Assembly (NCBI GenBank): GCA_964542245.1
Contig: CAZITU010000003.1
Coordinates: 17,888 to 81,887, forward strand
Length of the DNA stretch: 64,000 bases
From: an uncultured Nitrospirales bacterium
Lineage (GTDB): Bacteria; Nitrospirota; Nitrospiria; Nitrospirales; NS-4
Direction of reading: 5' to 3'
Positions 1 through 64,000 of the stretch are shown one piece after another (positions within the stretch are counted from its first letter, which is position 1; the number at the start of each line of letters is the position of its first letter). The position numbers and the translations under genes are program-made. Under the pieces are notes generated by a model. It had not been told where the DNA came from, ran no database searches, and saw nothing but the letters and a program-made list of their open reading frames with translations.

Positions 1-317
1 AAAGCAATGGCATCAACTTTAGTGTCGCCGTTCATCTGCACCGTAATGTCCAAGTAGGCGTTTACGGCTTGAGAGAACGTACCCGGATCCCCCGCCGTCA
101 GCACTGCCGTAACCGTTCCAAAAGTCGTGCCGGCGTCTGTACACCCATTAACACCGAGGAGACAATCTATGTTGAAGGTGAGCGTGTCTCCAACGATCGT
201 TGTGGTTGCGCCGGCATCCCTTGGCACGACCATATCGCTCACGCTGAAGAGCCCCAACGCCACCAGCACCACCAACGCCATGGACCACATCCAGAATCTG
301 CGTGATTGAGCTTTCAT
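1..317 (-). CDS. PEP-CTERM-family secreted protein paralog, 5' part only (C-terminus lies beyond the window start)
   Basis: Absent from the ORF track because no stop lies in the window. Minus-strand ATG at 317-315 follows a GGAAGGGGTGG RBS. It translates MKAQSRRFWMWSMALVVLVALGLFSVSDMVVPRDAGATTTIVGDTLTFNIDC..., a signal peptide plus mature N-terminus paralogous to the 731-1573 protein. DNA 204-275 is near-identical to 1460-1531. Confidence 0.7.
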   Translation of the reverse strand, partial: MKAQSRRFWMWSMALVVLVALGLFSVSDMVVPRDAGATTTIVGDTLTFNIDCLLGVNGCTDAGTTFGTVTAVLTAGDPGTFSQAVNAYLDITVQMNGDTKVDAIA

Positions 318-396
318 TAACCACCCCTTCCTATTCGCTCTACGTGGAATATCCAGTTGTTTAAGCATCTCAAATACCCTTCCCGCCATACAGTGA

Positions 397-412
397 AGCA
401 AGTCAGATGCCG
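397..412 (-). promoter_or_regulatory. sigma-54-type promoter (-24 GG / -12 GC)
   Basis: Minus strand reads CGGCATCTGACTTGCT, with GG-N10-GC spacing and a TTGCT -12 element. It lies about 80 nt upstream of the ATG at 317. Confidence 0.6.
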
Positions 413-497
413 TATGGTTTAGGGGAACGTAACATGCTGTTTTACAATGCACTATTGCCCAGCCCATGAGGATTTTGAATGGGCGCCGCGATCAAAC

Positions 498-514
498 TGT
501 CTAGGAAATTGTCA
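498..514 (-). promoter_or_regulatory. proximal TGACA-N7-TGACA direct-repeat box (candidate enhancer-binding site)
   Basis: Plus strand TGTCTaggaaatTGTCA, 101 bp upstream of the 397-412 promoter element. Confidence 0.5.
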
Positions 515-609
515 TAAGACGAAAGTCCAACGATTTTGTCCGTTACTAATAATTACAATGAGTTGTGATGAAAAGAATGCTGAGATAGGGCTAATGATGG
601 CCCTAGAGC

Positions 610-626
610 TGTCAATTTCCCTGTCA
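610..626 (-). promoter_or_regulatory. distal TGACA-N7-TGACA direct-repeat box
   Basis: Plus strand TGTCAatttcccTGTCA, 112 bp from the proximal box. Confidence 0.5.
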
Positions 627-670
627 ACGAAGATTCACGTAAATCAAAGGTCTCGACCAATCAATAAGAA

Positions 671-700
671 GGCCCCCTCCCCGATTCCGGGGAGGGGGCC
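671..700 (-). terminator. intrinsic terminator of the 731-1573 gene
   Basis: Perfect 13-bp stem GGCCCCCTCCCCG / CGGGGAGGGGGCC with a 4-nt loop. On the minus strand it is followed by TTCTTATTGATT. It sits 30 nt after the stop codon. Confidence 0.75.
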
Positions 701-730
701 TCCAGATTCAAGGATCTTTGAGTGTTGAGC

Positions 731-1573
731 TTAGCCCTGCTCACGCCGCCGCCACAAGGCCAGCCCCGCCAGGCCGGATCCGAGTAACAGCAGGGACGCG
801 GGTTCCGGAACAACGGTATCAGGGAGTGCTCCTGCCCAGAACGATTGGCCCGTCGCCACTCCTTGTGGGCAAGTGAGGATCGAGCAATTGACACTCAAGA
901 GATGCAATCCAACCCATGCATCATTGGGTTGTGTTGGGAAGGCCCCCGTGCCATTACCGTTAAATGTCCAATGGAGGGCTGTCACGGGCGTGATAGCCGC
1001 GTTGTCCAAGGCGAGCCAGAAGACAAACGGTTCGTTGGGGGGGGGACCACTTACCAGAGGCGAAACCTGGAGGTCGAATGGGATTATCTGCGCACCGTCA
1101 GCGACGACGTTATCTTCGCCGACAGGATCCGAAAAGGTTCCGGGACTGCCTGACGGGAGTCTCCAAACAAAAACGAAATGTTGGTCCGGGGCATTATTGA
1201 TGTTATAGTTAAAATCAAGCTTGCCCACCTTTATGTCGCCTTTTATGCTCGTCTCAATCCTTAAGTAGGTGGCTTGCGTGATCCCTAAATCTATCTGCGC
1301 TTGCCCAGTATCAAACTGCTGTACCACAACCGTTCCCAAACAGTTTGAGTCGGTGGCGCAATCTGTCACCGGAGTTGCGCCGATGGCTGTACACCCTGTC
1401 CCGCCAAGATAACAATCTATGTTGAAGGTCAGCGTCTTTCCATCGCCGGAGATTATGGTGGTTGCGCCGGCATCCCTTGGCGCGACCATGTCGCTCACGC
1501 CGAAGAGCCCCAACGCCATCAGCATCACCAGGCCAAGAAATGTTATCCAGTGTTTAATGGGATTCTTTTTCAT
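731..1573 (-). CDS. PEP-CTERM sorting-signal protein (exosortase substrate)
   Basis: C-terminus VPEPASLLLLGSGLAGLALWRRREQG = PEP motif + TM helix + basic cluster. N-terminal signal peptide MKKNPIKHWITFLGLVMLMALG. Start moved to the ATG at 1573 (RBS GGTGAGGGA) because the longer ORF runs towards the promoter. Confidence 0.9.
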   Translation of the reverse strand: MKKNPIKHWITFLGLVMLMALGLFGVSDMVAPRDAGATTIISGDGKTLTFNIDCYLGGTGCTAIGATPVTDCATDSNCLGTVVVQQFDTGQAQIDLGITQATYLRIETSIKGDIKVGKLDFNYNINNAPDQHFVFVWRLPSGSPGTFSDPVGEDNVVADGAQIIPFDLQVSPLVSGPPPNEPFVFWLALDNAAITPVTALHWTFNGNGTGAFPTQPNDAWVGLHLLSVNCSILTCPQGVATGQSFWAGALPDTVVPEPASLLLLGSGLAGLALWRRREQG

Positions 1574-1655
1574 CGGATGTCCCTCACCATTTCGCGAACC
1601 CAACCCATTGGTTTTTTGGTTTTTTCCTCATCCTGGCACCCCGACTACATAATGA

Positions 1656-1671
1656 AGCAAACCCCATACCC
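1656..1671 (-). promoter_or_regulatory. sigma-54-type promoter
   Basis: Minus strand GGGTATGGGGTTTGCT, GG-N10-GC spacing, about 85 nt upstream of the ATG at 1573. Confidence 0.6.
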
Positions 1672-1756
1672 AATATGCAATTAACACGTAAGTTATTGAA
1701 ATTGAAAAATTAGAACCATCATCTTCAAAAGTAACCAAGCGATGGATATTGCAAAG

Positions 1757-1773
1757 TGTCAAGTTTTTTGTCA
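1757..1773 (-). promoter_or_regulatory. proximal TGACA-N7-TGACA box
   Basis: Plus strand TGTCAagtttttTGTCA, 100 bp upstream of the promoter element. Confidence 0.55.
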
Positions 1774-1867
1774 TGACCAGTAAGACCGTACTTTCATTAA
1801 ATAATTGATTAACAACACGTTCCAAATGATTGTCAGGCAATACCTGACACTTGGAGCTGTGAAAAGC

Positions 1868-1884
1868 TGTCACCTTTTTTGTCA
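1868..1884 (-). promoter_or_regulatory. distal TGACA-N7-TGACA box
   Basis: Plus strand TGTCAcctttttTGTCA, 111 bp from the proximal box. Confidence 0.55.
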
Positions 1885-1992
1885 CCTTATACTTACTTAG
1901 AGTAAAGACTCTTACCACATCTGTTTCTCATTTCCTCACTACCCCACCTTAACCTCCCCTTACAAAGGGGAGGAAGTATTTTAAAAAGAGAA

Positions 1993-2023
1993 GCCCCCTC
2001 CCCGTGAACATCGGAAAGGGGGC
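1993..2023 (-). terminator. intrinsic terminator of the 2054-2899 gene
   Basis: GCCCCCTCCCCG / CGGAAAGGGGGC imperfect stem. On the minus strand it is followed by TTCTCTTTTTAAAA. Confidence 0.7.
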
Positions 2024-2053
2024 CGCTCTAAAACGAAAAAGCTTCTGCTCGCG

Positions 2054-2899
2054 CTAGCCCTGCTTACGCCGCCGCCAGAACGCCAGTCCAGCCAGGCCTG
2101 AGCCTAGGAGAAGCAACGTGGCCGGTTCAGGGACCTCAGTCGGAACACAGATAGTCTGAGCCGCATTACACCCCGGTCTTCCAAAGAGTACACCCGAGCC
2201 GAACTCAAATCGGATATCGCGCAGATCGAACACGAAATTTGTCGGAAGATTCCCGGAGAGAGTGAGGTGAAACAGGACCGAATTTTCTATCGCCCATTGA
2301 CCCCCAAGGGCGTAAACTGGGGGGCTAGCTACCACCCCTCCTTGTGGTCCATCAAGACCCGCAGGGCCAGCCAAGTTACCAGTCGCAAACCTGAAATCTG
2401 TGGCAGCCTCAAGAGTATTCACCCAAATCTGTCCGGTAGGCGGAATCACGGCCTGGTTGAACAAAGGGGCACTACCGGTGTAACTACTTTCAAAGGAATA
2501 TCCCCATTCCGACGAGACATCAGCACCCGCACCCAGGGCAGGGCCTCCTGAACCGGTGGACGCAGATCCTGAACCTACCTCAGCCGTCCCTCCCGTTATG
2601 AAAAGACCACCGAGATCAAACTCCATCCCCACCAGGATTTGATTAGAACTGTTTTGGCTTAATGTAAAGCCTGAAAGTATCGAAGGCGCACCAGTTGAAG
2701 TGTTGGTAAGAAGGAGATCTAGCTGATTATTACCGGTCCACGTAAATATCGCCTGAGCATTAAATGGCTGAACAGTGGGGTTGAGCGGGTTCCAATTAAC
2801 GGTAAGTGTGGCTGCTGAAGCATCGCCCAAAGAGCCTATGACGAGCATCGCCAGCAGGCCAAGAAACGTTATCCATTGTTTCATTGGATTCATTTTCAT
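2054..2899 (-). CDS. PEP-CTERM sorting-signal protein
   Basis: C-terminus VPEPATLLLLGSGLAGLAFWRRRKQG. Signal peptide MKMNPMKQWITFLGLLAMLVIG. Start set at the ATG at 2899 (RBS GGTGAGGGA, as in the neighbouring gene), because the tracked start at 2989 would include the promoter element. Confidence 0.9.
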   Translation of the reverse strand: MKMNPMKQWITFLGLLAMLVIGSLGDASAATLTVNWNPLNPTVQPFNAQAIFTWTGNNQLDLLLTNTSTGAPSILSGFTLSQNSSNQILVGMEFDLGGLFITGGTAEVGSGSASTGSGGPALGAGADVSSEWGYSFESSYTGSAPLFNQAVIPPTGQIWVNTLEAATDFRFATGNLAGPAGLDGPQGGVVASPPVYALGGQWAIENSVLFHLTLSGNLPTNFVFDLRDIRFEFGSGVLFGRPGCNAAQTICVPTEVPEPATLLLLGSGLAGLAFWRRRKQG

Positions 2900-2971
2900 C
2901 GGGTTTCCCTCACCATTTGGGGAACCGTCCCATCGGTTTTTCCTTATCCCCTTACCCCGACTAAAGTATAA

Positions 2972-2987
2972 AGCAAGCCCTATACCC
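2972..2987 (-). promoter_or_regulatory. sigma-54-type promoter
   Basis: Minus strand GGGTATAGGGCTTGCT, GG-N10-GC spacing, about 75 nt upstream of the ATG at 2899. Confidence 0.6.
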
Positions 2988-3072
2988 AATATTCCAGCGA
3001 CCTACAACATATTGGAATTGAAACATTAGTAGCAGCATCACCAAAAGCGGTCCGATGGCACCCTTTTCAAAG

Positions 3073-3089
3073 TGTCAAGTTTTTTGTCA
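3073..3089 (-). promoter_or_regulatory. proximal TGACA-N7-TGACA box
   Basis: Plus strand TGTCAagtttttTGTCA, identical to 1757-1773, 101 bp upstream of the promoter element. Confidence 0.55.
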
Positions 3090-3182
3090 TGGCCGGCAGG
3101 ACCGCTCTTTCATTAACTAAGTGATTAACAATGCGTTTCAAAGAATTGTAGGGAAATACCTGGCCCGCGAAGCCGTAAAATC

Positions 3183-3199
3183 TGTCACCTTTTTTGTCA
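3183..3199 (-). promoter_or_regulatory. distal TGACA-N7-TGACA box
   Basis: Plus strand TGTCAcctttttTGTCA, identical to 1868-1884, 110 bp from the proximal box. Confidence 0.55.
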
Positions 3200-3307
3200 C
3201 CTTAGAGTTACGTAGAGTAAAGACTCTTACCACATCTGTTTCTCATCTCCTCGCTACCCCACTTTAACCTCCCCTTACAAAGGGGAGGAAGCATTTTAAA
3301 AAGAGAA

Positions 3308-3338
3308 GCCCCCTCCCCGTGAATCTCGGGAAGGGGGC
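3308..3338 (-). terminator. intrinsic terminator of the 3365-4096 gene
   Basis: 12-bp stem GCCCCCTCCCCG / CGGGAAGGGGGC with one mismatch and a 7-nt loop, followed on the minus strand by TTCTCTTTTTAAAA. Confidence 0.7.
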
Positions 3339-3364
3339 CTCCAGCAAAAGGAGCTGAGATGAAG

Positions 3365-4096
3365 TTACGCTTTGCTCTGCCGCCGACGCGCCCAGAACCC
3401 CAGCCCAGCCAAGCCGGAGCCAAGGAGAAGGAGTGACGCAGGCTCAGGCATCGGACCGGGAACTTGATGTTGGTGACCATCACCTGCCGGCGATCCAACC
3501 GACGCCCAGGGTGACCCTGGCGCCCCATCAAGGGCAGCCGCGTTCACGAATATAGGACCGAACGGCGATAGCCCGAACAAGATGTTCGACTGCTCATCGT
3601 GATCAATCTTCGGCGAAAAGAACCACGACGCCGTACCGCCACCTAAGCTGGTAAAAGCAGCCGGGTTAGCAGCCACCGTCACGGAGATAAGCGCATGCCC
3701 ATCAAACCCGTTTACCTCGCTCCCTATAACCAGATCACCCGCCGCAGCGGCAAGAAACGAAATCGAGCTAAACAAGGTAGGCAGGGTGATCGTGTACGAC
3801 CCGATATCATTCAACGACCCTGTCTCATTGAGCCCGGTCGTGGCCTCGAGCTGATACACATACAGGTAATCTGTAGGCGCCGCAACGCTTGAAACGAGTG
3901 TCGTGCCGGTTGACCCGACAGTTCCGGCATCCCCGGGCGCGTAGACCTCAAAATCCACCCGAATGGTGGCAGCCGGGAAGGTCGCATTGTGCAACACTGC
4001 TTCCCCGGACAAAATCGGCGCGGCAGAAGCAGGTCCGGCCATCCCTCCTAAGGCCATCACTACAATGAGGGCTATTACAAACATTGTCTTTTTCAT
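3365..4096 (-). CDS. PEP-CTERM sorting-signal protein
   Basis: C-terminus MPEPASLLLLGSGLAGLGFWARRRQSKA. Signal peptide MKKTMFVIALIVVMALGGMAGPASA. The ATG at 4096 has an AAGGAG RBS; the tracked start at 4135 is less likely. Confidence 0.88.
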   Translation of the reverse strand: MKKTMFVIALIVVMALGGMAGPASAAPILSGEAVLHNATFPAATIRVDFEVYAPGDAGTVGSTGTTLVSSVAAPTDYLYVYQLEATTGLNETGSLNDIGSYTITLPTLFSSISFLAAAAGDLVIGSEVNGFDGHALISVTVAANPAAFTSLGGGTASWFFSPKIDHDEQSNILFGLSPFGPIFVNAAALDGAPGSPWASVGSPAGDGHQHQVPGPMPEPASLLLLGSGLAGLGFWARRRQSKA

Positions 4097-4163
4097 TTTC
4101 CTGCTCCTTTTGTTATGCAAGCCCATTGTGAACATGTTTCAAATCCTGTTGGCCAAGTAACAA

Positions 4164-4179
4164 AGCAAGCCATATGCCT
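4164..4179 (-). promoter_or_regulatory. sigma-54-type promoter
   Basis: Minus strand AGGCATATGGCTTGCT, GG-N10-GC spacing. Confidence 0.6.
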
Positions 4180-4265
4180 CGTTTGTAAGTGATTCAGAAC
4201 GTATTGTTTAATAAACATAAATTCACACCATCAAATTTGAAAGGCCAAGCCTGCCAACATTGAAC

Positions 4266-4282
4266 TGTCAAATAAATTGTCA
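4266..4282 (-). promoter_or_regulatory. proximal TGACA-N7-TGACA box
   Basis: Plus strand TGTCAaataaatTGTCA, 102 bp upstream of the promoter element. Confidence 0.5.
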
Positions 4283-4374
4283 TGACAAAATTCCACCGTT
4301 TTCATGAGACTTATTGTTTTTCAATGAGTTGGAAATGACTGGAGGGAAAGACTGGAACTAAGGCAACTCGAAAT

Positions 4375-4392
4375 TTGTCAAATTCTCTGTCA
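4375..4392 (-). promoter_or_regulatory. distal TGACA-N8-TGACA box
   Basis: Plus strand TGTCAaaattctcTGTCA (8-nt spacer here), 109 bp from the proximal box. The flank GTCACCATTATACTACTTAG resembles the flanks of the other distal boxes. Confidence 0.45.
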
Positions 4393-4400
4393 CCATTATA

Positions 4401-5759
4401 CTACTTAGTCTTCTCCAGGCCATATTTTTGGATCAGCGCATGCAGGCCCTGCCGGGAGACTCCCAGCTCCTCCGCCGCCCGACTGATATTCCAGTTCTGG
4501 CAGATCAAAGCCTGCTGCACGACATCTTTCTCGACCTGGGCCTTCGCCTCCTTGAGCGTGGGGGACGATTTCATAGCCCCCTCCCATGGAATCTCCAAGT
4601 CTCCGGGTTGGACGACCTGGGCCTTCGCCATAATCACGGCCCGCTTGATTTTGTTTTGCAGCTCTCGCACATTGCCCGGCCACTGGTAGGCCCTGATGGC
4701 CTGGCGGGCCTCTTCAGATAAGCCGGTCACGCGCGAATGCAATTCGTCTCGGAATTGCGAGACGAACGCTTGGGCCAGGAGCAATACGTCCTCTCCCCGG
4801 TCACGCAACGATGGGACGGGGATCTCAACCACGCTGAGCCGGTAGAAAAGGTCTTCGCGGAAGAGCCCCTTCTCGATAGCCGCCTTCAGGTCGGTATTGG
4901 TGGCGGCGAGAACCCGCGTGTTCACCGCAATCTGTTCACGCCCCCCTACACGTTCCACCAGGCCGTCCTGGAGGAACCGCAGCAGCTTGACCTGCAGCCC
5001 GAGGGGCATCTCACCCACTTCGTCCAGCAGCAGCGTACCGCCGTCGGCGTACTCCACCTTTCCCTTCTGTTGCCGATGGGCGCCGGTAAAGGACCCCTTC
5101 TCATGGCCGAACAGCTCGCTCTCCAGGAGATTCTCAGGAATGGCGCCGCAATTGATGACGACGAACGGGCCTGCCTTCCGCGCGCTCAGGCGATGGAGGG
5201 AGCGGGCGACCAATTCCTTGCCGGTCCCGCTCTCCCCCAGGATCAAGACCGGCACGTCGGTGGTGGCCACCCGCCGGATCGTTTCAAAGAGGCGTTGCAT
5301 GGGAGGGCTGGAGCCGATGATCTCATAGAAGCTTTCTCCACTCTCTCGTTCCTGAAGCGCCCGGTACTCTTGCTCAAGCTGGTACAGGTATGCTGCCCGA
5401 TTGAGGACAACCTTCAGCACGTCAATCTGGACCGGCTTCTCCATGAAATCATAGGCCCCTCGCTGAATCGCCGCCATGGCATTGGTCCGCTCGTTGTTGC
5501 CGGTAATGACGATCACTTTGGCCATCCGGTCCACCGCCAGCAACTCTTCCAGCAGGGCCAGCCCTTCCACGGCTTCAGCCGGGTGCGGGGGAAGGCCCAG
5601 ATCCAACGTGACCAAGGAGGGACGTTCCCGCTTCATCACGGCAAGCGCTTCCCGCGGGGTCTCGGCCAAATGGACGATATGGGTGTCATCGAGCGCCCAT
5701 CGCATTTGATCCCGGATCTCCGGATCGTCTTCCACAACGAGCAACGTGGGCTTATCCAT
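4401..5759 (-). CDS. prsR: sigma-54-dependent response regulator, PEP-CTERM-box regulator PrsR family
   Basis: Receiver domain (LLVVEDD ... TLDLGLP), AAA+ sigma-54 interaction core (GESGTGKE Walker A, GSFTGA loop) and a C-terminal Fis-type HTH. Adjacent to prsK/epsI/exosortase. Confidence 0.9.
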   Translation of the reverse strand: MDKPTLLVVEDDPEIRDQMRWALDDTHIVHLAETPREALAVMKRERPSLVTLDLGLPPHPAEAVEGLALLEELLAVDRMAKVIVITGNNERTNAMAAIQRGAYDFMEKPVQIDVLKVVLNRAAYLYQLEQEYRALQERESGESFYEIIGSSPPMQRLFETIRRVATTDVPVLILGESGTGKELVARSLHRLSARKAGPFVVINCGAIPENLLESELFGHEKGSFTGAHRQQKGKVEYADGGTLLLDEVGEMPLGLQVKLLRFLQDGLVERVGGREQIAVNTRVLAATNTDLKAAIEKGLFREDLFYRLSVVEIPVPSLRDRGEDVLLLAQAFVSQFRDELHSRVTGLSEEARQAIRAYQWPGNVRELQNKIKRAVIMAKAQVVQPGDLEIPWEGAMKSSPTLKEAKAQVEKDVVQQALICQNWNISRAAEELGVSRQGLHALIQKYGLEKTK

Positions 5760-5774
5760 AAACCTCCAATCTAA

Positions 5775-7967
5775 TTATCCCCCCTGACCACTATCCCCCC
5801 TCACCTTTATCCTCTCCCCCGAAGCGGGGGCGAGGGATTCATGGTCTGGTTGGTGGTGAGGGGCTTCTCGGTGAGCGGGGAGTCGCACAGTAAACCGGCT
5901 GCCCTTCCTTGGCTCGCTGTCCACTTCCAAAACACCCTGGTGCGCCTCGACGATCTTCCGGCATTGGTACAATCCAATGCCCAGACCCCGCCCCTTCGCC
6001 GTGCGAAATGGACGGAACAGCTTGGCAACCGTCGCCCGATCCATGCCGCATCCATTATCCTCCACCACCAACCGAACTGTTTCTCCCTCAGCCGTGGTTC
6101 TGACGGTAATGGCCCCTTCCGGATCCACCGCCTCCCGAGCATTCAGGACCAGATTCAGCAACACCTGTTGAAGTTGTTCCGGGTCGGCCTCAACCGGGGG
6201 GACCGGCTGGGTCTCGCAGAGCAGCCTGGCCCCGGCAGACCTGTCGAATCCTTTGAGGACCTCATCTACCATGGCATTGAGGTCCAAACGAACCCGCTTC
6301 GGCCGAGGGTCCTGCGAAAGGGCGGTAAGTTGCCCGATCAAGGTCGTCATCTTCTGGACCGTCGCGCGGACGGTGTCCATCGCAGCCCGCTGGAACGACG
6401 GATCGCTCCCGTGCCGCTCGGCATTCTGAGTGACGAGCGAAAGCGTCGCGGTGAAGTTCTTCAAGTCGTGGAGGAAAAACGTGGAATATTCGTAGAAAGC
6501 CTCCATCTCACGGCCTATGGCCAGCTTCTCGGCCAACAGCAAATGCTGGAGGCGGTCCGCCACCTGGGCCGCGATGGATCGGAGCAAATCCAGGTCCTGC
6601 TGGTCATAGGGCCTCCCTCCCGCGGTCGGACCCATCGTGATCCACCCGATCACCTGCCTGCCCGCTTTCAACGGGGTAATCAGCGCCGCGCCGGCATCCT
6701 TCATGACTTGGCCCAACGAAGGCGGCATTACCTCGTAAGAAGGAGAGCCGGCTGAGTCTGTGAAGACCAGCGGCCCATTCTGGCGCTCAATCCAAGCCTT
6801 TACTTCTCCGGCCCCCTCCAGCCGGTCCGGGGTGTCAGGGACGTTGTGCACACCAATCCTCGCCCAGGCATCCCGCTCCATATCCATCGTCACCCAGACG
6901 GAGAGTCGCCGAGGTCCCCAAACGCCCCGAAGGATCTGTGACACCCGCTCCGCGATCTGTTCGGGCGCGCCATGTGCCCCGATCGCCTCCGTCACCTCCA
7001 TCCATCGTACCCGGTAGTCGTACTTGTGGGGAAAGAAGTGCCGTTCCACAAACCTCCCGAGCGCCAGTCGCACATTGTGGGAAGAGAGTGTGAGCGCCAC
7101 ACCCAGGATCGCCATGAAAACGAAGAGCGTGCTCAGGGACACCTTCCCGGTAATACCTGAGTACCGAATCACCTGCGCCACCAACCCCATCCCTACCAGA
7201 ACCACGCCGACGACGAGGAAGGTCAACGAATCAGAGAGAACCCGCCGGGAGACGTAAATCTGGACATCCGGCAGAGGCCTACGCATCAATCCGTACCCGA
7301 CCAACGTGCACGCCGTAACCGATATGGCGCTGCTCAACCAGGCAAGTCCTGGGTGCCAGATCCTGTACAACAGCAGGTCAGCCGACTGGTAGATGAAGAA
7401 CACGCACAAGAGGCCCACACCGAAAACCGGAAACTTGAGGGACCAGCGCGTGGACTCGTCGGCATGGCGCAAGGTCTGCTCCAGGTTCGCAAGGATCAGG
7501 ACCTGCGCGACCAGATAGAGGCACGCGTACACCACACCGGAGAGACCCAAACCGACATAGGCTGTTGTCGAGTCCCACGGGAAAACCAGGGTGAACATTC
7601 GTTCGGAGCCCACAAGGGCCAGAAAGAGCACGGTCAGCAAGCCGGCTGCCGACAACCTGCCTCGCCAGTCTCGAAGCAGGGCCTGTGCATTCGACCGGGC
7701 GAAGGTGAGGCTGAACACCAACCAGCCCAGCGGCATGAGGATCTCGCCGGCCAGGGCCACACGTCGCCACCTCAACTCCTCCAGCGAGGAGTCGGCCATC
7801 AGACTGAACCCGTTCCCTGCCTGGGCCAAACCCAAAGAAAGCAGAGCAGCGGCCAACGCCCAGTGAACCGGCGTCCGCTGGAAGCGGGCCAGGACCAACC
7901 CGGCGAGGGCCAGGCAAAGAACGACGCTCAGGAAGGAAGGCAGGGAGTAGAGGTCTTGACTGGACAT
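5775..7967 (-). CDS. prsK: PEP-CTERM system histidine kinase PrsK family
   Basis: Long multi-TM N-terminal region, H-box FFLHDLKNF, HATPase motifs DNGCGM and GLGIGL. Start set at MSSQDLYSLP (7967), just after the epsI stop. The last ~30 codons run into a C-rich hairpin element. Confidence 0.88.
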   Translation of the reverse strand: MSSQDLYSLPSFLSVVLCLALAGLVLARFQRTPVHWALAAALLSLGLAQAGNGFSLMADSSLEELRWRRVALAGEILMPLGWLVFSLTFARSNAQALLRDWRGRLSAAGLLTVLFLALVGSERMFTLVFPWDSTTAYVGLGLSGVVYACLYLVAQVLILANLEQTLRHADESTRWSLKFPVFGVGLLCVFFIYQSADLLLYRIWHPGLAWLSSAISVTACTLVGYGLMRRPLPDVQIYVSRRVLSDSLTFLVVGVVLVGMGLVAQVIRYSGITGKVSLSTLFVFMAILGVALTLSSHNVRLALGRFVERHFFPHKYDYRVRWMEVTEAIGAHGAPEQIAERVSQILRGVWGPRRLSVWVTMDMERDAWARIGVHNVPDTPDRLEGAGEVKAWIERQNGPLVFTDSAGSPSYEVMPPSLGQVMKDAGAALITPLKAGRQVIGWITMGPTAGGRPYDQQDLDLLRSIAAQVADRLQHLLLAEKLAIGREMEAFYEYSTFFLHDLKNFTATLSLVTQNAERHGSDPSFQRAAMDTVRATVQKMTTLIGQLTALSQDPRPKRVRLDLNAMVDEVLKGFDRSAGARLLCETQPVPPVEADPEQLQQVLLNLVLNAREAVDPEGAITVRTTAEGETVRLVVEDNGCGMDRATVAKLFRPFRTAKGRGLGIGLYQCRKIVEAHQGVLEVDSEPRKGSRFTVRLPAHREAPHHQPDHESLAPASGERIKVRGDSGQGG

Positions 7968-7980
7968 GCTTCGTACTTTG

Positions 7981-8615
7981 TTACGTTGGTAAATGGCCGG
8001 CGAGCAGAGGGAACGTCGCCCGCATGAATTCGACCCCCATGGCAAACGCCTGCTCTGTTGATTGTCCTACCGGAACCGACACCCTGACCAAGGCTCCATC
8101 CGTTCGATTACGGGTCATGGCATCCCATACCAGGTAAAACTTCGCCCAATACTCGCTGGCGATGATACGGCCGCGATCCTGATACCAGTAGAGAATGACC
8201 TGCTTGTCCACACCTTTTTGAATCAAAACCTTGTTGATGGTGATGGGCGCTCCCCCAGAGACCGGAATAGCCATTTGTTCAGATTCTACGAATTGCCACC
8301 CCGCCCCCGGAAGGCAATTCTTGGGCGAGTGATACGTGGAACCTGTCCGCTGGCTCTGGTAATACCCCACATACAGATAGACCGGGACATTTCCCGGCTT
8401 CGCGACGTAGACCCGATTCATGTAATCAGTGAGCTTCAGGACATCCAGGAACTTCTGTTCAATGCCGAGTTCCCGGCCTCGCCAACGGTCACCGATGGTA
8501 AGCGGGAACTCAGTGAATGGTTTCTGCTCCAGAACCGGCTCAGCGCGTGAGAATGATTGCAGCAAGCCCCATGTGCTGACCAGCATCACAACCGCGACAA
8601 TGATCGGCCACTTCT

Positions 8616-8619
<4 letters not shown>
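7981..8619 (-). CDS. epsI: EpsI family exosortase-associated protein
   Basis: N-terminal anchor MKKWPIIVAVVML and the EpsI-like core YYQSQRTGSTYHSPKNCLPGAGW. ATGA overlap with the exosortase stop. Confidence 0.88.
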
Positions 8620-9494
<875 letters not shown>

Positions 9495-9496
9495 AA

Positions 9497-12304
9497 TCAG
9501 TTGACTCCGCTCCCCTTCGATAAGAGATATTCAGCGTGCAAATACAATTGCCCGCTTCGGCTGATCCAGCCCAGTTCCTTGGTGAATGTTCCAGGCCAAC
9601 CTAAGCGGATCGGACCGCGCTTGTCCGGATCAACAAACTTGTCACGGCTTAAGTTACCTGTCTCCCGATAGAACATTAGATCACGGAAAAGTCGCCTCGC
9701 AAAGTCCAGGTATTCCTTGGCCTTCTGTGAATCCTTGTCTTTGAGCATCATGTAACCGTAGGCAAATCCACCCGCTACATGGATATTATGCTGATAGGCT
9801 CCGCCTGTATTCTTTGACCTGTCATTTGGATCGGTGGAATAGGACAGTGTAAGCGGGGAATACTGTCCAGCCTGATCGGTCACGCCACCCACATAGGCGA
9901 AGTTCTTCAACCAATCCAGGGATCTGATCAAGTACGCCTCCAAAGCTCTGCCATCCAACCCGGCTGACGAGGCCTCATAGTGCAGCTCGGAGAGCGGCTC
10001 AAGCGGGTAGGTCAGAAACGTGATCACTGCCTTCCCAATGTAGCTCTTGTCCTTATACTGTCCGATGGTGATATACCCTTTGCCGCCACTTCCCGGCACG
10101 GTGTCGAGTTGCTCCGTATGCAGCAGGCTGTTGGCAAAGATCGTCAGCGCATCCCGCAAATGCTCGACATCTCCATCAATGCGGTACAGGTTCACCAGCA
10201 TCAGTATCGTCCATCCCTGGGAGCGGGTCTGATCAAAGGCCACGGGGGCTTGAGACACCTTTCTGTTCTCGAACCAGTACCGTCGTCCGGCCTTTGCCCC
10301 CGCTTCCGCCGCTTCCCGGTAGCGTGGGTTCCCGGTGAGCAGGTACCCTAGCGCGTACCCTCCATTCCATGTATGCGAGATAATGAGACCGGCACCCTGG
10401 GTGGAGCGGTGATGACCCTTTCCATCGCGGAGTTGCTCCCACCACCAGACCCCATCCAGGACGTTGGGATTCTGAGTGGGTTTGTTATGGATCTGATCCA
10501 GGTCGGCGCTGTGGTCGGTCATCTCAAGCGCAAGCGGCAGATAGCGAAAATCCCCCGAACGGATCAGATGCAGCCACATGATGTAAGACCAATCATAGTG
10601 AAGGGCGCTGTACGTGCCGACGCGATTGCCTCCCCAGGGAATTTCGCCGAAAGTTTCCAAGCCGTAAAGGTCCAGATTGAAGTGAAACCCTGGAGCTTGG
10701 GGTGCCGCCAGTCCACGCGTCTCCCGCAACCGTTCCAGAGTCACCCCATCGCTTGACACTTCGGGATCAACCAGCACCGCCCGAAAACGCTCGTATCGCT
10801 CTACCGCTTCCCGTGATGCCGCATCAAGGGAACGAAACCCTGCCGGGGCGATAAGCCCCCATGCCCGCGTGTCGGCATACCAACTCGGAGGAGCGAGAAG
10901 CAAAAGAGGGGTGGTGAGCAGCCCACCCTCAGCCAGCGGATTTCGTCCTCCTTGTGGCCAGAATGCCAGGAATACCTCATGAGTCTTATGCCACCCCCCG
11001 CTGAAGAAATAGCCGCCACGGCCGTATTCACCGACCTCACCCGACGTGACTCCAAGGGGCCACAAGCCAATTGCCGCTCCCGTCTCGCTGCTCTCCAAGC
11101 TCTTGGGATAGTTTTGCCAGAAGGCCCTCACCCCAACCCCTCCGCAACGGGTATCATCGCACAAGGACGCCCACCCATCGCTACGCTGTCCGGATTTCAC
11201 GATCTTGCCGTTGCGGGCCAACTGACGGTCAAAGTTCTTGCTCTCATCCATTGGATCTCGGACTGCGTGTGTCTGGGACAGCACCCACCGCCCACCGGGC
11301 GCTGTGGTTTCATCGTGCTCTGGAAACGCCACCCGGCGAACCGCCCCCATTTGCCAGGGGACATCCAGGTACAAGCCATCAAAAAAAGTATCGTTCACCG
11401 GGTGGTACGTCGAGAGACTGTTGCCGTTGTTTTCCAAGGTGATGGTCAGCTTCACATAGGATTTGTCGGCATAAAAGCTGATGCGCGCATCGAACTCCAG
11501 AGGTCGCCCTTCTGATCCAGGCCGTCCGTCTTTGGCGACCGGACGGGCATCACCGCCCATCCACGGCTTGCCGTCAGGAGCCTGAAAGGTCCCTCGCATT
11601 CGTACGACCGTCCGTAAGGGGCCGGCCTCTTCGATTGTTACCCCGACCGTTTTGGAAATCAGCGACCGAAAAGGACCTCCTACCTTCTCTACCCGCAGGC
11701 TTACTCGGTCAGAAAGAAGCGCCTGCCTGGGAGCACCTCCAGCGCCTCTCGTGTCCCCTGCGTTGATCATCCAAAGCTGCTCCAGGAAACCAACTCCCTG
11801 CTTGGGAATCCGCGCTGCAATCGGGCCGGTCACCACTTCCACGGCAGCGTCCTTGTCCGACACCTCGATTCCGGCCGGTAGCGGCGCCGGCGGTCCCTGC
11901 TGGAGGCGATAAGTCGCGGTGCCTCGTGGAGGCACATCAGCCTGAAAATCCACGAGCACCCAACGAATCGGCGCTTTGGCATCTTCGAGCCGCCCCCAAC
12001 GAGACAGCACCCGAAACTGGGCCGGCACCGGTTTCCCCTGGGCATCGGTCACCCGAAGCTGGTCCGTTGAGATAATCCCACTTTCCTTGGCCAACGGGAT
12101 TCCAGATGTCACTGGCTCGCCTTGACGTGGAACTTGGGCTGGATTCTGGACACGAAGGGGAACCTGAAGCGGCTGGACTACTGCCGTGTCCCATTGAGGC
12201 GCGGCCCGACTCGCCAGAGCGGAAGGAGCCCCGCAACCTACCGTTAGGCCCAGCGACAGAGCTAACGCAACCCGCCACGGACATTGAGGGCCCTTAGTCG
12301 GCAT
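9497..12304 (-). CDS. large exosortase-adjacent lipoprotein, function unknown (possibly an alpha/alpha-toroid polysaccharide lyase/hydrolase-like fold)
   Basis: Start moved to MPTKGPQCPWRVALALSLGLTVGC (lipobox-like LTVGC), because the tracked 5' extension overlaps asnB. Coding is confident. The fold assignment rests only on weak motif impressions (FWQNYPKSLE, NGGYALGYLLTGNPRYREAAE). Confidence 0.6.
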   Translation of the reverse strand: MPTKGPQCPWRVALALSLGLTVGCGAPSALASRAAPQWDTAVVQPLQVPLRVQNPAQVPRQGEPVTSGIPLAKESGIISTDQLRVTDAQGKPVPAQFRVLSRWGRLEDAKAPIRWVLVDFQADVPPRGTATYRLQQGPPAPLPAGIEVSDKDAAVEVVTGPIAARIPKQGVGFLEQLWMINAGDTRGAGGAPRQALLSDRVSLRVEKVGGPFRSLISKTVGVTIEEAGPLRTVVRMRGTFQAPDGKPWMGGDARPVAKDGRPGSEGRPLEFDARISFYADKSYVKLTITLENNGNSLSTYHPVNDTFFDGLYLDVPWQMGAVRRVAFPEHDETTAPGGRWVLSQTHAVRDPMDESKNFDRQLARNGKIVKSGQRSDGWASLCDDTRCGGVGVRAFWQNYPKSLESSETGAAIGLWPLGVTSGEVGEYGRGGYFFSGGWHKTHEVFLAFWPQGGRNPLAEGGLLTTPLLLLAPPSWYADTRAWGLIAPAGFRSLDAASREAVERYERFRAVLVDPEVSSDGVTLERLRETRGLAAPQAPGFHFNLDLYGLETFGEIPWGGNRVGTYSALHYDWSYIMWLHLIRSGDFRYLPLALEMTDHSADLDQIHNKPTQNPNVLDGVWWWEQLRDGKGHHRSTQGAGLIISHTWNGGYALGYLLTGNPRYREAAEAGAKAGRRYWFENRKVSQAPVAFDQTRSQGWTILMLVNLYRIDGDVEHLRDALTIFANSLLHTEQLDTVPGSGGKGYITIGQYKDKSYIGKAVITFLTYPLEPLSELHYEASSAGLDGRALEAYLIRSLDWLKNFAYVGGVTDQAGQYSPLTLSYSTDPNDRSKNTGGAYQHNIHVAGGFAYGYMMLKDKDSQKAKEYLDFARRLFRDLMFYRETGNLSRDKFVDPDKRGPIRLGWPGTFTKELGWISRSGQLYLHAEYLLSKGSGVN

Positions 12305-14162
12305 ACTGCTCCGCCCAGCTCGCAAGGACCACCAGAGCCCACACGGTTGAGGCATGGTCCGCCCGCCCGGCAAAATGCTCATCCACAATCCGCCGCAGGC
12401 CGGCCGGTTCAAACACCCCCAAGTCCGCCAGCGAGCCATGCAGCACACGATCCGTCACGACGGCCTGCAGATCGCCTCGAAACCATCGCTCCAAGGGAAC
12501 AGTGAATCCCTGCTTCGGACGGTCGAAGAAGCCCTGCGGGAATCGGTCTTTCATAGCATCTTTTAGAAGCAATTTACTTACGCCTGAGTTCACCTTGTAA
12601 GACGAGGGAAGGCCCAGCACCCATTCCACCAAATCGGAGTCCAAGAGGGGAGACCGACACTCCAGCGCATGCGCCATCGAAGTTCGATCCACCTTCACAA
12701 GCAGGTCCTCGGCCATATAAGTGACCAGATCCGTCGCCATCATCCGGTTGAGGGGATCGTCCATCGCGCTGTGATCGTACCGATCTGCCAACCAGCCGAG
12801 CGCACTCCTGCCGGTCCGGGACAGAAACCCGCTTGTGTAGAGCGATGCTTTCACTTCGGGGCCTGCCACCTGACGGAGAGCCGCATACCGTTCACCCGGC
12901 GACCGGACAAGTAGGGCGGCCGCCTTGCCTATCCTCCGAAGGGGACGAGGGACAGGCACCGCTGCCATACGGGCGCCTATCCGTGCCATCCAGCGGGGGA
13001 TAAACGAGGCTGCTTCCAGAGCGCGTCCCGTGTAGTACCAGGAATAGCCTCCGAACAGCTCATCGCCCCCATCCCCCGTCAAGGCCACCGTCACCGATTT
13101 TCGCGTCAATTGCGAGAGGTACCACGTCGGCAAGGCCGAAGAATCTGCAAAAGGCTCTCCGAAGTGGGCGACAAGCTCATCCAGGATACCGACGCTGTCA
13201 GGTTCCAGAACGTACTCGTGATGATCGGTGCCAAAGTGTTGGGCAATCGTTCTTGCGTAAGGCAGCTCGCTGTAGTCCTCCTCAGGAAACCCGATCGAGA
13301 AGGTCTTCACCGGCTGTTGAGACAATTCAGCCATGAAGGACAGCACGGTGCTGGAGTCCACCCCTCCGCTCAAAAAGCAGCCGATCGGAACATCGCTGAC
13401 CATCCGTAGAGCCGTCGCAGTTCGGAGCCGGCGGACCAGTTCCTGCTTGGCTTCCTCCCAACCCATAGGCTCTTGAGCAGAGCGCTGGGGCGCCCAATAG
13501 GGTTCGTTACGCAGCCCACCCGATTTAACCTGCAAGTAATGCCCCGCCTCTAATTTCCTGACGTGACGAAAGATCGTCCGTGGGGCCGGGATATAACCCA
13601 GCGTCAGGTACTGATCGAGCGCCAGATCATCGAGCTCGCGGGACAGATCGGGCACCGCCATCAGAGCCTGGAGTTCAGACGCAAACAGAAACATGCCCTG
13701 ATGAGTCGCGTAGTAGAGAGGCTTCTTCCCCACCCGGTCGCGCGCCAGCAAGAGGGTTTGGGCACGCTCGTCCCAGACGGCAAAAGCGAACATCCCTTTT
13801 AAGTCCTTCAGGCAGGCCGTTCCTGCTTCTTGGTAGAGATAAACAATAACTTCCGTATCGGTCTTTGTATGGAAGCGATGCCCGCGGGACAGTAACGCTT
13901 CTCGTAGCTGCTGATAACCGTAGATCTCGCCGTTGAAGGTGATCATGACGGAGCCGTCGTCATTGCCCAGAGGTTGCAGACCGGTCGCTAAGTCAATGAT
14001 CCGGAGCCGCCGATGACCGAGACTGACCGTGCGCGAGGGATTCACGTAGTGCCCCTCCTCATCGGGACCACGATGAATAAGGCGTTCCGTCATCGCTCTG
14101 ACCAACTCGGGCCGCTCAAGCGATCGACCGGTGAGGGACATCATGCCGGCGATCCCGCACAT
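12294..14162 (-). CDS. asparagine synthase (glutamine-hydrolysing) family amidotransferase, exosortase-locus type
   Basis: MCGIAG N-terminal nucleophile Cys2 and PP-loop SGGVDSS. Position next to exosortase genes matches the exosortase-A-associated amidotransferase family. Confidence 0.88.
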   Translation of the reverse strand: MCGIAGMMSLTGRSLERPELVRAMTERLIHRGPDEEGHYVNPSRTVSLGHRRLRIIDLATGLQPLGNDDGSVMITFNGEIYGYQQLREALLSRGHRFHTKTDTEVIVYLYQEAGTACLKDLKGMFAFAVWDERAQTLLLARDRVGKKPLYYATHQGMFLFASELQALMAVPDLSRELDDLALDQYLTLGYIPAPRTIFRHVRKLEAGHYLQVKSGGLRNEPYWAPQRSAQEPMGWEEAKQELVRRLRTATALRMVSDVPIGCFLSGGVDSSTVLSFMAELSQQPVKTFSIGFPEEDYSELPYARTIAQHFGTDHHEYVLEPDSVGILDELVAHFGEPFADSSALPTWYLSQLTRKSVTVALTGDGGDELFGGYSWYYTGRALEAASFIPRWMARIGARMAAVPVPRPLRRIGKAAALLVRSPGERYAALRQVAGPEVKASLYTSGFLSRTGRSALGWLADRYDHSAMDDPLNRMMATDLVTYMAEDLLVKVDRTSMAHALECRSPLLDSDLVEWVLGLPSSYKVNSGVSKLLLKDAMKDRFPQGFFDRPKQGFTVPLERWFRGDLQAVVTDRVLHGSLADLGVFEPAGLRRIVDEHFAGRADHASTVWALVVLASWAEQYAD

Positions 14163-14163
14163 G

Positions 14164-15276
14164 TCAGTTCCCGCCTCCCGACAACACAGCCTCGTACACA
14201 GTCTCGTACTCCTTTAAGGTCCGCTCAAAACTGTAGCGTGATTGCACAACCTCGAGCGCTTTGGCCGCCAGGCTCTGCCGTTTCTCACGATCGGCGATCA
14301 AGCCTTCCAACGCTTCGGCCATCGCTTCCGCATCCCCCGGCCGCACCAGCAGCCCCGTCCGTCCGTCCTGAATTACTTCCGGCACACCACCCACCCCGGT
14401 AGCGACCACAGCTTTACCGGCGGCCATGGCTTCCAACAGCACCATCGGCAACCCCTCGCGGGAAGAGGCCAAGGTCACCACATCGCATGAGGCGAACAAT
14501 TCGGGAATATCCCCTCTCACCCCCAGGAATCGGACCGATCCGTTCAAGCCGAGCGCCTCGGCGGTTGCCGTCAATCGCTCTCGTTCGCCCCCCTCTCCTA
14601 TCAGCAGGAGCCTCGCGCGGGGATTCCGCTCATGGAGTCGCCGAAAGGCGTCCAGCAAGACCGCATGCCCCTTCTCCGGCTCCAGCCTGGCGACACAGCC
14701 GATTACTACATCCTCATCACGCCACCCCCAGTCTGAGCGTTTGATTGGACGCGCAGATTGGAAGCGCGCAATATCCACACCGTTGGGGATCGTCCGAATC
14801 TTCCCGGCAGGGATTCCGACCTGATCCCTCAAAAATTCCGCAACCGGCTCGGCCACAGCCGTCACCACATCCGCTAAGGCCGACAGCACTCGCAGGAGTC
14901 GTCTGGCTCGGCGCCTGCTCAGCGTGTAGAACTCATGTTCGGTGTGAATGACCCTCGCGCCGGCCAAGCGCCCCGCAATCCCCGCGTACATCAATTGCCC
15001 AAGGTGATGGGTGTGGATAAGACGGACCTTGTCCGCCCGAAACTGCGTCGTAAGTTGACCGATAAGTCGCAAGTCCAGCTTGCCGGTCCGGGAAAAGACC
15101 CGAAAGGGGATCCTCTCCGCGGCCAGGACCTCGGCCATGGGCCCCCCATGGTCTATTGCATAGATTGAGCAGGCATACCGCCCGCTCCCATTGAGCGCGC
15201 CCGCGATCCGCCGGGCCAGTGTCTCCGACCCTCCCATGCAGAGAGCATACACGACCTGGATCAGCTTAATCGGCAT
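14164..15276 (-). CDS. GT4-family glycosyltransferase
   Basis: GT-B fold motifs: N-terminal IKLIQVVYALCMGGSE and C-terminal EGLPMVLLEAMAAGKAVVAT. Start set at MPIKL. Confidence 0.85.
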   Translation of the reverse strand: MPIKLIQVVYALCMGGSETLARRIAGALNGSGRYACSIYAIDHGGPMAEVLAAERIPFRVFSRTGKLDLRLIGQLTTQFRADKVRLIHTHHLGQLMYAGIAGRLAGARVIHTEHEFYTLSRRRARRLLRVLSALADVVTAVAEPVAEFLRDQVGIPAGKIRTIPNGVDIARFQSARPIKRSDWGWRDEDVVIGCVARLEPEKGHAVLLDAFRRLHERNPRARLLLIGEGGERERLTATAEALGLNGSVRFLGVRGDIPELFASCDVVTLASSREGLPMVLLEAMAAGKAVVATGVGGVPEVIQDGRTGLLVRPGDAEAMAEALEGLIADREKRQSLAAKALEVVQSRYSFERTLKEYETVYEAVLSGGGN

Positions 15277-15392
15277 GGAATATAAAATCACCCTGAGACC
15301 TCTCGAAGTACTTTCATGCTCAAGCAATGGGCGAAGAATCTCACCAATAATTTGGGTTTACAATCAGCTCCATCAGCCTCCTCCGTATGATT

Positions 15393-16076
15393 CTATTTTT
15401 CTGGTAGAGCTTGACTCTCCGGACAACCGTCTTGGAAAGCAGGCGAACGGTCGGTGGATCCTGCACCCAGGGCCACATCCTCAAGCCGTTTCACTACTCG
15501 GGCTGGATTACCCAAGACAACAACGTTAGGCTTTACAGAGCCTACGACCACAGACCCTGCACCGACGACAGAGTTCGCTCCAATAGTTACTCCCTTTAAA
15601 ATTATTGCCCCGGTGCCAATCCAAACATTGGACCCAAGAATTACCGGCTTAGTAACGCCCTTGGTCTTACTCCGATGCTGACCACCTGTCTCCACCGCAT
15701 GGAAATCCGTATCCAAAATACGAGATTCAGCTAGTATAGAATCGTCCCCGACTTCAATCCGTTCCGCACAGCTAAACCGTACCCCGCTCAAGTGCACGCG
15801 GTGCCCAAACCTGATAATCGCATTGGGTGACTGCGTGTATGGCGTTACCGGCGTGATACTTGAAGAATACACCCTGCAATCATCGCCGAAAATCACAGTC
15901 CCGGGCCCCTTAATATGCAATCGCCCGTCTACAGCAAAACGCTTTCCAATGATGACCCGCTGCCCTAACAAACGATACTTGATCCGGTAGTACCAGCCTC
16001 GGACCAACGCCCCGGAAAAAGCCAGTGCAAGCCGTGGGTGCTCCACCGCGCGCGCGATGGCCATTCTCCATTCCAT
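15393..16076 (-). CDS. left-handed beta-helix (hexapeptide repeat) acyl/acetyltransferase
   Basis: Hexapeptide run VWIGTGAIILKGVTIGANSVVGAGSVVVGSV ... GNPARVVK. The ATG at 16076 follows GAGGA; the tracked start is a TTG. Confidence 0.85.
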   Translation of the reverse strand: MEWRMAIARAVEHPRLALAFSGALVRGWYYRIKYRLLGQRVIIGKRFAVDGRLHIKGPGTVIFGDDCRVYSSSITPVTPYTQSPNAIIRFGHRVHLSGVRFSCAERIEVGDDSILAESRILDTDFHAVETGGQHRSKTKGVTKPVILGSNVWIGTGAIILKGVTIGANSVVGAGSVVVGSVKPNVVVLGNPARVVKRLEDVALGAGSTDRSPAFQDGCPESQALPEK

Positions 16077-16084
16077 GGCTATCC

Positions 16085-16837
16085 TCAACCCTCCGTTGTC
16101 TCAGGCAAGACGGCAACACCTGCCTCTGAGCTTAAAAGCGACTTCACGACCCGGGCCGGGTTTCCTGCTACTACGGTGTAAGGAGGAACATCCTCCGTCA
16201 CGACGGCGTGTGTGCCCACCACAGCCCACTTTCCAATGCGCACACCCTTCAACACGGTCGCGCCTTCTCCAATCCACGAGCCGTCTTCGATCCAGACTCA
16301 CTTGACATCATCACGGCGCGGCGGCCGATTTTCAATTCTGGCGTTAGTCTCAAGGGGATGACTATCGTCCCCCGCAATAAACACACGATTCGCAATGAGC
16401 ACATGCCGGCCGATATAGACGCCATGTCCTGTTACAATGGATGTCTGATACCCGATGTAGCTACCAGTCCCGATCTCGAGCACCGGCTCATCCACCATTT
16501 TTGAGCCGACAAAGGTAGTGACTCCAGAGATCGTCACATCATCCCCAATCCGAATCCTGATCGGATTGCCCATGAGAAGTGGAATGCCTCCAATCAGGCG
16601 GAGGTTTTTCCCCACTCGCTCGCAGCGGGTTTTGAACAGAGGCTCGTAATAGACCAGGCGGATGACGTTGTGCCACAAGGTCAAGCGAATCCGGCGCTCA
16701 TGGTATAGGACGTGGTGCAAGCCTGGAATTACCGGGAAATCAATTGACCGGAAAACTTTGGCCAGCCGGTACAGCCGATCGTAGAACGGCGTTTCCCGCC
16801 TTCGAATCTTGAGGACAAACTGGTCAATGGCTCCCAT
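16085..16837 (-). pseudogene. hexapeptide-repeat acetyltransferase interrupted by an in-frame TGA at 16300-16298
   Basis: The tracked ORF ends ...PRRDDVK-TGA. The same frame continues [55 protein letters not shown]... to a TGA at 16087-16085. That continuation is the normal catalytic C-terminus of this family. Confidence 0.75.
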
Positions 16838-16865
16838 TCAGCACTCCCACTCCAGTCATCTCTTA

Positions 16866-17762
16866 TTAAGATTTAACCGCCATGACGACCATCTTGTTCC
16901 GTAGCCAAGGAACCATCCCTATGGATCCCGCAATCAAATTGCTAACCCGCTGCGGCCAAGCGTTGCGCGATCCGTAGGCCGCATGTTTCCGGCTGCCGAA
17001 CTCTCGAACCGTTTGTTCTCGATAGAACCGGATGCCGTCGAAGCCCACGCGACGAAGCACAGTCGCCACCGCCCGGCGAGAGAAGTACCACCTATGAGCC
17101 GGATAATAGAGCGAGCGCAACAGGCTCACTCGGCCTCCGGTCACACGGTGCGCAAAGCGGACGAGCATCCGCGCAAGGCAGCCTTCATCAGGCGTCTCCA
17201 TGACCAGCGTTCCCCCGGTCCGCAGAAAGAGTCGCGCCTGACCAAGTAGCTCTTCGGGATCCTCGACATGCTCAATGACATCCCACAGTGCAATGAGGTC
17301 GAACGTGCTAGGGTCGAAGCCGGCCTTCTCCAAGGGAGCGCATACCACCGTCGCACCGGGACAGTTCCGGCGCGTCAGCTCAACCGCCTGCGCGCTGACA
17401 TCAAGGCCATGGACCACCCATCCATGCCGCAATGCAGCCTCCAGAAAGATGCCGCTCCCACAGCCGATTTCCAAAAGCCTGCTTCCAGCGCCGTTCCCAT
17501 TATTAAAGAGAGTCAGGTAACGCTCATACTTTTGAGCAAAGGCGCGACGGACCTCCGGGATCGTATAGACCTTCTCGTTCACCGCGTCCCCTTCCCAGTA
17601 CTCATCTGAAGTCGCAGAGGAGATCGTCCTCCGAAAAATCGCCCCACCACAACGCGCACAGGAGAACGGAATACCTCCCCACGCATATTTCTCGGTACAG
17701 ATTTGCCTGCTACCCCCAACAGCGCCGCAGTAGTAACAGGCTGAACCAGTGTTGACCGTCAT
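16866..17762 (-). CDS. class I SAM-dependent methyltransferase with N-terminal Cys4 ribbon
   Basis: CYYC...CARC followed by motif I LLEIGCGSGIF. Start at MTVNTGS (ATGA overlap with the upstream GT2 stop); the tracked 5' extension overlaps the GT2 gene. Confidence 0.85.
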   Translation of the reverse strand: MTVNTGSACYYCGAVGGSRQICTEKYAWGGIPFSCARCGGAIFRRTISSATSDEYWEGDAVNEKVYTIPEVRRAFAQKYERYLTLFNNGNGAGSRLLEIGCGSGIFLEAALRHGWVVHGLDVSAQAVELTRRNCPGATVVCAPLEKAGFDPSTFDLIALWDVIEHVEDPEELLGQARLFLRTGGTLVMETPDEGCLARMLVRFAHRVTGGRVSLLRSLYYPAHRWYFSRRAVATVLRRVGFDGIRFYREQTVREFGSRKHAAYGSRNAWPQRVSNLIAGSIGMVPWLRNKMVVMAVKS

Positions 17763-18910
17763 CGGCTGACCTTCTGCCAGGTAATGGCCTGCCGGCCTCG
17801 AAGAAACCGCCAGAATCCGACGGCTGCCGCGATGTTGACGGCGCAGAAATAGTACGGCACATAGACCGGCGTCCATCGTCGCGCGGCGGCACTGATCCAG
17901 CCCAGCCCCCCCAGAGCATAAAAGGCGACCTGCAAGGCTACAGCGCCAGCCAGCACCGGCTGCGCTTGAGCGGCGATCACGGACGATACCAAGGCAACGA
18001 TCAGGAACAGCGGCACCATCCAACGCATGAGCTTGTGGGAGAGTAGTTGAAACGTCACTTTGGGATACCGGAGCGGGTTCAAGAGATATCGGAAACGCCA
18101 CAGGGCCTCATATCCGCCGGCAACCATCCGGACCTTTCTCAGGAATTCGGCGCGCACGTCCGGAACGACCATCTCGATGCCGCGCGCGTCAGGCTCATAC
18201 ACTACCCGCTTGCCTTCTGAAATCACCTCCAATGCAAGGACGAAATCATCCACGATCGTATCCCGAGGCAGGGGGGAACATAACTCCCGACGGATGGAAA
18301 ATAACGCCCCGTCCGCTCCCACCATCGTCTGTACTCGACTGTCCAGCGCGTACAGCCACCGTTCATAACGCATGTACAATCCTTCCCCGAGCGGCTCGTG
18401 GCTCCCATCAGCCTGCAAGGCCACGTTTCCCGACACTCCCCCCACGGATGGGTCGCCGTAGCACGCGGCCATCGCCCGGATTGCCTTCGGCTCGAGCAGG
18501 ACATTGGCGTCCGTGAACACGAGGATTTCTCCCCGGGCCTCCGCCACACCGGCGTTCAATGCCGTGGGCTTGCCGCGGCGCGGATGATACAAGACGACGC
18601 GGACACGGTCTTTATACGCGTTTAAAATTTCATTCGTCCGGTCCGTTGAGCCATCCGAAACCGCGATCACCTCGAGTCGGTCACGCGGATAATCCCAGGA
18701 CAGGGTATCCTCTAATTTGCGGGACACCCACCTCTCTTCATCGTGAAATGGAATAATGACGGACACGCTGGGCAGGAGCGATTCGTCTTTCAAAGACTCG
18801 GTCGTTCTGGTTCTATCCTTCCCGATCGCCAACAGCAACAAAGGGTAGAGAAAATATGTATAGAGCAACGCAGCGCCGGCAAGGACGAATATGATCATCG
18901 CGAGACTCAT
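17759..18910 (-). CDS. GT2-family glycosyltransferase (membrane-associated)
   Basis: N-terminal TM helix, VSVIIPFHDEE, DGSTDRT, FTDANV, and C-terminal TM helices. Confidence 0.85.
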   Translation of the reverse strand: MSLAMIIFVLAGAALLYTYFLYPLLLLAIGKDRTRTTESLKDESLLPSVSVIIPFHDEERWVSRKLEDTLSWDYPRDRLEVIAVSDGSTDRTNEILNAYKDRVRVVLYHPRRGKPTALNAGVAEARGEILVFTDANVLLEPKAIRAMAACYGDPSVGGVSGNVALQADGSHEPLGEGLYMRYERWLYALDSRVQTMVGADGALFSIRRELCSPLPRDTIVDDFVLALEVISEGKRVVYEPDARGIEMVVPDVRAEFLRKVRMVAGGYEALWRFRYLLNPLRYPKVTFQLLSHKLMRWMVPLFLIVALVSSVIAAQAQPVLAGAVALQVAFYALGGLGWISAAARRWTPVYVPYYFCAVNIAAAVGFWRFLRGRQAITWQKVSR

Positions 18911-18916
18911 CGTCGT

Positions 18917-21235
18917 TCAGCCACGGTAGGTGTCCAGCAATTCCTTATATACCTCGACGATCTGCTGCGCCCGGCGCGATGGGGAGAACGTCTCACGGAC
19001 GCGTCGCTCTCCTAGTTCACCCAATTCTGCCCTCATAGTCGGATTGCGTGATGCTTCAATCATAGCCCGTGCGAGTGCCTGGGCATTACCCGGAGGCACC
19101 AGCCATTTGGATAACCCATCCTGCATCACTTCAGGGATACCACCCACTGCCGTCGCCACGACCGGCTTGCGATGGAGCATGGCCTCCAGAAGCACATTGG
19201 GCAACCCTTCGCTCAGAGACGGAATGACAACCAGATCCAGCGCGGCATAAACGCGCGACATCTCGGCATGGTAGCCGGCAAACTTGACACAGCCTTCCAG
19301 TCCTGCCGCCTTGACAGCGGCCTGTAACTTCTCCAATTCCTGCCCCTCGCCGATCAGCACCGCTCCGGCGTTCGGCACCGCGCGCGCCACTTCTGGAAAA
19401 GCCCGCACAAACACTTCTTGCCCCTTCTCAGGGCTCAAGCGACCGATCACGCCGACCAATAGATCGTGAGGTTGGACTCCACACCTGCGCCGAAACTCCT
19501 CCCTCCCCGCATCCAGGCAATAGTCGTTGGGATCAATCGCGTTGTAACTCACCCGGATGCGCTCCCGGGAAACACCGGCACGTTGAAGAAGCCGACCTGT
19601 CGCCTCGGAGACCACGACGACCCGATCGGCCCGCTTCATGAGCCAGAGGTCCAGATGGTTATAAAAAGCGACCCGCCGGTTCTCGCTGGTGTATCCGTGC
19701 GCAAAGGCGATCCACGGGAGTCCCGTCAGGCGCTTGAGGCACCACGCCAGCAGGGCCGGTTTGTAGCCGTGGGATTGCAGGACGGTCACATTGTGATCCC
19801 GAACAACCTTCCACACGTGTCGAATCAGCCATGGATCATACCGGAACCGCTGCGGCAAGATCCGGACCTCAAACCCCCGGCGTTGGGCCTCCTCGATGGA
19901 AGGAGTCGTTGCGAAGGAAGGGACGAGGAACATGCCTAGGATGAATCGAACATCCTTATCCTTGGCATGCTCGACCAGTTGGAATAACCCGCGGCATGGC
20001 CCGCTCACCGCACCGGTGGCGATCAGCGCAAGGACGGAGGGCCGGGAATACACGTGCGTGCATTCTTCATACACTCGTTCAAGTCGTTGAGCGATGCATT
20101 CCCACTTGTAGTGCGCTTCGACCAATCGCCGCCCGGCCATCCCCATACGTCTCCGCAAATCGGGGTTCTCCAGCAGCCTGAGTATGTCGTCGGCAAACTC
20201 TCGAGGACGATCAGCCATCAGAATGTCCTGCCCTGAAACGGCCGCTATACCCTCGGCTCCCACAGCGGTGCTGACTACCGCCTTGCCCATCGCCATCGCT
20301 TCCAGGATTTTCAGCCGCGTTCCTCCACCTACTCTCAGAGGAACGACGACGACCGCGGCGGCCTGAAGAAACGGCCGCACATCCTCGACGAATCCGGTGA
20401 CATCCACCCGGCCGGGCCTGGTCAAACGCTTGACCTCCTCCGTGGGATGGCCCCCGACAATCTGAAATACGACATCCGGTCGCTTCGCCTGGACGAGGGG
20501 AAGGACCTCCGCACAGAACCACCGCACTCCGTCCACATTGGCGTGGTAGTCCATCCGTCCCACAAAGACGAGCCGGTTGCTCGGTATTGTCCCCATCCCA
20601 TCCGGCGCAAAACCGTCCACATCCACGCCGTTGGGAATCACGCTCACGCGCTCGACACCCGCTTGCTCTTGCAGCAGGCGCCGATCCTCCTCCGAACATG
20701 TCAGGCAATGGGTAAACCGCCCGCACACGTCCCGCTCATAGGCGGCTAGTTTCCTCCATGTGACCTCGGCGTAGGCGCGCTTCAACGGATGTCGCTCCTG
20801 CTCGGCATAGCGTTTCATCAAGAGAGATTCGATGTTGTGCAGATCCAGGACCGTATGGCACGGCAAGCCCAGGCAATACTGGGCCACATGGAGGCTCTCG
20901 GCCTGGACCACGTCGAACGACCGCTTGGTGAGGATCTCCCGCAGAAGATCCGTCATGCGTTGATCCCGGTAGTTGACCACCGGGAACGCGGTCGGCCCGA
21001 CAAGACCAAGGAGCAACATCCATGGGGAATAGCGCGGATCACGCGGGAGCACCCATACATCCGCGCAATAGGCCCGCAGTGCCTCAATCGCTTGAGAATC
21101 CTCGGTAGTCCGCATGAAGGAGATAAGCGAGACCCTATGGCGCTGCGATAGATTCCGGATCAATGAAAACACACGGATCTTCCAGCCGTCGGTCGGCGGA
21201 TATGGCAGATTACCGGTAATGAACAGAATTTCCAT
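18917..21235 (-). CDS. fusion of two GT4 glycosyltransferase modules
   Basis: 772 aa. The N-terminal half begins ILFITGNLPYPPTDGWKIR, the pattern typical of PEP-CTERM/EpsH1-associated sugar transferases. Each half carries its own E-x7-E region (KILEAMAMGKAVVST and LLEAMLHRKPVVAT). Confidence 0.8.
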   Translation of the reverse strand: MEILFITGNLPYPPTDGWKIRVFSLIRNLSQRHRVSLISFMRTTEDSQAIEALRAYCADVWVLPRDPRYSPWMLLLGLVGPTAFPVVNYRDQRMTDLLREILTKRSFDVVQAESLHVAQYCLGLPCHTVLDLHNIESLLMKRYAEQERHPLKRAYAEVTWRKLAAYERDVCGRFTHCLTCSEEDRRLLQEQAGVERVSVIPNGVDVDGFAPDGMGTIPSNRLVFVGRMDYHANVDGVRWFCAEVLPLVQAKRPDVVFQIVGGHPTEEVKRLTRPGRVDVTGFVEDVRPFLQAAAVVVVPLRVGGGTRLKILEAMAMGKAVVSTAVGAEGIAAVSGQDILMADRPREFADDILRLLENPDLRRRMGMAGRRLVEAHYKWECIAQRLERVYEECTHVYSRPSVLALIATGAVSGPCRGLFQLVEHAKDKDVRFILGMFLVPSFATTPSIEEAQRRGFEVRILPQRFRYDPWLIRHVWKVVRDHNVTVLQSHGYKPALLAWCLKRLTGLPWIAFAHGYTSENRRVAFYNHLDLWLMKRADRVVVVSEATGRLLQRAGVSRERIRVSYNAIDPNDYCLDAGREEFRRRCGVQPHDLLVGVIGRLSPEKGQEVFVRAFPEVARAVPNAGAVLIGEGQELEKLQAAVKAAGLEGCVKFAGYHAEMSRVYAALDLVVIPSLSEGLPNVLLEAMLHRKPVVATAVGGIPEVMQDGLSKWLVPPGNAQALARAMIEASRNPTMRAELGELGERRVRETFSPSRRAQQIVEVYKELLDTYRG

Positions 21236-22386
21236 TACCCGCCACCGTCCTTGCTTGTTTCCGGATCAGCTTCTTCAGCAGTCTTCTTTCGAGCGCGTAA
21301 CCGGTACAGCAGTCCTTTGGGCCAATCCAAAAACAACCGCTCTCCGTACGGCAAGCTCCGCTCGACCGCCCGGAAGGTTTGATACCGAACCGGGCTGAAG
21401 ACATAGTCCGCGTAGCCGTACCAGGAGACGATCTCGGCTCCCAAGCTTCGCTTGAACTGATACACTCCATAGCCCTTGTCGGTCTCTTTGGGAGGATAAC
21501 TGGTGCCGGTTCCGGCAAAATCATAGGTGGCGCACCCTAGCCCGATGGCCCACCGAATCATTTCCCACTGGACCGCCCAGCCGGCGTACTTCATGGAGTA
21601 ATCGCTGCTGAGATAGAGCAGCAACCCGACCGGGCCGAACCGCGAGGACATTCCGGCCGCAACCGGCTCGCCATCCTTACGCGCGATGAACAGGCGGCCC
21701 ATACCGCTCTTCTCCAGAGTCCAGAACAACGTATGAAAGTGACCCAATCCTCTAACCGGAATGCGCTTCTTGGCCCCCGTGTTCATCATCAGCCGATACA
21801 AGGTCTCAACATCCCGGTCGTCATGCCCCACCTCAATTGCCAAACCCCGTTTCTTGGAATGTCGAATCTTGTTGCGCGTCCTGGAACTGATCCGTGACAA
21901 AACGGCCGCTTCGCCGCCACTGATATCAAGGTGCATGTCATACTTCGGCCGATTCCAATAGGACCACTCTTGCGGGATGCGACGGAAACCTGCATGCTCG
22001 ATCCAGTCACCTCCTTCCGAGTCATCCGCCCGCACCCGTGGCTCGATCCGCCAAAAGACGCCCCCAACCCTCCGTGCGATTTCTCGAACGGCCGAGACCA
22101 GGACCGGAAGCACATTTTCCATGGGCGTGCCCGCGGACTGCGCCATCAACGGCCCGACGGGCGAATACAGCAGCGAGCCGACCCCGCCGGGGAGACGTTT
22201 GACCAATACCAATGCGGCTCCCACCCATCCGGCCTCATCAGCCACGGCCACGTAATACGGCTCCCATCCTTGGACCTTCCGAATCTGTCCCCACTCGTAG
22301 GACTGGTACAAACTTGAACCCTGTTGAGCAGAAACAAAGGCGTTCCAGTTCTCCCGCTCCGGATTCTGTACTAAGGCAAGGCTCAT
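21235..22386 (-). CDS. FemAB-family protein (PEP-CTERM-locus type)
   Basis: TRNKIRHSKKRGL and the C-terminal WEMIRWAIGLGCATYDFAGTG ... YQFKRSLG pattern, typical of Fem/MurM-like aminoacyl transferases. Confidence 0.75.
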   Translation of the reverse strand: MSLALVQNPERENWNAFVSAQQGSSLYQSYEWGQIRKVQGWEPYYVAVADEAGWVGAALVLVKRLPGGVGSLLYSPVGPLMAQSAGTPMENVLPVLVSAVREIARRVGGVFWRIEPRVRADDSEGGDWIEHAGFRRIPQEWSYWNRPKYDMHLDISGGEAAVLSRISSRTRNKIRHSKKRGLAIEVGHDDRDVETLYRLMMNTGAKKRIPVRGLGHFHTLFWTLEKSGMGRLFIARKDGEPVAAGMSSRFGPVGLLLYLSSDYSMKYAGWAVQWEMIRWAIGLGCATYDFAGTGTSYPPKETDKGYGVYQFKRSLGAEIVSWYGYADYVFSPVRYQTFRAVERSLPYGERLFLDWPKGLLYRLRARKKTAEEADPETSKDGGG

Positions 22387-24716
22387 CGTATGCCTCTCAT
22401 CACCTCGCGGAGATGGTACGCTGTCGCCTCCAGATGCTCTGGCTCAAGATCTTGGTGCACTTGCAACTCCAGGACGTGCTTGCGGAGGAAGGCAGTGTCC
22501 GGAAACTCTTCAACCGGCACACCTGGCGGGAACCAATTCCAAAAGCCTCCCGCGCAGATACCTCGCTCAATCAGCGCATTGCAGACCTGCTGGTTGTCCT
22601 CCACCAAGACCGGTAGAAACAGGGGACAGACCCCATCCGGCAACGTGGGCTGAAGGAGGGTCACGCCGCGAATCCCTCGCACCATTTCCAGCAAGGCCAG
22701 GTAATTCTCTCGACGCTTTCCGTAGAGCGTCTCGTAGTCCACACGCTCCAGAATTCTCCCAGACACCGGCGCCATCCCCCAGTCCACTTTGTCCGGCAGG
22801 AACTGCATGACCCCGGAGTCCACCCGTCTGAGCCCGGCCAGGCGCACCAACCGCCGCGCGGTCAGGGTGACCGAACTCTGCACCCGGCACGCCCAGGGAT
22901 TGCCGTGCGTCTTCATATGCTCCAACAACTTGCTGGTCAATTGGCTCGCCACGGAGTATCGAGAAGGCGGGATGGTCGCAGGGGGCATGACGAGCTTCGG
23001 ATCATTAAGGACTAAGACGCCGCCATTGGGGACCGGCAGGAACTTGGCCAGGCAGAATATGGCCACATCGCCGAACGAGCCAAGGGGCCGCCCGTTCACC
23101 GAGCTCCCGAATGCCAGGGCACAATCTTCGAACAACAGTAACCCGCGATCCCGACATAACGTCTCAATCTCGTCCATCGGCTGAGAGAAACCAAGGTAAT
23201 GAATGACATACACCATGCGGGTTCGTGCCGTGATCTTCTCCGTCAGGTCCTTGAGGTCCAACCCCATCTGCCGATCCACATGGACATACCGAAGTGGAAT
23301 GCCCCGATGCTGAAACGGCGCCACCTCCATCCCGTTGTTGTACGCCGGCATCAGGACTTCGTCGTTCTGCGTAAGTCCCAGCAGATCAATGGCATGCCAG
23401 ATGCCGTTCCGGGCGAAGTAATAAAACGCGGTTCGTGGGTCGTCCAGCGGAAACGGCCTGGGTTTCGCCCAACGGGGCCCCCACAGATCCCGAGTGGCCG
23501 TCGAGGGGAAGAACGGCACGAATCGTGTATCCGTCGCCTGTTTTACAGAGCCCTGTTTGTTGCGCTGAGCGCCTCGCACCATCTGCACCACCGCCTCGGG
23601 GAGTATCACCTTCGCCGCTTGACGAAGACGGCGCGCACCTTCCGTGGTCGCATGGTGCACCCATGCTCCGGTGTACCGGCGGGAGGCGGTCACGGTCACC
23701 TGGCCCCTCGCCCGATTTGCCCAACGGGATTTATACCCCTCGGCACCTCGCAAGAGGTCCACCTCGCGATCTCCCTTGAGAATGGCCTGTTCCACGCAGT
23801 GGCTCAGCAGGATCAGGCCCACGCTGTATTTGTGCCACCGCGGGTCATGGCCCGGCAGGTAATCGTGGACGCGCCCTCGATAAGCAAACTGATAGCGAGC
23901 CGCGACCGTGCCGCCGTCGGCATCCAGAAGCCACAATCGCAACCACCCCCGCTCGGCAAACCGGCGGCTCACAAGAAGGTGAAAGCGCTCGTACCGTTCG
24001 TCCGCAAAACTCCCCTGCTCGCCCAAACTTTCCCGTCTCATCTGATGGAGCCTCATGAACGAGGCCATCGCCTCCTCAAGACGATCCGTGTCCGTTACGG
24101 CTCGTACGGCCACCTTGGCCACGTCCTCAAGTGTCCGGCGATCGTGCCGGATCTCGCGCCTCGTCTTCGCGCTCAGTCCGGCAAGGAAGACGTCCCAGGA
24201 AGCTGGGAGCGAAATAAACGGGCAGGACTCTTCCAGGCGCTCTGTCCAGCGCAGCGTCTCTCCCCAAAGGTCCGGCCCCCGGCGAATCGCTCCGCATAAG
24301 AGACCTTCGGGATCCAGGTCTGCAAACTCCAGCGAGTCCCATTCCCCTTGATGCTCCTTGATCGCCGATTGCCACGCAGCGACGACTCGGCCCTCATACC
24401 CTGCTTCAGCCAGGCCGTCCAAATGGTCCGAGCACACCGCCGTGGACCCCAACAGGCGGAGCTGCCGGGGAAAAGGGTCCCCAGGGCGAGCCGCCGGCCC
24501 CGTAATCAAGGTCGGGAGCAGCCCTATCAGGCGATTGCCTTCACGTACGGCCACAAGAAAGAGACCGCCGCCCTCCCCGTACACCTCCCACCACGCGAGC
24601 ATCCACTCCGAGGTGAGAAAGACGGCATGCGGCCGGCAGCGGTCGAGCAGCGCGTCCCACTCCCGCCGCAAGCGTTCCAACTGTTCACTGGTCCTGACAA
24701 TCTCAACCGACAACAT
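22383..24716 (-). CDS. fusion: CelD/BioF2-like GNAT domain + DegT/DnrJ/EryC1-type PLP aminotransferase domain
   Basis: N-half: KTRREIRHDRR ... YQFAYRGRVHDYLPGHDPRWHKYSVGLILL ... DLLRGAEGYKSRWAN. C-half: aminotransferase-like with CLAKFLPVPNGG (candidate PLP lysine). Start at the ATG at 24716 (TAATG junction). Confidence 0.7.
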   Translation of the reverse strand: MLSVEIVRTSEQLERLRREWDALLDRCRPHAVFLTSEWMLAWWEVYGEGGGLFLVAVREGNRLIGLLPTLITGPAARPGDPFPRQLRLLGSTAVCSDHLDGLAEAGYEGRVVAAWQSAIKEHQGEWDSLEFADLDPEGLLCGAIRRGPDLWGETLRWTERLEESCPFISLPASWDVFLAGLSAKTRREIRHDRRTLEDVAKVAVRAVTDTDRLEEAMASFMRLHQMRRESLGEQGSFADERYERFHLLVSRRFAERGWLRLWLLDADGGTVAARYQFAYRGRVHDYLPGHDPRWHKYSVGLILLSHCVEQAILKGDREVDLLRGAEGYKSRWANRARGQVTVTASRRYTGAWVHHATTEGARRLRQAAKVILPEAVVQMVRGAQRNKQGSVKQATDTRFVPFFPSTATRDLWGPRWAKPRPFPLDDPRTAFYYFARNGIWHAIDLLGLTQNDEVLMPAYNNGMEVAPFQHRGIPLRYVHVDRQMGLDLKDLTEKITARTRMVYVIHYLGFSQPMDEIETLCRDRGLLLFEDCALAFGSSVNGRPLGSFGDVAIFCLAKFLPVPNGGVLVLNDPKLVMPPATIPPSRYSVASQLTSKLLEHMKTHGNPWACRVQSSVTLTARRLVRLAGLRRVDSGVMQFLPDKVDWGMAPVSGRILERVDYETLYGKRRENYLALLEMVRGIRGVTLLQPTLPDGVCPLFLPVLVEDNQQVCNALIERGICAGGFWNWFPPGVPVEEFPDTAFLRKHVLELQVHQDLEPEHLEATAYHLREVMRGIR

Positions 24717-25753
24717 TACCGTTCCCACCCGCCGAACAACCCGACCAATTGCGCGGCGAACATGGCCAGCGAAAACCGACCGAAGGGATCAGTACAACCT
24801 GCGTCGTTGATCTCAAGCCGACGCAGCGCGTACGCGTCGTGCCCCACGGGATTGGCCCCCCGCACCGTCGTGCAGGCCGTTTCAAACCCGGCCTGCTTGA
24901 CCATCTCCTGAATCTCCGGGTTCCAATCAGACCGAGTCCCGTTCGGATAGGCGAAGTGACGCACCGGTTCGCCGACCTCCTTCTCGATCCGGCGCTTGGA
25001 TTCGGCGATCTCCCACTCTGCCTCGGCACGAGTGATCCTCGTCAAGATCTTATGCGACACCGTGTGGGCGCCGATGGCGATCCCCGCCTTCCGCATCTCT
25101 CTCGCCATTTCCCAGGTCAGCATCTCCGTCTGAGGCTTTGCGGGCCCCTTCCACTCCAGCGCCTCCATGATGTCATGCATCACCTGCTGCCGCGCGCCAT
25201 CCGGCATCGTTTTCAGTCGGCCCTTTACCGCCTTCAGGCACGCCAAGCGGTCCGGTTCCGTCCGCAGAGGCCACGATTCCCATCCCAAGAATTTCAGGTC
25301 CACCGATTCCCGTGCCGTGGCCCACAACGCCTCACGGAGCTCTTCGGTCCAGAGCGACGCGTTTCCATCCACCGCCCCGACGGCCAGAAAGATCGTTGCC
25401 GGGATTTTGTGTCGTGTAAGGGCGGGTAAAGCCCTTGTGTAATTGTCACGATACCCGTCGTCGAACGTAACGGCGACCCCTCCCCGAAAGAGGCCTTCTC
25501 CTCTGAGCATCCGACCGACTTGCTCGAGCGGGACCATGTGATGCCTTTGAGTCAAATACCGAACCTGGGCCTCAAAGACCGCCGCCGAGACCGTCATGCC
25601 GTCGTCAACCCGGATATCACTGACGCGGTGGAATACCAGGATTCTCAACGAATCCCGCTTCGTCCGTTCAAGAAGGCGTAATACCCCCGTCCAGCGAAGC
25701 GTTTCGCTGACTACCCATTTGAGTGCGTTTCGGAGGCGGAAGGAGAGGGTCAC
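24716..25753 (-). CDS. polysaccharide deacetylase (NodB homology)
   Basis: ILVFHRV ... VAVTFDDGYRDNY ... IGAHTVSH motifs. GTG start directly after the upstream stop. Confidence 0.85.
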   Translation of the reverse strand: MTLSFRLRNALKWVVSETLRWTGVLRLLERTKRDSLRILVFHRVSDIRVDDGMTVSAAVFEAQVRYLTQRHHMVPLEQVGRMLRGEGLFRGGVAVTFDDGYRDNYTRALPALTRHKIPATIFLAVGAVDGNASLWTEELREALWATARESVDLKFLGWESWPLRTEPDRLACLKAVKGRLKTMPDGARQQVMHDIMEALEWKGPAKPQTEMLTWEMAREMRKAGIAIGAHTVSHKILTRITRAEAEWEIAESKRRIEKEVGEPVRHFAYPNGTRSDWNPEIQEMVKQAGFETACTTVRGANPVGHDAYALRRLEINDAGCTDPFGRFSLAMFAAQLVGLFGGWER

Positions 25754-27082
25754 TTAGGCATTGACCTCACACACGGCGTAACGAAATTTGCCGCCGCTTG
25801 TCCGGGGAATCTCGGCGACATATTCAACGTGAACCGGGATCTTACACTCGCGCGAGATCGTGTCCCGTACGCGAGCAACCTCTTCATCGCTTCTCTCATC
25901 AAACACGGCGCCCTTCACGATATACAGATGCAGAAGATCCTTCCTCGACTGCCGAAATTGAAACCGCTCGACGCTTCGGATCCCGTTCATGTGCGCGATC
26001 AGAATCTGGCCGTGAACGACCCGTCCGTCGGGCAGGGGAAATACATCGGCTGCCCGTCCTATCAGTCCTTCGAGCACCGGGAACGGAAGCCCGCACGAAC
26101 ATTTGTCGCCGGTCGAGAGCGCCACATCGCCGACTTCGTACCGCAACAACGGCATCCCGTAGGCGTGAAGAGGGGTCAGCACGATTCGCTTCATGTCGGT
26201 CCCTGGAGGTCCGTCCACAAGTTCGGGGACCAGAAGATCGGTGCTCAGGTGCAAGCCTCCCTGACGACATTCGGCCGCGATCGGATGCACTTCGCTGCTT
26301 CCATACACGTTATGCACTTTGGCGTTGAACGCCTGTTCGATGAGCTCTCTTTGACCGCTCTGCAACATCTCACCGTTTGTAAAAACAGCCTGAATGCCGC
26401 GGATCCTGGCTCCTCTATCGGCAAGATGTTTCGCAAAATGCGCGACGGCCGACGGGAACCCGTGAACAAACTTCGGCCGGAACTGCTGAAAGGCTTCGAT
26501 CCAATGATCAATTGTTTGGCCGGACATTTCGTGGACATCAAACAACTGCCGCCGGGTGATCCACCAATTCAGCCGCTTGGCCAGCCTCGTCATCCGATCC
26601 TGCGACCAATACTCCCGCCAGACCCAAGCAATCTTATCCCCCGGAGCCCAGCCTCCCCAGCGCCAGGCCCGCCAAGACCCGGCCATCCGCCACTCCTCAT
26701 ATTCATGTTCCCGGAGAAAACGGAGGGGTTCCCCGGTTGAGCCGCTGGTTGTCGTGTCCGCCAAGCGCGAAGGGGGGAAGGCCGAGGAGCGAAAGGCTTC
26801 GGTCCCGCGCTCGCGAATGATGGCCTTCGTCAAGATCGGAAGCGCTGCGTAATCACGAAGGCTCCGAACGTCTTGCGGGGTGATCTTCTCGCGCTCGAAA
26901 AGCTCCCGGTAGTAGGGCACCGTCGCATAGGCATGCGCGAGAAGGGCTTGCAGCTTCTCCAACTGCATCCGAGCGACAGCCTCAGTTGCAAGCTGTTCGT
27001 CGGCTTGCAATCGCCGGTCAAAGCGATAGCGCGAGTGCCCGGATGCCAAGCAGGCGAGCCTGATCACTGTATCCCAGCCCAT
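25754..27082 (-). CDS. PaaK/CapK-like adenylate-forming ligase
   Basis: TSGSTGEP AMP-binding motif and overall phenylacetate-CoA ligase / CapK-like layout. Confidence 0.8.
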   Translation of the reverse strand: MGWDTVIRLACLASGHSRYRFDRRLQADEQLATEAVARMQLEKLQALLAHAYATVPYYRELFEREKITPQDVRSLRDYAALPILTKAIIRERGTEAFRSSAFPPSRLADTTTSGSTGEPLRFLREHEYEEWRMAGSWRAWRWGGWAPGDKIAWVWREYWSQDRMTRLAKRLNWWITRRQLFDVHEMSGQTIDHWIEAFQQFRPKFVHGFPSAVAHFAKHLADRGARIRGIQAVFTNGEMLQSGQRELIEQAFNAKVHNVYGSSEVHPIAAECRQGGLHLSTDLLVPELVDGPPGTDMKRIVLTPLHAYGMPLLRYEVGDVALSTGDKCSCGLPFPVLEGLIGRAADVFPLPDGRVVHGQILIAHMNGIRSVERFQFRQSRKDLLHLYIVKGAVFDERSDEEVARVRDTISRECKIPVHVEYVAEIPRTSGGKFRYAVCEVNA

Positions 27083-27112
27083 AAGCTCTCTAGCCCTTCA
27101 CTTCATCCTGCT

Positions 27113-27901
27113 TCATCGCGGGACGATCGGTTTGCGCGCCACCGCCAAGAGTCCGGCGCCTTCAGGAAACTGCCGGCTTTGACTTCCGAATTGGTCCAGC
27201 CAGACAAGTCCCGCATAAAGAGGAATTCCGAGCCCGCGCAGGAACGGGCGCTCCGACAGCACTTCGCACAAATCGTCCGCCCACTGTCCCCAGAGACCGA
27301 TCGGGTTCCGGATCTGAAGCACCTCGAAACCGGCCTGTTTGAGCTTCAGGCGCATCGCTTCATTGTCGTACCCGTCGCGAACATGTCCTTCTTCCTCGAT
27401 ATGGAAATGCGGGCGAACAAGATTGGGCACGTGCAGGATGAGATAGCCTCCCGGTTTCATGGCTCCCGACAAGGCGACGATGGCCGCCTGATCGTCCTCA
27501 ATGTGCTCCAGCACGTCCAAGCAAATGGCCAGATCGAACTCTTCACTGCGTGGCAGCCTGAGCAGATCCTCCTGGAGAAACCGCGTATGGTCAGTCCTCA
27601 GCGCGCGGGCTATGCGATCCGCCCTCTCCACCTTGCGCCCGTCCAACTCGTAGCCGGTTACGGACACACCCGGATAGCGCCGCGCCAGATAAAAGCTGTA
27701 TTCGCCCTTCCCTGAGCCGGCATCGAGAACATTCGCCGCTCCCAGATCAAGCCCGTAAGACGCCTGCAAAAAATCCAGCGCCTGCCTGAGGGACCGCAGC
27801 CGCAATCGCGCACCGGCGTGGGGATTGCCTATAAGTTGAAAGGTCAATCGCCGAAGAAGATTCAGCTCAAACTGCGCCTGTTCTCGTCCAAACCTCGCCA
27901 T
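27113..27901 (-). CDS. class I SAM-dependent methyltransferase
   Basis: Motif I VLDAGSGKGEYS, followed by DLAICLDVLEHI. Confidence 0.85.
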   Translation of the reverse strand: MARFGREQAQFELNLLRRLTFQLIGNPHAGARLRLRSLRQALDFLQASYGLDLGAANVLDAGSGKGEYSFYLARRYPGVSVTGYELDGRKVERADRIARALRTDHTRFLQEDLLRLPRSEEFDLAICLDVLEHIEDDQAAIVALSGAMKPGGYLILHVPNLVRPHFHIEEEGHVRDGYDNEAMRLKLKQAGFEVLQIRNPIGLWGQWADDLCEVLSERPFLRGLGIPLYAGLVWLDQFGSQSRQFPEGAGLLAVARKPIVPR

Positions 27902-28919
27902 CTCTCACCCGTTGCCCCATGAGTTTGATTCGGTAGACCATCGCCTTGTAACGCGCATACTGCTTCCGAAGCGCCCGCACCCACATCGGATGTGACCGCT
28001 CCAGCGTTAGATATGTGACCAGGTCGCCTCCGAAACTGCTTTTGAATTGAAAAAACCTGGGCACGTTGGAGCCGACAAGATCATAACAGGAGTATCCCTC
28101 CGACTTGGCCCATTGGATGGCGGCCCAGTGCATGGCGTTGCTTGCTCCAAGCCCGCTCTGCGCCCTGCTGGACGCGCCGTCCAGGTAATAGACCGTTCCT
28201 TTCCACATGGCCAACAACGCTCCAGCCGCGAGCACCCCTTCGTGTTTCGCCAAGACCCAAACAAGATCGCCCTTCGTCCCAAATCGGTTCCAAACCGCGC
28301 GGAAAAACTCTTTCGAACTGGGCGGCGTTCGGTTTTGACGCGCATAGAGGTCCGCCACAAGACTATAATAGGATTCCAGGCAATGGCCGTCACGGACAAT
28401 CTCCGTCGTCACCCCTGCCCGAGCAGCCTTACGGATCTGCCGTTGGCAAGGTGACTTAACGCGTTTCCAGAGTGTGTCCGCGTCTTGTGTCAGGTCCACG
28501 ATATGGGTCAAGTTGTCAACGCACTCGTAGCCGAGGTCCATGAAGGGTTGCCTTGGGTGATCGTGTCGCAAGATGATCCGAGCATGGTTGATCCTCTGCC
28601 CTCGCATGTAGTCCGCAAAGAGTCTCATGACGTCCGGGAGCAACTCGTCCGCCACAACCGGTCCCAGGTAATGGGTGTCCTCGACAACCAATGGAGATGC
28701 CGCAACCGTCAACGGGCCAAAACGTTTGACAAACAGTGGAAAGATTCCGGCCAGTTCCCTGCCATCGAAGATGCCGAGGCGAAGGAGCTGGAGCCGTTGG
28801 CTTTCACGAACAATCACAAGCCAATCCGTGAGATGGAAGAGCAGACCCCGCGGTGATGAGATGACGACAGTGTCCCATTCCGCTTCTTGCCCCGCTGTCA
28901 CTTCACGTAGTTCTAACAT
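27867..28919 (-). CDS. FemAB-family / GNAT-fold protein
   Basis: CQRQIRKAARAGV ... YYLDGASS ... NAMHWAAIQWAKSEGYSCYDLVG ... FQFKSSFGG. Confidence 0.72.
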   Translation of the reverse strand: MLELREVTAGQEAEWDTVVISSPRGLLFHLTDWLVIVRESQRLQLLRLGIFDGRELAGIFPLFVKRFGPLTVAASPLVVEDTHYLGPVVADELLPDVMRLFADYMRGQRINHARIILRHDHPRQPFMDLGYECVDNLTHIVDLTQDADTLWKRVKSPCQRQIRKAARAGVTTEIVRDGHCLESYYSLVADLYARQNRTPPSSKEFFRAVWNRFGTKGDLVWVLAKHEGVLAAGALLAMWKGTVYYLDGASSRAQSGLGASNAMHWAAIQWAKSEGYSCYDLVGSNVPRFFQFKSSFGGDLVTYLTLERSHPMWVRALRKQYARYKAMVYRIKLMGQRVRDGEVWTRTGAV

Positions 28920-28940
28920 GCCGGGGCACCCCAGCTTGGT

Positions 28941-30272
28941 TCAACTGCTGCCTGTATGCCCATAGACAATTCCCCCGCTTCTCTGTTCCTCTGTTGTCCG
29001 GCAAGGCATCGCAAGCCGGATGCATGCGACGCTCAACGCGAACACAATGTAAAGCAGCCCGCTGTACGCCTGAGACAGGAAGAACCCGCCTACAATGAAT
29101 CCCCATAAGCTGATCTCCAGAGCAGCGGCGAGAGAGATCACATTTTTCAGGCGGGAGTGTTCGGTTGTCGCCGGGACAACGCCTCGGATACGACGAAGCT
29201 CTTTGATTGTCAGGGCAAACATCATCAGGAATACAGCCAGGCCGGCAACGCCCAGATCAACTCCAACCTGGAGAAACGAGTTGTGGGCGGCTTTCCACCT
29301 GCCCTCACCCCCATGGGATAAGCCTTCCGCGATCTCAAATCCGTTAATGCCGACTCCCCATGGATGAGTCGCCATGAGCACAAGCCCCGTTTTCCATACC
29401 TCCGTTCGTCCGGTGCCCGTGCGTTCCAGTTCCGTCTTCGGATCCCAGATCGCCTCCATACGCTCCCAGTAATCACTGCCCGCCAGTCCTCCGAACACCA
29501 GCAGCGCAATCCCGGTGACAAGGACCTTGGTCGTTCGGCTTAAAGCGCTCTGCCACAATATCAGAGCACCGACTACCAGCAAGGCAAGCAAGCCGCCGCG
29601 TGACCGCGTGAGCACGACACCGTACAGGCAGGCGGAAGCCATGCCGAGGAGGGCGATCCTTAAGATTACTCCCGATGTTGAGAAAAGATAGAGAACCAAG
29701 GGAAGTACCATAACCAGCAACATGGCAAGGTCATTGGCGTCGTATGTCTCGGACTCCGCGTTAAAGCGCGCGCCTCCCATTTCACCAGTGAGAAGACCCA
29801 ATATCACCAAACCAGCCATCCCCAGACAGCAAACCCAGACCAGGCGACGCATGTCCTGAAGCGATCTGGACCAGAAGATGACAAGCAGGAAGAGCAGGAT
29901 AGTCTTCCAATATTTTTCGGTGACAAACTCGAAGCTACGCCTAGGCCATACGCTAAGGGGAACGGTGACGATACCCAAGCCCAGGAGTATCAGCACATAC
30001 CGCGCCTGTTTTATCTCTAAAGGGATCTTGTCCCATAACGAACCGGGCGCAATCACCCAAGCAAGCAACGCGAGCCCACCAGTCACCAAGCCAATCCTTA
30101 AGGGCGCCAAGGCCGGGAGCACCTCCTGAATCCGACCGACAGCCACCAGCGTGAAAAGCAACAAAAATACCATCCCCCAGGTAAACGGAGCGCGGTCCCG
30201 TATAGCCGGGAAACTCGAAGGCATCGGCTCAGCAAGTGTCCCTACATGACGCGCGCCCGCTGCATTCCTCAT
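28941..30272 (-). CDS. O-antigen ligase/polymerase-like (Wzy_C) membrane protein
   Basis: About 10-12 TM helices with a periplasmic loop ...WDPKTELERTGTGRTEVWKTG...HNSFLQV, typical of Wzy/WaaL-like proteins. Exosortase loci carry such a putative O-glycosylation ligase. Confidence 0.75.
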   Translation of the reverse strand: MRNAAGARHVGTLAEPMPSSFPAIRDRAPFTWGMVFLLLFTLVAVGRIQEVLPALAPLRIGLVTGGLALLAWVIAPGSLWDKIPLEIKQARYVLILLGLGIVTVPLSVWPRRSFEFVTEKYWKTILLFLLVIFWSRSLQDMRRLVWVCCLGMAGLVILGLLTGEMGGARFNAESETYDANDLAMLLVMVLPLVLYLFSTSGVILRIALLGMASACLYGVVLTRSRGGLLALLVVGALILWQSALSRTTKVLVTGIALLVFGGLAGSDYWERMEAIWDPKTELERTGTGRTEVWKTGLVLMATHPWGVGINGFEIAEGLSHGGEGRWKAAHNSFLQVGVDLGVAGLAVFLMMFALTIKELRRIRGVVPATTEHSRLKNVISLAAALEISLWGFIVGGFFLSQAYSGLLYIVFALSVACIRLAMPCRTTEEQRSGGIVYGHTGSS

Positions 30273-31498
30273 AGCCTGAACACCTCCACGATTCGTTCGA
30301 TATCACGCTCGCTCACCCATGGATGCGTGGGAAGCGTCACACATTGCCTGCTGACCAGCTTGGCGACCGGAAAACTGTCTTCCAAGTTTCCAATATGAGG
30401 TCTCAGCTCCGGCACCTCCGACAGGGGCAAAGGATACCCACAAGTGGCGCCCAGCCCGCGACGCTCCAGTTCTGCGAGTGTCCGCCTGCGAACCGTCGCA
30501 TCTCTCACCAGGACCGACAGGCGAAGGAATCCCCCTTCATCGCCTTCTTGGGGCCAGATCACATAAAGCCCCTGGATTTCTTCGAGCGCCTGCCGCAGTC
30601 GTCCGGCATTCGCCTGCCTCACGTTCCGGAGCTCCTTCAGACCCGGCAGAAGTCTCGCTCCAAGGGCTTCCTGGAACCCGGACATAGGCCTTACCGGAAA
30701 GGTTGGATCATAGATGGAGGCCCCAAGCTTGAGAAACGGCAATGACGCCGGCAGCCAGTAAAGTGAGGGGCGGATGAACATCGCCATGAGGGCCGTCTCA
30801 AGAGCTGATCGAAGCCCGAGCTGTGGCGTCCGTCCAAACGCAGGCTGAATGTCTGCCAGGACCAGTCGGCAACAACCGGCCAGAGCTTCGTCATTCGTCC
30901 CGATGAGCCCCCCGCCTGCAGCCGGAAGGGTCTTCCCGCGGCTAAGACTAAAGATGGCGGCGTCCCCGAATGCCCCGATCGGTCGGCCCAGACACTTTAC
31001 GCCCATGGCTTGAGCGGCATCCTCAACGACCGGAACCCCACGATCACGGGCGATTCCACAGAGTGCTTGGATCCGACACGGAACTCCAAATAAGTGATTC
31101 GGGACGACACACAGCGTCCGAGCGGTAAGGACGCGCTCTAGTTCCTTCGGGGACAGGCCCAAGGTTTCCGTCTCCACATCGCACAGCCGTACCCGTAACC
31201 CTGCCCGCACGACCGCCGCCGGGACTGAATAGGAGGTATAGGCCGGGATGACGACCTCGTCCCGATCAGGATGTCGTTTCCTTAAACCCATCAAGACTAC
31301 GCTGAGCGCAGACCGACCCGAGTTGGTCAAGACCCAATGGGTCAAGCCCGTCCAATCAGCGAACTGCCTGGACAAATCTTGTGCCCCACCTGCTCTCCCC
31401 ATGGCGACCTCTAGGCTGCCGAGTACCGCGCGGTGCGGAATCATCCCCCCGACGGGGGGCAAGACCCTAAACACGCCCTGTATCATTGGATTGCCCAA
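30269..31498 (-). CDS. DegT/DnrJ/EryC1-family PLP-dependent aminotransferase
   Basis: Fold-type I sugar aminotransferase pattern; FSLSRGKTLPAAGGG contains the candidate Schiff-base Lys. Confidence 0.82.
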   Translation of the reverse strand: MGNPMIQGVFRVLPPVGGMIPHRAVLGSLEVAMGRAGGAQDLSRQFADWTGLTHWVLTNSGRSALSVVLMGLRKRHPDRDEVVIPAYTSYSVPAAVVRAGLRVRLCDVETETLGLSPKELERVLTARTLCVVPNHLFGVPCRIQALCGIARDRGVPVVEDAAQAMGVKCLGRPIGAFGDAAIFSLSRGKTLPAAGGGLIGTNDEALAGCCRLVLADIQPAFGRTPQLGLRSALETALMAMFIRPSLYWLPASLPFLKLGASIYDPTFPVRPMSGFQEALGARLLPGLKELRNVRQANAGRLRQALEEIQGLYVIWPQEGDEGGFLRLSVLVRDATVRRRTLAELERRGLGATCGYPLPLSEVPELRPHIGNLEDSFPVAKLVSRQCVTLPTHPWVSERDIERIVEVFRL

Positions 31499-31571
31499 GC
31501 TCGCCGTCCTGGCTGTTGCCTCAAAGTCGAAGGACCTAACCTATATCATAGGCGGAATTGGAAACACATCG

Positions 31572-33137
31572 TCATTCAGCTTTCGTGCGTGTCCAAGCTT
31601 CTACAAATTTACCAATCACGGCGTCGGTTCTCTTTGTTTCGATGACGGAGGAAGACGCACGATGGTAAAGGAGCTGCGTAAACCAGCGGATGTACCGAAT
31701 GAACAAGTCGAAAGGCCGATACAAGTAATAAAACAACAGTAGCTTCTTGTCGCGAATCCCATATATTGAGGAAAGGGCCTCCCGCGCCGGGAAAACGGCT
31801 CTCGCTACAATCGCCAACTTTCTCCGAACCGGCTCATCGGTGAACAGAGCCGGGACGTTTAGAGGGACCACAACGACGCCGTGTCTTTCTTTGAACATCC
31901 GTTCTTCCAGAAGCCGCAGGAGGTCCTCATCAAAATCTCCAGGCTTCAGTGCGCTCAGAACTCCGTGAGGAATTCGACCATTTACGAGGTTGTTCACCAT
32001 CGCCCACACACAATAGAGAAAAGGCCGGAACAACGGAGTTCGCGCTCTTGGCATCACCTTGTCCCAATCAAGCTGCTCAGCGTAGCGTGTAATCGTCTGC
32101 GCAATGTCGCACAGATCGCTCAGCTTGATGGCTAATCCGTTGCTTAAGCCGGCATGGAGGGTCAAGTAAAAGAGATTGTCCTCAGGGGATAGGGTCAACA
32201 GCGTGGTCTCCCCATAGTTAAGGGGTTTAGCATTGGTCCATATGCTTTCAACGTCAAAATAGGCCTGATAGGAAGGCTCAACTAAATGCCAGTGAACTTC
32301 GACGAAGCTGGAGGTTTCTCTATCAAGAAATTGAATGTTATGGTGGTGCTCCTCGGACCAGGCTTGGAACGTCGCGCCATTACTTCTGACGCAGTAAAGA
32401 TCCTTCTGAAGCAAGCCTGCGAACGGCACATATCCCCGGTCGAGCATGAGCCGCTTAACCAGTTCGAGGTCTTGGCGGCGGATCAAGATGTCCAAATCGC
32501 CGATGAATCTAAGGTCGAGCGTTTTGTATATGTCGAAGGCTAAGACCAACCCTTTTATTTCGATCGCCGATACTCCATGCTCCCGGAAGAGTTTCAGAAG
32601 ACCGACGAGCACCTCCATACTCCATTGATTACTCCCCGCAATACCTTCATACGCGCGTTGCATCTTGTGCATTATCGGTGGAGGCACGTGCTCGCCTCCT
32701 TCTACCTTCCTGAGATTCCGATAAATGAACGAGACTACGCTATGAACACACGCAATTCTGAACAGGTAACCCCAATCCAAATCCTTTTTTAGCAGTTCCT
32801 GTGCCTGCTCGTGTGAACGTTGATCCACTTCCACCCGAGAGAGCAATTTGAGCAGTTGCCGTTCGGGACCGAGAGGCGTGGGCTGCGAACTCCTCAGGAT
32901 ATACGTGCCCTTTAAGATTGATTGAACATCATCAGGCAATTCACGGAGGATCCCTAGTTTCTCCGCTTTCCGACAATTCACATGCTGCTGGTTTTCACGC
33001 AGGACCTTTGAAATGAAGTACGGCCAGTTGATCCTTTCTTCTAGAAGCCTGCGAACTTTTACCGGGCTAAGATCATCGTGATAATTAGTCAGTTCGGACC
33101 AGAGGACATTTTCAACCGGAGCTTCCAAATCCCTCAC
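31572..33137 (-). CDS. uncharacterised nucleotidyltransferase-family protein (NTP_transf_5-like)
   Basis: FIGDLDILIRRQDLELVKRLMLDRGY resembles the nucleotidyltransferase core. Lies in a markedly lower-GC segment. GTG start. Confidence 0.6.
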   Translation of the reverse strand: MRDLEAPVENVLWSELTNYHDDLSPVKVRRLLEERINWPYFISKVLRENQQHVNCRKAEKLGILRELPDDVQSILKGTYILRSSQPTPLGPERQLLKLLSRVEVDQRSHEQAQELLKKDLDWGYLFRIACVHSVVSFIYRNLRKVEGGEHVPPPIMHKMQRAYEGIAGSNQWSMEVLVGLLKLFREHGVSAIEIKGLVLAFDIYKTLDLRFIGDLDILIRRQDLELVKRLMLDRGYVPFAGLLQKDLYCVRSNGATFQAWSEEHHHNIQFLDRETSSFVEVHWHLVEPSYQAYFDVESIWTNAKPLNYGETTLLTLSPEDNLFYLTLHAGLSNGLAIKLSDLCDIAQTITRYAEQLDWDKVMPRARTPLFRPFLYCVWAMVNNLVNGRIPHGVLSALKPGDFDEDLLRLLEERMFKERHGVVVVPLNVPALFTDEPVRRKLAIVARAVFPAREALSSIYGIRDKKLLLFYYLYRPFDLFIRYIRWFTQLLYHRASSSVIETKRTDAVIGKFVEAWTRTKAE

Positions 33138-33184
33138 CCTCTTGTTACCGAAGCACTCTTGTGGCCATTAAACTCATAAGCCGC

Positions 33185-34075
33185 TTAGCCGATTAAGGCT
33201 GCATAAACATCGCCATATATGGTCTTATCCTGCAAGGATTTTAGTATCTCCTTGACCTCTTCCGCTCGTACCCAGCTAGGCAAAGCCAATTGCATGGATT
33301 CACCTTCCGAATAATTGAATCCGTACTTCCCAAGGCTGGAAAGATAATTGATGCAATCTATTGCCGGGCCGACATAGCTTGCCCCGAACTCGAAGGAAAG
33401 GTACTGAATGGCTCGGGACAAGCCTTTTAAGACCTGATAGTCAAATCCCTCAACATCTATCTTGCAAAATCTCGGTATGCCATATTCTTCAATTAATCTG
33501 TCCAAAGTGGTCGTCGGCACGACCGTGCTCGCATGCCACGCGAAGGAGGAGAACCACCCGCCGCTTGCCTTGCAAGCGGCTATCCAATCCCTCGACATGG
33601 ATGAGAGCGCGTGATAATCGCAGATCAGCATTTCGCGTTCACCAGGCCTCTCATCTAGTCCTTTCTGAACCAGGATCACTCTTTTCTGGTTTCGGTACTT
33701 TCTCCGAAGCGTTTGCACACAACTGTCCTGGGGCTCGATAGCCACTACGGTGGCTCCGAGGTCCAGAAACACTTGAGTCCTATTTCCTAAGTTGGCCCCG
33801 ACATCAAAGCACAAGTCCCCTTTTTTGATGAATTTGGAATATAAATCAATTTGTTTCTGTTTGTAATGGACATGGCACAACCACCGTATAGTGAGCCACT
33901 TGCCAGGGAAATAAGGGAAACGTGATTCATACCATGTAAGTGCACGTCCCAAGATCCCGGTACGCCATTTGGCCGGGAAGTAAGGGAAGCGGGATACATA
34001 CCCGGCAAGAGACTTGCTGAGGAGACCCGCTGCGGCATCTCCCTTTCCCATAGCTCTTGTTAAGAGTGAATTCAC
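33185..34075 (-). CDS. FkbM-family methyltransferase
   Basis: CFDVGANLGNRT ... VVAIEP ... CKIDVEGFD. Low-GC segment. The start is ambiguous (GTG at 34075 or ATG at 34051). Confidence 0.8.
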   Translation of the reverse strand: MNSLLTRAMGKGDAAAGLLSKSLAGYVSRFPYFPAKWRTGILGRALTWYESRFPYFPGKWLTIRWLCHVHYKQKQIDLYSKFIKKGDLCFDVGANLGNRTQVFLDLGATVVAIEPQDSCVQTLRRKYRNQKRVILVQKGLDERPGEREMLICDYHALSSMSRDWIAACKASGGWFSSFAWHASTVVPTTTLDRLIEEYGIPRFCKIDVEGFDYQVLKGLSRAIQYLSFEFGASYVGPAIDCINYLSSLGKYGFNYSEGESMQLALPSWVRAEEVKEILKSLQDKTIYGDVYAALIG

Positions 34076-34095
34076 CTGTTCAGCTTATCCTGCTC

Positions 34096-35568
34096 TCACT
34101 TTGCGGCCGGCAACGGACGACCCTTCCGGACGAGCCATCCCGCCACCTCCGTAAGCTCACGGACCACAAGACCTCCCCGCCAGAAGATCCCCAATCCGTA
34201 GGCAAGCCCCCCTGCCCCGATAGCGAGGGCTAATCGGACAGCGCGAGCTACGACATCATCACCCGGAATGACCCACCGCACTACGAGAATCAAGCTGGCC
34301 ATGACCAAGGTAAACCATATCGACAACCGTACCTGTTCCCAGATGATTTTCCACGTGATCCCTAGTTCATTCAGCGCCTCGCGCGCCATCCAGACCATGA
34401 TGAACGGGTACACCGCGACCCAGGCCAGAGCCACTCCCAGCGCCCCCATCAGAGTCGTCCCGGCCCAGAACGCAATCGGCATGACGATGAGCAGGGCCAA
34501 CGCGTACCGAAATAGAAAGGCGGTTCGATATCTGGCAGTGAGAACCGGTGGTAGAAGCACGTCGCCGGACCGCACCAGCGCATAGATACAGAGCACCTGA
34601 AGGATGGGTGCTGCTGGCAGCCACTTGTCGGTGAGAGCGATCACGACAAGATCATCGGCGAGCAAGGCCATGCCCATGCACAAGGGAACCGTGATGCAGG
34701 CAACCAACCGTACGCCTCGCAGAAAGGAGGCACGCATTGCATTGGAATCCGCCTGCAACTCGGCCATGACCGGAAAAGCCACCTGGTTGACGACACCTGA
34801 CACCTTTTCCACCGGAAGCAATGCCAGACGTTTAGCCATTGAGAAAAACCCGAGTGCGACATCACCTGCCACTGCGCCTAGTATGAGCGCATCCGATTGC
34901 TGATAAGCCGCTGCGCACAGCCGGGAACCCAAGGCGGCCGAGCTGAAGCGAATGAGATCGTTCAGTCGCGCGCCACGAACGTGGATAGTGGGCGTCCATC
35001 GTACAAACCAATAGGCCGACAACGTCTGCAGGGCCGGCATGAACACCCCAACACTGACCAGCGCCCATACACCAGCTCCGGCCAAGGCCAATCCAACGAC
35101 CAGCGGGATGCCGAGCACCGTAGCCAGGATTTCACCCTTGGCGAGCTTATCCAGCTCCAATCGTTGGCGCAAGAGACCTTCCGGTACGACCCGCAATGCC
35201 GCGAGCGGTAACATGAGTCCCAGTGCACGTAGAATCGAAGCAAGCACGGGCATCGCGAACCAGGTCGCAATCCACGGAGCGGCCAGGTACAGAACACCGT
35301 ACGCTCCCATAGCCACGGCGACGGTAAACCAAAAACACGCGCTCAGATCCTCTTCTTTCAGATCCCGAAACTGCACAATAGCCACGCCAAGACCAAGCTC
35401 TGTGAACAAAAGGATCGTTCCGGTCCAAACACCCGCCACCGCCATGACTCCGTAATCACTCGGGCTCAGCAACCTGGCTACCAGGATGGTGCTGAAAAAG
35501 GAAAGAATCTGTATTCCCCCTCGTGACCACACAATCCAAAACACCGACTTGGCAATCCGTTCCTTCAT
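34096..35568 (-). CDS. wzx: Wzx-type polysaccharide flippase (MOP superfamily)
   Basis: 490 aa, about 12-14 TM helices. N-terminus MKERIAKSVFWIVWSRGGIQILSF is typical of polysaccharide biosynthesis (PST) proteins. Confidence 0.85.
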   Translation of the reverse strand: MKERIAKSVFWIVWSRGGIQILSFFSTILVARLLSPSDYGVMAVAGVWTGTILLFTELGLGVAIVQFRDLKEEDLSACFWFTVAVAMGAYGVLYLAAPWIATWFAMPVLASILRALGLMLPLAALRVVPEGLLRQRLELDKLAKGEILATVLGIPLVVGLALAGAGVWALVSVGVFMPALQTLSAYWFVRWTPTIHVRGARLNDLIRFSSAALGSRLCAAAYQQSDALILGAVAGDVALGFFSMAKRLALLPVEKVSGVVNQVAFPVMAELQADSNAMRASFLRGVRLVACITVPLCMGMALLADDLVVIALTDKWLPAAPILQVLCIYALVRSGDVLLPPVLTARYRTAFLFRYALALLIVMPIAFWAGTTLMGALGVALAWVAVYPFIMVWMAREALNELGITWKIIWEQVRLSIWFTLVMASLILVVRWVIPGDDVVARAVRLALAIGAGGLAYGLGIFWRGGLVVRELTEVAGWLVRKGRPLPAAK

Positions 35569-36923
35569 GGACGTTCCGCTGTCCCCACATTTTCTAAAAA
35601 CCCCGCCAGCCTGGCGGTCAATTGTTCAAAGTTGAACTCCTGAATGACAGGATCACGCCAAGGCTCTGGGGTCATCTTTGTTTCTCCGCAACGACTTCGG
35701 CGGATACACTCGAGAATGCCGTTTTGGATTTCTACAGGGTTCGTGTGCTCCACGGCAATCCCTCTCCCCGTCCGAGCAAGCACCTCGGACACCGCCCCCC
35801 TGCTCCCTATGTTGAAAATGACCGCCCCTGCGGCCAGCGCATCATAGAGTTTGAACGGTATTTGCACCGGATGCCGTTCGTCCAGGACCAACACGACATG
35901 GGATTCCAAAGTCTGCCGCAATGCTTCACGCCTGGGGACAGGGGGCTGCACGCCCACGATGTGGTCTAAGCCCAATTGTTTTACAAGCTCAGTCACCGAC
36001 TGGCCATCAGCACGTGAGACATTCCCGACAAACCTGACGAATATATCGTGTTCGTTCAATCTCCCGTCGTCAATCAAACATCTCAGAGCGCGGAGGAAAG
36101 GCACGGGGGTTCGTCCATGGTAGAACGTTCCCAGGTAGGAAAAAACAACCGGATCAGACGGTCTTCTGGCGGCTGACTGATCGCTAAAATCAGATGGGTC
36201 AAACCCATTCGTTAACGTTACAAATTTGGTTGGATCGAGGTTGGGGTGTTCCTTTCTGGCTTGCTCCGTCATTGGTGTGGTCACAGAAAGCACGAGGTCG
36301 GCTTGCTCCATGACATGGCGGATCAGCCACCGTTCCACCGCATCGGTCGCCCGAGTCCGGAACAAAGGATATTTGAGGGTCAGGGACCACGGATCGCGGA
36401 AGTCTGCCACCCACCGCACGCCCGTAAGTCGCTTCAACGCCAAGCCTACGAGATGGCAGGTGAAGGGAGGACCGGTCGTGAGGAGATACTCTATTCGTTT
36501 TTTCCTGATCAAATGCACGCCTCGCCGGATCGCCGGAGCGAGCCAGCCTAACTCCCGGTCAGGAAGCCATAGGAATCCGAGAAGCCAGCGCTTCAAACTC
36601 GCAATTCTAATTCGTGACGGCGCCATCGCCACAGCGTACGGAACGCTCAACTTAGCTGTGAATTCCTCCTCCTGCCCTTTCCGCTTCGCGCGTTCAATCA
36701 TAAAGCGTTCATAGCATTTCAACGGATGCGGCCATTCTTGGACTCTGTAAATCTCGGCGGTCTCGCTTCCGGTAATAGATGCAGCCACGTCTCCCGTCGT
36801 GGCCGTGAGCACAGTAGGTTCCCATCCGAATTCCGGGAGGTATCGCGCGAACTTGCTCGGCCTTGTCCCTCCCACAGCCGCATTCGGCGGATAGTGATAG
36901 GCCACAATGAGAACTTTCTTCAT
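35565..36923 (-). CDS. GT4-like glycosyltransferase
   Basis: MKKVLIVAYHYPPNAAVGGTRPSKFARYL N-terminus and GT-B layout. ATGA overlap with wzx at the 3' end. Confidence 0.75.
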   Translation of the reverse strand: MKKVLIVAYHYPPNAAVGGTRPSKFARYLPEFGWEPTVLTATTGDVAASITGSETAEIYRVQEWPHPLKCYERFMIERAKRKGQEEEFTAKLSVPYAVAMAPSRIRIASLKRWLLGFLWLPDRELGWLAPAIRRGVHLIRKKRIEYLLTTGPPFTCHLVGLALKRLTGVRWVADFRDPWSLTLKYPLFRTRATDAVERWLIRHVMEQADLVLSVTTPMTEQARKEHPNLDPTKFVTLTNGFDPSDFSDQSAARRPSDPVVFSYLGTFYHGRTPVPFLRALRCLIDDGRLNEHDIFVRFVGNVSRADGQSVTELVKQLGLDHIVGVQPPVPRREALRQTLESHVVLVLDERHPVQIPFKLYDALAAGAVIFNIGSRGAVSEVLARTGRGIAVEHTNPVEIQNGILECIRRSRCGETKMTPEPWRDPVIQEFNFEQLTARLAGFLENVGTAERP

Positions 36924-36969
36924 CGGCTTAAAGTCATGCCGCTTCGTTAGACCTCTTCTCGTCGAATAC

Positions 36970-38502
36970 TCAGATTCGGCCTTCTTCACTTACAGTCTCA
37001 AGACGAAGAAGATAAAGGGCAAGCGGACCGAGCCACGTGATAGAGGCACTATATCTCTTGTCAAGAAGGCAACGAACCAGCCGGGGCATAAAAAACCAGC
37101 GATCCACAAGCCTTGAACGAGAATTGCCAAGACAGTACCATGCACGTTCAAGCGCAAATTTTCGAAAGTAATGCCTATTGTCAAATTGGCCATCCTGCAT
37201 CACTGAGTAGGGAATTTCTGCATATCGGGGATAAGCGCGTCGAATAGTGTCGGTATGAAATGCCTTGTCGAGAAACATGGATGCGGGAAGGCTGGCCAGA
37301 AAATCGTAGAGGCCATGGTCAAGATACGGACTAAAGACTTGAACATTCTTATTTAGAATGCAGTAAGGTCCAACACTAATATGTCGTCGAGTCCTATTCC
37401 AGAAGATGAATGATGCAACCGGGTTAGGAGCTTCCACATGTTTTCTTAGCTCCACGGTCAACCGACTGATTGCCAATTCGCGACTTAACCTATGACGTTG
37501 CCTAGGCACCAAGACCGACGAAATTATCTCTTCGCCGAGCAGATGGTCCGCCAGCTCATTAAAGCGGCTGGATTCGAAAAGTGTTAAATGTCGTGTGTCA
37601 AGCAAAAAACCTCCAGAAAGAACACCCCCGCCGATCCCGTCATATATACTGTGTACCTTCCCCTTTAAGTAGTCGGCGATTACGAACATGTATCCATGAC
37701 TGTAAGAGCAGAAGCTTGTCTCAAGAATTGACCTCAGAGTTGATTCGAAGGGTGATTGCGTCTGATCGAGTATCACGTGCTCGACTTTTAAAGCTTCGGC
37801 AAGTTGTGGCGCAATTTCTGCATCATTGTATGTCGGTTGCGGTCTACGAAGTCGCTGAGTTACGCAGAATTGCGGCCGGAGCCCAGCCTCACAAAGTTCG
37901 AGAAGGATATGCCGAGAATCTCTACCGCCACTGAGAGGCACCGCGAAGTCCTTACTAGGGGGAAGCCTGCGCCGAATCGCTGCCTTGAATAACTGAATAT
38001 ATGAGTCAATTGCGGCGCTTCTTTTCATGCGATCCAGTTTGCCTAGGGCCAACCGCCCTGATACCCGCAGTTTTCCATCTTTCCATTCAAATGTTGTGTC
38101 CGGTGGAACCGCCCGAATGGCACTGAATGGTGTGTCTTCCCCGACAAAAGTTCCCAGCCTCAAGAAAACCGCAAGGGCGGCGGAGTCAAGCTCGGTCGGG
38201 GCGCCCAAGGCCACCAGTCGTAAAATAGACGTGGAGACGCCGATCTCGCCTTCCCGCGCGAAATAGTACAACGGGAAGAAACCATATCGGTCATTACGGA
38301 CTTCTAACCGATCCTTTTCCCACGACCATCCCGCGAAGACACCATCGCATTTCCCCCCGTCCGACTGCTTGATTTCATGCCCTGAGAAATTTGAGCAGAC
38401 GCCACTTATTTCAAAATGTTCTCTGACCTTCTTGGCATGAAAATAGGGGTCGTTCATCGGAAACCCATGAAGCGGGTTCTGTTCATCGCCCATGCATACC
38501 AC
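36970..38502 (-). CDS. asparagine synthase-like adenylating enzyme lacking the N-terminal glutaminase cysteine
   Basis: PP-loop PLSGGRDSRHILLEL is present. The N-terminal domain is recognisable (RYGFFPLYYF), but no MCG nucleophile is present. Low-GC segment. Confidence 0.75.
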   Translation of the reverse strand: MVCMGDEQNPLHGFPMNDPYFHAKKVREHFEISGVCSNFSGHEIKQSDGGKCDGVFAGWSWEKDRLEVRNDRYGFFPLYYFAREGEIGVSTSILRLVALGAPTELDSAALAVFLRLGTFVGEDTPFSAIRAVPPDTTFEWKDGKLRVSGRLALGKLDRMKRSAAIDSYIQLFKAAIRRRLPPSKDFAVPLSGGRDSRHILLELCEAGLRPQFCVTQRLRRPQPTYNDAEIAPQLAEALKVEHVILDQTQSPFESTLRSILETSFCSYSHGYMFVIADYLKGKVHSIYDGIGGGVLSGGFLLDTRHLTLFESSRFNELADHLLGEEIISSVLVPRQRHRLSRELAISRLTVELRKHVEAPNPVASFIFWNRTRRHISVGPYCILNKNVQVFSPYLDHGLYDFLASLPASMFLDKAFHTDTIRRAYPRYAEIPYSVMQDGQFDNRHYFRKFALERAWYCLGNSRSRLVDRWFFMPRLVRCLLDKRYSASITWLGPLALYLLRLETVSEEGRI

Positions 38503-38521
38503 TTAGATGCAAGACCCGTTT

Positions 38522-38974
38522 TTATCTCGCTGCGGCTTCAACCCGTCCCCTCTGAAAAACCCAACCTAACGCTTCCTTCATCTCATCACGGATGGGCCCG
38601 CCGACCCACATCAAGAGAGTTACATAGACGGCGGCAGCAAGCAAACTAGCGAGGACAAGGCGCACCGCAACAAAATCTTCACCCCAGCGAGGCCATCCCG
38701 ACCGAACCAAAACTATTGTTAACGCCATAAGGGCGGTGGCGGTAGCGGCTGGTCGGCACTGAACAAAAATCGCGAACTGGATGATTGCCGCGCCCATCCC
38801 CATTTCAGCAAGCAGCGCGATCGTGCCTGTCCAGATGCCTGCGAGCGCCATCAGTCCATAGTCGCGCGGGTCGAGCAGCCGGGCCACCAGCAGAGTGCTC
38901 ATAAATGAAAGGAGCTGGATCCCGCCGCGCGACCACACAATCCAAAAGACGGATCTTGCAATTCGGTCCTTCAT
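38522..38974 (-). pseudogene. internally deleted wzx paralog (N-terminal ~65 aa fused to C-terminal ~80 aa)
   Basis: MKDRIARSVFWIVWSRGGIQLLSFMSTLLVARLL... matches the N-terminus of the 34096-35568 protein (about 80% DNA identity at 38930-38974 vs 35524-35568). The tail matches its C-terminus. About 340 codons are missing. Confidence 0.8.
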
Positions 38975-40281
38975 GAGTGCTGATGGCGATAGGTTCGGAT
39001 GAGACCGAGTATCCCGGTGGGGATCAATTTCTTTGTGATTCTCTTGAGATCCTGGACCGCCAGATACTTCAAAGTCCGACTCAGTTCAGAGATGGCCGGA
39101 AGCGGGTCGGTCAGGGACCAGAGCGCATCGCGTGTCGGAGACAGCCAATCTGCGACCATGTGGGCAGCTTCTTTGAGGATGGCGGGGCGTGGTGGAAACG
39201 CGTCCGCCGATACCCCAAAGAGGCCATGCAGCCTGAGCAAGTCGCCTCTCGTCCAGCGTGCGCGCAATCCGATTGGATAACTGGACGGCACACGGGGCTT
39301 TTCCCCATGAGCGAGCTGCCATTCGTAGAGCGGAAAATCTATGCCTGCATGGATGGCCATGGCTAAGGCGGCCCAGTAGCGCCCGTTCACCTCCATCAGT
39401 ATTGCCGTCTTGTCCGCTCGGTTATATCGGAACTCGACGCACGCGATCCCTTCCCATTCAAGGTCGCGAAGCAGGGCCAGCGAGTGCTCTGCCAGCACGG
39501 GATCAAGCTGCTCTGAGACCGTCAGAACGGCCACTCCACCTGAATAGGGCAACTCCGTTACCCGACGATGTTGAAACATGGCGACAGGCTCGCCGTCATG
39601 GATAAGCATGCCGACCAGAAGACCATCCCCGAGGCAGTAGTCCTGCAATAAGTTTCGGCTGCCGAACCGAGCATCCAGCTCAAAGGCCTTTCTCAGTTCC
39701 TGATAGGTTTGAAAATATTGTATCTTGAACGCATGCGCTCCTATCTGCTTCTTGTCACGGGGTTTGGCGATCATTGGAAAGCGGAGCTTACTCTGAAGCG
39801 CCTCCAATTCGGCCATGTCCGACACAAAATGGGTTGCCGGGATCGCAATCCCGCAACGTTGTGCCGCCTCCAGAGTCGGCATCTTGTCCAGCACGAGGTG
39901 CACAATGTGCGGTGGGGGACAGCCGACATGGAGCAGCGTGCTGAGGTGCCCGTAATGCTGTGCGATCAGGGCCAAGGCGGTATCACCCCAGGGTATGAGC
40001 ATGTCGTACTGCTTGGCGCGGATGAGCGCGGTCAGGGCCGCAATGAATTCATGCGGCGGGCGCTCATGGCTAGGCAGGCGTATGAAGCTGCGGATGGCCC
40101 GAGAGGAGAGCCGAGGTTCGGCCGGTGAAAGGCCCGCGACGTCAACCGGGATGCCACGCCTGTGGAGAGATCGCGCAATTGGGACCACCGCGCGTGGTTC
40201 TGCACCCAATATCAAGACCGGTCGGGTCACGCCGTCAGTTTCCATTCGGGTGGTCTCGTTACCCGTTAGCTGCGTAAACAC
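38971..40281 (-). CDS. ATP-grasp family carboxylate-amine ligase-like protein
   Basis: Layout: pre-ATP-grasp domain (VLILGAEPRAVVPIARSLHRRGI), then a central ATP-grasp core ending ...CVEFRYNRADKTAILMEVNGRYW. The start is ambiguous (GTG at 40281 or METDGV at 40245). Confidence 0.7.
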   Translation of the reverse strand: MFTQLTGNETTRMETDGVTRPVLILGAEPRAVVPIARSLHRRGIPVDVAGLSPAEPRLSSRAIRSFIRLPSHERPPHEFIAALTALIRAKQYDMLIPWGDTALALIAQHYGHLSTLLHVGCPPPHIVHLVLDKMPTLEAAQRCGIAIPATHFVSDMAELEALQSKLRFPMIAKPRDKKQIGAHAFKIQYFQTYQELRKAFELDARFGSRNLLQDYCLGDGLLVGMLIHDGEPVAMFQHRRVTELPYSGGVAVLTVSEQLDPVLAEHSLALLRDLEWEGIACVEFRYNRADKTAILMEVNGRYWAALAMAIHAGIDFPLYEWQLAHGEKPRVPSSYPIGLRARWTRGDLLRLHGLFGVSADAFPPRPAILKEAAHMVADWLSPTRDALWSLTDPLPAISELSRTLKYLAVQDLKRITKKLIPTGILGLIRTYRHQHS

Positions 40282-41798
40282 AACCGGTGCCCTCGGTAAG
40301 TCAGTCCCGCCTCTCCCAGATACGGAAAAACAAGTCGAACAATCTTGCCCTGCCGGGCAAAACCCATCCGCTCAATGCACTTTTGTATGCTCGTGTTGTT
40401 GATGTTCGTGATCATAAAGACCCGTTGAATGCCGTAGTCCCTCGCGACCTGACAGAGATTGAGAACCGCATAACGGTACAGCCACTGACCTCGAAACTCC
40501 GATAAGGTAAGGAGGTGCGTGATCTCGGCCTCACCGCCCTTCAGCTTCACATGGCGAACCGGTAATAGGCGGTCCTGTTCGACAGAAACGAGCGCACTCA
40601 GATGCACCAGCTTGCCCCCGACAAACACGCCGTAGGCACAATTGAAACCGAGCTTCCTGAAACGCTCGGCATGTTCTCCAAACTCGTCGCGTCTGGTCAG
40701 CAGACTCATCACAAATTCCTTCGATAGCTTCTCACTCCTCACGCCGTCGCGGGGTTCGGGCGGTGCCATACCGCTCGGGTTGGCCGCGTACACGGCAAAC
40801 CGCTCCACTCTCCCCAGCAAGCGTCGGAAGAAACGCATAGGACTGCTGCGGAGCAATCCAACGGCTGTTCCCAGTTTTTTTAGAAACCTATTCCCCAAGA
40901 GGTACTCCGCGCTTTCAAGCCCAACCGTCGCGGCACCAAATTCGGCCTTGAAACGCTCCAGCCCAGGGTTATGCGGATCCGCGCCGCCTAAGTTAAACAT
41001 CCCCATTGATTGCGCCCGCAAGGCGTTGGCGATCTCATAGACCAGGAAGTGCGAGGCGCCGCAAGCCATGCCTTGCGTGCTGGTGCCCGCTGATTGGTAA
41101 TACCCGCCTTTGTCGGTCAGCAGCACCAGAATGGACGACACCACATGACCGTCCAGAACCGCTTGGAACAGTTCGCCCGCGCCGCTTCGGGTCATAGCCG
41201 CAAAACTCTGGGTCTGGACGTCCTGGGGAACCACTTCTCCGCGGGCTTTTCGCCGCTCCATAGACTCTCGGACCAGACGGGCGTGCTCCTGACAGGCTTT
41301 CCCATCAACAGCGCGCCGCACCTGCAGACCGGCTTTTTGCCCGCGCTTGATATTCCGCTTATGGTTCGACGATAGCTGAGCCCATAGACCGGGCTTCTTC
41401 AGCTCCAGCACATACGCGCACCGCGTTCTCCGCGCAGTTTCACCACGCAGCGGGGGGATAGCAGCACTTGCAGAGGCGAAGCTATTGACTACGAGATACG
41501 ACACCCGAACCTTGCGGCAAAAACTCAGGAGCCCTTCCCAGAACACACCGCCATCGGGGAGCGTGGGGAGCGAGGGAATTTCGAGCGATCGGTTCAGGTA
41601 TCCGGATTTCATGAACGCCGTGCAGGCCGACACCAACCGACCGTTTTCTTGCAGCGACAGGACCCAGGGTCGGTATCCCAATGTGCGCTGAGCCTCGATG
41701 TAGGAAGATGTGTAGAAGGGATTGGCCGGCGCGAAAGCCGCCACCTCGGCGCAAAGCTCTTTGCAGGGATCATGCTCGGCATGGAATTTAAAGGACAT
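40266..41798 (-). CDS. fusion: FemAB-like domain + C-terminal GNAT acetyltransferase domain
   Basis: NHKRNIKRGQKAGL ... GASHFLVYEIANALRAQSMGMFNLGG ... RFKAEFGA (Fem-like). C-terminal YAVLNLCQVARDYGIQRVFMITNINNTSIQKCIERMGF (GNAT-like). Confidence 0.68.
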   Translation of the reverse strand: MSFKFHAEHDPCKELCAEVAAFAPANPFYTSSYIEAQRTLGYRPWVLSLQENGRLVSACTAFMKSGYLNRSLEIPSLPTLPDGGVFWEGLLSFCRKVRVSYLVVNSFASASAAIPPLRGETARRTRCAYVLELKKPGLWAQLSSNHKRNIKRGQKAGLQVRRAVDGKACQEHARLVRESMERRKARGEVVPQDVQTQSFAAMTRSGAGELFQAVLDGHVVSSILVLLTDKGGYYQSAGTSTQGMACGASHFLVYEIANALRAQSMGMFNLGGADPHNPGLERFKAEFGAATVGLESAEYLLGNRFLKKLGTAVGLLRSSPMRFFRRLLGRVERFAVYAANPSGMAPPEPRDGVRSEKLSKEFVMSLLTRRDEFGEHAERFRKLGFNCAYGVFVGGKLVHLSALVSVEQDRLLPVRHVKLKGGEAEITHLLTLSEFRGQWLYRYAVLNLCQVARDYGIQRVFMITNINNTSIQKCIERMGFARQGKIVRLVFPYLGEAGLTYRGHRLCLRS

Positions 41799-42984
41799 GG
41801 CCCTCTTGCCCTCTCACAGCCTGTTCGAGCATGTGCGCGTCAATAAAAAACTTGCAGGCCCAACTGAGGCACTCATAGGTCCCATACTCGCCCTGTACTG
41901 GAAATGAGCCTTTGATTGCGCCACGGGTATCCGGTGGTCCTTCGACTCTCATGGTGCGCCGAACAAAGCGATTGGCGGCATAGGCGGCCTCCCGAAATCG
42001 GATATCGCCCGTGTCCTGAAACAGCATCATCCAGCAGTGCGCAATCTGGACGCTCCCAGTGAGACATGCCCATGGGACCGCCCCACTCCAATCGGGATTC
42101 AGACGTCCGGGAAGAAAACCGTTCTCCTCGACAATACTCAGCAATCCGCTCGCAGTCCTCAAGGCCGCCTCTAACAGAGCCTTGTCATTATTGAACCGAT
42201 GCGCCTCAATGACACCGCGCAAGGCATATCCCAGCGTGTGGGTCAAGGGACGCGCAGAGTCCGACACGCAACAGTTGTCAAACCAGCCGTTCTCTCGCTG
42301 GTTGGACAATACCCACCGAATGTTTGCCAATGCCGCCTCTGCGTAAGTCTTCTCCGGCGCCAGCCTGGCCGCCTCCAACAGACCCCACGCCGCATGGGCT
42401 TCGTAGGCCTTTTCGCCCGGTGCAGCGAACGGAGTGGGGGCCTTGCGCCAGCAGCCGTCGGAATCTTGGGTCTCCACCAACCAGTCCGCTGCACGGCACA
42501 TAGGGAGACGATACGCCTCGCCGAACTCGCGAACCCCGCTCGCCAACCCGAGGAGAATCTGGCCCGTGTTGAAGGAAACAGGAATGACCGGTTTATCGCC
42601 GATGACTCCGCCTTGAAATCCTCCGCTCGGAAGCTGAATCGAAACCAGCCAATCGAGCATCCGTCTCGCTCGCCGACGCACGGCTTCGTCTCCCCGGAGC
42701 TTCGCGTAAGCGAGCATCGTCGGCACGATGTAGCCCGTTGTCTCGGGATAGGAAGCGCCCCAGCCGGTTACAAGGCTGAAGTGACGCGCCACCCCGCCGT
42801 CGCGGGAGGCCGAATGGTCTTGGGCGCGGCCGAGCCACGCTATGCCCTCGGCGATCGCTTGCTCGATGTCGGGATCGTGCGCCGGCAGTCCTAGCCGATC
42901 TCTGCGGTGCTCTGCCTTAGCCGCCTCAGGCAGCCGGTAATAACTGCGCAGTGCACGGATGGGTTGTAAGAGGCTTCTGACCAT
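41788..42984 (-). CDS. prenyltransferase / squalene-cyclase-repeat (alpha/alpha toroid) protein
   Basis: Four repeats of the W-L-x3-Q-x2-3-G-x-W/F type: LDWLVSIQLPSGGF, ADWLVETQDSDGCW, IRWVLSNQRENGWF, plus IAWLGRAQDHS. Confidence 0.65.
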   Translation of the reverse strand: MVRSLLQPIRALRSYYRLPEAAKAEHRRDRLGLPAHDPDIEQAIAEGIAWLGRAQDHSASRDGGVARHFSLVTGWGASYPETTGYIVPTMLAYAKLRGDEAVRRRARRMLDWLVSIQLPSGGFQGGVIGDKPVIPVSFNTGQILLGLASGVREFGEAYRLPMCRAADWLVETQDSDGCWRKAPTPFAAPGEKAYEAHAAWGLLEAARLAPEKTYAEAALANIRWVLSNQRENGWFDNCCVSDSARPLTHTLGYALRGVIEAHRFNNDKALLEAALRTASGLLSIVEENGFLPGRLNPDWSGAVPWACLTGSVQIAHCWMMLFQDTGDIRFREAAYAANRFVRRTMRVEGPPDTRGAIKGSFPVQGEYGTYECLSWACKFFIDAHMLEQAVRGQEGHVL

Positions 42985-42996
42985 GTATGTATTGAT

Positions 42997-44127
42997 TCAG
43001 AAGGCGCGACGCGCCGGCCGCTCCACCAGAATCGTTGCGATGCGCTCGGCTGCTCGGCCGTCCCACAATTCAGGCACTCGGCTTTCCCGGACTCCGCCGT
43101 TGAGCGCCGTCTCGCCGGCCTCAAGAATTCGCCGCCGACTGTTCCCAACCAGAACATTGGTTCCCTGTTCTACGGTTATCGGCCGCTCAGTGTTGTCCCG
43201 CAAGGTCAGGCATGGGATGCCTAACACGGTTGTTTCTTCCTGAATGCCGCCCGAATCGGTCAGGACCAGGCGCGCATCATTCATGAGCGAGAGAAATTCA
43301 AGATAACCCAGCGGATCCATGACGATCAGTCGAGTATCCTGATTTCCGAAGTCGGGCTCGTTAAGACCGATCAGGTGTTTGCTCCCGAAATTTTCAAGTT
43401 GCTGACGCGTCCGTGGATGGCAAGGGAACACGATCGGCAGCTCTTTTGTGAGCTCCTTGATCGTCTCAAGAATGCCGATCAGGGTCTCGGGCTCGTCCAC
43501 GTTGCTTGGCCGGTGAAGCGTCAAAATGCCATAGGACCGAGAGTGTAGACCCAGCTTTTCCCTGAATCCGCATGCCCGCGCGCGCTCCCGATGCTTGAGG
43601 AGCGTATCCACCATCACGTTCCCGACGAAGAAGATTTTCTCTTCCGAGACGCCCTCTCGGAGAAGATTCTCACGGGCGCTGGGCTCAGTCGTGAATAGGA
43701 AGTCCGATAGCTGATCCGTCAGAATCCGGTTCAGTTCCTCGGGCATCGTTCTGTCGAAGCTTCGGAGGCCCGCCTCGACATGGGCGACTTTGATTCCCAG
43801 CTTGGCCGCGCATAACGCAGCCGCGACTGTGGAATTCACATCGCCAAAGACCATAATCAGATCGGGCTTTTCTTGCATCAGTACAGGTTCTAACCGAATC
43901 ATGATCTGACCGGTTTGCTCCCCATGGGACCCTGATCCCACCTGGAGGTCCAGATCGGGCTTCGGAAGGCCCAGTTCCTCAAAAAACAAATGCGACATCT
44001 GCTGGTCATAGTGCTGACCGGTATGAACCAGCTTCACTGTTATCCCAGAATGCTTCCGCAGCGCCTCAATCACAGGCGCTGCTTTCATGAAATTCGGCCT
44101 GGCCCCGACCACGCACAGAACCTTCAA
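42997..44127 (-). CDS. wecB: UDP-N-acetylglucosamine 2-epimerase (non-hydrolysing)
   Basis: MKVLCVVGARPNFMKAAPV ... DSGGIQEE; full-length WecB/MnaA pattern. Confidence 0.9.
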   Translation of the reverse strand: MKVLCVVGARPNFMKAAPVIEALRKHSGITVKLVHTGQHYDQQMSHLFFEELGLPKPDLDLQVGSGSHGEQTGQIMIRLEPVLMQEKPDLIMVFGDVNSTVAAALCAAKLGIKVAHVEAGLRSFDRTMPEELNRILTDQLSDFLFTTEPSARENLLREGVSEEKIFFVGNVMVDTLLKHRERARACGFREKLGLHSRSYGILTLHRPSNVDEPETLIGILETIKELTKELPIVFPCHPRTRQQLENFGSKHLIGLNEPDFGNQDTRLIVMDPLGYLEFLSLMNDARLVLTDSGGIQEETTVLGIPCLTLRDNTERPITVEQGTNVLVGNSRRRILEAGETALNGGVRESRVPELWDGRAAERIATILVERPARRAF

Positions 44128-44154
44128 CGCGCGTTATCTCCTGACTCGCTACCG

Positions 44155-46611
44155 TTAATGATTCCCAAAACCGACGCAGCCAACCGGTTCACGCCTTTTC
44201 AGAAAGTGTATCTCGGATTCTAAACCGGGGGAGTGCAGATAAGTCCCGTCATACGCCACTGCCCTTCCCTTCGGCTTTACTTCGTAAGCCGCTATAGCCG
44301 CGTCCGTGCTCCAACCGCCGAAAGACACGGGGGATTCACCACGGTCTTTGGCGGGATTAAGAAGAACGCCGACAGAATTTTCTAAACCATCAAAACGAAT
44401 AGCGTAACCGCCGCTTGCCAATCGGTCTAAAACCAACTCTTGTGGCTCTGTCGTCCCGGAATTCTCCCCCGATAGTGTGATCAGAAAGGCGGAGGCCACG
44501 GGTCCCGGAACAGTTCTACGGATTCTGATCTGAGCCGTCGGGAGAAGTAGGCCATACGATGGAGAACGCCAGCCGCCGGGAGGATCATAGCTGCCCACGA
44601 GGAGTCGGGCCTCGGTGTGAGCATCTGTCAGCCACGTGATCTTTCCTTCCTTCAATCTGACTGTGTTGCCCTGACTCTGCGCTGCTTGATCGGCTAGGAC
44701 AAGGTTCGTTTCGTAAGTATGCGTCCCTGCACTTTCAGGAAACCAATCAACCACAAGTAGATTCCGCCCGACCAACAAAAACACGCGAACAGTCCGGCCG
44801 ATATGGTTCTGATAAGCATCGTGCTCTCCACCGACGAAGAACAGATCCCCTATTGCGGTTGCAAACAGCAAGCTCACATTGGGCCAGGTCTTATAGCCAA
44901 AATCCCCTGCGGGCGCAGCTTGCGAGAGACCGTCTGCGCTCGTCGTGTTGTGAGCCGTGGAGGATCTCAGAAAATCTCGCCAGACAATCCCCTTGGTACT
45001 CAAGGAAGAGCGATAGGTGTATGTGCCTGGATCAATCACAATCGGTCCGTGCTTGTCCCATAATAGAAACGACGAAATGTCCGCATGGTTGTGCCCGGCA
45101 AAATGCGGTTCTCCGCCTAACCGGCTGAAGTCACCGAACAGAAGCAGGTCTTCTGAGTCTATCCGGAAGTAACCCTCTTCCCAATAGACGTGCAGACGCC
45201 TATCATCGCCAGGCCGCGAGGGTATCGCCGCGCCAAGAGAGGATGCCAGTTTCTTGTACAGCGGATCGCCCAAGATCCATTTCGCGTCCCATTCCGCCGC
45301 GCGGCTCGGGCGGGACAATTGCGGCAACGAAAACAGCAGCGCTCCGAGATGCAGGGTGGGCTCCACATCTGAAAAGTCGGTCTCCGCCAGACGAAGGAAA
45401 TAGTGGTCATCTGAATCTCCGATCAAAAACACCTTCCCTGTCGGATCGGCAACGTCGCGAAGGTAGTAAAGTTGCGCCTTGATCCGCGCAAGAATGGCCT
45501 CGGGAACAGGCTCATTCAGTTTTCGTTTCGTGACGAGATATTGCAGATAGGCAGCGAGTAACAGCTTGTGGTAAGCCGGCGCATACTCCTTATGAACACC
45601 GGCCGTTGTGTATTGAAGTTCGAGTTCGTCGAGAATCCGCCGCTCAGCATAGTCCTTCCATGCCGGCGACTGTCTAAACTCGGGATAGCTGACGGCAAAA
45701 AAATACAGTCCCATGGCTGCCAGAATACCGTGGTTGTTCTTTTTACGTGGTTTATCGAGACGCTCCGACACAGCCCGCGCATGACCGTAAACGGCCTTTG
45801 TTAAAAGCGGGGAAAGTTCCCTCGCTCCATCATGCCCTGAAAGTATTCCATTTACCCACACAAGGCTGTAAAGGCGCAGGGACTCCTCCATTGCTGCTTC
45901 CCAGTTGACACTGTTATCAATTGGGTTCTCCGCCATCCAGGAACTGAGATGCCGTACGATGGTGTTGAGGTACTCCTTGTTACCCGTTAAACGGTAAGCC
46001 TGGGCGAGCCCGGTAAGATGTTGGAGTGTGCTAAGCTCCCATACGTAAATCACATCGTTTCCGCGCGATGGAAAGTCTCTCCAGCTAAAGTCCTTTCCCA
46101 ACGTCACCGTCCCTACACCAAAGGGGTTGAAGCGATCGCGGACGTATTCATCCGCCTGGCGCAGGATCTTCTTCAGTTCGCCTGGGAAACGCCGTTTCAG
46201 GTCGTCTAAGAGAGCAGGTATCGTTTCAGGATCGCCGAGGACCTTCGATGCGGCACAACTCACTCGGAACTTTTGGTACTCTTCCCACAACGTCCGATAC
46301 GAACCCCCGTCAACAGTCGTCCTAAAGGTCGCCGGACACAGCGATGAACCGGAGATTGCTGAAAAAATTTCACCATCAGTAACAATGATGGGCTTGAACG
46401 CCAACCGCAATTTAGTCGCATAGATCCCGCCTCGGGAGATCAACAATGATGGGACATCGTAGCGATCCATTAAGTAAAGGATTGCCAACGAAACAACCAC
46501 GAAAACGATAGCGAGATAGCGATCCATTAAGTAAAGGATCAGCAACGAAACCACCACAAAAACGATAACGAGATAAGGAAGAATCTTTCTTTGTTTTGAA
46601 GTCATCTGCAT
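44155..46611 (-). CDS. heparinase II/III-like protein with duplicated N-terminal membrane anchor
   Basis: FAGHNHADISSFLLW is the heparinase II/III signature, with an alginate-lyase-like N-domain. The N-terminus carries two near-identical 19-aa hydrophobic units. Lower-GC segment. Confidence 0.8.
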   Translation of the reverse strand: MQMTSKQRKILPYLVIVFVVVSLLILYLMDRYLAIVFVVVSLAILYLMDRYDVPSLLISRGGIYATKLRLAFKPIIVTDGEIFSAISGSSLCPATFRTTVDGGSYRTLWEEYQKFRVSCAASKVLGDPETIPALLDDLKRRFPGELKKILRQADEYVRDRFNPFGVGTVTLGKDFSWRDFPSRGNDVIYVWELSTLQHLTGLAQAYRLTGNKEYLNTIVRHLSSWMAENPIDNSVNWEAAMEESLRLYSLVWVNGILSGHDGARELSPLLTKAVYGHARAVSERLDKPRKKNNHGILAAMGLYFFAVSYPEFRQSPAWKDYAERRILDELELQYTTAGVHKEYAPAYHKLLLAAYLQYLVTKRKLNEPVPEAILARIKAQLYYLRDVADPTGKVFLIGDSDDHYFLRLAETDFSDVEPTLHLGALLFSLPQLSRPSRAAEWDAKWILGDPLYKKLASSLGAAIPSRPGDDRRLHVYWEEGYFRIDSEDLLLFGDFSRLGGEPHFAGHNHADISSFLLWDKHGPIVIDPGTYTYRSSLSTKGIVWRDFLRSSTAHNTTSADGLSQAAPAGDFGYKTWPNVSLLFATAIGDLFFVGGEHDAYQNHIGRTVRVFLLVGRNLLVVDWFPESAGTHTYETNLVLADQAAQSQGNTVRLKEGKITWLTDAHTEARLLVGSYDPPGGWRSPSYGLLLPTAQIRIRRTVPGPVASAFLITLSGENSGTTEPQELVLDRLASGGYAIRFDGLENSVGVLLNPAKDRGESPVSFGGWSTDAAIAAYEVKPKGRAVAYDGTYLHSPGLESEIHFLKRREPVGCVGFGNH
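46461..46517 (-). repeat. 57-bp tandem repeat, unit A (inside the heparinase-like CDS)
   Basis: agcgatccattaagtaaaggattgccaacgaaacaaccacgaaaacgatagcgagat. Confidence 0.9.
46518..46574 (-). repeat. 57-bp tandem repeat, unit B
   Basis: agcgatccattaagtaaaggatcagcaacgaaaccaccacaaaaacgataacgagat; 6 differences from unit A. Confidence 0.9.
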
Positions 46612-46644
46612 CTCGCGCTCCTGCCTAAAATGGAAGGGCGACTC

Positions 46645-47022
46645 TCACGGCGCCAGTGTGGTCCAGCGTTCTTGACGCCAATAGCCCCACCAGAGCACCA
46701 GCCCCGCTCCTACGCAATTTAACGCCACATCCGCCACCGAGGCATAACGGCCGGGGACAAAGGATTGGTGGTACTCGTCCACGATCCCGTACGCGATGGT
46801 GAGGACGGCAGCCAGCACCAACGGCCTGGTGTGGTTCAGCCTAAGCAGACTAACCACCCACACGTAGGCCAAGCCCCCGTAGAGCGGAATATGCAACAGG
46901 TTCTGGGTCGTCGGCGCCGTGAGCCAATCCATCCCCTTGATGTCGAGCGACCCGCCGGGGATGGAGGACAGAACCCAAATCGCCAGCATGTAGACGATCG
47001 GCGCAAGCAAGACGCGCATCAT
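46645..47022 (-). CDS. VanZ-like membrane protein
   Basis: DEYHQSFVPGR motif and 4 TM helices. Start at MMRVLLAPIVY; the tracked extension overlaps the upstream gene. Confidence 0.8.
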   Translation of the reverse strand: MMRVLLAPIVYMLAIWVLSSIPGGSLDIKGMDWLTAPTTQNLLHIPLYGGLAYVWVVSLLRLNHTRPLVLAAVLTIAYGIVDEYHQSFVPGRYASVADVALNCVGAGLVLWWGYWRQERWTTLAP

Positions 47023-47045
47023 GTGTCGAGGGACGAGAACTAGAC

Positions 47046-48077
47046 TCACGGGATTCCACGCACGATGGCGGGCCCCAGCCACTTGGTCAGCTTGAGCGGG
47101 AGGCGTCTCCAAACCTGAACAGCCGCTTGGTACTTGGCATTCTTCGGGCTCAGGTCCGGCAGCGGCTTGGAGTCCGGAAGCCAATACTCCCACGCAAGCG
47201 GCACCGGCCGGCCCCCCCACTGCTCTTTGAATTTGTAAGTCCCCTCCCCCGGCGTGCTACGGCCGAAGTCGAACCGTCGGAAGCCCTCTTTGATGGCATG
47301 CTGAATGAGTTCCCAGTATAGCAGGTTATTCGGACAAACCAAGCGATACTCCCGAAGAGACGCGGCCCACGGCACTTCCAGAGTGTCCCGGTAGGCCATG
47401 GCGAGACCGGCCGCGATGACGGTCCGGCCGGACAGCACGGAGAAGATACGGGTGGTCTCAGGAAAAACGCGAAACACTTCCTCGAAAAAGCGACGGCTAT
47501 ACACCGGCGTGCCCAGATCCCGCATGTTACGGGCGAAGACTTCATAAAAGTCCGGCAGGTCGGCGACGGCCCCGACTCGGACCGAGAGACCCGACCGTTC
47601 CGCTTTTCGAATCTGATTGCGGAGTTTGGGGTCGAACGCCTTCCATTGGGCCTCAATGGTGGGGGAAATCTCTAGAATCATCGTGACCTTATGTTGCTTA
47701 CGCTGGGTCACGAATGACCGCGGCCGCAGGTGGCGGGCTTCAAGATATGCAGCCCGGTGCTCCCCGGCACAGCATACCGCCTGACTCCAAAGCGCGTGCT
47801 CAATCTCTTCGCTATCGCCGAGGACCCCGCCATAGTTGACGAAGGGCAGGGATACGATGAAGCGCCCGAACAACCACGAATCCATGAGCACGAGAGGCAG
47901 GACGCCGACGACGCGGCCCTCTGAGAACGCGGCAAGGGGGACGGCCCGGTGGCCGAAGATTTCGGCTATGAGCGCGGGCCACTCATACCGGTGGTACTGG
48001 GTAGCCTGCGGGTGCGCGGCAACGTAAGCGTTCCATGCGACGCTGTTGTCCGCGACTGTGATTTCTGGGGACGCCAT
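47046..48077 (-). CDS. FemAB-family protein (PEP-CTERM-locus type)
   Basis: KLRNQIRKAERSGL ... NNLLYWELIQHAIKEGFRRFDFGRSTPGEGTYKFKEQWGG. Confidence 0.78.
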   Translation of the reverse strand: MASPEITVADNSVAWNAYVAAHPQATQYHRYEWPALIAEIFGHRAVPLAAFSEGRVVGVLPLVLMDSWLFGRFIVSLPFVNYGGVLGDSEEIEHALWSQAVCCAGEHRAAYLEARHLRPRSFVTQRKQHKVTMILEISPTIEAQWKAFDPKLRNQIRKAERSGLSVRVGAVADLPDFYEVFARNMRDLGTPVYSRRFFEEVFRVFPETTRIFSVLSGRTVIAAGLAMAYRDTLEVPWAASLREYRLVCPNNLLYWELIQHAIKEGFRRFDFGRSTPGEGTYKFKEQWGGRPVPLAWEYWLPDSKPLPDLSPKNAKYQAAVQVWRRLPLKLTKWLGPAIVRGIP

Positions 48078-48094
48078 GGATCACCGAGTGCCTC

Positions 48095-48982
48095 TCATCC
48101 AGGTCCCAAAGCCGTGCGGTTGTCGTCTGCTCCAGCGGTCCACTCGCGATACAACTGACCAATGGGGGCGATCGCCTCGCGGATCGGGGCGAACTGGAAA
48201 TCGCGCAGGAGTTGGGTGAGACGGCCCTCGGTCTTGTGAAGGTTGACGTAATGACGGAACCGGGACAACAGCGAACCATTCATTCTAGGTTGGTCGGGAT
48301 CAATCTCCCATGGATGCAGGTACATGACCAGGGGCCGGCCCTCGGCCTCGACTCTCCGCAGCAACCGACGAAGGACTGGATACGGAAATAACCGGAAATA
48401 CCCGCCGCCGCCGACCGGGACACGAACGCCGGCGACCTCGGCAGTGGACGGGGGAATCTCCCAGAGAGGCCCGGCATTGGTGGAGAGACAGTGGCACGTC
48501 GGGTTTGCGCCTGGCATGCCGTACCGGTCATGCCGGATGGGGAAGATGCTGGCGTCGTAGCCGTACCCCTCCTCCACCAGAATCGGGAGGGCCCAGAGCG
48601 TATCCGGCATAATCGTGAAACTGGGCGCCCGGTAGCCAAGGACTACCCGCCCGGTGATGGCCTCGAGCGCCTCTTTCGCCTGCCGGATGTCGGCCCGAAA
48701 CTGTTCGGGCGTCATGGCCGTCAGAACTTGATGCCCATATCCGTGCGAGGCGATCTCGTGACCTTCCGCTTGAATCTGTTTCACAAGTCGCGGGTGGCGC
48801 TCCGCCACCCACCCAAGGACAAAAAACGTGGCCTTCACATTCGAGGTCGCCAGGATGGTCAAGATCCGCGCGGTATTCCGTTCCACCCGGCTTTCCTGCC
48901 GATCCCAATCCTCGAAGCGGATGTGTGAGGCGAACGCCGAGACCTGAAAGTAGTCCTCGACGTCTATTGTCAGAGCGTTCAC
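48095..48982 (-). CDS. polysaccharide deacetylase, PEP-CTERM-locus subfamily
   Basis: MNALTIDVEDYFQVSAF N-terminus and ...ATFFVLGWVAERHP...EIASHGYGH, characteristic of this subfamily. Confidence 0.88.
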   Translation of the reverse strand: MNALTIDVEDYFQVSAFASHIRFEDWDRQESRVERNTARILTILATSNVKATFFVLGWVAERHPRLVKQIQAEGHEIASHGYGHQVLTAMTPEQFRADIRQAKEALEAITGRVVLGYRAPSFTIMPDTLWALPILVEEGYGYDASIFPIRHDRYGMPGANPTCHCLSTNAGPLWEIPPSTAEVAGVRVPVGGGGYFRLFPYPVLRRLLRRVEAEGRPLVMYLHPWEIDPDQPRMNGSLLSRFRHYVNLHKTEGRLTQLLRDFQFAPIREAIAPIGQLYREWTAGADDNRTALGPG

Positions 48983-49006
48983 GGCCCGGCTCTCACTCGG
49001 CCATGG

Positions 49007-50212
49007 CTACCTAGCCCCCATCCAAGAGAGGACCGTCCGGAACGTCTTGAGGAAGATACGGCAGTCGAACGGGATTGACATGTGCTTGATGTAGTACAGA
49101 TCATACTGGAGCTTCTCTTCCGAGTCCTGCACGGATGCTCCGTAACGAAACATGACCTGCGCCCACCCCGTGATGCCGGGCTTTACCGTATGGCGCAGAG
49201 AATAGTATGGAACGCTTTCCTTCAAAGAATCAACAAATTCCGGACGCTCCGGCCTCGGCCCAACGAAGCTCATGTCTCCGCGAAAGACGTTGATCAATTG
49301 CGGGAGCTCATCCAGCCGAAACCGGCGCATGAAATATCCCAGTCGTGTGACCCTCGGATCGTTCTCCGCCGCCCAGGTCGCGCGGCCATCCTCTTCGGCA
49401 TTCGCCACCATCGAACGGAATTTCAGCATGGTGTACCGGCATCCGTTCAGGCCTACCCGCTCCTGCCTGTAGAAGACGGGGCCGGAAGACATCAGCTTGA
49501 TCAGAACGGGCAACAGTAAGAAGAGCGGTGCGGACAGCAGAAGGCACAACATCGAGAGCAGCAAGTCTATCCCCCGTTTCGCAGCCTTGGTCGGCCACCG
49601 AAACCCATCATTGAAGATGAGAAAGCTGGGGTTGAGCCCGGCCACCGGTATCTTGCCGCTCATCTTTTCAACAAACGCCAGACCGTCCTCGACTCTGATA
49701 CCTTTCATTTTGAAGGCCAGGAGTTGCTCGATGGGTAGAGTGCCTCTGCGCTCCACCATAGCGACCGCAATGCATCCGACTCGTTCGCGCGAAAGGACTT
49801 CCTCCAAATGCGTGAAATCCCCGTTTCGATGTCCGTTGCCGTTCGCCGTACTCGGCATGTCGAAGGATCCCACCAGACGGTAGGGCGAACTCGAGCGCGC
49901 GTGGAGTTGAGTCATGATGCTGTCGGCAAGCGTCCCGCTTCCTAACACGAGCACGCCGGGTCGGTCGTCGGCCTGTACGCTCAACCCCTTGACCGCCGAC
50001 CACCATCGGTGTAATCGAGCCGGACCCAAGGACAGCGGGAGCCGATGCCCGTTCCTTGGCGCCGGATAAAAACCGTCCAATGGTGTGGCCGCTTGCGAGC
50101 GAAGCGCCGGTTGTACAGGAGAGCTTGACCGGCCGCGCTTGAGCGGACTGGATGCTGGAATGGAAGCCGTACTCCCCTCCGCATGATTCTCAAAAATTTC
50201 GACCAGCCTCAT
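49007..50212 (-). CDS. polyprenyl-phosphate sugar-phosphate transferase (priming glycosyltransferase, Bac_transf family)
   Basis: KRGIDLLLSMLCLLLSAPLFLL TM helix followed by PVFYRQERVG ... KFRSM ... DELPQLINV ... MSFVGPRP. The N-terminal 90 aa are hydrophilic, so the usual TM bundle is missing. Confidence 0.88.
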   Translation of the reverse strand: MRLVEIFENHAEGSTASIPASSPLKRGRSSSPVQPALRSQAATPLDGFYPAPRNGHRLPLSLGPARLHRWWSAVKGLSVQADDRPGVLVLGSGTLADSIMTQLHARSSSPYRLVGSFDMPSTANGNGHRNGDFTHLEEVLSRERVGCIAVAMVERRGTLPIEQLLAFKMKGIRVEDGLAFVEKMSGKIPVAGLNPSFLIFNDGFRWPTKAAKRGIDLLLSMLCLLLSAPLFLLLPVLIKLMSSGPVFYRQERVGLNGCRYTMLKFRSMVANAEEDGRATWAAENDPRVTRLGYFMRRFRLDELPQLINVFRGDMSFVGPRPERPEFVDSLKESVPYYSLRHTVKPGITGWAQVMFRYGASVQDSEEKLQYDLYYIKHMSIPFDCRIFLKTFRTVLSWMGAR

Positions 50213-50282
50213 GACACCCCCCCCTAATACCTAAAAATTTTTAAAGCCGATTAGAAAGCCCCTTCACCCGCACCATCTCCAT

Positions 50283-50344
50283 TGACCCGTTGCTGGTGAC
50301 CCGTTGCAATTTGAAGAGCAACTGGTGCCCCGAGCAACGGGTTC
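50283..50344. promoter_or_regulatory. array of four 11-mers (two direct TGACCCGTTGC + two inverted copies), candidate operator or RNA structure
   Basis: TGACCCGTTGC at 50283-50293 and 50297-50307. Inverted GCAACTGGTGC at 50318-50328 and GCAACGGGTTC at 50334-50344. Located between a response regulator gene and the priming transferase gene. Confidence 0.45.
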
Positions 50345-50366
50345 CCCGGGCGAGGGGTTCTACGCT

Positions 50367-50822
50367 TCACGTCCGCCACGTATTCTTGGGGCCGGGCATG
50401 CGGGCGAGTTGGGCGATGATCTTCGCCACCATCTGACGCGTCACCCACGCCTCTCCGGCATCCACTGCCTGGACCGCTTTGGTGAGGAAATTCGAGAGTT
50501 CCTTGTCTTCGAGATAGCCCCGCGCGCCATTGGAAAGAGCGTCCAGAATGGGAGCTTCGGAAGCGCGGCCGACGAGCAGAACCACCTTGCTGTCAGGGCT
50601 CTTCAGACGGAGAGCCGGGATCAGCGAGGCGCCCATTTCCAGCGACAAGTCTCCGTCGAGGAGGAGAACACTCGGCTTGAACTTGGCGGTGGCGGCAATG
50701 GCATCTAGGCCACTTCGGGTTTCGGCCACGACCCGCATTCTTTTTTCGGATTGAAGGAACCGCAGGCACGCCATTCGGCGCCCTTCCTCACGATCGGCAA
50801 TGACGAGTGTTATAGGATGCAT
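50367..50822 (-). CDS. stand-alone receiver-domain response regulator (no output domain)
   Basis: MHPITLVIADRE ... SVLLLDGDL ... KVVLLV ... GARGYLEDK. The protein ends where a LuxR HTH would begin. Confidence 0.8.
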   Translation of the reverse strand: MHPITLVIADREEGRRMACLRFLQSEKRMRVVAETRSGLDAIAATAKFKPSVLLLDGDLSLEMGASLIPALRLKSPDSKVVLLVGRASEAPILDALSNGARGYLEDKELSNFLTKAVQAVDAGEAWVTRQMVAKIIAQLARMPGPKNTWRT

Positions 50823-50927
50823 GGAGAATTTCCTCCCAAGTTGTTCGATTTGTAGCAGGTGCTCTAAAGGATGATCAATTGGACTTTGGTCGAGGCCGAC
50901 CATTGTCTAAGCTATTGAAAGCCGATG

Positions 50928-51050
50928 TCATTCCCGGTCGTATCTGGTTATGGAGAGGGCCGGTCGGACATGATCCAAAAGCCCAAGCTTGCAGAAAACT
51001 GCGGTCAGATGGGCCTTGGCAATCGTCTCAGTTGTCGAAGAGGGAGGGGG
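50928..51050 (-). pseudogene. orphan remnant of a LuxR-type HTH C-terminus (129-bp tandem duplicate of 51057-51179)
   Basis: Translates PPPSSTTETIAKAHLTAVFCKLGLLDHVRPALSITRYDRE*, compared with ...LDVTEATVKAHLTAVFRKLGLSDRLRLALYMTEHDRESR* in the real gene. It has no start codon of its own and is in frame with the upstream TAG. Confidence 0.75.
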
Positions 51051-51737
51051 CTAGCGCGATTCCCGGTCATGCTCGGTCATGTAAAGGGCCAGCCGGAGCC
51101 GGTCCGAGAGTCCGAGCTTGCGGAAGACTGCGGTCAGGTGGGCCTTGACGGTTGCTTCTGTGACGTCAAGTTTGTTGGCGATTTCCTTGTTGCTGGCGCC
51201 ATCGCCGATCAGAGAGGCGACTGCGCGCTCGCGTGGGGTTAAGCGTTCGAGCCGACTGTCGGAAACGGCGGGTGAGTTGAGCAGTCGGTGTGTGCTGAGG
51301 GCTGCAAGCTCTTCAAGAAGGTGGGGGACGACACTGCGCCCCACCCAAATCTGGTTCGCCTGGACCATTTCCACGGCTTTTCCGATGAGAAAGGGAGGCA
51401 TGCCCTTCTCGCAGTAGCCCTTCGCTCCCGCCTTGAGTGCGGTCACCCCCTCCTTCTCATTGGGGGCGTCGGTGAGGAGGATGATCTTTGTCTTGGGATT
51501 CAGCTTCTGGATGGCCGGGAGGTTGCCGATTCCACCAAAATGACGCCAGGCGAGGTCGAGAAGCAAGATGGCAGGATTCAAACCGCCGAGGCTCTGTTCC
51601 AGAGCCGGACGGTCCACCACCTCATGCATGGCAAACTTTCCCTGAAGCCCTTCTCTCCACTGCTTGCGCGATCCCGCGTCCAGTCCGGCAATGAGAACCA
51701 GCGCAGTCGTGCTTCCTCGATCCGGCATCCCGCTCAA
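51051..51737 (-). CDS. NarL/FixJ-type response regulator (receiver + LuxR HTH)
   Basis: Receiver with ILLLDLA acceptor region and KIILLT. C-terminal LTPRERAVASLIGDGASNKEIANKLDVTEATVKAHLTAVFRKLG. Confidence 0.88.
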   Translation of the reverse strand: MSGMPDRGSTTALVLIAGLDAGSRKQWREGLQGKFAMHEVVDRPALEQSLGGLNPAILLLDLAWRHFGGIGNLPAIQKLNPKTKIILLTDAPNEKEGVTALKAGAKGYCEKGMPPFLIGKAVEMVQANQIWVGRSVVPHLLEELAALSTHRLLNSPAVSDSRLERLTPRERAVASLIGDGASNKEIANKLDVTEATVKAHLTAVFRKLGLSDRLRLALYMTEHDRESR

Positions 51738-51754
51738 CCACTTTCCATTAAAGA

Positions 51755-52645
51755 TTAAACGTTCGACGAATTTTTCAAATCGGCGGCAAGTTGATCCAGC
51801 TTCTCCGCTTTCGTCTTCATGTCGCCGGTCAGGTTTTTCAGCAGATCGGCAAGACGATTTCGTTCTTTCTCAATCTCGAGCAGTTTGGTAACCCTCCCTT
51901 TACTCTTTTCCAATTCGAGTCTCGTCTCATCAAAGGCCGCCTTAACCTCTTTCGCCTTCTCGTGAGCCGACTTCAGATCTTGAGTCAGGACGGAAAGCTG
52001 CCCCTCGTTCGCGCTCAGTCTAGTTTCCAGCTCTGCCGAATACTCTTTGCTTTGCCGAGATTCCTCCTCAAGCATTTGAATGGCAGAGACCCAATCCAGC
52101 GCGTCTCCCGGGCCGAAATTCGGGGCAACCGGCAGAGGCTGTTCTGCTTTCACCGCATGGACGACTGCCTGTAACCAATCAATAAAGACCGTGATCTCAC
52201 GTAATCCGGCGCCCAACGGGGAGGCGTCCGTTGCCGGTTTTCCGACCGGCACCTCGTGCGCCGTCACGTCCACAATCTCAGCTTCCCGCACACGCTTCTC
52301 CATGGAAATATCAGCTCCACGATGATCTACAGCCTGACGCGCATACTCCAACAGGGCCGCCACGCAGTGTCGGCATAACGGTCGTTCATTCGAAGGACAG
52401 GAGCACTTGGTCACAAGATTCCCGTCCGTCAGCCGGATCGTTTGGTGATACAGACCGTTGGCCCCCCCCACTTCCGATGAGATTTTCTCTTCGTCGGCTT
52501 GGATGATCCGCACGCGACGCTGTGTAAAGTATTGATGGCCTATGGTGAAAGCCGATCTCGGGGCCACGGCCTGAATCATGTCAGGCTGCAACTGGCTCAG
52601 ATTGGGAGCCGCGCACGGGATCTGGTTGCGCAGGAATATACCCAT
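51755..52645 (-). CDS. SWIM zinc-finger protein with C-terminal coiled coil
   Basis: CSCPSNERPLCRHC fits CxCxnCxH. The last ~120 aa are heptad-like and rich in E/K/L. Confidence 0.7.
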   Translation of the reverse strand: MGIFLRNQIPCAAPNLSQLQPDMIQAVAPRSAFTIGHQYFTQRRVRIIQADEEKISSEVGGANGLYHQTIRLTDGNLVTKCSCPSNERPLCRHCVAALLEYARQAVDHRGADISMEKRVREAEIVDVTAHEVPVGKPATDASPLGAGLREITVFIDWLQAVVHAVKAEQPLPVAPNFGPGDALDWVSAIQMLEEESRQSKEYSAELETRLSANEGQLSVLTQDLKSAHEKAKEVKAAFDETRLELEKSKGRVTKLLEIEKERNRLADLLKNLTGDMKTKAEKLDQLAADLKNSSNV

Positions 52646-52709
52646 GGGATTACGACTGCTCCTGAAGTTCGGAAGACCGTAGTAAGGAAACCGGTGGCCC
52701 AGGATTCAT

Positions 52710-55046
52710 TTATGATTTACCGGCGCGACCGTGCCCCGGAGCGTGCCCGGAGGCGTGGGGAGGCCCTGACCTCCCGGGCAAATAGAGCAAGGGCGGCTGC
52801 TCCAACATCCCATAGCGCGTGCTTGTATAGCCCGAATAGTACGAGCGTCCCTGGAGGCTCATCAAATCATTCAACACGACCCCTTCGACGTTCCCCCCGG
52901 CCAGAAAATCCAGCGCCTCGATGACCACGTGCTGGGGCGTCTGACCGGCCCTCACCGCAAGCACCATACCGTCCACAATCTCGCAATAGAGATTCATGTC
53001 GGCCATCGGCAGGATCGGGGGTGCGTCGAGGATCACAAAGGCACCGCGATGCCTGAGGTCGTCAAGGAGCTTCTGCATCTGGAGGCGGATCGCCGGCAGG
53101 CCGAGCCGATCCAGGTCGCTCGTTCCCACCGTCAAAACTTTGAGGTTAGGGTGCGCGTGCTGGTAGAGCGCCGCGTCCAGGGCGCATTCTCCGGCCAGGA
53201 CATTCATCAATCCCTTCTCATCATCACGAGCCAACCGCGCGCTCACGGACGGATTCCGCATGTCCCCGTCAATCAGGATCGTATCCTCCAGGTAGTCCCG
53301 CGCCAGCGTCACCGCCAATCCCATCGCCAGCGTGCTCTTGCCTTCGCCCGGGAGCGCGCTCGTGACGGCCAGGATCCGCATTCCCTTCTTGGCCCGCGAC
53401 TGAATCACCCGACCGGCAAGTACCCGGAACTGCTCCGCCGCCAGCGCATTCCGAGTCGCCTGGATAACCGCAGAAGTCCGCCTCCCCGCCATGGGCTTCT
53501 TGTTCCATGAAAACGCGGAGAGCAATCGGGGCCACTTGTGCTCCTCAGGAACGGCCTCCAGAGGCTTGGGGGGCTCCTCCCCCACCCACAGCCCGGACAT
53601 ATGCGGAATCGTCGCCAGGACCGGGAGATGAAGGGCGGCTTCTATTTCCTCCGGTCGTCGGAAGGGGAGATTGCGGAAATCCAGCCACCAAATCGAGCCG
53701 CCCGCAAGCACCAGGCCGGCGAAGGCTCCGCCCAAGAAAACCTTCAACGGATCCGGTTTCACCGGCTTTTCAGGCTGATTGGCAGGATCAATGATTCGGA
53801 ACTGCTCCCCTTTCTGGCGCTTTTCCATGCTCTCGGAAATCTTGGCCGTCATTTTCTTGCTGAGCAGGGCTTCATACGTTCGGCGGTTATTGTCATAGTC
53901 CCGCGTCAGGATGCTCAGTTGTTGTTCATGCGCCGGAGTCGCATCAACCCGCCGCTCGAGTTCCTTGATCTGCCTTTCCGTCTCGAGTTTTCGCATTTTG
54001 CGGACCTGGATCTCCGCCTCGCTGGTACGGAGCTGGGCCTCCAGGTTCCGGGGGTCCGCACCTTCCCGCTCGCCGGATGCTTGCGCGCCCTCGGCCCCGG
54101 GCGCTCCCTGCTCTCCCCCGGCCTCCCCGGCCGAAGCCACTTGGGGGGCCCCTCCGGCCAGAAGCGCCTCGAGTTCCTGGATCTGCCGCTTGGTCTGAAT
54201 GACGTCCGGATAGGTCTCCTTGTACTCGGACTGGAGCTGAATGAGTTGTGCCCGTAGTTGCTGGAGCCGGGTTCTATTGGGTGAGAGCCCGGGCAACGCC
54301 GTACCCGTCGGATCGTTCAAGGCGTCCCGGAGAATATCCCGCTTCTCTTCGGTCATTCGCAGGGAGTCGGTCGCATTCTGCAGCTCCATCTGGAGTCGGT
54401 CCAGCGTGCGCAGGTTGGCTTCGATCTGCTGCGGCAATTGCCCCATGTACCTGTGCTTGTAGTCGCTGATCTGCTTTTCCTGAAGGTTCAAGGTCTCCTG
54501 GAGGCTCTGCAGTTCCTGCACCAAAAACTCGGACGTACCCTCGACCAACTGCTCACGCACCCTGAGGTTTTCCTCAATAAACAGGGATGCAAGCTTGTTC
54601 GTGACCCGCATCACCGTCAGCGGTTTTTCACCCTCATAGGCAATCGTGAAGGCCTGGATGTTCCGTCGGAGACGGTCATCCACGGTCTCCACTTTGATAT
54701 GCTTTCTCATGTCCTCGATCTTGTCCTCCAAAGGCAAACTCTCGTCCTTGTAGAGGTTGAATTCCTTGATGATCCTATCGAGAAGCGTTCGGCTGAAGAT
54801 CTGTTGCTGGATGGAAATCAGGCGTTCCTCGATGGTATCCACCGTGACCGGCTTAATGAAATCGGTCGGAACTTTCTGGGATTCTACCAGGATCAGCGTG
54901 CTGGAGCGGTAGACCTTGGGCAGCAGCAAAAAGACCACGCCGGCGCCCATGAACCCCACCAGCAAGCACGCAAGCACACTCCACTTGCGGCGGTTCAAGA
55001 TCTCCAGATAGTCGGTCAGTTCGAGTATGGGAACAGCCTTTCTCAT
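52710..55046 (-). CDS. polysaccharide co-polymerase (Wzz/chain-length determinant) fused to a BY-kinase
   Basis: N-terminal TM helix, long coiled-coil periplasmic region and a second TM helix. C-terminal P-loop kinase (SALPGEGKST Walker A, ILIDGD, VILDAPP) and Tyr-rich tail RSYYSGYTSTRY. Confidence 0.88.
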   Translation of the reverse strand: MRKAVPILELTDYLEILNRRKWSVLACLLVGFMGAGVVFLLLPKVYRSSTLILVESQKVPTDFIKPVTVDTIEERLISIQQQIFSRTLLDRIIKEFNLYKDESLPLEDKIEDMRKHIKVETVDDRLRRNIQAFTIAYEGEKPLTVMRVTNKLASLFIEENLRVREQLVEGTSEFLVQELQSLQETLNLQEKQISDYKHRYMGQLPQQIEANLRTLDRLQMELQNATDSLRMTEEKRDILRDALNDPTGTALPGLSPNRTRLQQLRAQLIQLQSEYKETYPDVIQTKRQIQELEALLAGGAPQVASAGEAGGEQGAPGAEGAQASGEREGADPRNLEAQLRTSEAEIQVRKMRKLETERQIKELERRVDATPAHEQQLSILTRDYDNNRRTYEALLSKKMTAKISESMEKRQKGEQFRIIDPANQPEKPVKPDPLKVFLGGAFAGLVLAGGSIWWLDFRNLPFRRPEEIEAALHLPVLATIPHMSGLWVGEEPPKPLEAVPEEHKWPRLLSAFSWNKKPMAGRRTSAVIQATRNALAAEQFRVLAGRVIQSRAKKGMRILAVTSALPGEGKSTLAMGLAVTLARDYLEDTILIDGDMRNPSVSARLARDDEKGLMNVLAGECALDAALYQHAHPNLKVLTVGTSDLDRLGLPAIRLQMQKLLDDLRHRGAFVILDAPPILPMADMNLYCEIVDGMVLAVRAGQTPQHVVIEALDFLAGGNVEGVVLNDLMSLQGRSYYSGYTSTRYGMLEQPPLLYLPGRSGPPHASGHAPGHGRAGKS

Positions 55047-55108
55047 CCCGTTCCCCGCGTCTAGACCACGCCCAAGGCGGCCTGAAAGTCACCAGGCAAT
55101 GGCAAAAG

Positions 55109-55138
55109 AGTATAGAAGTTGGTGTGGCCTCCGGTCAA
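55109..55138 (-). promoter_or_regulatory. candidate sigma-70 promoter upstream of the co-polymerase gene
   Basis: Minus strand TTGACC-N18-TATACT in the wza / co-polymerase intergenic region. Confidence 0.3.
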
Positions 55139-55163
55139 CTGAGACCTCTTGGAGCGCGCACTG

Positions 55164-55781
55164 TCAAGGCACAACGACCGTGTCTCCCGGCACCAGCACA
55201 ATGTTCTTGGAAGAATCCGTTCCCGACACGATATCATCGTAACTGGCATTGATCCGAACGTCGGCGCCCGTCTCGGGCGATTTCCTGAGCACGAACATCC
55301 TGCTTTTCGCCGCAAACGGGGTAAACCCGCCGGCCGTGGAAATGGCCTGAAGAATCGTCGAATAGGTCTTCAACTGGTACCGGCCTGGCTTCGCCACTTC
55401 CCCCATGACATACACGCTGTAACTATTGACCTGCTGCACGACCACGGACACATTGGGCGTTTCCTTATAATACTTCAGCCGCGCGGCAATGTCTTGCGTC
55501 AATTGCGCAGCCGTCAAGCCCAGCGCGGGGACGTCTCCCACCAAGGGCAGCGAGATCTTTCCATCCGGACGGACCGGCACGACCTTCGACAGGTCGGCGT
55601 TCCGCCACACGATCACCTCCACTACATCTTCGGGTCCGATCTTGTAATCGCCTGATGTATAGGAGTCCGATCCCGCCCCCGCAACAGGCTTCTGCGCGGA
55701 CATCACCGGCCCACAAGAGACCAAGGCCAGCGCGCTTATCCCTGCAATCAGCACTAAACAACTCCTGATTGGTCGTTTCAT
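55164..55781 (-). CDS. Wza/EpsE-like polysaccharide export lipoprotein
   Basis: Lipoprotein signal MKRPIRSCLVLIAGISALALVSC. Poly_export motif YKIGPEDVVEVIVW followed by an SLBB-like region. The tracked 5' extension is spurious. Confidence 0.85.
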   Translation of the reverse strand: MKRPIRSCLVLIAGISALALVSCGPVMSAQKPVAGAGSDSYTSGDYKIGPEDVVEVIVWRNADLSKVVPVRPDGKISLPLVGDVPALGLTAAQLTQDIAARLKYYKETPNVSVVVQQVNSYSVYVMGEVAKPGRYQLKTYSTILQAISTAGGFTPFAAKSRMFVLRKSPETGADVRINASYDDIVSGTDSSKNIVLVPGDTVVVP

Positions 55782-55850
55782 TCCCCCCTCACCCTCACCC
55801 CCCTCCCTCACCCTCCCCCTCGAGGGGGGAGGGGTGGGTGGGGGTGAGCG
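55782..55850. repeat. C-tract/G-tract palindromic element centred on CCCCCTCGAGGGGG, with G-quadruplex-type tracts on both strands
   Basis: Plus strand G6-A-G4-T-G3-T-G5 at 55824-55844. The minus strand (mRNA sense) has six G3-6 tracts spanning the epimerase stop and the wza RBS. Confidence 0.7.
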
Positions 55851-56868
55851 TTGCCGCGTACCATTGGATCGCGTCGTCCAATCCTTGCGCCACGGAATGG
55901 CTCGGGGCATAGTCGAGTAAGCGTCTGGCCTTCGCGATGTCGGCTTGGGAATGCATGATGTCGCCCGGTCGAAACGGCCCCCAACGGGGCTGCGCTCCCT
56001 TCAAGTCCGGACGGTAGGGTAGAAGCCGACCTCTGATCATGGTGTACAGATCAATTAAGGAAGTCCGGTCCCCTAGCGCAATGTTGTAAACGGTGTTCAG
56101 AGCCTGCGGATCGTCGGTTGTGGCCGCCAGGAGGTTGGCTTGCAAGACGTTGTCAATATAACAAAAATCCCGGCTGGTCGTCCCATCGCCGTAAATCACG
56201 CAGGGCTTTCCCCGCAACATGTTTGAGACCCAGATCGGAATGACGGCGGCGTAAGGACCCTCCGGATCTTGGCGGCGACCGAAGACGTTAAAATACCGCA
56301 ATCCCACGCTCTGCAGGTCATACGCCCGGCTGAAGATATCGGCATAGAGCTCATCCACGACCTTCGTGACCGCATAGGGCGATAAGGGTTTGCCGAGTTC
56401 TGCCTCCACCTTGGGTAAGCCCGGATGATCCCCGTACACCGAACTCGAGCTGGCATAGACAAAGCGGGCCACCTTGGCCTCCCTCGCGGCGGCCATCATA
56501 TTGACGAAGCCGTCCACATTGGCCCGATGGGCCCCCAAGGGGTCATCAATGGACCGCGGAACCGAGCCCAAGGCCGCATGGTGTAAGACGTATTCAACTC
56601 CCGCACAAGCCTTGGCACACGTGGAGAAATCACCGATATCACCTTCAAGAGAGGTGAACCGTTTCCAGCCGGCCTCGCCCACGCGACCCCGCACGTCCTC
56701 CAGATTCCGAGGTGAACCGGTCGAGAAATTGTCCAGCCCGACAACCTGTTGCCCCCACTGCAGCAGCAGCTCCAACAGGTTCGAGCCGATGAACCCCGCC
56801 ACGCCGGTGATGAGCCAGGTCCGCGGGGCGGACACCACCTGCTTCTTCACGGCTTCAAACACGGTCAT
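55795..56868 (-). CDS. NAD-dependent UDP-sugar 4-epimerase (WbpP/TviC-like)
   Basis: ITGVAGFIGSNL Rossmann motif, catalytic YAVTK, and a full-length extended-SDR pattern similar to UDP-GlcNAc C4 epimerases. Start at MTVFEAV (ATGA overlap with the upstream stop). Confidence 0.85.
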   Translation of the reverse strand: MTVFEAVKKQVVSAPRTWLITGVAGFIGSNLLELLLQWGQQVVGLDNFSTGSPRNLEDVRGRVGEAGWKRFTSLEGDIGDFSTCAKACAGVEYVLHHAALGSVPRSIDDPLGAHRANVDGFVNMMAAAREAKVARFVYASSSSVYGDHPGLPKVEAELGKPLSPYAVTKVVDELYADIFSRAYDLQSVGLRYFNVFGRRQDPEGPYAAVIPIWVSNMLRGKPCVIYGDGTTSRDFCYIDNVLQANLLAATTDDPQALNTVYNIALGDRTSLIDLYTMIRGRLLPYRPDLKGAQPRWGPFRPGDIMHSQADIAKARRLLDYAPSHSVAQGLDDAIQWYAATLTPTHPSPLEGEGEGGG

Positions 56869-58142
56869 CACAGTCGCCAGTAGGAGACGCTCCCCGGAAG
56901 CCTCGCGGGCGTTAAGACGGCCTTCACATCCATGACGGCCCCGCCCATCGCCTTCAACGGCTTGAGAAGGGTCGCGGTGTCCATCTCGCGGTAGAAGCGA
57001 TGCGCGACCGCGAGCACGATGCCGTCCAGATCTCTCAACGCTTCCCACGCCATCGGACGAATGCCGTACTCATGTTCGGCCTCGACGGGGTCCACCATGG
57101 GATCGTGAACCAGGACTTCGACGCCGTATGCCTGCAATTCCCTGACGATGTCCGGCACCCGGCTGTTGCGCACGTCGGGCACGTCTTCTTTGAAGGTGAG
57201 GCCCAACACGGCAACGCGCGCGCCGGCCACGGGCTTGGCCATCCGGCTGAGAAGCTTGACGGTCTGCTCGGCCACATAGACGCCCATGCCGTTGTTGATC
57301 CGGCGGCCGGAGAGAATGACCTGTGGATGGTACCCGACCGATTCGGCCTTGGTCGTCAAATAATACGGGTCCACCCCGATGCAGTGCCCGCCGACCAGAC
57401 CCGGGGCGAACCGGAGAAAGTTCCATTTGGTCCCGGCCGCGTCCAACACCGCCTTGGTATCAATCCCGAGGCGATGGAAGATCAGCGCCAACTCGTTCAT
57501 AAGCGCGATGTTCAGGTCCCGCTGAGTGTTTTCGATCACCTTGGCCGCCTCGGCGACCTTGATGCTGGGAGCACGGTGCACGCCGGCCGATACCACCGTG
57601 GCGTACGTCCGCGCGACCACGTCGAGGGTCTTCTCGTCCGTCGCCGCAACCACTTTGACCACCCGATCCAGCGTGTGTTCTTTGTCGCCGGGATTGATGC
57701 GTTCGGGCGAATAGCCCAGGTAGAAATCCTTCCCACACTTGAGGCCGGAGCAGCGCTCCAAGATCGGCAGGCAGACCTCTTCAGTGGCGCCCGGATAGAC
57801 CGTTGACTCGTACACGATGATCGCGCCGGCCTTCATGTGGCTCCCGATGAGTTCGGAAGCGCGCATCAGGGCGGTCAGATCAGGCTGCAATGTCGAATTG
57901 ATCGGTGTCGGGACCGCCACAATGATAAAGTCGGCGTGCTTGAGCGTCGAAGGATCGTCGCTGAACGTGATCTGAGCGCGCTGAAAGTCCTCGTGGGAGA
58001 CCTCGCCGGTCCGGTCCTTCCCACGACGCAACTCCTCGATTTTGTTCTTGTTGACGTCAAACCCGATGACCGGACCGCGTTTGCCGAATGCCACCGCGAC
58101 CGGAAGTCCCACATAGCCCAGCCCTACTACAGCAATCCGCAT
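56868..58142 (-). CDS. UDP-N-acetyl-hexosamine 6-dehydrogenase (WbpO/TviB-like nucleotide-sugar dehydrogenase)
   Basis: [16 protein letters not shown] Rossmann motif and catalytic Cys in GGHCIGVDP. Confidence 0.88.
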
Positions 58143-58181
58143 CTCGGGTCCGCTCCAAACGATCTTGCGTGACGGGTATGA

Positions 58182-58210
58182 ATAGTATCACGATACAGTA
58201 CTTCTGTCCA
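58182..58210 (-). promoter_or_regulatory. candidate sigma-70 promoter for the dehydrogenase/epimerase end of the locus
   Basis: Minus strand TGGACA-N17-TACTAT with an upstream TG (extended -10), about 40 nt before the ATG at 58142. Confidence 0.35.
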
Positions 58211-58294
58211 AATCAACCGGGGTTACGACTCACCCTTGTCGCAGGGCCAGGATTCCAGTAGACTGCTGCCGGTTAGTCGTCGCGATAATCACTC

Positions 58295-58371
58295 GGCCCC
58301 GTAGCTCAGTTGGATAGAGCAGCGGTTTCCTAAACCGCGTGTCGTCGGTTCAATTCCGGCCGGGGCCACCA
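58295..58371 (+). tRNA. tRNA-Arg (anticodon CCT)
   Basis: Cloverleaf by hand: acceptor GGCCCCG/CGGGGCC, anticodon stem GCGGT/ACCGC, loop TTCCTAA, T-arm GGTTCAATTCC, 3' CCA encoded. Confidence 0.9.
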
Positions 58372-58419
58372 AATAGAACGCCGCTTCCTTGGTTGCCGCT
58401 TGAGGGAGTAAACCCGGGC

Positions 58420-59094
58420 GTGCTGAAAGCCATTATCTTCGACTTCGACGGCGTCCTGGCCGACACCGAGCCGATCCACTTCCTGATGTTTCACCGGGTG
58501 CTGGAAGAGGAAGGCATCCCCCTCAGCCAACATGACTATTACGACAAGTACGTCGGGTTCGACGACAAGGGATGTTTCCACGCCATCCTCTCCGAGCACG
58601 GCCGTCCTGCCGCGCCGGAGACGATTCATCGGCTCGTCGAGCGGAAAGCGGCGCTGATGCTCGGCCATGTCACGACCGCCCGGGTGGTGTATCCCGACGT
58701 TGCGGAGTTCGTCAAGGACGTCGCCGGCCGCTACCGATTGGCGATCGTGTCCGGCGCCCTCCGGCGCGAAATCGAGCTGATTCTCCAGACCGCCGGCATG
58801 GGGAACAGTTTCGAGCACATTACCGCGGCGGAAGAAGTCCGGGACGGAAAGCCCGCACCGGAGGGTTATCTGCACGCCCTTCAGTCCCTGAACCGGCAGG
58901 CCCCGCTCCTGGCCTCGGAGTGCCTCGTCATCGAGGACACCGTGTTCGGCATCCAGGCCGCCCATGCGGCGGGGATGCGCTGCCTGGCCCTGTCCACCAC
59001 ATCCCCCCCGGACCGGCTCGTGATCGCCGACGCCGTCGCCTCGACGCTGAAGGGATACGATCTCGAATCCCTCGCGCGGCGGCTCTGGAGTTGA
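58420..59094 (+). CDS. HAD-superfamily hydrolase (beta-phosphoglucomutase-like subfamily)
   Basis: GTG start after GAGGGAG. Motif I IFDFDGVLADTE and motif IV EDTVFGIQAAHAAG. The tracked 5' extension overlaps the tRNA. Confidence 0.85.
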   Translation: MLKAIIFDFDGVLADTEPIHFLMFHRVLEEEGIPLSQHDYYDKYVGFDDKGCFHAILSEHGRPAAPETIHRLVERKAALMLGHVTTARVVYPDVAEFVKDVAGRYRLAIVSGALRREIELILQTAGMGNSFEHITAAEEVRDGKPAPEGYLHALQSLNRQAPLLASECLVIEDTVFGIQAAHAAGMRCLALSTTSPPDRLVIADAVASTLKGYDLESLARRLWS

Positions 59095-59096
59095 CC

Positions 59097-60002
59097 GTGC
59101 GCATCTGTTCCCTGCTGCCGGGTGCGACGGAGGTCGTGGCTGCGCTGGGGCTCGCGGACGACCTTGTGGCCGTCAGCCACGAATGCGACTACCCTCCTGC
59201 TGTCCGCGCCAAGCCCGTCGTGATCCGCAGCGAGGTCGAACCAGAACGGACCAGCAGCCGGGACATTGATCGTCAAGTCAGGACAGCCCTCAAAGCCGGA
59301 ACCGGCCTCTACCGCATTGACGAGGATCTTCTGCGCCGGGCGGACCCCGACCTCATCATCACGCAAGACCTTTGCGAGGTCTGCGCGGTGACGCCCACCG
59401 AAGTCCGGCGAGCCTTGGCCGGACTGGGACGGACGCCGCGCATGCTCTCGCTCAATCCGAGCAGCCTGGAGGATGTCTTGCGGGACATCAGGGCGATCGG
59501 CTCGGCCATCGGGCGAGAGGCATACGCGCGCCGCTGGGTCGAGGAATTGAAAGGCCGGCTCGACGCGGTCCGGGCGGCACTGGCGGACGACCACCGGCGC
59601 CGCGTGGCTTGCCTTGAATGGCTGGATCCGATCTACAGCGCCGGGCACTGGGTGCCGCAACTCGTGACGTGGGCCGGCGGCCTGGACCTTCTGGCACAGG
59701 CCGGCGCCAAGTCGGCCGTAGTTCCGTGGGACCGTGTCCGGGACAACGCCCCCGACGTGCTGATCCTCATGCCGTGCGGTTTCAGCATCGCCCGAACCCT
59801 TTCTGAATTGGACCGCCTGACCTCCCGCCCGGGTTGGGGAGAATTGCCGGCCGTTCGGTCCGGTGAAGTCTATGCCGTGGAAGGGCCGGCCTACTTCAAT
59901 CGGCCCGGTCCCCGCTTGGTGGACGGAGTGGAAATCCTGGCCGCTCTATTCCATCCCCACCGTTTCGGGAACCGCGTGCCGGAAGGCGCGCTGCGCGTAT
60001 GA
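59097..60002 (+). CDS. BtuF/periplasmic-binding-protein-fold protein without a signal peptide
   Basis: VRICSLLPGATEVVAALGLADDLVAVSHECDYP ... DLIITQDLC ... GPRLVDGVE. The tracked ORF start at 58572 is an out-of-context extension across the HAD gene. Confidence 0.7.
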   Translation: MRICSLLPGATEVVAALGLADDLVAVSHECDYPPAVRAKPVVIRSEVEPERTSSRDIDRQVRTALKAGTGLYRIDEDLLRRADPDLIITQDLCEVCAVTPTEVRRALAGLGRTPRMLSLNPSSLEDVLRDIRAIGSAIGREAYARRWVEELKGRLDAVRAALADDHRRRVACLEWLDPIYSAGHWVPQLVTWAGGLDLLAQAGAKSAVVPWDRVRDNAPDVLILMPCGFSIARTLSELDRLTSRPGWGELPAVRSGEVYAVEGPAYFNRPGPRLVDGVEILAALFHPHRFGNRVPEGALRV

Positions 60003-60892
60003 CCTTCCAGGAAGCGCAGCGGTACTGCACGGCACTCACCAAGCGAAGCGGCAGTAACTTCTATTACTCGTTTCTCTTCCTCCCGCGTGAACGCCGTGAG
60101 GCCATGCACGCCGTCTATGCCTTTTGCCGCGAAGTGGACAGCGCCGTGGATGACCCCGCACCCGGCTCCGACCCCAGAGAGCGCCTGAGGCGCTGGCGCG
60201 CCGATCTTGCGGCCTTCTATCGCCCCAATTCCCCCTCCGCATCCGGCGCGGGTCAAGAGACGCCCGCCTCGCCCGTAATGACTTGCCTCGCCGACCACAT
60301 CCGGCGACTCGAAATCCCGCAGGAATATTTCGACGACATCATCTCGGGGGTGGAGATGGATCTGACCATCAACCGGTACGCCACGTTTGAGGACCTGTAC
60401 ACTTACTGCTATCGGGTCGCGTCGGTCGTCGGTCTCATCTGCCTGAAGATCTTCGGGGCCCGCGCGCAGGAGTCGCGTGCCTACGCCGTCAATCTCGGCA
60501 TCGCCTTTCAACTCACGAACATCCTTCGGGACATTAAACCGGATGGGGCGAAGGGGCGAATTTACGTGCCTCAGGAAGACCTCGCGCGCTTCGGCTATCC
60601 CGAAGAAGCGATCCTCGCCGGCGCCTATACCCCGGCGTTCGTCAAGCTCATGGAGTTCGAGTGCCGGCGCGCCCAGGATTACTACCGCCGCGCGGAAGCC
60701 GCTCTCCCCGCCGCAGATCGGCTCGCGTTGCTGCCCGCCGAGATCATGCGGGCCATTTACCATCTGATCTTGGAACGCATTGAAGCATCACGGTACCGGG
60801 TCTTCAACCGGCGAATCACGCTCTCTCCCTCCCGGCGGCTGGTGGTCGCCTTGTGGGCCTGGTTGTCGTGCCGGCTGAAAGGAAAGACCTAA
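59999..60892 (+). CDS. squalene/phytoene synthase family protein (HpnD/CrtB-like)
   Basis: SGSNFYYSFLFLPRERREAMHAVYAFCREVDSAVDD and a second Asp-rich region. ATGA overlap with the upstream gene. Confidence 0.8.
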   Translation: MTFQEAQRYCTALTKRSGSNFYYSFLFLPRERREAMHAVYAFCREVDSAVDDPAPGSDPRERLRRWRADLAAFYRPNSPSASGAGQETPASPVMTCLADHIRRLEIPQEYFDDIISGVEMDLTINRYATFEDLYTYCYRVASVVGLICLKIFGARAQESRAYAVNLGIAFQLTNILRDIKPDGAKGRIYVPQEDLARFGYPEEAILAGAYTPAFVKLMEFECRRAQDYYRRAEAALPAADRLALLPAEIMRAIYHLILERIEASRYRVFNRRITLSPSRRLVVALWAWLSCRLKGKT

Positions 60893-60902
60893 AAGATACG
60901 AA

Positions 60903-60929
60903 GGGCAGGCGCCCATCAAACGCCTGCCC
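60903..60929. terminator. bidirectional hairpin between convergent genes
   Basis: Perfect 9-bp stem GGGCAGGCG / CGCCTGCCC with a 9-nt loop, between the 60892 and 60974 gene ends. Confidence 0.5.
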
Positions 60930-60973
60930 TCGCTGTACAGAAGAGGACGATTGGACTCTGCTGATCGTCGCGC

Positions 60974-61414
60974 TTACTTGCCCTCGAAGGTCCGCTCGTA
61001 GAGAATCGTAGTCCAGGCCTCCTCTTCCGTAATCGCGGTCCCGATCAGCGGCACCATGCCGGTCCCCGGGCTCCCGTTCTTGATCACCCAGAACATCTCG
61101 CCGTCCGTCCGGTTCTTGTGGAACTTCGGGTTCGTGAAGTTCCGCGGGGAGGGATTCAGGATCGCACCGGCCGGGCCGTCCCCCTTGCCGCTGATCCCAT
61201 GGCAATTGAAGCAGGTCCCCTTGCCTTCGAAAATCGCCTTGCCCTTGGCGATGTTTTCCGGGGTCTTCGCAATCGGATTCTTCATCGCCTTGGCCTTACC
61301 ACGCTGATCACCAGGCACGCGGGAAACCGTCGGGTCCTTCTCTTCGGCGTAAACCGTCACGGCCACCATCGCACACACCGACAATGCTATCACTCCTGAC
61401 TTCAGATAACCCAT
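60974..61414 (-). CDS. class I c-type cytochrome (secreted)
   Basis: Signal peptide, haem-binding CFNCH, distal Met in GTGMVP. ATG at 61414 follows AAGGAGGA. Confidence 0.88.
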   Translation of the reverse strand: MGYLKSGVIALSVCAMVAVTVYAEEKDPTVSRVPGDQRGKAKAMKNPIAKTPENIAKGKAIFEGKGTCFNCHGISGKGDGPAGAILNPSPRNFTNPKFHKNRTDGEMFWVIKNGSPGTGMVPLIGTAITEEEAWTTILYERTFEGK

Positions 61415-61495
61415 CACCGTCCTCCTTTATGGTTAAACGTCGTTCTCTCTTCAAACCTCTTTAATTTCCAACGAAACAGGCCGAAAAACCGGCAA

Positions 61496-61524
61496 AATAT
61501 AACGTGCCCCCCAGTGGCTGTCAA
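61496..61524 (-). promoter_or_regulatory. sigma-70 promoter of the cytochrome c gene
   Basis: Minus strand TTGACA-N17-TATATT, with an A6 tract immediately upstream of the -35 element. Confidence 0.5.
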
Positions 61525-61721
61525 GTTTTTTGTCTCAGATGGATTGCACATCAAGTGCCACTTTCTAACATGATGCAACAGCAATAGACAAAGCCCTGAC
61601 ACTCAAAGAGGGCCCGCCTGGTCCCAGGCACCGCACGCCGCATTCCGGGCATGGTAGGCACGCCGATTACCGGCAGAGTCATCGCTGGCATGCAAGGTGC
61701 ATTTGCGGGTCCCGTATGCTA

Positions 61722-61797
61722 TGGTGAGCCGGCTGGGACTCGAACCCAGGGCCCTCGCCTTAAAAGGGCGATGCTCTACCAACTGAGCTACCGGCTC
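61722..61797 (-). tRNA. tRNA-Lys (anticodon TTT)
   Basis: Minus strand GAGCCGGTAGCTCAGTTGGTAGAGCATCGCCCTTTTAAGGCGAGGGCCCTGGGTTCGAGTCCCAGCCGGCTCACCA. Anticodon loop CTTTTAA. Confidence 0.9.
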
Positions 61798-61847
61798 ACC
61801 GAAAGAGAGCCGCACTTTAACACACGGAAACGAAGACGTTCAAGAAA

Positions 61848-63167
61848 TCAGCGGCGAGCCACCGGGCGGCGGCGGGCGAGGAGCAGCGGATTCCGGAGCA
61901 CGATCGTCTCATTCCGCCTCGATCCGGTGGACACGATGTCAATGGGACATTCTGCAAGATCTTCAAGGCGGGCCAGGTATCGGCGTGCTTCTGGCGGCAA
62001 GGCACGGTAAGCTTTGATCCCCGTCGTGGACCGTCTCCATCCCGCCCATGACTCGTAGACCGGCTGGCATGCGGCGAACGTGGCCATTGCCTGCGGGATC
62101 TCAGTCACCGTCTTCCCCCGAACCTTGTAGCCTGTGCAAATCCGAATCTCGTCGAGACCGTCGAGGACGTCCAGTTTCGTGACCGCCAAGGACGAGAGTC
62201 CGTTGACGCGGACGGCACAGCGAACCAGCACGGCATCATACCATCCGCACCGCCGCGCGCGGCCGGTCGTCGCGCCGAATTCATTCCCGCGCGTCTGCAG
62301 AGCCGTCCCAACCTCGTCCTTCAGTTCGGCGGGGAAAGGCCCGCTTCCCACGCGAGTCGTGTAGGCCTTGGCCACCCCCAGCACACCGTCAATAGCGGTC
62401 GGTCCTACTCCTGTCCCGGTACAAGCACCACCCGCCGAAGCGCTCGAGGACGTCACGTACGGATAGGTGCCGTGGTCCACATCCAAGTGCGTCCCTTGAG
62501 CGCCCTCCAAGAGTACTGTCTGTCCCTTCGAAATGGCCTTGTGAACCAGGTGGCCGGTATCCACGATCATGCCGCGCAAGCGCTCGGCGTAGCGCAGATA
62601 TTCCTGAAAGATCTTCTCGGCCTGAAAGCCCGGAGCGCGATAGACGGCCTGCAGCAGCGCATTGGTCTCAGCCACGTTGTCTTCCAGTTTCTGGCGGAAA
62701 TAGGGCGGGTCCAGCAGGTCTCCCATACGGATACCGATTCGCGCCATCTTGTCCACATAGGCCGGACCGATGCCCCGCCCGGTGGTGCCGATACGCCGCC
62801 CGCCCTTCTGAGTCTCACTCGCCTTCTCGATCGCCTTATGGTAGGGCATGATCACATGGGCGGCATGGCTCACATAGAGGCTCTTCTCAATGCGGATCCC
62901 TTTCGTTCTCAGATCATCCAACTCCGCAATCAATGCCGCAGGGTCTATCACCACGCCGTTCCCGATCACGCAGGTCGTCGCCCGATATAAGACTCCCGAC
63001 GGGATGAGATGAAAGACATACGTCTGGCCACCCTTGACTACGGTGTGGCCGGCGTTCGACCCTCCCTGATACCGGACCACCATGTCGGCGTCGCGCGCGA
63101 GCAGATCGACGATCTTCCCTTTGCCCTCATCGCCCCACTGGGTCCCGACTACCACCAATGCGCCCAT
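61848..63167 (-). CDS. purA: adenylosuccinate synthetase
   Basis: MGALVVVGTQWGDEGKGK P-loop and GTTGRGIGPAY. Start taken at the second Met; the tracked start at 63191 is possible. Confidence 0.93.
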   Translation of the reverse strand: MGALVVVGTQWGDEGKGKIVDLLARDADMVVRYQGGSNAGHTVVKGGQTYVFHLIPSGVLYRATTCVIGNGVVIDPAALIAELDDLRTKGIRIEKSLYVSHAAHVIMPYHKAIEKASETQKGGRRIGTTGRGIGPAYVDKMARIGIRMGDLLDPPYFRQKLEDNVAETNALLQAVYRAPGFQAEKIFQEYLRYAERLRGMIVDTGHLVHKAISKGQTVLLEGAQGTHLDVDHGTYPYVTSSSASAGGACTGTGVGPTAIDGVLGVAKAYTTRVGSGPFPAELKDEVGTALQTRGNEFGATTGRARRCGWYDAVLVRCAVRVNGLSSLAVTKLDVLDGLDEIRICTGYKVRGKTVTEIPQAMATFAACQPVYESWAGWRRSTTGIKAYRALPPEARRYLARLEDLAECPIDIVSTGSRRNETIVLRNPLLLARRRPVARR

Positions 63168-63300
63168 CGTTTTTCTTTGACCCCTTGACATGAAAAGGAG
63201 CCCTGGCCGGATCGGCGAGAGCTCCCACGCGATTCCAGTCTAGGCACCTGCCTCGCCATTGTCAACACACATCACTTGCTCTCCGAACCCCGTGGCTTTC

Positions 63301-63330
63301 TTGACTCTTCGGAAAACCGGGTGTTATGAT
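63301..63330 (+). promoter_or_regulatory. candidate sigma-70 promoter of tRNA-Ala
   Basis: TTGACT-N18-TATGAT, ending 12 nt before the tRNA 5' end. Confidence 0.45.
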
Positions 63331-63341
63331 GCCGTTCGGTC

Positions 63342-63417
63342 GGGGCTGTAGCGCAGTTGGGAGCGCGTCAGACTGGCAGTCTGAAGGTCGCGGGTTCAAT
63401 CCCCGCCAGCTCCACCA
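63342..63417 (+). tRNA. tRNA-Ala (anticodon GGC)
   Basis: Acceptor GGGGCTG/CAGCTCC with the G3:U70 alanine identity pair, anticodon loop CTGGCAG, CCA encoded. Confidence 0.9.
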
Positions 63418-63493
63418 AACCGAACTTGTTGGGCCGGGTGCTTCGAGCAAATGCACCCGGATATCCGATACCTTACCCCCCCAAATCCTGACC

Positions 63494-64000
63494 ATGCTCC
63501 AACTCGAATCCATCACCAAGCAATTTGCTACGAAGGTCATCCTCAAGGAAGCCACGGCGCATCTGCGTCCGGGCACTCGTGTCGGGCTCGTGGGCCCCAA
63601 CGGGGTCGGCAAGACGACTCTCCTCAGACTGATCTTGGGCGAACAGGACCTTGATGGCGGCCGCATCCGCAAGCGTCCGCGCCTGCGCATCGGCTATCTC
63701 CCCCAAGACCTGGAGGAACATCTAGGCAATACCGCAGTGGGCTTGGGAGGGGCGTCTGCGGGGCCCCCTCCCACTACGTTGGACGCGACCCACCGGGGAC
63801 AGCACCCGGAGCACGAAGCCAAGCGCATCCTCTCCGGCCTCGGCTTTGCCGAGCCCGATTTCGAACGGCCCCTCTCGGCGCTCTCCGGGGGGTTCCGAAT
63901 GCGGGTGGCCCTGGCGCACCTCCTTCTTTCCGCACCCGACGTTCTCTTGTTGGACGAGCCGACCAACCACCTCGATAAGAGCACGCAACGTTGGTTCGAA
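63494..64000 (+). CDS. ABC-F family ATPase, 5' part (runs off the window)
   Basis: Absent from the ORF track (no stop in window). MLQLESITKQF..., Walker A GPNGVGKTT, signature LSGGFRMRVALA, Walker B LLLDEPTNHLD. Confidence 0.85.
   Translation, partial: MLQLESITKQFATKVILKEATAHLRPGTRVGLVGPNGVGKTTLLRLILGEQDLDGGRIRKRPRLRIGYLPQDLEEHLGNTAVGLGGASAGPPPTTLDATHRGQHPEHEAKRILSGLGFAEPDFERPLSALSGGFRMRVALAHLLLSAPDVLLLDEPTNHLDKSTQRWFE

Follow-up and report, generated by a model that had tools for sequence, protein, structure and literature searches.

Paired 17-bp boxes upstream of four sigma-54-type PEP-CTERM genes in a Nitrospirota genome as predicted PrsR activator sites

Four neighbouring PEP-CTERM genes, whose products are exported surface proteins, lie in a 64-kb window (the whole stretch of DNA that was analysed) and are each preceded by a promoter of the sigma-54 type and, further upstream, by two 17-bp boxes at nearly constant distances. 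We consider it likely that these are four single-gene sigma-54 units and that the paired boxes are upstream activator sites for the response regulator PrsR. Judged by sequence comparison, the boxes represent a lineage-specific spelling of a PrsR site that had already been predicted, and thus a variant of a known system with no new regulator. What is new here is the variant spelling and the rigid inter-box distance of 110-112 bp, the latter common to two other lineages.

Promoters, boxes and their spacing

The sigma-54 pattern GGYAY-N5-TTGCT matched once upstream of each of the four genes, always on the minus strand (Table 1), where 0.43 matches were expected in the 64-kb window; a fifth match at 30157 is unrelated to the units. 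PF07589 scored above its cut-off in all three complete downstream genes. The fourth gene was shown to be a PEP-CTERM gene on the parent contig, where its full length (L087 15479-16237) has a PF07589 match, and its protein is 49% identical to that of unit 2. Strong terminator hairpins end three of the four units. Together with the TIGR02915 and TIGR02916 matches of the neighbouring regulatory genes, these data support an earlier note on this DNA, which had described the PEP-CTERM genes as single-gene units with sigma-54 promoters, in the company of PrsK/PrsR.

The box TGACA-N7-TGACA (gene strand; TGTCA-N7-TGTCA on the plus strand) was found seven times by pattern search in the window, against 0.06 expected from shuffling, and a count of seven was reached in none of 100 shuffles. 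All seven exact copies, which are the unit boxes of Table 1 other than 498-514, lie upstream of the four PEP-CTERM genes. The eighth box, at 498-514, carries one mismatch (TGTCT on the plus strand), giving a degenerate half-site AGACA. The recurrence of the box had thus been recognized correctly in the earlier note, but the N8 spacer ascribed there to one copy was a mistake: the spacer is N7 in 8/8 boxes, and the odd one is that with the degenerate half-site.

The distance from promoter start to proximal box start was 101, 101, 101 and 102 bp in units 1-4, and that from proximal to distal box 112, 111, 110 and 110 bp, which agrees with the fixed promoter-box-box spacing claimed before. The corresponding spacers measure 86/86/86/87 nt and 95/94/93/93 nt, and the box centres fall at about -120 and -231 relative to the predicted start. 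Units 2 and 3 are paralogues of recent origin, alignable throughout and with spacers 60-73% identical, and should therefore be weighed as roughly one observation. The promoter-proximal spacers of units 1 and 4, however, share only 31-37% identity with those of units 2/3, compared with 25-29% for shuffled sequence. With similarity this close to random, the fixed spacing reflects more than recent copying. The cassette of about 260 bp spreads independently of the coding regions.

Table 1. Features of the four PEP-CTERM units, the adjoining prs/eps genes and the ninth box (window coordinates)
Feature	Coordinates	Strand	Sequence	Remarks
PEP-CTERM gene, unit 1	1..316	-		5' part only in window; full gene 252 aa on parent contig
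Sigma-54 -24/-12 promoter, unit 1	397..411	-	GGCATCTGACTTGCT	predicted start near 386, leader ~70 nt
Proximal PrsR-type box, unit 1	498..514	-	TGACAATTTCCTAGACA	one degenerate half-site; centre ~-120
Distal box, unit 1	610..626	-	TGACAGGGAAATTGACA	centre ~-232
Intrinsic-terminator-like hairpin after unit 2 gene	668..703	-		16 pairs, 13 G-C
PEP-CTERM gene, unit 2	731..1573	-		280 aa; PF07589 29.9 bits (cut-off 20.7)
Sigma-54 promoter, unit 2	1656..1670	-	GGTATGGGGTTTGCT	
Proximal box, unit 2	1757..1773	-	TGACAAAAAACTTGACA	centre -120
IHF-consensus match	1798..1810	-	AATCAATTATTTA	between the boxes of unit 2; sole exact match in the four units
Distal box, unit 2	1868..1884	-	TGACAAAAAAGGTGACA	centre -231
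Terminator-like hairpin after unit 3 gene	1992..2024	-		
PEP-CTERM gene, unit 3	2054..2899	-		281 aa; TIGR02595 29.8 bits (cut-off 16); PF07589 34.4 bits
Sigma-54 promoter, unit 3	2972..2986	-	GGTATAGGGCTTGCT	
Proximal box, unit 3	3073..3089	-	TGACAAAAAACTTGACA	
IHF-like match	3114..3126	-	AATCACTTAGTTA	one mismatch; fails exact consensus search
Distal box, unit 3	3183..3199	-	TGACAAAAAAGGTGACA	
Terminator-like hairpin after unit 4 gene	3304..3342	-		
PEP-CTERM gene, unit 4	3365..4096	-		243 aa; PF07589 24.2 bits (cut-off 20.7)
Sigma-54 promoter, unit 4	4164..4178	-	GGCATATGGCTTGCT	
Proximal box, unit 4	4266..4282	-	TGACAATTTATTTGACA	
Distal box, unit 4	4376..4392	-	TGACAGAGAATTTGACA	8 nt downstream of prsR stop codon
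prsR, sigma-54-dependent response regulator	4401..5759	-		TIGR02915 602.9 bits (cut-off 502.6); proposed box binder
prsK, sensor histidine kinase	5775..8045	-		TIGR02916 389.5 bits (cut-off 300)
EpsI + XrtA-type exosortase	7981..9494	-		TIGR02914 150.5 bits; TIGR03109 226.8 bits (cut-off 208)
Ninth box	61519..61535	-	AGACAAAAAACTTGACA	overlaps -35 of sigma-70-like promoter, upstream of cytochrome-579-like gene

PrsR and the canonical PEP-CTERM box

The genes for PrsK, PrsR, exosortase XrtA and EpsI are contiguous. PrsR combines a receiver domain and an AAA+ domain (GSFTGA loop; Walker A motif GESGTGKE) with a Fis-type HTH at its C terminus; among solved structures, it is closest to Aquifex NtrC1 and to the DNA-binding domain of NtrC4. 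PrsT, correctly said before to be missing from the window, is encoded about 2 kb past its left edge (TIGR02917, 429 bits), and a PEP-CTERM-associated CAAX protease is found on the same contig.

We propose that each of the four genes forms its own transcription unit driven by its sigma-54 promoter, and that the two boxes serve as upstream activator sites for PrsR, an NtrC-family regulator encoded immediately upstream beside its kinase PrsK. Upon a signal, PrsK would phosphorylate PrsR, and box-bound PrsR dimers would form an active AAA+ ring. Bending or looping of the DNA, possibly aided by an IHF-like protein between the boxes, would let this ring meet the closed complex of sigma-54 holoenzyme, and ATP hydrolysis would then open the promoter. 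For an Aquincola PEP-CTERM gene, RpoN dependence, which is predicted for the units described here, has been demonstrated and a -24/-12 start mapped (PMC9850573). Our literature search retrieved no experiment, whatever the organism, in which PrsR was shown to bind a box.

The boxes had been presented earlier as a detail beyond the description of PEP-CTERM upstream regions by Haft et al. 2006. The motif 1 of that paper, however, is a 17-nt element ending in TTTACA, sometimes repeated and predicted to be the PrsR site, which precedes the sigma-54 motif by 62.8 +/- 10.6 nt (maximum 92). In their 17-nt frame, fixed orientation and position the window boxes agree with it, their spacer of 86-87 nt lying below the published maximum. 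The single-gene operons with long upstream regions, the leaders of about 57-72 nt (published mean 71) and the presence of PrsK, PrsR and PrsT likewise agree with Haft et al. 2006. In contrast to that report, TGACAR-N5-TTGACA replaces TGTCGG-N5-TTTACA here, the boxes always come as a pair at a rigid distance, the IHF-like site lies between the boxes rather than in the box-promoter interval, and the host belongs to the Nitrospirota, whereas the published motifs came from Proteobacteria only.

In several phyla we recovered TGTCGG-N5-TTTACA before PEP-CTERM genes adjoining PrsR homologues (Geobacter, Krumholzibacteriales, a betaproteobacterium, Thermodesulfobacteriaceae, Planctomycetia and others). 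It starts 79-133 nt before the sigma-54 GG and matches the published description of motif 1. Bridging forms were found in Nitrospirota relatives whose PrsR is 66-81% identical: L083 has a perfect dyad (TGTCAAAACCAATGACA), L085 (TGACAGAAAAATTGACA) and L159 have the same direct form as the window, L090 has TGACGGAAAACTCGACA, L093 has the canonical TGTC..TTTACA form (TGTCAGAGAAGTTTACA), and L092 carries both forms upstream of one gene (TGACAGGCTACTTGACA and TGTCTAAACTCTTTACA). The inter-box distance of 110-111 bp also recurs in L085 and L159. TGACAR-N5-TTGACA is the Nitrospirota-lineage spelling of the canonical box, a near-palindromic site that takes on the look of a direct repeat through two substitutions (positions 3 and 14).

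Several observations were counted against PrsR as the binder. Of the 12 conserved positions of the canonical consensus, 2-4 are changed in the window box. A distance of 110-112 bp corresponds to about 10.5 turns of B-DNA and would place the two boxes on opposite faces of straight DNA, and elsewhere in the family the inter-box distance, at 76-139 bp, keeps no common phase. The PrsR recognition helix reads SRQGLH here and SRPTLY/H in canonical lineages, but its covariation with the box is inconsistent, as L093 combines SRQTLH with canonical boxes.

Symmetry of the box and alternative readings

In enhancers of the NtrC/glnAp2 type, dimers with a Fis-type HTH bind 17-bp dyads of the form TGCACC-N5-GGTGCA. 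The window boxes resemble these sites in being 17-bp bipartite sites with an AT-rich centre, in the proximal position near -120 and in the accompanying NtrC-family activator with its Fis-type HTH. Strong NtrC sites are, however, about 32 bp (three helical turns) apart, compared with 110-112 bp here, and the window site is no clean dyad, with positions 3 and 15 breaking the symmetry in every copy. The NifA UAS, TGT-N10-ACA, follows the same logic as the canonical PrsR box with its TGT-N11-ACA core; the window boxes have lost this TGT/ACA core, with TGA in place of the left TGT, and their symmetry resides in positions 1, 2, 4, 5 and 6. The Pho box of PhoB, in which direct CTGTCAT repeats recur every 11 bp at the -35 of sigma-70 promoters, shares the TGTCA pentamer arranged head to tail on one strand. 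Unlike Pho boxes, the window boxes have a period of 12 bp, lie on the opposite strand relative to the regulated gene and far upstream of a sigma-54 promoter, and have no linked PhoB-type gene.

From the direct repeat, the earlier note had concluded that the binder may be other than PrsR. Apart from its central position, the pentamer TGNCA is its own reverse complement, and the box reads equally well as the near-palindrome TGNCAA-N5-TTGNCA; five of the eight boxes have 5/6 symmetric pairs and the remaining ones 4/6. The repeat is therefore no argument against PrsR, and the conclusion is weakened further by the dyad and canonical forms of the relatives. The centre of the gene-strand pentamer is nevertheless A in 16/16 half-sites, a real asymmetry, unaccounted for by a simple two-fold dimer model, that we counted against PrsR. 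This head-to-tail TGACA would suit a direct-repeat regulator, either of OmpR/PhoB type or the NarL/LuxR-type protein at 51051-51737, that co-regulates the PEP-CTERM genes or replaces PrsR. The plus-strand TGTCA resembles the Pho-box repeat CTGTCAT, and the NarL-family regulator lies in the same EPS locus and weakly matches the XrtB-associated EpsA. Such a binder is very unlikely, given that OmpR/PhoB sites have a period of 10-11 bp and not 12, that the boxes lie at -120/-231 of sigma-54 promoters and not at a sigma-70 -35, that they match the canonical PrsR box in frame, position and orientation, that close relatives have a perfect dyad or the canonical form instead, and that a sigma-54 promoter needs an AAA+ activator, the adjacent one being PrsR.

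The proximal box alone might be functional, with the distal box and the rigid spacing inherited through tandem duplication or gene conversion of an intergenic cassette. Common descent is visible in the alignable units 2 and 3 and in the residual inter-box spacer similarity among units 1, 3 and 4 (up to 0.49, compared with 0.26 when shuffled); the cassette of L159, compared by eye across the alignment, shares about 80-85% identity with units 2/3, and a single box precedes many canonical PrsR targets. Yet the distal boxes of units 1 and 4 are perfect (12/12 against our consensus) amid much more diverged flanks, the degenerate box of unit 1 is the proximal one while its distal box is intact, and L085, with a PrsR 70% identical and a different spacer, combines a weaker proximal box with a perfect distal one at a distance of 110 bp. 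As multi-box upstream regions also occur across phyla (L015, L020, L027, L032, L092), we regard a purely proximal function as unlikely. Extremely improbable is a reading of the TTGACA halves as sigma-70 -35 elements, with the repeats as UP-like or promoter elements and no activator sites. TTGACA is the -35 consensus, and the ninth box does lie within a sigma-70-like promoter, but 0/8 unit boxes have a -10 hexamer at 16-18 bp on the gene strand, a promoter scan of 4.5 kb gave two weak plus-strand matches (3.4 expected), and good sigma-54 promoters separate the boxes from the start codons, which lie 190-300 bp away.

IHF-like sites and a ninth box

The IHF consensus has three matches in the whole window (0.97 expected), and family-wide this consensus is enriched. 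Of the two IHF-like matches reported earlier, the one in unit 2 was confirmed as exact, whereas that in unit 3 has a mismatch, and the consensus search gave no good match in units 1 and 4.

The ninth box falls outside the four-unit finding, and whether it belongs to the regulon is uncertain. The promoter that it overlaps, TTGACA-N17-TATATT, scores 11/12. NtrC sites placed over a sigma-70 promoter repress that promoter, which offers a possible analogy for this box.

The PEP-CTERM units and their setting

In this Nitrospirota organism, the locus is a well-formed case of the predicted PrsR/sigma-54 PEP-CTERM regulon. What is new is how the PEP-CTERM box is spelled in this lineage, together with a double-box cassette that is portable and unusually rigid; no new kind of regulator is revealed here, and the finding will not surprise a specialist. 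Biofilm and floc formers, the nitrifiers of wastewater treatment among them, widely carry PEP-CTERM/exosortase systems, for whose regulation a single 2006 prediction is almost the only source.

The products of the four PEP-CTERM genes (units 1-4) carry a classical C-terminal sorting signal (...VPEPASLLLLGSGLAGL..RRR). On the same strand, prsR, prsK and the genes for EpsI and an XrtA-type exosortase lie directly upstream of them, with a long XrtA-type exopolysaccharide locus beyond. We reached the parent contig (L087) through its identical PrsR protein. It added no further members to the PEP-CTERM cluster, and carried a PEP-CTERM-associated CAAX protease and PrsT, followed by a TIGR03790-family protein. 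PrsT is thus outside the window, as the earlier note had said, and its presence on the same contig completes the PrsK/PrsR/PrsT trio. A 983-aa ORF was tried as PrsT and rejected, as it gave no TPR or PrsT match. This ORF, between the exosortase and amidotransferase genes, is without an NCBIfam match and has a PcRGLX-like (rhamnogalacturonan-lyase-like) beta-sandwich as its sole domain; relatives carry other genes at this position. The closest relatives of PrsR itself came from Nitrospirota (Nitrospiraceae, Nitrospira) at 60-81% identity, and the nearest solved structures were Aquifex NtrC1 and the NtrC4 DNA-binding domain, with Fis-like HTH domains.

Features of the window and of its parent contig L087 (window positions unless marked; spacers and leaders in nt; box centres relative to the predicted start)
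Feature	Position	Strand	Match or remark	Promoter-proximal spacer	Inter-box spacer	Box centres	Leader
PEP-CTERM gene, unit 1	1-316	-	cut by window edge; complete on parent contig, PF07589 match there	86	95	-120, -232	70
PEP-CTERM gene, unit 2	731-1573	-	PF07589 above cut-off	86	94	-120, -231	72
PEP-CTERM gene, unit 3	2054-2899	-	PF07589 above cut-off	86	93	-120, -230	62
PEP-CTERM gene, unit 4	3365-4096	-	PF07589 above cut-off	87	93	-121, -231	57
Eighth box	498-514		TGACA-N7-AGACA				
Palindrome	1831-1849		TGTCAGG-N5-CCTGACA				
Second hairpin	1953-1973		CCTCCCCTTACAAAGGGGAGG; equivalent in unit 3 near 3268-3290				
prsR	4401-5759	-	TIGR02915, 602.9 bits (cut-off 502.6)				
prsK	5775-8045	-	TIGR02916, 389.5 bits (cut-off 300)				
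983-aa ORF	9497-12448	-	PcRGLX-like domain				
Fifth sigma-54-pattern match	30157-30171	-	GGTATTTTTGTTGCT				
Cytochrome-579-like c-type cytochrome gene	60974-61417	-					
Sigma-70-like promoter	61496-61524		TTGACA-N17-TATATT, score 11/12				
Ninth box	61519-61535	-	AGACAAAAAACTTGACA				
PEP-CTERM-associated CAAX protease	L087 16342-17019	+	TIGR03008; just left of window				
PrsT	L087 17159-19471	-	TIGR02917, 429 bits (cut-off 312); about 2 kb past window edge				

The description of the units as single genes in a PrsK/PrsR context was borne out. In addition to the prsR and prsK matches, the intergenic regions of the units measure 304-480 nt (for single-gene operons of the regulon, over 200 nt of non-coding DNA is expected upstream), and behind each of the three genes with a downstream neighbour in the window stands a strong terminator-like hairpin. 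A second hairpin adjoins the main terminator in the stretch separating consecutive units. Its score is that of a plus-strand terminator, so it may be a bidirectional insulator.

On the gene strand, TGACA-N7-TGACA was matched seven times in 64 kb against 0.06 expected, always within 610-4392, and the eighth box was recovered by allowing one mismatch. This odd box keeps the N7 spacer; no box has the N8 spacer that had been ascribed to one of them. The promoter pattern GGYAY-N5-TTGCT gave five matches against 0.43 expected, of which four (397, 1656, 2972 and 4164) place a -24(GG)/-12(GC) motif before all four PEP-CTERM genes, the other being unrelated. The transcription start is predicted 12 nt past the C of the -12 GC, which puts it near 386, 1645, 2961 and 4153 on the minus strand. 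The claim of four units with a sigma-54 promoter and two boxes at fixed spacing, all boxes in one orientation, is upheld. The unrelated fifth match, just inside the 5' end of ORF 28941-30272, had no PrsR-type box upstream and may be a chance occurrence or the target of another activator.

Spelling and symmetry of the box

The boxes had been presented as a detail beyond Haft et al. (2006), which was mistaken. That paper already gave a 17-nt motif 1 with a 3' end TTTACA, sometimes repeated, placed upstream of the sigma-54 motif 2 at 62.8 +/- 10.6 nt (maximum 92) and predicted to be the site of an activator then identified as PrsR. The window boxes, 86-87 nt upstream of the promoter, fall within the published spacer of 32-92 nt. 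They do not end in TTTACA; they begin TGACA and end TTGACA.

In 80 loci around GTDB PrsR homologues, exact TGNCA-N7-TGNCA was essentially absent, which led to de novo inspection of PEP-CTERM upstream regions. TGTCGG-N5-TTTACA (the canonical box, equated with motif 1) and TGGCAY-N5-TTGCA were recovered independently before PEP-CTERM genes beside PrsR homologues in Geobacter, Krumholzibacteriales, a betaproteobacterium, Thermodesulfobacteriaceae, Planctomycetia, Malonomonas and a Nitrospirae MAG, among others. The canonical box starts 79-133 nt before the sigma-54 GG and varies in its left half (TGTCAG, TGTCAA, TGTCGA). The exact pattern was nearly absent from the 80 loci because the PrsR homologues there reach no more than 55% identity and go with the canonical spelling. 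The window boxes match 8-10 of the 12 positions of the canonical box as recovered in this analysis, with TGACA(A/G) in place of TGTCGG at positions 1-6 and TTGACA in place of TTTACA at positions 12-17. The two agree in length and in orientation to the gene, and their distances to the promoter are compatible; they differ in spelling.

Contigs of closer PrsR proteins kept the synteny of prsK, prsR and PEP-CTERM genes. L083 (PrsR 80% identical) carries a perfect dyad TGTCAAAACCAATGACA plus TGAAAATTTTATTGACA, while L081 (81%) has the pentamers as a dyad at N8 (TGTCA-N8-TGACA) plus TGAAACTTTTATTGACA. In L085 (70%), TGACAGAAAAATTGACA and a weaker CGAAAAATGATTTGACA stand 110 bp apart. The other four all have PrsR proteins 66% identical: L090 with TGACGGAAAACTCGACA, L089 (Ca. 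Nitrospira bockiana) with CGACGGAAGAGTTGACA and TGCCGCTCTGTTTGACA, L093 with the canonical TGTCAGAGAAGTTTACA, and L092 with both TGACAGGCTACTTGACA and the canonical TGTCTAAACTCTTTACA before the same PEP-CTERM gene. These intermediate and mixed forms link the canonical and window spellings. The simplest reading is a single family of putative sites, TGWCRR-N5-TTKACA, which orthologous PrsR proteins would read and in which the window lineage has become fixed on TGACAR...TTGACA.

Across the spelling series, positions 1, 2, 4 and 15-17 are constant and positions 3, 5, 6 and 14 vary; the constant ones are likely those that PrsR reads. The PrsR recognition helix is SRQGLH in the window and SRPTLY/H in canonical lineages. 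This helix does not covary cleanly with box spelling: there is a trend at the residue after SRQ/SRP (G, N, A or T), with L090 and L093 as counter-examples. The locus provides the cis-architecture in four clean natural replicates with exact promoter, box and terminator coordinates, and the relatives add a lineage series of canonical, dyad and direct spellings. Together these define the positions that PrsR likely reads and make EMSA, footprinting and reporter designs straightforward. The first binding experiments on PrsR could take the locus as their template.

The direct repeat had also been taken as a hint that the binder may not be PrsR, or that PrsR binds atypically. Apart from its centre, the pentamer TGNCA reads the same on both strands, so the same box is both a direct repeat and a near-dyad. 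TGACAA-N5-TTGACA can be read as TGACA at a 12-bp period or as a 17-bp site with symmetric pairs (1,17), (2,16), (4,14), (5,13) and (6,12), never (3,15). All five pairs are present in five of the eight boxes and four pairs in the other three. Classical NtrC sites have a 17-bp frame and an AT-rich centre, both of which the window boxes share. With this near-dyad, the NtrC-like frame and NtrC1 and NtrC4 as closest structures, the repeat geometry is no reason to seek another binder. A dedicated direct-repeat binder of the OmpR/PhoB or LuxR type is much less likely than PrsR. A Pho-box reading in particular was ruled out by period, strand and position: Pho-box and OmpR-family sites have a 10-11 bp period and lie over the -35 of a sigma-70 promoter, whereas the window boxes have a 12-bp period (8/8) and lie at -120 and -231 of sigma-54 promoters, without a sigma-70 partner.

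Some of the asymmetry is real. The pentamer centre is A in all 16 half-sites on the gene strand, and canonical and variant boxes almost always keep a single orientation to the promoter, with L032 supplying an inverted copy. This polarity may reflect unequal roles of the half-sites.

The double-box cassette

Upstream regions with several boxes are common in the family, and Haft et al. (2006) noted repeats; two boxes per se are thus not new. What sets the window apart is the rigidity of the inter-box distance, which is 110-112 bp in units 1-4, 110 bp in L085 and 111 bp in L159, a metagenome contig. Other lineages gave 76, 81, 87, 121, 122, 126, 134 and 139 bp, and no helical phase common to these distances was found across the family.

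Units 2 and 3 are copies that diverged recently and do not count as independent observations. A distal box kept by duplication only, without function, would suit these two units; it is much less likely than a functional one. In units 1 and 4 the promoter-proximal spacer is near random relative to units 2/3 (31-37% identity vs 25-29% shuffled), and despite this divergence the boxes and their spacing are kept within 1-2 bp. Conservation is higher in the inter-box spacer than elsewhere between the elements, with up to 0.49 identity vs 0.26 shuffled. Between the two boxes of unit 2 only, a perfect palindrome shows the box pentamers in dyad form at N9 spacing; L159 retains part of this palindrome, and unit 3 has lost it.

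A scan of metagenome contigs for two boxes plus GG-N10-GC gave at least 119 matches. Those listed were nearly all tandem or minisatellite repeats in unrelated DNA, L159 being the only true relative, and the matches are unfit for an enrichment statistic. L159 (Ga0209399_10000145, about 7120-7480, minus strand) carries the full cassette of distal box, 94 nt, proximal box, 86 nt and sigma-54 promoter; over about 260 bp it is, by eye, some 80-85% identical to units 2/3. It precedes an ORF (6373-7197, minus strand) for a GH16 glycoside hydrolase that has a signal peptide and lacks a PEP-CTERM tail. The predicted regulon thus takes in secreted enzymes other than PEP-CTERM proteins, and the prediction is extended beyond Proteobacteria and beyond PEP-CTERM genes.

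Within the window, units 2 and 3 have the cassettes most alike and proteins unrelated beyond signal peptide and tail, while units 1 and 2 have proteins 49% identical and diverged cassettes. As cassette likeness does not track protein likeness, the cassette spreads, or is homogenised, separately from the coding regions. The block common to units 2/3 starts at the upstream terminator and takes in the signal-peptide codons, an extent that suggests recombination between PEP-CTERM tails and signal peptides.

The IHF-like matches reported between the boxes stood in part. The consensus WATCAANNNNTTR is exact in unit 2, where it falls inside the conserved inter-box spacer; unit 3 has a copy with one mismatch, and units 1 and 4 have no match. 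Both matches fall in the inter-box spacer, and neither is on the promoter side of the proximal box. Across phyla, 24 PrsR/sigma-54 upstream regions (the window and L005-L159) held eight exact matches against 0.58 expected, a count reached in 0 of 1000 shuffles. In the window, L090, L092 and L007 it is found upstream of the strong box closest to the promoter, and such a position is frequent in place of one between box and promoter. This family-wide enrichment and the position of the match make a predicted architectural bend between or beside the boxes plausible. No IHF/HU gene was found in the 64-kb window.

Proposed activation by PrsR and a ninth box

The best-supported account of units 1-4 is the standard bacterial enhancer mechanism acting through predicted PrsR sites. 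PrsK would phosphorylate PrsR, which at the -120 and -231 boxes would form an active ring; the ring would reach the sigma-54 holoenzyme by DNA looping and open the promoter, and its own terminator would insulate each gene. Aquincola pepA, with RpoN dependence and a mapped -24/-12 start, is the only PEP-CTERM gene for which RpoN dependence has been shown (PMC9850573). We found no demonstration of PrsR binding to DNA in the searchable literature.

The TTGACA half could also be the -35 of a sigma-70 promoter, a much less likely reading than the enhancer mechanism. It is excluded for units 1-4, where there are no -10 partners, and holds for a ninth box only. This box is identical at 16 of 17 positions to the proximal boxes of units 2/3, and upstream of the cytochrome-579-like gene its TTGACA half serves as the -35 in a sigma-70-like promoter; there is no sigma-54 promoter at this box. 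By analogy with NtrC at glnAp1, PrsR might repress or co-regulate this gene.

The double enhancer, the bend, the polar site, the portable cassette and repression of the cytochrome gene can be joined into one reading, which as a whole we consider unlikely. Two PrsR dimers 110-112 bp (about 10.5 turns) apart may jointly seed the AAA+ ring, and an IHF-like bend in the conserved inter-box spacer may join them. The conserved A at both half-site centres may give the site its polarity. The cassette of about 260 bp may be a module placed or homogenised before unrelated secreted-protein genes, its targets being two unrelated PEP-CTERM proteins in the window and the GH16 hydrolase in L159. Finally, the box over the sigma-70 promoter of the cytochrome gene may allow PrsR to repress as well.

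The window also carries genes for tRNA-Lys(TTT) at 61722-61797 (minus strand) and tRNA-Ala(GGC) at 63342-63417 (plus strand).

Follow-up and report, generated by a model that had tools for sequence, protein, structure and literature searches.

Proteins of Porphyromonas gingivalis and Tannerella forsythia are anchored through a uronic "linking sugar" with a 2-N-seryl or 2-N-glycyl group, which is built by VimE, VimA and WbpS (Veith et al. 2020, PMC7468200). The Wbp/Vim steps remove the 2-N-acetyl group of a hexosaminuronic acid and acylate the amine with serine or glycine, and the carboxyl may be amidated; exchange of vimA switches the added residue from serine to glycine, and the amino group of the linking sugar accepts the C-terminus of secreted proteins (PMC7468200). 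VimA of both species matches the TIGR03019 family, Nitrosomonas, Nitrosococcus and Desulfovibrio have a like gene arrangement next to EpsH, and an equal role was proposed for exosortase loci; tRNA is mentioned nowhere in that paper (PMC7468200). WbpS/WbqG provide a precedent for uronamide formation by AsnB-type enzymes (PMC7468200), while the ATP-grasp amidoligase domain of Campylobacter jejuni Cj1438 forms an amide on the C6 carboxylate of a uronic acid in a surface polysaccharide (PMC11800379). Orf11 aminoacylates an amino sugar with Gly-tRNA as the donor, and in cell-wall synthesis several Fem paralogs act sequentially in the FemX, FemA, FemB scheme (PMC12945691).

The window analysed here comprises 64,000 nucleotides of an uncultured Nitrospirota-like bacterium and represents one complete exosortase-A (XrtA)/PEP-CTERM exopolysaccharide (EPS) operon, running as a single minus-strand unit from about 58.1 kb to about 0.7 kb (Table 1). 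XrtA, EpsI, PrsK, PrsR, TIGR03006 and TIGR03019 members all score above their curated cut-offs, and the three PEP-CTERM proteins are candidate exosortase substrates. Besides five Fem-type double-GNAT domains, the operon encodes two each of CE4 deacetylases, DegT domains and Asn-synthase-type enzymes, along with one PaaK/CapK-like adenylating enzyme and one ATP-grasp enzyme. All of the genes listed in the earlier note, including its four FemAB-family proteins with the CelD/BioF2::DegT fusion, two NodB deacetylases, second DegT protein and PaaK/CapK-like enzyme, were found on the minus strand at the positions given there, tightly packed. The combination of Fem enzymes with deacetylases, aminotransferases and amide ligases suggests that amino acids are probably attached to sugars. 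We regard a Wbp/Vim-like core joined by two accessory modules, together yielding amino-acid-decorated EPS sugars, as the best explanation and, on balance, a likely one.

Table 1. Features of the XrtA-type operon, with window positions and supporting matches
Feature	Position	Strand	Evidence
UDP-GlcNAc 6-dehydrogenase, TviB/WbpA-like	56868..58142	-	NF011729 TviB 477 bits; TIGR03026 399 bits (> 190 cut-off)
UDP-GlcNAcA 4-epimerase, TviC-like	55795..57048	-	NF011728 456 bits; Epimerase 1.8e-58
Core CE4 polysaccharide deacetylase, VimE-like, XrtA-system type	48095..48982	-	TIGR03006 390 bits (cut-off 276); Polysacc_deac_1 and DUF3473
Fem4, core Fem-type double GNAT, TIGR03019, VimA-like	47046..48077	-	TIGR03019 389 bits (cut-off 260)
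Non-hydrolysing UDP-HexNAc 2-epimerase, WecB/WbpI-type	42997..44127	-	TIGR00236 353 bits (> 210 cut-off)
Alpha/alpha-toroid protein, SQHop_cyclase_C-like	41788..42984	-	PF13243 3.7e-8
Fem3, Fem-type double GNAT (residues 1 to ~300)::third acetyltransferase-type GNAT (~330-510)	40266..41798	-	Pfam: N-half Acetyltransf_6 1.2e-11, FemAB 1.5e-7; C-half Acetyltransf_1 1.7e-5
ATP-grasp ligase (predicted)	38971..40281	-	PRK12767-like 52.7 bits; ATPgrasp_Ter 26.7 bits (< 29.1 cut-off); Ddl 8evx 6.7e-4
Asn-synthase-like adenylating enzyme	36970..38502	-	Asn_synthase 8.9e-10, aligned from profile position 121 onward; SGGRDS PP-loop
Stand-alone DegT sugar aminotransferase	30269..31498	-	PF01041 8.3e-56; VEDAAQA Asp and SLSRGK Lys present
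Fem2, Fem-type double GNAT	27867..28919	-	Acetyltransf_6 4.4e-20; FemAB 1.3e-7; TIGR03019 74 bits (below cut-off)
SAM-dependent methyltransferase	27113..27901	-	Methyltransf_31/23/25/11, 1e-14 to 1e-16
PaaK/CapK-like adenylate-forming enzyme	25754..27082	-	PDB PaaK 9s3l 4.4e-22; DVU_1553-family 121 bits; CapK_C in precomputed Pfam
Second CE4 deacetylase	24716..25753	-	Polysacc_deac_1 1.7e-27; TFDDG and HTVSH motifs
CelD/BioF2-type Fem-like double GNAT (N-terminal)::DegT aminotransferase (C-terminal)	22383..24716	-	Acetyltransf_6 1e-32; DegT 9.8e-24
Fem1, FemX-type transferase	21235..22386	-	FemAB 1.8e-28; Acetyltransf_6 1.6e-14
Glutamine-dependent AsnB-type amidotransferase, WbpS-like	12294..14162	-	TIGR03108 641 bits full-length (< 817 cut-off); GATase_7 and Asn_synthase; MCGIAG start
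Exosortase A	8616-9494	-	TIGR03109 226.8 bits (> 208 cut-off)
EpsI	7981-8619	-	TIGR02914 150 bits
Three PEP-CTERM proteins	3365-4135, 2054-2989, 731-1603	-	PF07589 match at every C-terminus

The conserved core comprises a deacetylase followed by a TIGR03019 Fem protein, together with the AsnB-type amidotransferase and the UDP-HexNAc-uronic acid genes, in which the dehydrogenase is the predicted source of the HexNAc-uronic acid. This set corresponds to the Porphyromonas/Tannerella Wbp/Vim pathway, with which it shares the trio of CE4 deacetylase, TIGR03019 Fem-like protein and TIGR03108-type AsnB as well as UDP-GlcNAc 6-dehydrogenase chemistry. The core deacetylase is a full member of TIGR03006 ("XrtA system polysaccharide deacetylase"), and Fem4 is a full member of TIGR03019 ("FemAB family XrtA/PEP-CTERM system-associated protein"), whereas the other four Fem-like domains are non-members; Fem4 and VimA are likened through their common match to this family. 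Among 80 TIGR03019 loci from many phyla, sampled with up to 10 kb of flank on each side, a deacetylase gene lies upstream on the same strand in 58, immediately next to the TIGR03019 gene in about 41, and the pairing is kept across phyla. Fem4 is predicted to be an aminoacyl transferase acting on the amine exposed by the core deacetylase. Its Phe283-Lys284 pair is conserved in at least 95% of 70 TIGR03019 orthologs, and its top PDB sequence match is Sba18 (9wqy, E 1.6e-6), an aminoacyl-tRNA-dependent peptide synthase. By analogy with WbpS, the AsnB enzyme is predicted to convert the uronic acid to a uronamide; it lies outside 21235-48077, the range in which the earlier note had included it. The two systems differ in that the sortase PorU of the T9SS and A-LPS stand where XrtA and EPS stand in the window, and no WbpB-type oxidoreductase was found among the window genes. 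The earlier note had held that no substrate was established for the Fem family associated with PEP-CTERM loci, which is out of date given the 2-N-seryl and 2-N-glycyl uronic sugars made by VimA together with VimE and WbpS (PMC7468200); its speculative idea of an exosortase acceptor, a proposal already made in the same paper, is hence not new.

Beyond the Wbp/Vim set, the window carries four more Fem-type domains, the second deacetylase, the two DegT domains, the PaaK-like enzyme and the ATP-grasp protein. Module A (30269 down to 21235) consists, in order, of DegT, Wzy, Fem2, the methyltransferase, the PaaK/CapK-like enzyme, the deacetylase, the Fem::DegT fusion and the FemX-type protein, and it recurs gene for gene in another locus (L008) at 68% identity, with the DegT and methyltransferase genes retained; the methyltransferase also stands upstream of a triple fusion in L009. 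Fem2 (motif FQFKSSFG) is a distant paralog of TIGR03019, its residues 13-298 aligning with positions 1-276 of the 330 in that family, and its orthologs lie beside Fem1-type genes in L007 and L008, each of which carries both types. The fusion protein, whose start is identical in public gene callers, retains an invariant Tyr-Lys pair (GYKSRW) across its Fem-like family and both the EDCA Asp and the FCLAKF Lys in its DegT half. Its model matches sugar aminotransferases in Foldseek over about 360 columns, with the DegT half modelled poorly (pLDDT < 50 over long stretches). Judged from its sequence, Fem1 is a bona fide FemX-type transferase, with full-length matches to FemX of Staphylococcus aureus (6snr, 1.1e-22) and Weissella (FemX_Wv, 4e-15). 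Residues 12-312 of Fem1 align end to end with 12-305 of FemX_Wv, placing R36, E115, R212 and F311-K312 at K36, D108, R211 and F304-K305, and Lys312 is invariant in 41 homologs. The PaaK/CapK-like enzyme is predicted from its family to activate some carboxylic acid; as a counterpoint to a tRNA donor, it could provide acyl-CoA or acyl-AMP.

Module B (42984 down to 38971) consists of the alpha/alpha-toroid protein, the Fem::GNAT fusion Fem3 and the ATP-grasp protein, with the glutaminase-less Asn-synthase-like enzyme nearby. The toroid neighbor of Fem3-type genes recurs in L092, L093 and probably L091, and ATP-grasp genes adjoin Fem-like genes in L092, L010 and L005. Phe283 and Lys284 of Fem3 are invariant in 57 homologs, and comparison with the Fem1 family by hhalign gave a probability of 98.5% (E 2.9e-15, 320 columns). 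In the confident AF2 model (pLDDT 91.9), the best likeness is to aminoacyl-tRNA-dependent transferases: the leading Foldseek matches are FemX_Wv (E 2e-14), Sba18/Sbb17 (TM 0.73), FemA, FemX_Sa and MprF, whereas acetyl-CoA tandem GNATs rank lower (E 4e-10 or weaker). Fem3 is predicted to carry out aminoacylation followed by N-capping; the extra GNAT domain named in the earlier note does match Acetyltransf_1, although this assignment is weak. Likewise, the ATP-grasp protein resembles PRK12767 but falls below the ATPgrasp_Ter cut-off, so that its prediction as a carboxylate-amine ligase carries a weak family assignment. Of the two AsnB-type enzymes in the earlier note, one is a full AsnB with an MCG start, but the other contains the synthetase half only: it has neither an MCG start nor the N-terminal Cys glutaminase nucleophile, its PDB search gave no match, and it may serve as an amide ligase with ammonia or a different amine as substrate. 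The combination of HexNAc-uronic acid synthesis with ATP-grasp and AsnB-type enzymes resembles Cj1438, WbpS and WbqG in predicted function; Cj1438C is a TupA-like ATP-grasp, and that of the window is PRK12767/ATPgrasp_Ter-like.

Comparison of the five Fem-like domains revealed an aromatic-Lys-x-x-[F/W/L]-[G/A] motif in every one, at the position where Weissella FemX has its catalytic F304-K305, and the Lys never varies within the Fem1, Fem3 and fusion families. With FemABX enzymes they share the double-GNAT fold, the catalytic Lys after an aromatic residue and, in Fem1, full-length alignment, and the several paralogs recall their sequential scheme; they differ in belonging to a Wzx/Wzy polysaccharide locus of a diderm, in scoring far below the FemX equivalog cut-off and in having no coiled-coil arm, the staphylococcal insert being absent from Fem1. 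The coiled-coil check proposed in the earlier note is not diagnostic, because Weissella FemX has no coiled coil yet uses Ala-tRNA. Orf11/Sba18-type enzymes are likewise Fem-like and place Gly from Gly-tRNA on an amino-sugar amine, and 9wqy and 9wqw are both the best PDB sequence matches of Fem4 and the structures with the highest target-normalised TM-scores for the Fem3 model; the Sba18/Sbb17 structures in the Fem3 match list were solved with the amino sugar streptothrisamine. Their acceptor, however, is a small-molecule antibiotic intermediate rather than a polysaccharide precursor, and similarity to the window proteins is low (E 1e-6; about 14% identity in structural alignment).

The window Fem domains are only 18-26% identical to one another and are thus not recent duplicates. 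Against TIGR03019, Fem1 reached 45 bits, and neither Fem3 nor the fusion protein matched. The enzyme density remarked on in the earlier note exceeds that of related loci: 77 of the 80 TIGR03019 loci hold one Fem-like ORF and just one a genuine second paralog, against two in an equal span of the window and five domains within 27 kb. Elsewhere, homologs of the second deacetylase and of the next gene form a single protein (P0060, deacetylase::Fem-like::DegT), the reversed order DegT::Fem-like occurs in P0067, and Fem-like::GNAT and Fem::Fem(::hexapeptide acetyltransferase) architectures recur. As a caution for the aminoacyl-transfer reading, the Acetyltransf_6 family is very large (17,271 representatives of clusters with E up to 1e-3), and to our knowledge almost all of its members are uncharacterised. 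What is new at the locus is that it has expanded by two accessory Fem modules; the interpretation is plausible but in its essentials had been published before.

Gene content, families, catalytic-residue conservation, fold similarity, fusions and gene order are the observations on which the proposed pathway is built. The variable center of the operon has gained two modules, which would repeat the deacetylate/aminoacylate logic of the core. Sugars carried on a nucleotide or on undecaprenyl-PP at the cytoplasmic face would gain a free amine by deacetylation or transamination, to which the Fem-type enzymes would transfer an aminoacyl group, most likely from aminoacyl-tRNA; the tRNA donor, the identity of the acceptor sugars and of the amino acids, and the order of steps are inferred. 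A cytoplasmic donor fits the hydropathy scan, in which none of the tailoring enzymes, the core deacetylase included, has a transmembrane segment or signal peptide. Further enzymes may extend, N-acetylate or methylate the added amino acid, and peptide chains and a role as exosortase acceptor are inferred possibilities. The AsnB-type and ATP-grasp enzymes would amidate uronic carboxyls, and the decorated repeat unit would be flipped by Wzx and polymerised by Wzy. The window has no clear 4,6-dehydratase as a keto-sugar source for the DegT enzymes, and the literature searched contained no chemistry of this polymer or of any XrtA-type EPS. The general reading of amine exposure, aminoacylation and uronic amidation in the earlier note, partly supported overall, is well supported by comparative evidence, namely the conserved Fem Lys, the structural neighbors of Fem3 and the deacetylase::Fem::DegT and DegT::Fem fusions.

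It is unlikely, though deserving of weight, that the Fem-like proteins are instead ordinary acyl-CoA- or acyl-AMP-dependent N-acyl/N-acetyl transferases working without aminoacyl-tRNA, in which case sugars that had been deacetylated or transaminated would receive an acyl group, acetyl or another small acid, possibly PaaK/CapK-activated. The Pfam name Acetyltransf_6, homologs annotated as GNAT or RimJ/RimL, a PaaK-like enzyme conserved along with module A, and significant Foldseek matches to the acetyl-CoA tandem GNATs 2wpw and VipF are consistent with this, and a FemX-like GNAT with a deacetylase in the Pseudomonas Pap cluster was interpreted as acetylation (PMC7716237). However, stripping acetyl and putting it back would be futile, and the sole studied homologous system adds Ser or Gly after deacetylation, with the choice set by VimA (PMC7468200). 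The leading sequence and structure neighbors are all aminoacyl-tRNA users, the Fem catalytic Lys is kept throughout, and the canonical acetyl-CoA (CoA-pyrophosphate) motif [QR]xxGx[GA] does not occur in the five Fem-like proteins. Moreover, the repeated fusion or adjacency of Fem-like domains to separate GNAT or hexapeptide acetyltransferases argues against it, since these would be redundant if the Fem-like domains themselves acetylated.

Very unlikely are targets other than glycan for the Fem-type enzymes, for instance PEP-CTERM proteins, modified at their N-termini or on side chains much as by L/F- or R-transferases, or a membrane lipid, as with MprF: MprF and other tRNA-dependent double-GNAT enzymes are indeed structural neighbors and PEP-CTERM proteins are encoded at the locus, but fusions with CE4 deacetylases and DegT sugar aminotransferases indicate sugar amines, the Fem-like proteins have no membrane domain, and what VimA makes is an amino acid joined to a sugar (PMC7468200). 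That Fem1 is a peptidoglycan-branching FemX for UDP-MurNAc-pentapeptide or lipid II, placed incidentally in the EPS operon, is barely plausible: peptidoglycan FemX proteins are its best matches, a Nitrospira bockiana homolog is named "lipid II:glycine glycyltransferase FemX" at NCBI, K36 and R211 of FemX_Wv, which we take to be residues that bind the nucleotide substrate, have conservative equivalents, and one 45% homolog (P0044) sits outside any EPS locus, but Fem1 scores 92.6 bits against the 500-bit FemX equivalog cut-off, its gene lies within the operon, as seen from the 4-nt overlap with the upstream Fem::DegT gene and the abutting double GT4, and its homologs in L005, L007 and L008 are all embedded in Wzx/Wzy loci, where Wzy, DegT and acetyltransferase genes are their neighbors.

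A single minus-strand array of genes, which overlap or lie a few bases apart, extends from about 58.1 kb to 0.7 kb and dominates the window. Scans of 60 window open reading frames (ORFs) with the Pfam and NCBIfam models identified every component by which an XrtA/PEP-CTERM system is recognised, namely XrtA, EpsI, PrsK/PrsR and PEP-CTERM substrates in or near an exopolysaccharide (EPS) locus. Judged by these profile matches, this is a canonical exosortase-A/PEP-CTERM exopolysaccharide locus. Because the sugar-nucleotide genes are of the TviB/WbpA, TviC and WecB types, N-acetyl-hexosaminuronic acids are expected in the polymer. The same DNA is also present on metagenome contigs (ENA ERZ27245685, 99 kb; JGI 3300009444); among named relatives, Nitrospiraceae MAGs and Candidatus Nitrospira bockiana are the closest. 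A squalene/phytoene synthase gene and a periplasmic-binding-protein gene, both unrelated to the finding, are located on the other strand immediately past the 5' end of the operon. The tRNA genes near this end, with tRNA-Arg only about 150 nt upstream of the first operon gene, are probably incidental; alternatively, they may indicate a hotspot of integration. In the mechanical ORF list, two genes were given starts that are too early: the methyltransferase ORF at 16866-18101 overlaps the upstream GT2 gene by 343 nt (gene callers give 298 aa), and the VanZ-like ORF shares 175 nt with the 3' end of the TIGR03019 gene. The large lyase-like heparinase II/III-like and PcRGLX-like proteins of the operon may trim or process the polymer, or may be epimerases.

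Features of the window, with strand and match where individually recorded
Feature	Position	Strand	Remark
XrtA			(-) strand; 226.8 bits, cut-off 208
EpsI			(-) strand; 150 bits, cut-off 42.8
PrsK			389.5 bits, cut-off 300
PrsR			602.9 bits, cut-off 502.6
Three PEP-CTERM proteins	within 731-4135	-	3' end of array
PcRGLX-like protein	9497-12448	-	983 aa
AsnB, complete	12294-14162		GATase_7 9.7e-46
Hexapeptide acetyltransferase	15393-16088	-	WbpD candidate
Hexapeptide-like ORF	16298-16837	-	179 aa
Methyltransferase ORF	16866-18101	-	start too early
Fem1	21235-22386		FemX-like
Fem-like::DegT fusion	22383-24716		
CE4 deacetylase	24716-25753		
PaaK/CapK-like enzyme	25754-27082		
Methyltransferase	27113-27901		
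Fem2	27867-28919		
DegT aminotransferase	30269-31498		WbpE candidate
Nucleotidyltransferase	31572-33137	-	521 aa; NTP_transf_5 4.4e-51
Wzx, intact	34096-35568	-	
AsnB-type, synthetase half	36970-38502		
wzx remnant	38522-38974	-	150 aa
ATP-grasp ligase	38971-40281		sub-threshold scores
Fem3 (Fem-type N-half, GNAT C-half)	40266-41798		
Alpha/alpha-toroid protein	41788-42984	-	
WecB-type 2-epimerase	42997-44127		WbpI candidate
Heparinase II/III-like protein	44155-46611	-	818 aa
VanZ-like ORF	46645-47220	-	start too early
Fem4	47046-48077		TIGR03019
CE4 deacetylase	48095-48982		TIGR03006
TviB/WbpA-like UDP-GlcNAc 6-dehydrogenase	56868-58142		WbpA candidate
TviC-like UDP-GlcNAcA 4-epimerase			
Wza-like exporter, Wzc-like chain-length/tyrosine-kinase protein, priming phosphoglycosyl transferase			5' end of array
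tRNA-Arg (CCT)	58295-58371	+	
Squalene/phytoene synthase	59999-60892	+	2.7e-82
tRNA-Lys (TTT)	61722-61797	-	
tRNA-Ala (GGC)	63342-63417	+	

The earlier note had read a dense set of amine-exposing and amine-acylating enzymes from the DNA, and the scans located every one of them where it had been placed. Fem1, Fem2, Fem4 and the N-half of Fem3 match FemAB and/or Acetyltransf_6, the fusion protein is a CelD/BioF2-type Acetyltransf_6 domain joined to DegT, and the C-half of Fem3 is a weakly matching GNAT (Acetyltransf_1). Both CE4 deacetylases, the stand-alone DegT and the PaaK/CapK-like enzyme were likewise borne out, while the ATP-grasp assignment was recovered at sub-threshold scores. Of the two proposed AsnB-type enzymes, one is complete, with an N-terminal MCGIAG start followed by the synthetase, but lies outside the 21235-48077 range to which the set had been assigned; the other comprises the synthetase half only, with an SGGRDS PP-loop, no N-terminal Cys and no GATase match, and no PDB relative was found for it. 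The characteristic residues of DegT/DnrJ/EryC1 sugar aminotransferases are present in the stand-alone DegT (Asp in VEDAAQA, Lys in SLSRGK), and the DegT half of the fusion keeps the conserved Asp and PLP-binding Lys in FEDCA (534) and FCLAKF (559). This half was modelled poorly, from only 14 sequences; its assignment rests on the motifs and on Foldseek, which matched the fusion model to TlmJ, DesV, WecE, ArnB and PseC over about 360 columns. Neither a WbpB-type oxidoreductase nor an obvious 4,6-dehydratase that would supply the DegT enzymes was found among the window genes.

Sequence comparison indicated that Fem1 is the clearest Fem-type case, aligning full length (residues 12-312) to the FemX proteins of S. 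aureus (FemX_Sa, 6snr; 1.1e-22) and Weissella (FemX_Wv; about 4e-15). In the alignment, residues K36, D108, R211 and F304-K305 of FemX_Wv correspond to R36, E115, R212 and F311-K312 of Fem1. Lys305 is the sole reactive active-site residue of FemX_Wv, and its equivalent in DhpH-C, Lys329, is essential (review PMC12945691). An aromatic-Lys-x-x-[F/W/L]-[G/A] motif is found in all five Fem-type domains (YQFKRSLG, FQFKSSFG, ERFKAEFG, YKFKEQWG, and GYKSRWA), with its Lys invariant in 41 Fem1, 57 Fem3, and 14 fusion homologs and at least 95% conserved among 70 TIGR03019 orthologs. The Fem1 and Fem3 families align by hhalign with 98.5% probability over 320 columns, their motifs in register. Against the FemX equivalog NF047883 (UDP-MurNAc-pentapeptide-lysine alanyltransferase), Fem1 scores 92.6 bits (cut-off 500), a value that marks it as FemX-like and not as a FemX ortholog. 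Fem4 scores 389.4 bits against TIGR03019 (pepcterm_femAB, cut-off 260.35), with residues 14-343 aligned to positions 2-330 of 330. Fem2, which aligns to this model across both halves, and Fem1 fall below the cut-off (73.9 and 44.7 bits), and the NCBIfam scan gave no TIGR03019 match for Fem3 or the fusion.

In the AlphaFold2 model of Fem3 (pLDDT 91.9), a pair of GNAT lobes precedes a third GNAT. The full Fem3 sequence has only a marginal PDB relative. The best Foldseek PDB match of the model is FemX_Wv (E 2e-14), while the highest target-normalised TM-score (0.73) belongs to Sba18/Sbb17, described as 'aminoacyl-tRNA-dependent peptide synthase ... complexed with streptothrisamine'. FemA, FemX_Sa and MprF are further matches, and acetyl-CoA-binding tandem GNATs follow lower down, with E values of 4e-10 or weaker. 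At the sequence level, the PDB entry that Fem4 matches best is again Sba18 (9wqy). The N-domain of the fusion was modelled with high confidence; the double-GNAT Foldseek match stems from the Fem3 model. The GNAT CoA-pyrophosphate motif [QR]xxGx[GA] is absent from all five Fem-like proteins, as are signal peptides and transmembrane segments, and all five are predicted to be cytoplasmic. In the C-terminal GNAT of Fem3 (residues ~436-445), the family consensus FRGxGxY reads FRGQWLY, Trp replacing the second Gly in the putative CoA-binding loop. In this organism, the capping domain may have changed or be impaired.

Homologs of the fusion are rare: a search of 5.8 billion proteins yielded 16. In the related protein P0060, a CE4 deacetylase, encoded by a separate upstream gene in the window, is fused in front to give deacetylase::Fem-like::DegT, and in P0067 the DegT and Fem-like domains are fused in reverse order. 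These independent fusions of a deacetylase and a sugar aminotransferase to a Fem-like domain indicate a common substrate, a sugar amine. The contig encoding P0060 (L009, 10001-13387) also carries two consecutive AsnB-like genes with weak glutaminase matches and, at its end (17202-18245), a TIGR03019-type gene (8e-82); the triple fusion thus co-exists with the core Fem protein and does not replace it. The genes from 30269 down to 21235 (module A) are kept gene for gene on a 149-kb contig (L008, 68% identity) in the order DegT, Wzy, Fem2, methyltransferase, CapK-like, deacetylase, Fem::DegT, FemX-like and GT4. Another locus, L007, has Fem1-type and Fem2-type genes with a hexapeptide acetyltransferase between them, and in N. 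bockiana the Fem1 homolog lies between hexapeptide acetyltransferase and GT4 genes, beside Wzy and DegT. Members of the Fem3 family (198 matches) stand alone or carry a fused C-terminal GNAT, and recur beside an alpha/alpha-toroid protein and ATP-grasp (L091-L093). A search of the full library with the fusion N-domain returned 17,271 cluster representatives at E ≤1e-3, and the best matches include many tandem Fem::Fem proteins, one protein with an added hexapeptide acetyltransferase and one Fem::GNAT. The recurrent pairing with a separate acetyltransferase fits the addition of an amino acid followed by capping of the amine, and poorly fits a role of the Fem-like domains as acetyltransferases themselves. 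The analysis shows which genes are present, the families they belong to, the conservation of catalytic residues, the fold, the fusions and the synteny. We consider it probable that the Fem-type enzymes attach amino acids to sugar amines.

The alpha/alpha-toroid protein is encoded directly upstream of Fem3-type genes on four unrelated contigs (the window; L092, 4598-5917; L093, 6827-8011; L091, 6832-8001), often with ATP-grasp and sometimes with a metallophosphatase, and has weak matches to SQHop_cyclase_C, GH127 and Pec_lyase. Among the close relatives of the fusion N-domain (P0191, P0192, P0195, P0199, P0200, P0202, P0203, P0211, and P0234), tandem Fem-like::Fem-like proteins 750-950 aa long are frequent. 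One of these relatives also carries a response-regulator receiver and a GGDEF diguanylate cyclase, a fusion that would tie the family to c-di-GMP signalling.

The nearest characterised relatives of the Fem-like proteins are all tRNA-dependent. By analogy, and in keeping with the predicted cytoplasmic location of the proteins, aminoacyl-tRNA is the favoured donor, with somewhat less confidence than for amino-acid transfer itself. Alternatively, an acyl donor other than tRNA could come from the PaaK-like enzyme of module A, and the Acetyltransf_6 family is vast and uncharacterised. A carrier protein or small ORF for such a donor was considered and rejected, since the intergenic gaps of the operon, at most 210 nt, are too short to hold one. 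Dedicated tRNA or aminoacyl-tRNA synthetase genes are also absent from the operon, the three tRNA genes of the window all lying outside it. The earlier note had suggested checking for the tRNA-binding coiled coil of Fem proteins. This helical arm, as in S. aureus FemA/FemX, is absent from the Fem1 alignment, which omits the staphylococcal insert (FemX_Sa 237-333), and from the Fem3 model. FemX_Wv (335 aa) also has no arm yet uses Ala-tRNA, so the arm is not family-defining and the check is uninformative.

The density of Fem-like domains in the window is unusual. For comparison, we took 80 loci that encode a TIGR03019 relative, with flanks of at most 10 kb, from Nitrospirota, Acidobacteriota, Gemmatimonadota, Desulfobacterota, Pseudomonadota and others, and searched their ORFs with all window proteins. 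A single Fem-like ORF was present in 77 of them; in two of the others the seemingly additional ORF is a piece of the one gene, and only L083 has a genuine second paralog. The five Fem-like domains of the window are 18-26% identical pairwise, which rules out recent tandem duplication and indicates old paralogs brought together. Of these 80 loci, 60 encode a TIGR03006-type deacetylase; its gene precedes the TIGR03019 gene on the same strand in 58 and is the immediate neighbour in about 41. In the window, Fem4 lies directly downstream of such a deacetylase.

This core resembles the Wbp/Vim pathway of P. gingivalis and T. forsythia, which have 2-N-seryl-3-N-acetylglucuronamide and 2-N-glycyl-3-N-acetylmannuronic acid, respectively, as the linking sugar (Veith et al. 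2020, PMC7468200). There, the CE4 enzyme VimE is the proposed remover of the 2-N-acetyl group, VimA adds the amino acid (the T. forsythia gene in place of P. gingivalis vimA turns Ser to Gly), and the AsnB-type WbpS makes the uronamide; the donor is unnamed and the word tRNA appears nowhere in the paper (PMC7468200). The authors report that VimA matches TIGR03019 and WbpS matches TIGR03108, find the same genes beside EpsH in Nitrosomonas, Nitrosococcus and Desulfovibrio, and speculate that VimA relatives make the compound receiving exosortase substrates (PMC7468200). The window likewise has a TIGR03006 deacetylase, the TIGR03019 protein Fem4 and a TIGR03108-type AsnB with Cys2, an equivalence that rests on that description. 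Candidates for WbpA, WbpE, WbpD and WbpI are present, whereas a counterpart of WbpB, a GFO/IDH/MocA oxidoreductase, is missing from the window and may be encoded elsewhere in the genome. Uronamide formation has precedents in WbpS/WbqG (PMC7468200) and in the ATP-grasp amidoligase Cj1438 (PMC11800379). The boldest suggestion of the earlier note, an exosortase acceptor, is therefore a published hypothesis. The literature search found no later paper linking VimA to exosortase, and only annotation-level mentions tying FemAB to O-antigen, capsule or EPS clusters; the original exosortase paper (Haft et al. 2006), consulted for an analogy between Fem and sortase, makes no reference to Fem proteins. 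The interpretation is reasonable, but its core is already in the literature; the new part is a Wbp/Vim-like core in an XrtA operon, enlarged by two accessory Fem modules with informative fusions.

In the proposed mechanism, UDP- or undecaprenyl-PP-linked hexosamin(uron)ic sugars would acquire a free amine at the cytoplasmic face, either by deacetylation through the two CE4 enzymes or by transamination through the DegT protein and the DegT half of the fusion. A Fem-type enzyme would then place an aminoacyl group on this amine, most probably from aminoacyl-tRNA, and further Fem-type enzymes or the ATP-grasp ligase may lengthen the substituent. The C-terminal GNAT of Fem3 and the methyltransferase preceding Fem2 in coordinate order may cap it. 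Uronic carboxyls would be converted to amides by the complete AsnB, the glutaminase-less AsnB-type enzyme and possibly the ATP-grasp ligase, and the finished unit would be exported and polymerised by Wzx and Wzy.

Exosortase systems are widespread in environmental bacteria, including floc and biofilm formers of wastewater treatment. To our knowledge, the molecule onto which exosortase transfers its substrates has been sought since 2006 and not identified. The trio of deacetylase, Fem-like protein and AsnB offers the best lead; that the product of this core is the acceptor is a tentative proposal, which we consider doubtful. This locus sets the trio beside unusually rich paralogous modules and fusions that tell which enzymes share a substrate. 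A more speculative and improbable extension is that the five Fem modules, the ATP-grasp ligase and the capping acetyltransferase/methyltransferase build a short peptide that branches from an amino-uronic sugar in the lipid-linked EPS repeat, the free amine of this branch being the nucleophile that exosortase A joins to cleaved PEP-CTERM C-termini. If true, this would mirror the FemX/FemA/FemB pentaglycine branch on lipid II and give diderms a polysaccharide-based counterpart to the anchoring of proteins on peptidoglycan by sortase, with 'anchor peptides' that vary between strains. Should the Fem-like enzymes prove to aminoacylate polysaccharide precursors from aminoacyl-tRNA, tRNA-dependent non-ribosomal aminoacylation would reach exopolysaccharides, beyond peptidoglycan, lipids and antibiotics, and the making of N-aminoacyl sugars in many surface glycans would be explained. 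The locus merits follow-up because it offers well-behaved candidate enzymes for both this chemistry and the nature of the exosortase acceptor; Fem1, which keeps equivalents of the FemX_Wv positions K36, D108, R211 and F304-K305, and Fem4 are concrete test proteins.

Several minor features of the operon were also observed. The 179-aa ORF has no Pfam or NCBIfam match and contains hexapeptide-like left-handed beta-helix repeats (IGDDVTISG..IGTGSYIG..IGRHVLIAN); it adjoins the recognised acetyltransferase of this type and represents either a further acetyltransferase or part of a split one. The NTP_transf_5 'uncharacterised nucleotidyltransferase', which has no NCBIfam match, lies in the lowest-GC segment of the operon, flanked by an FkbM methyltransferase and DegT. 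The wzx remnant derives from a second flippase gene: over the first ~200 nt, counted from its ATG, it shares about 75-80% identity with the 5' end of intact wzx, with no similarity beyond. Together with a fall in GC to 0.49-0.51 at 32-38 kb, this remnant suggests that the variable centre of the operon is a mosaic formed by recombination between two EPS cassettes.
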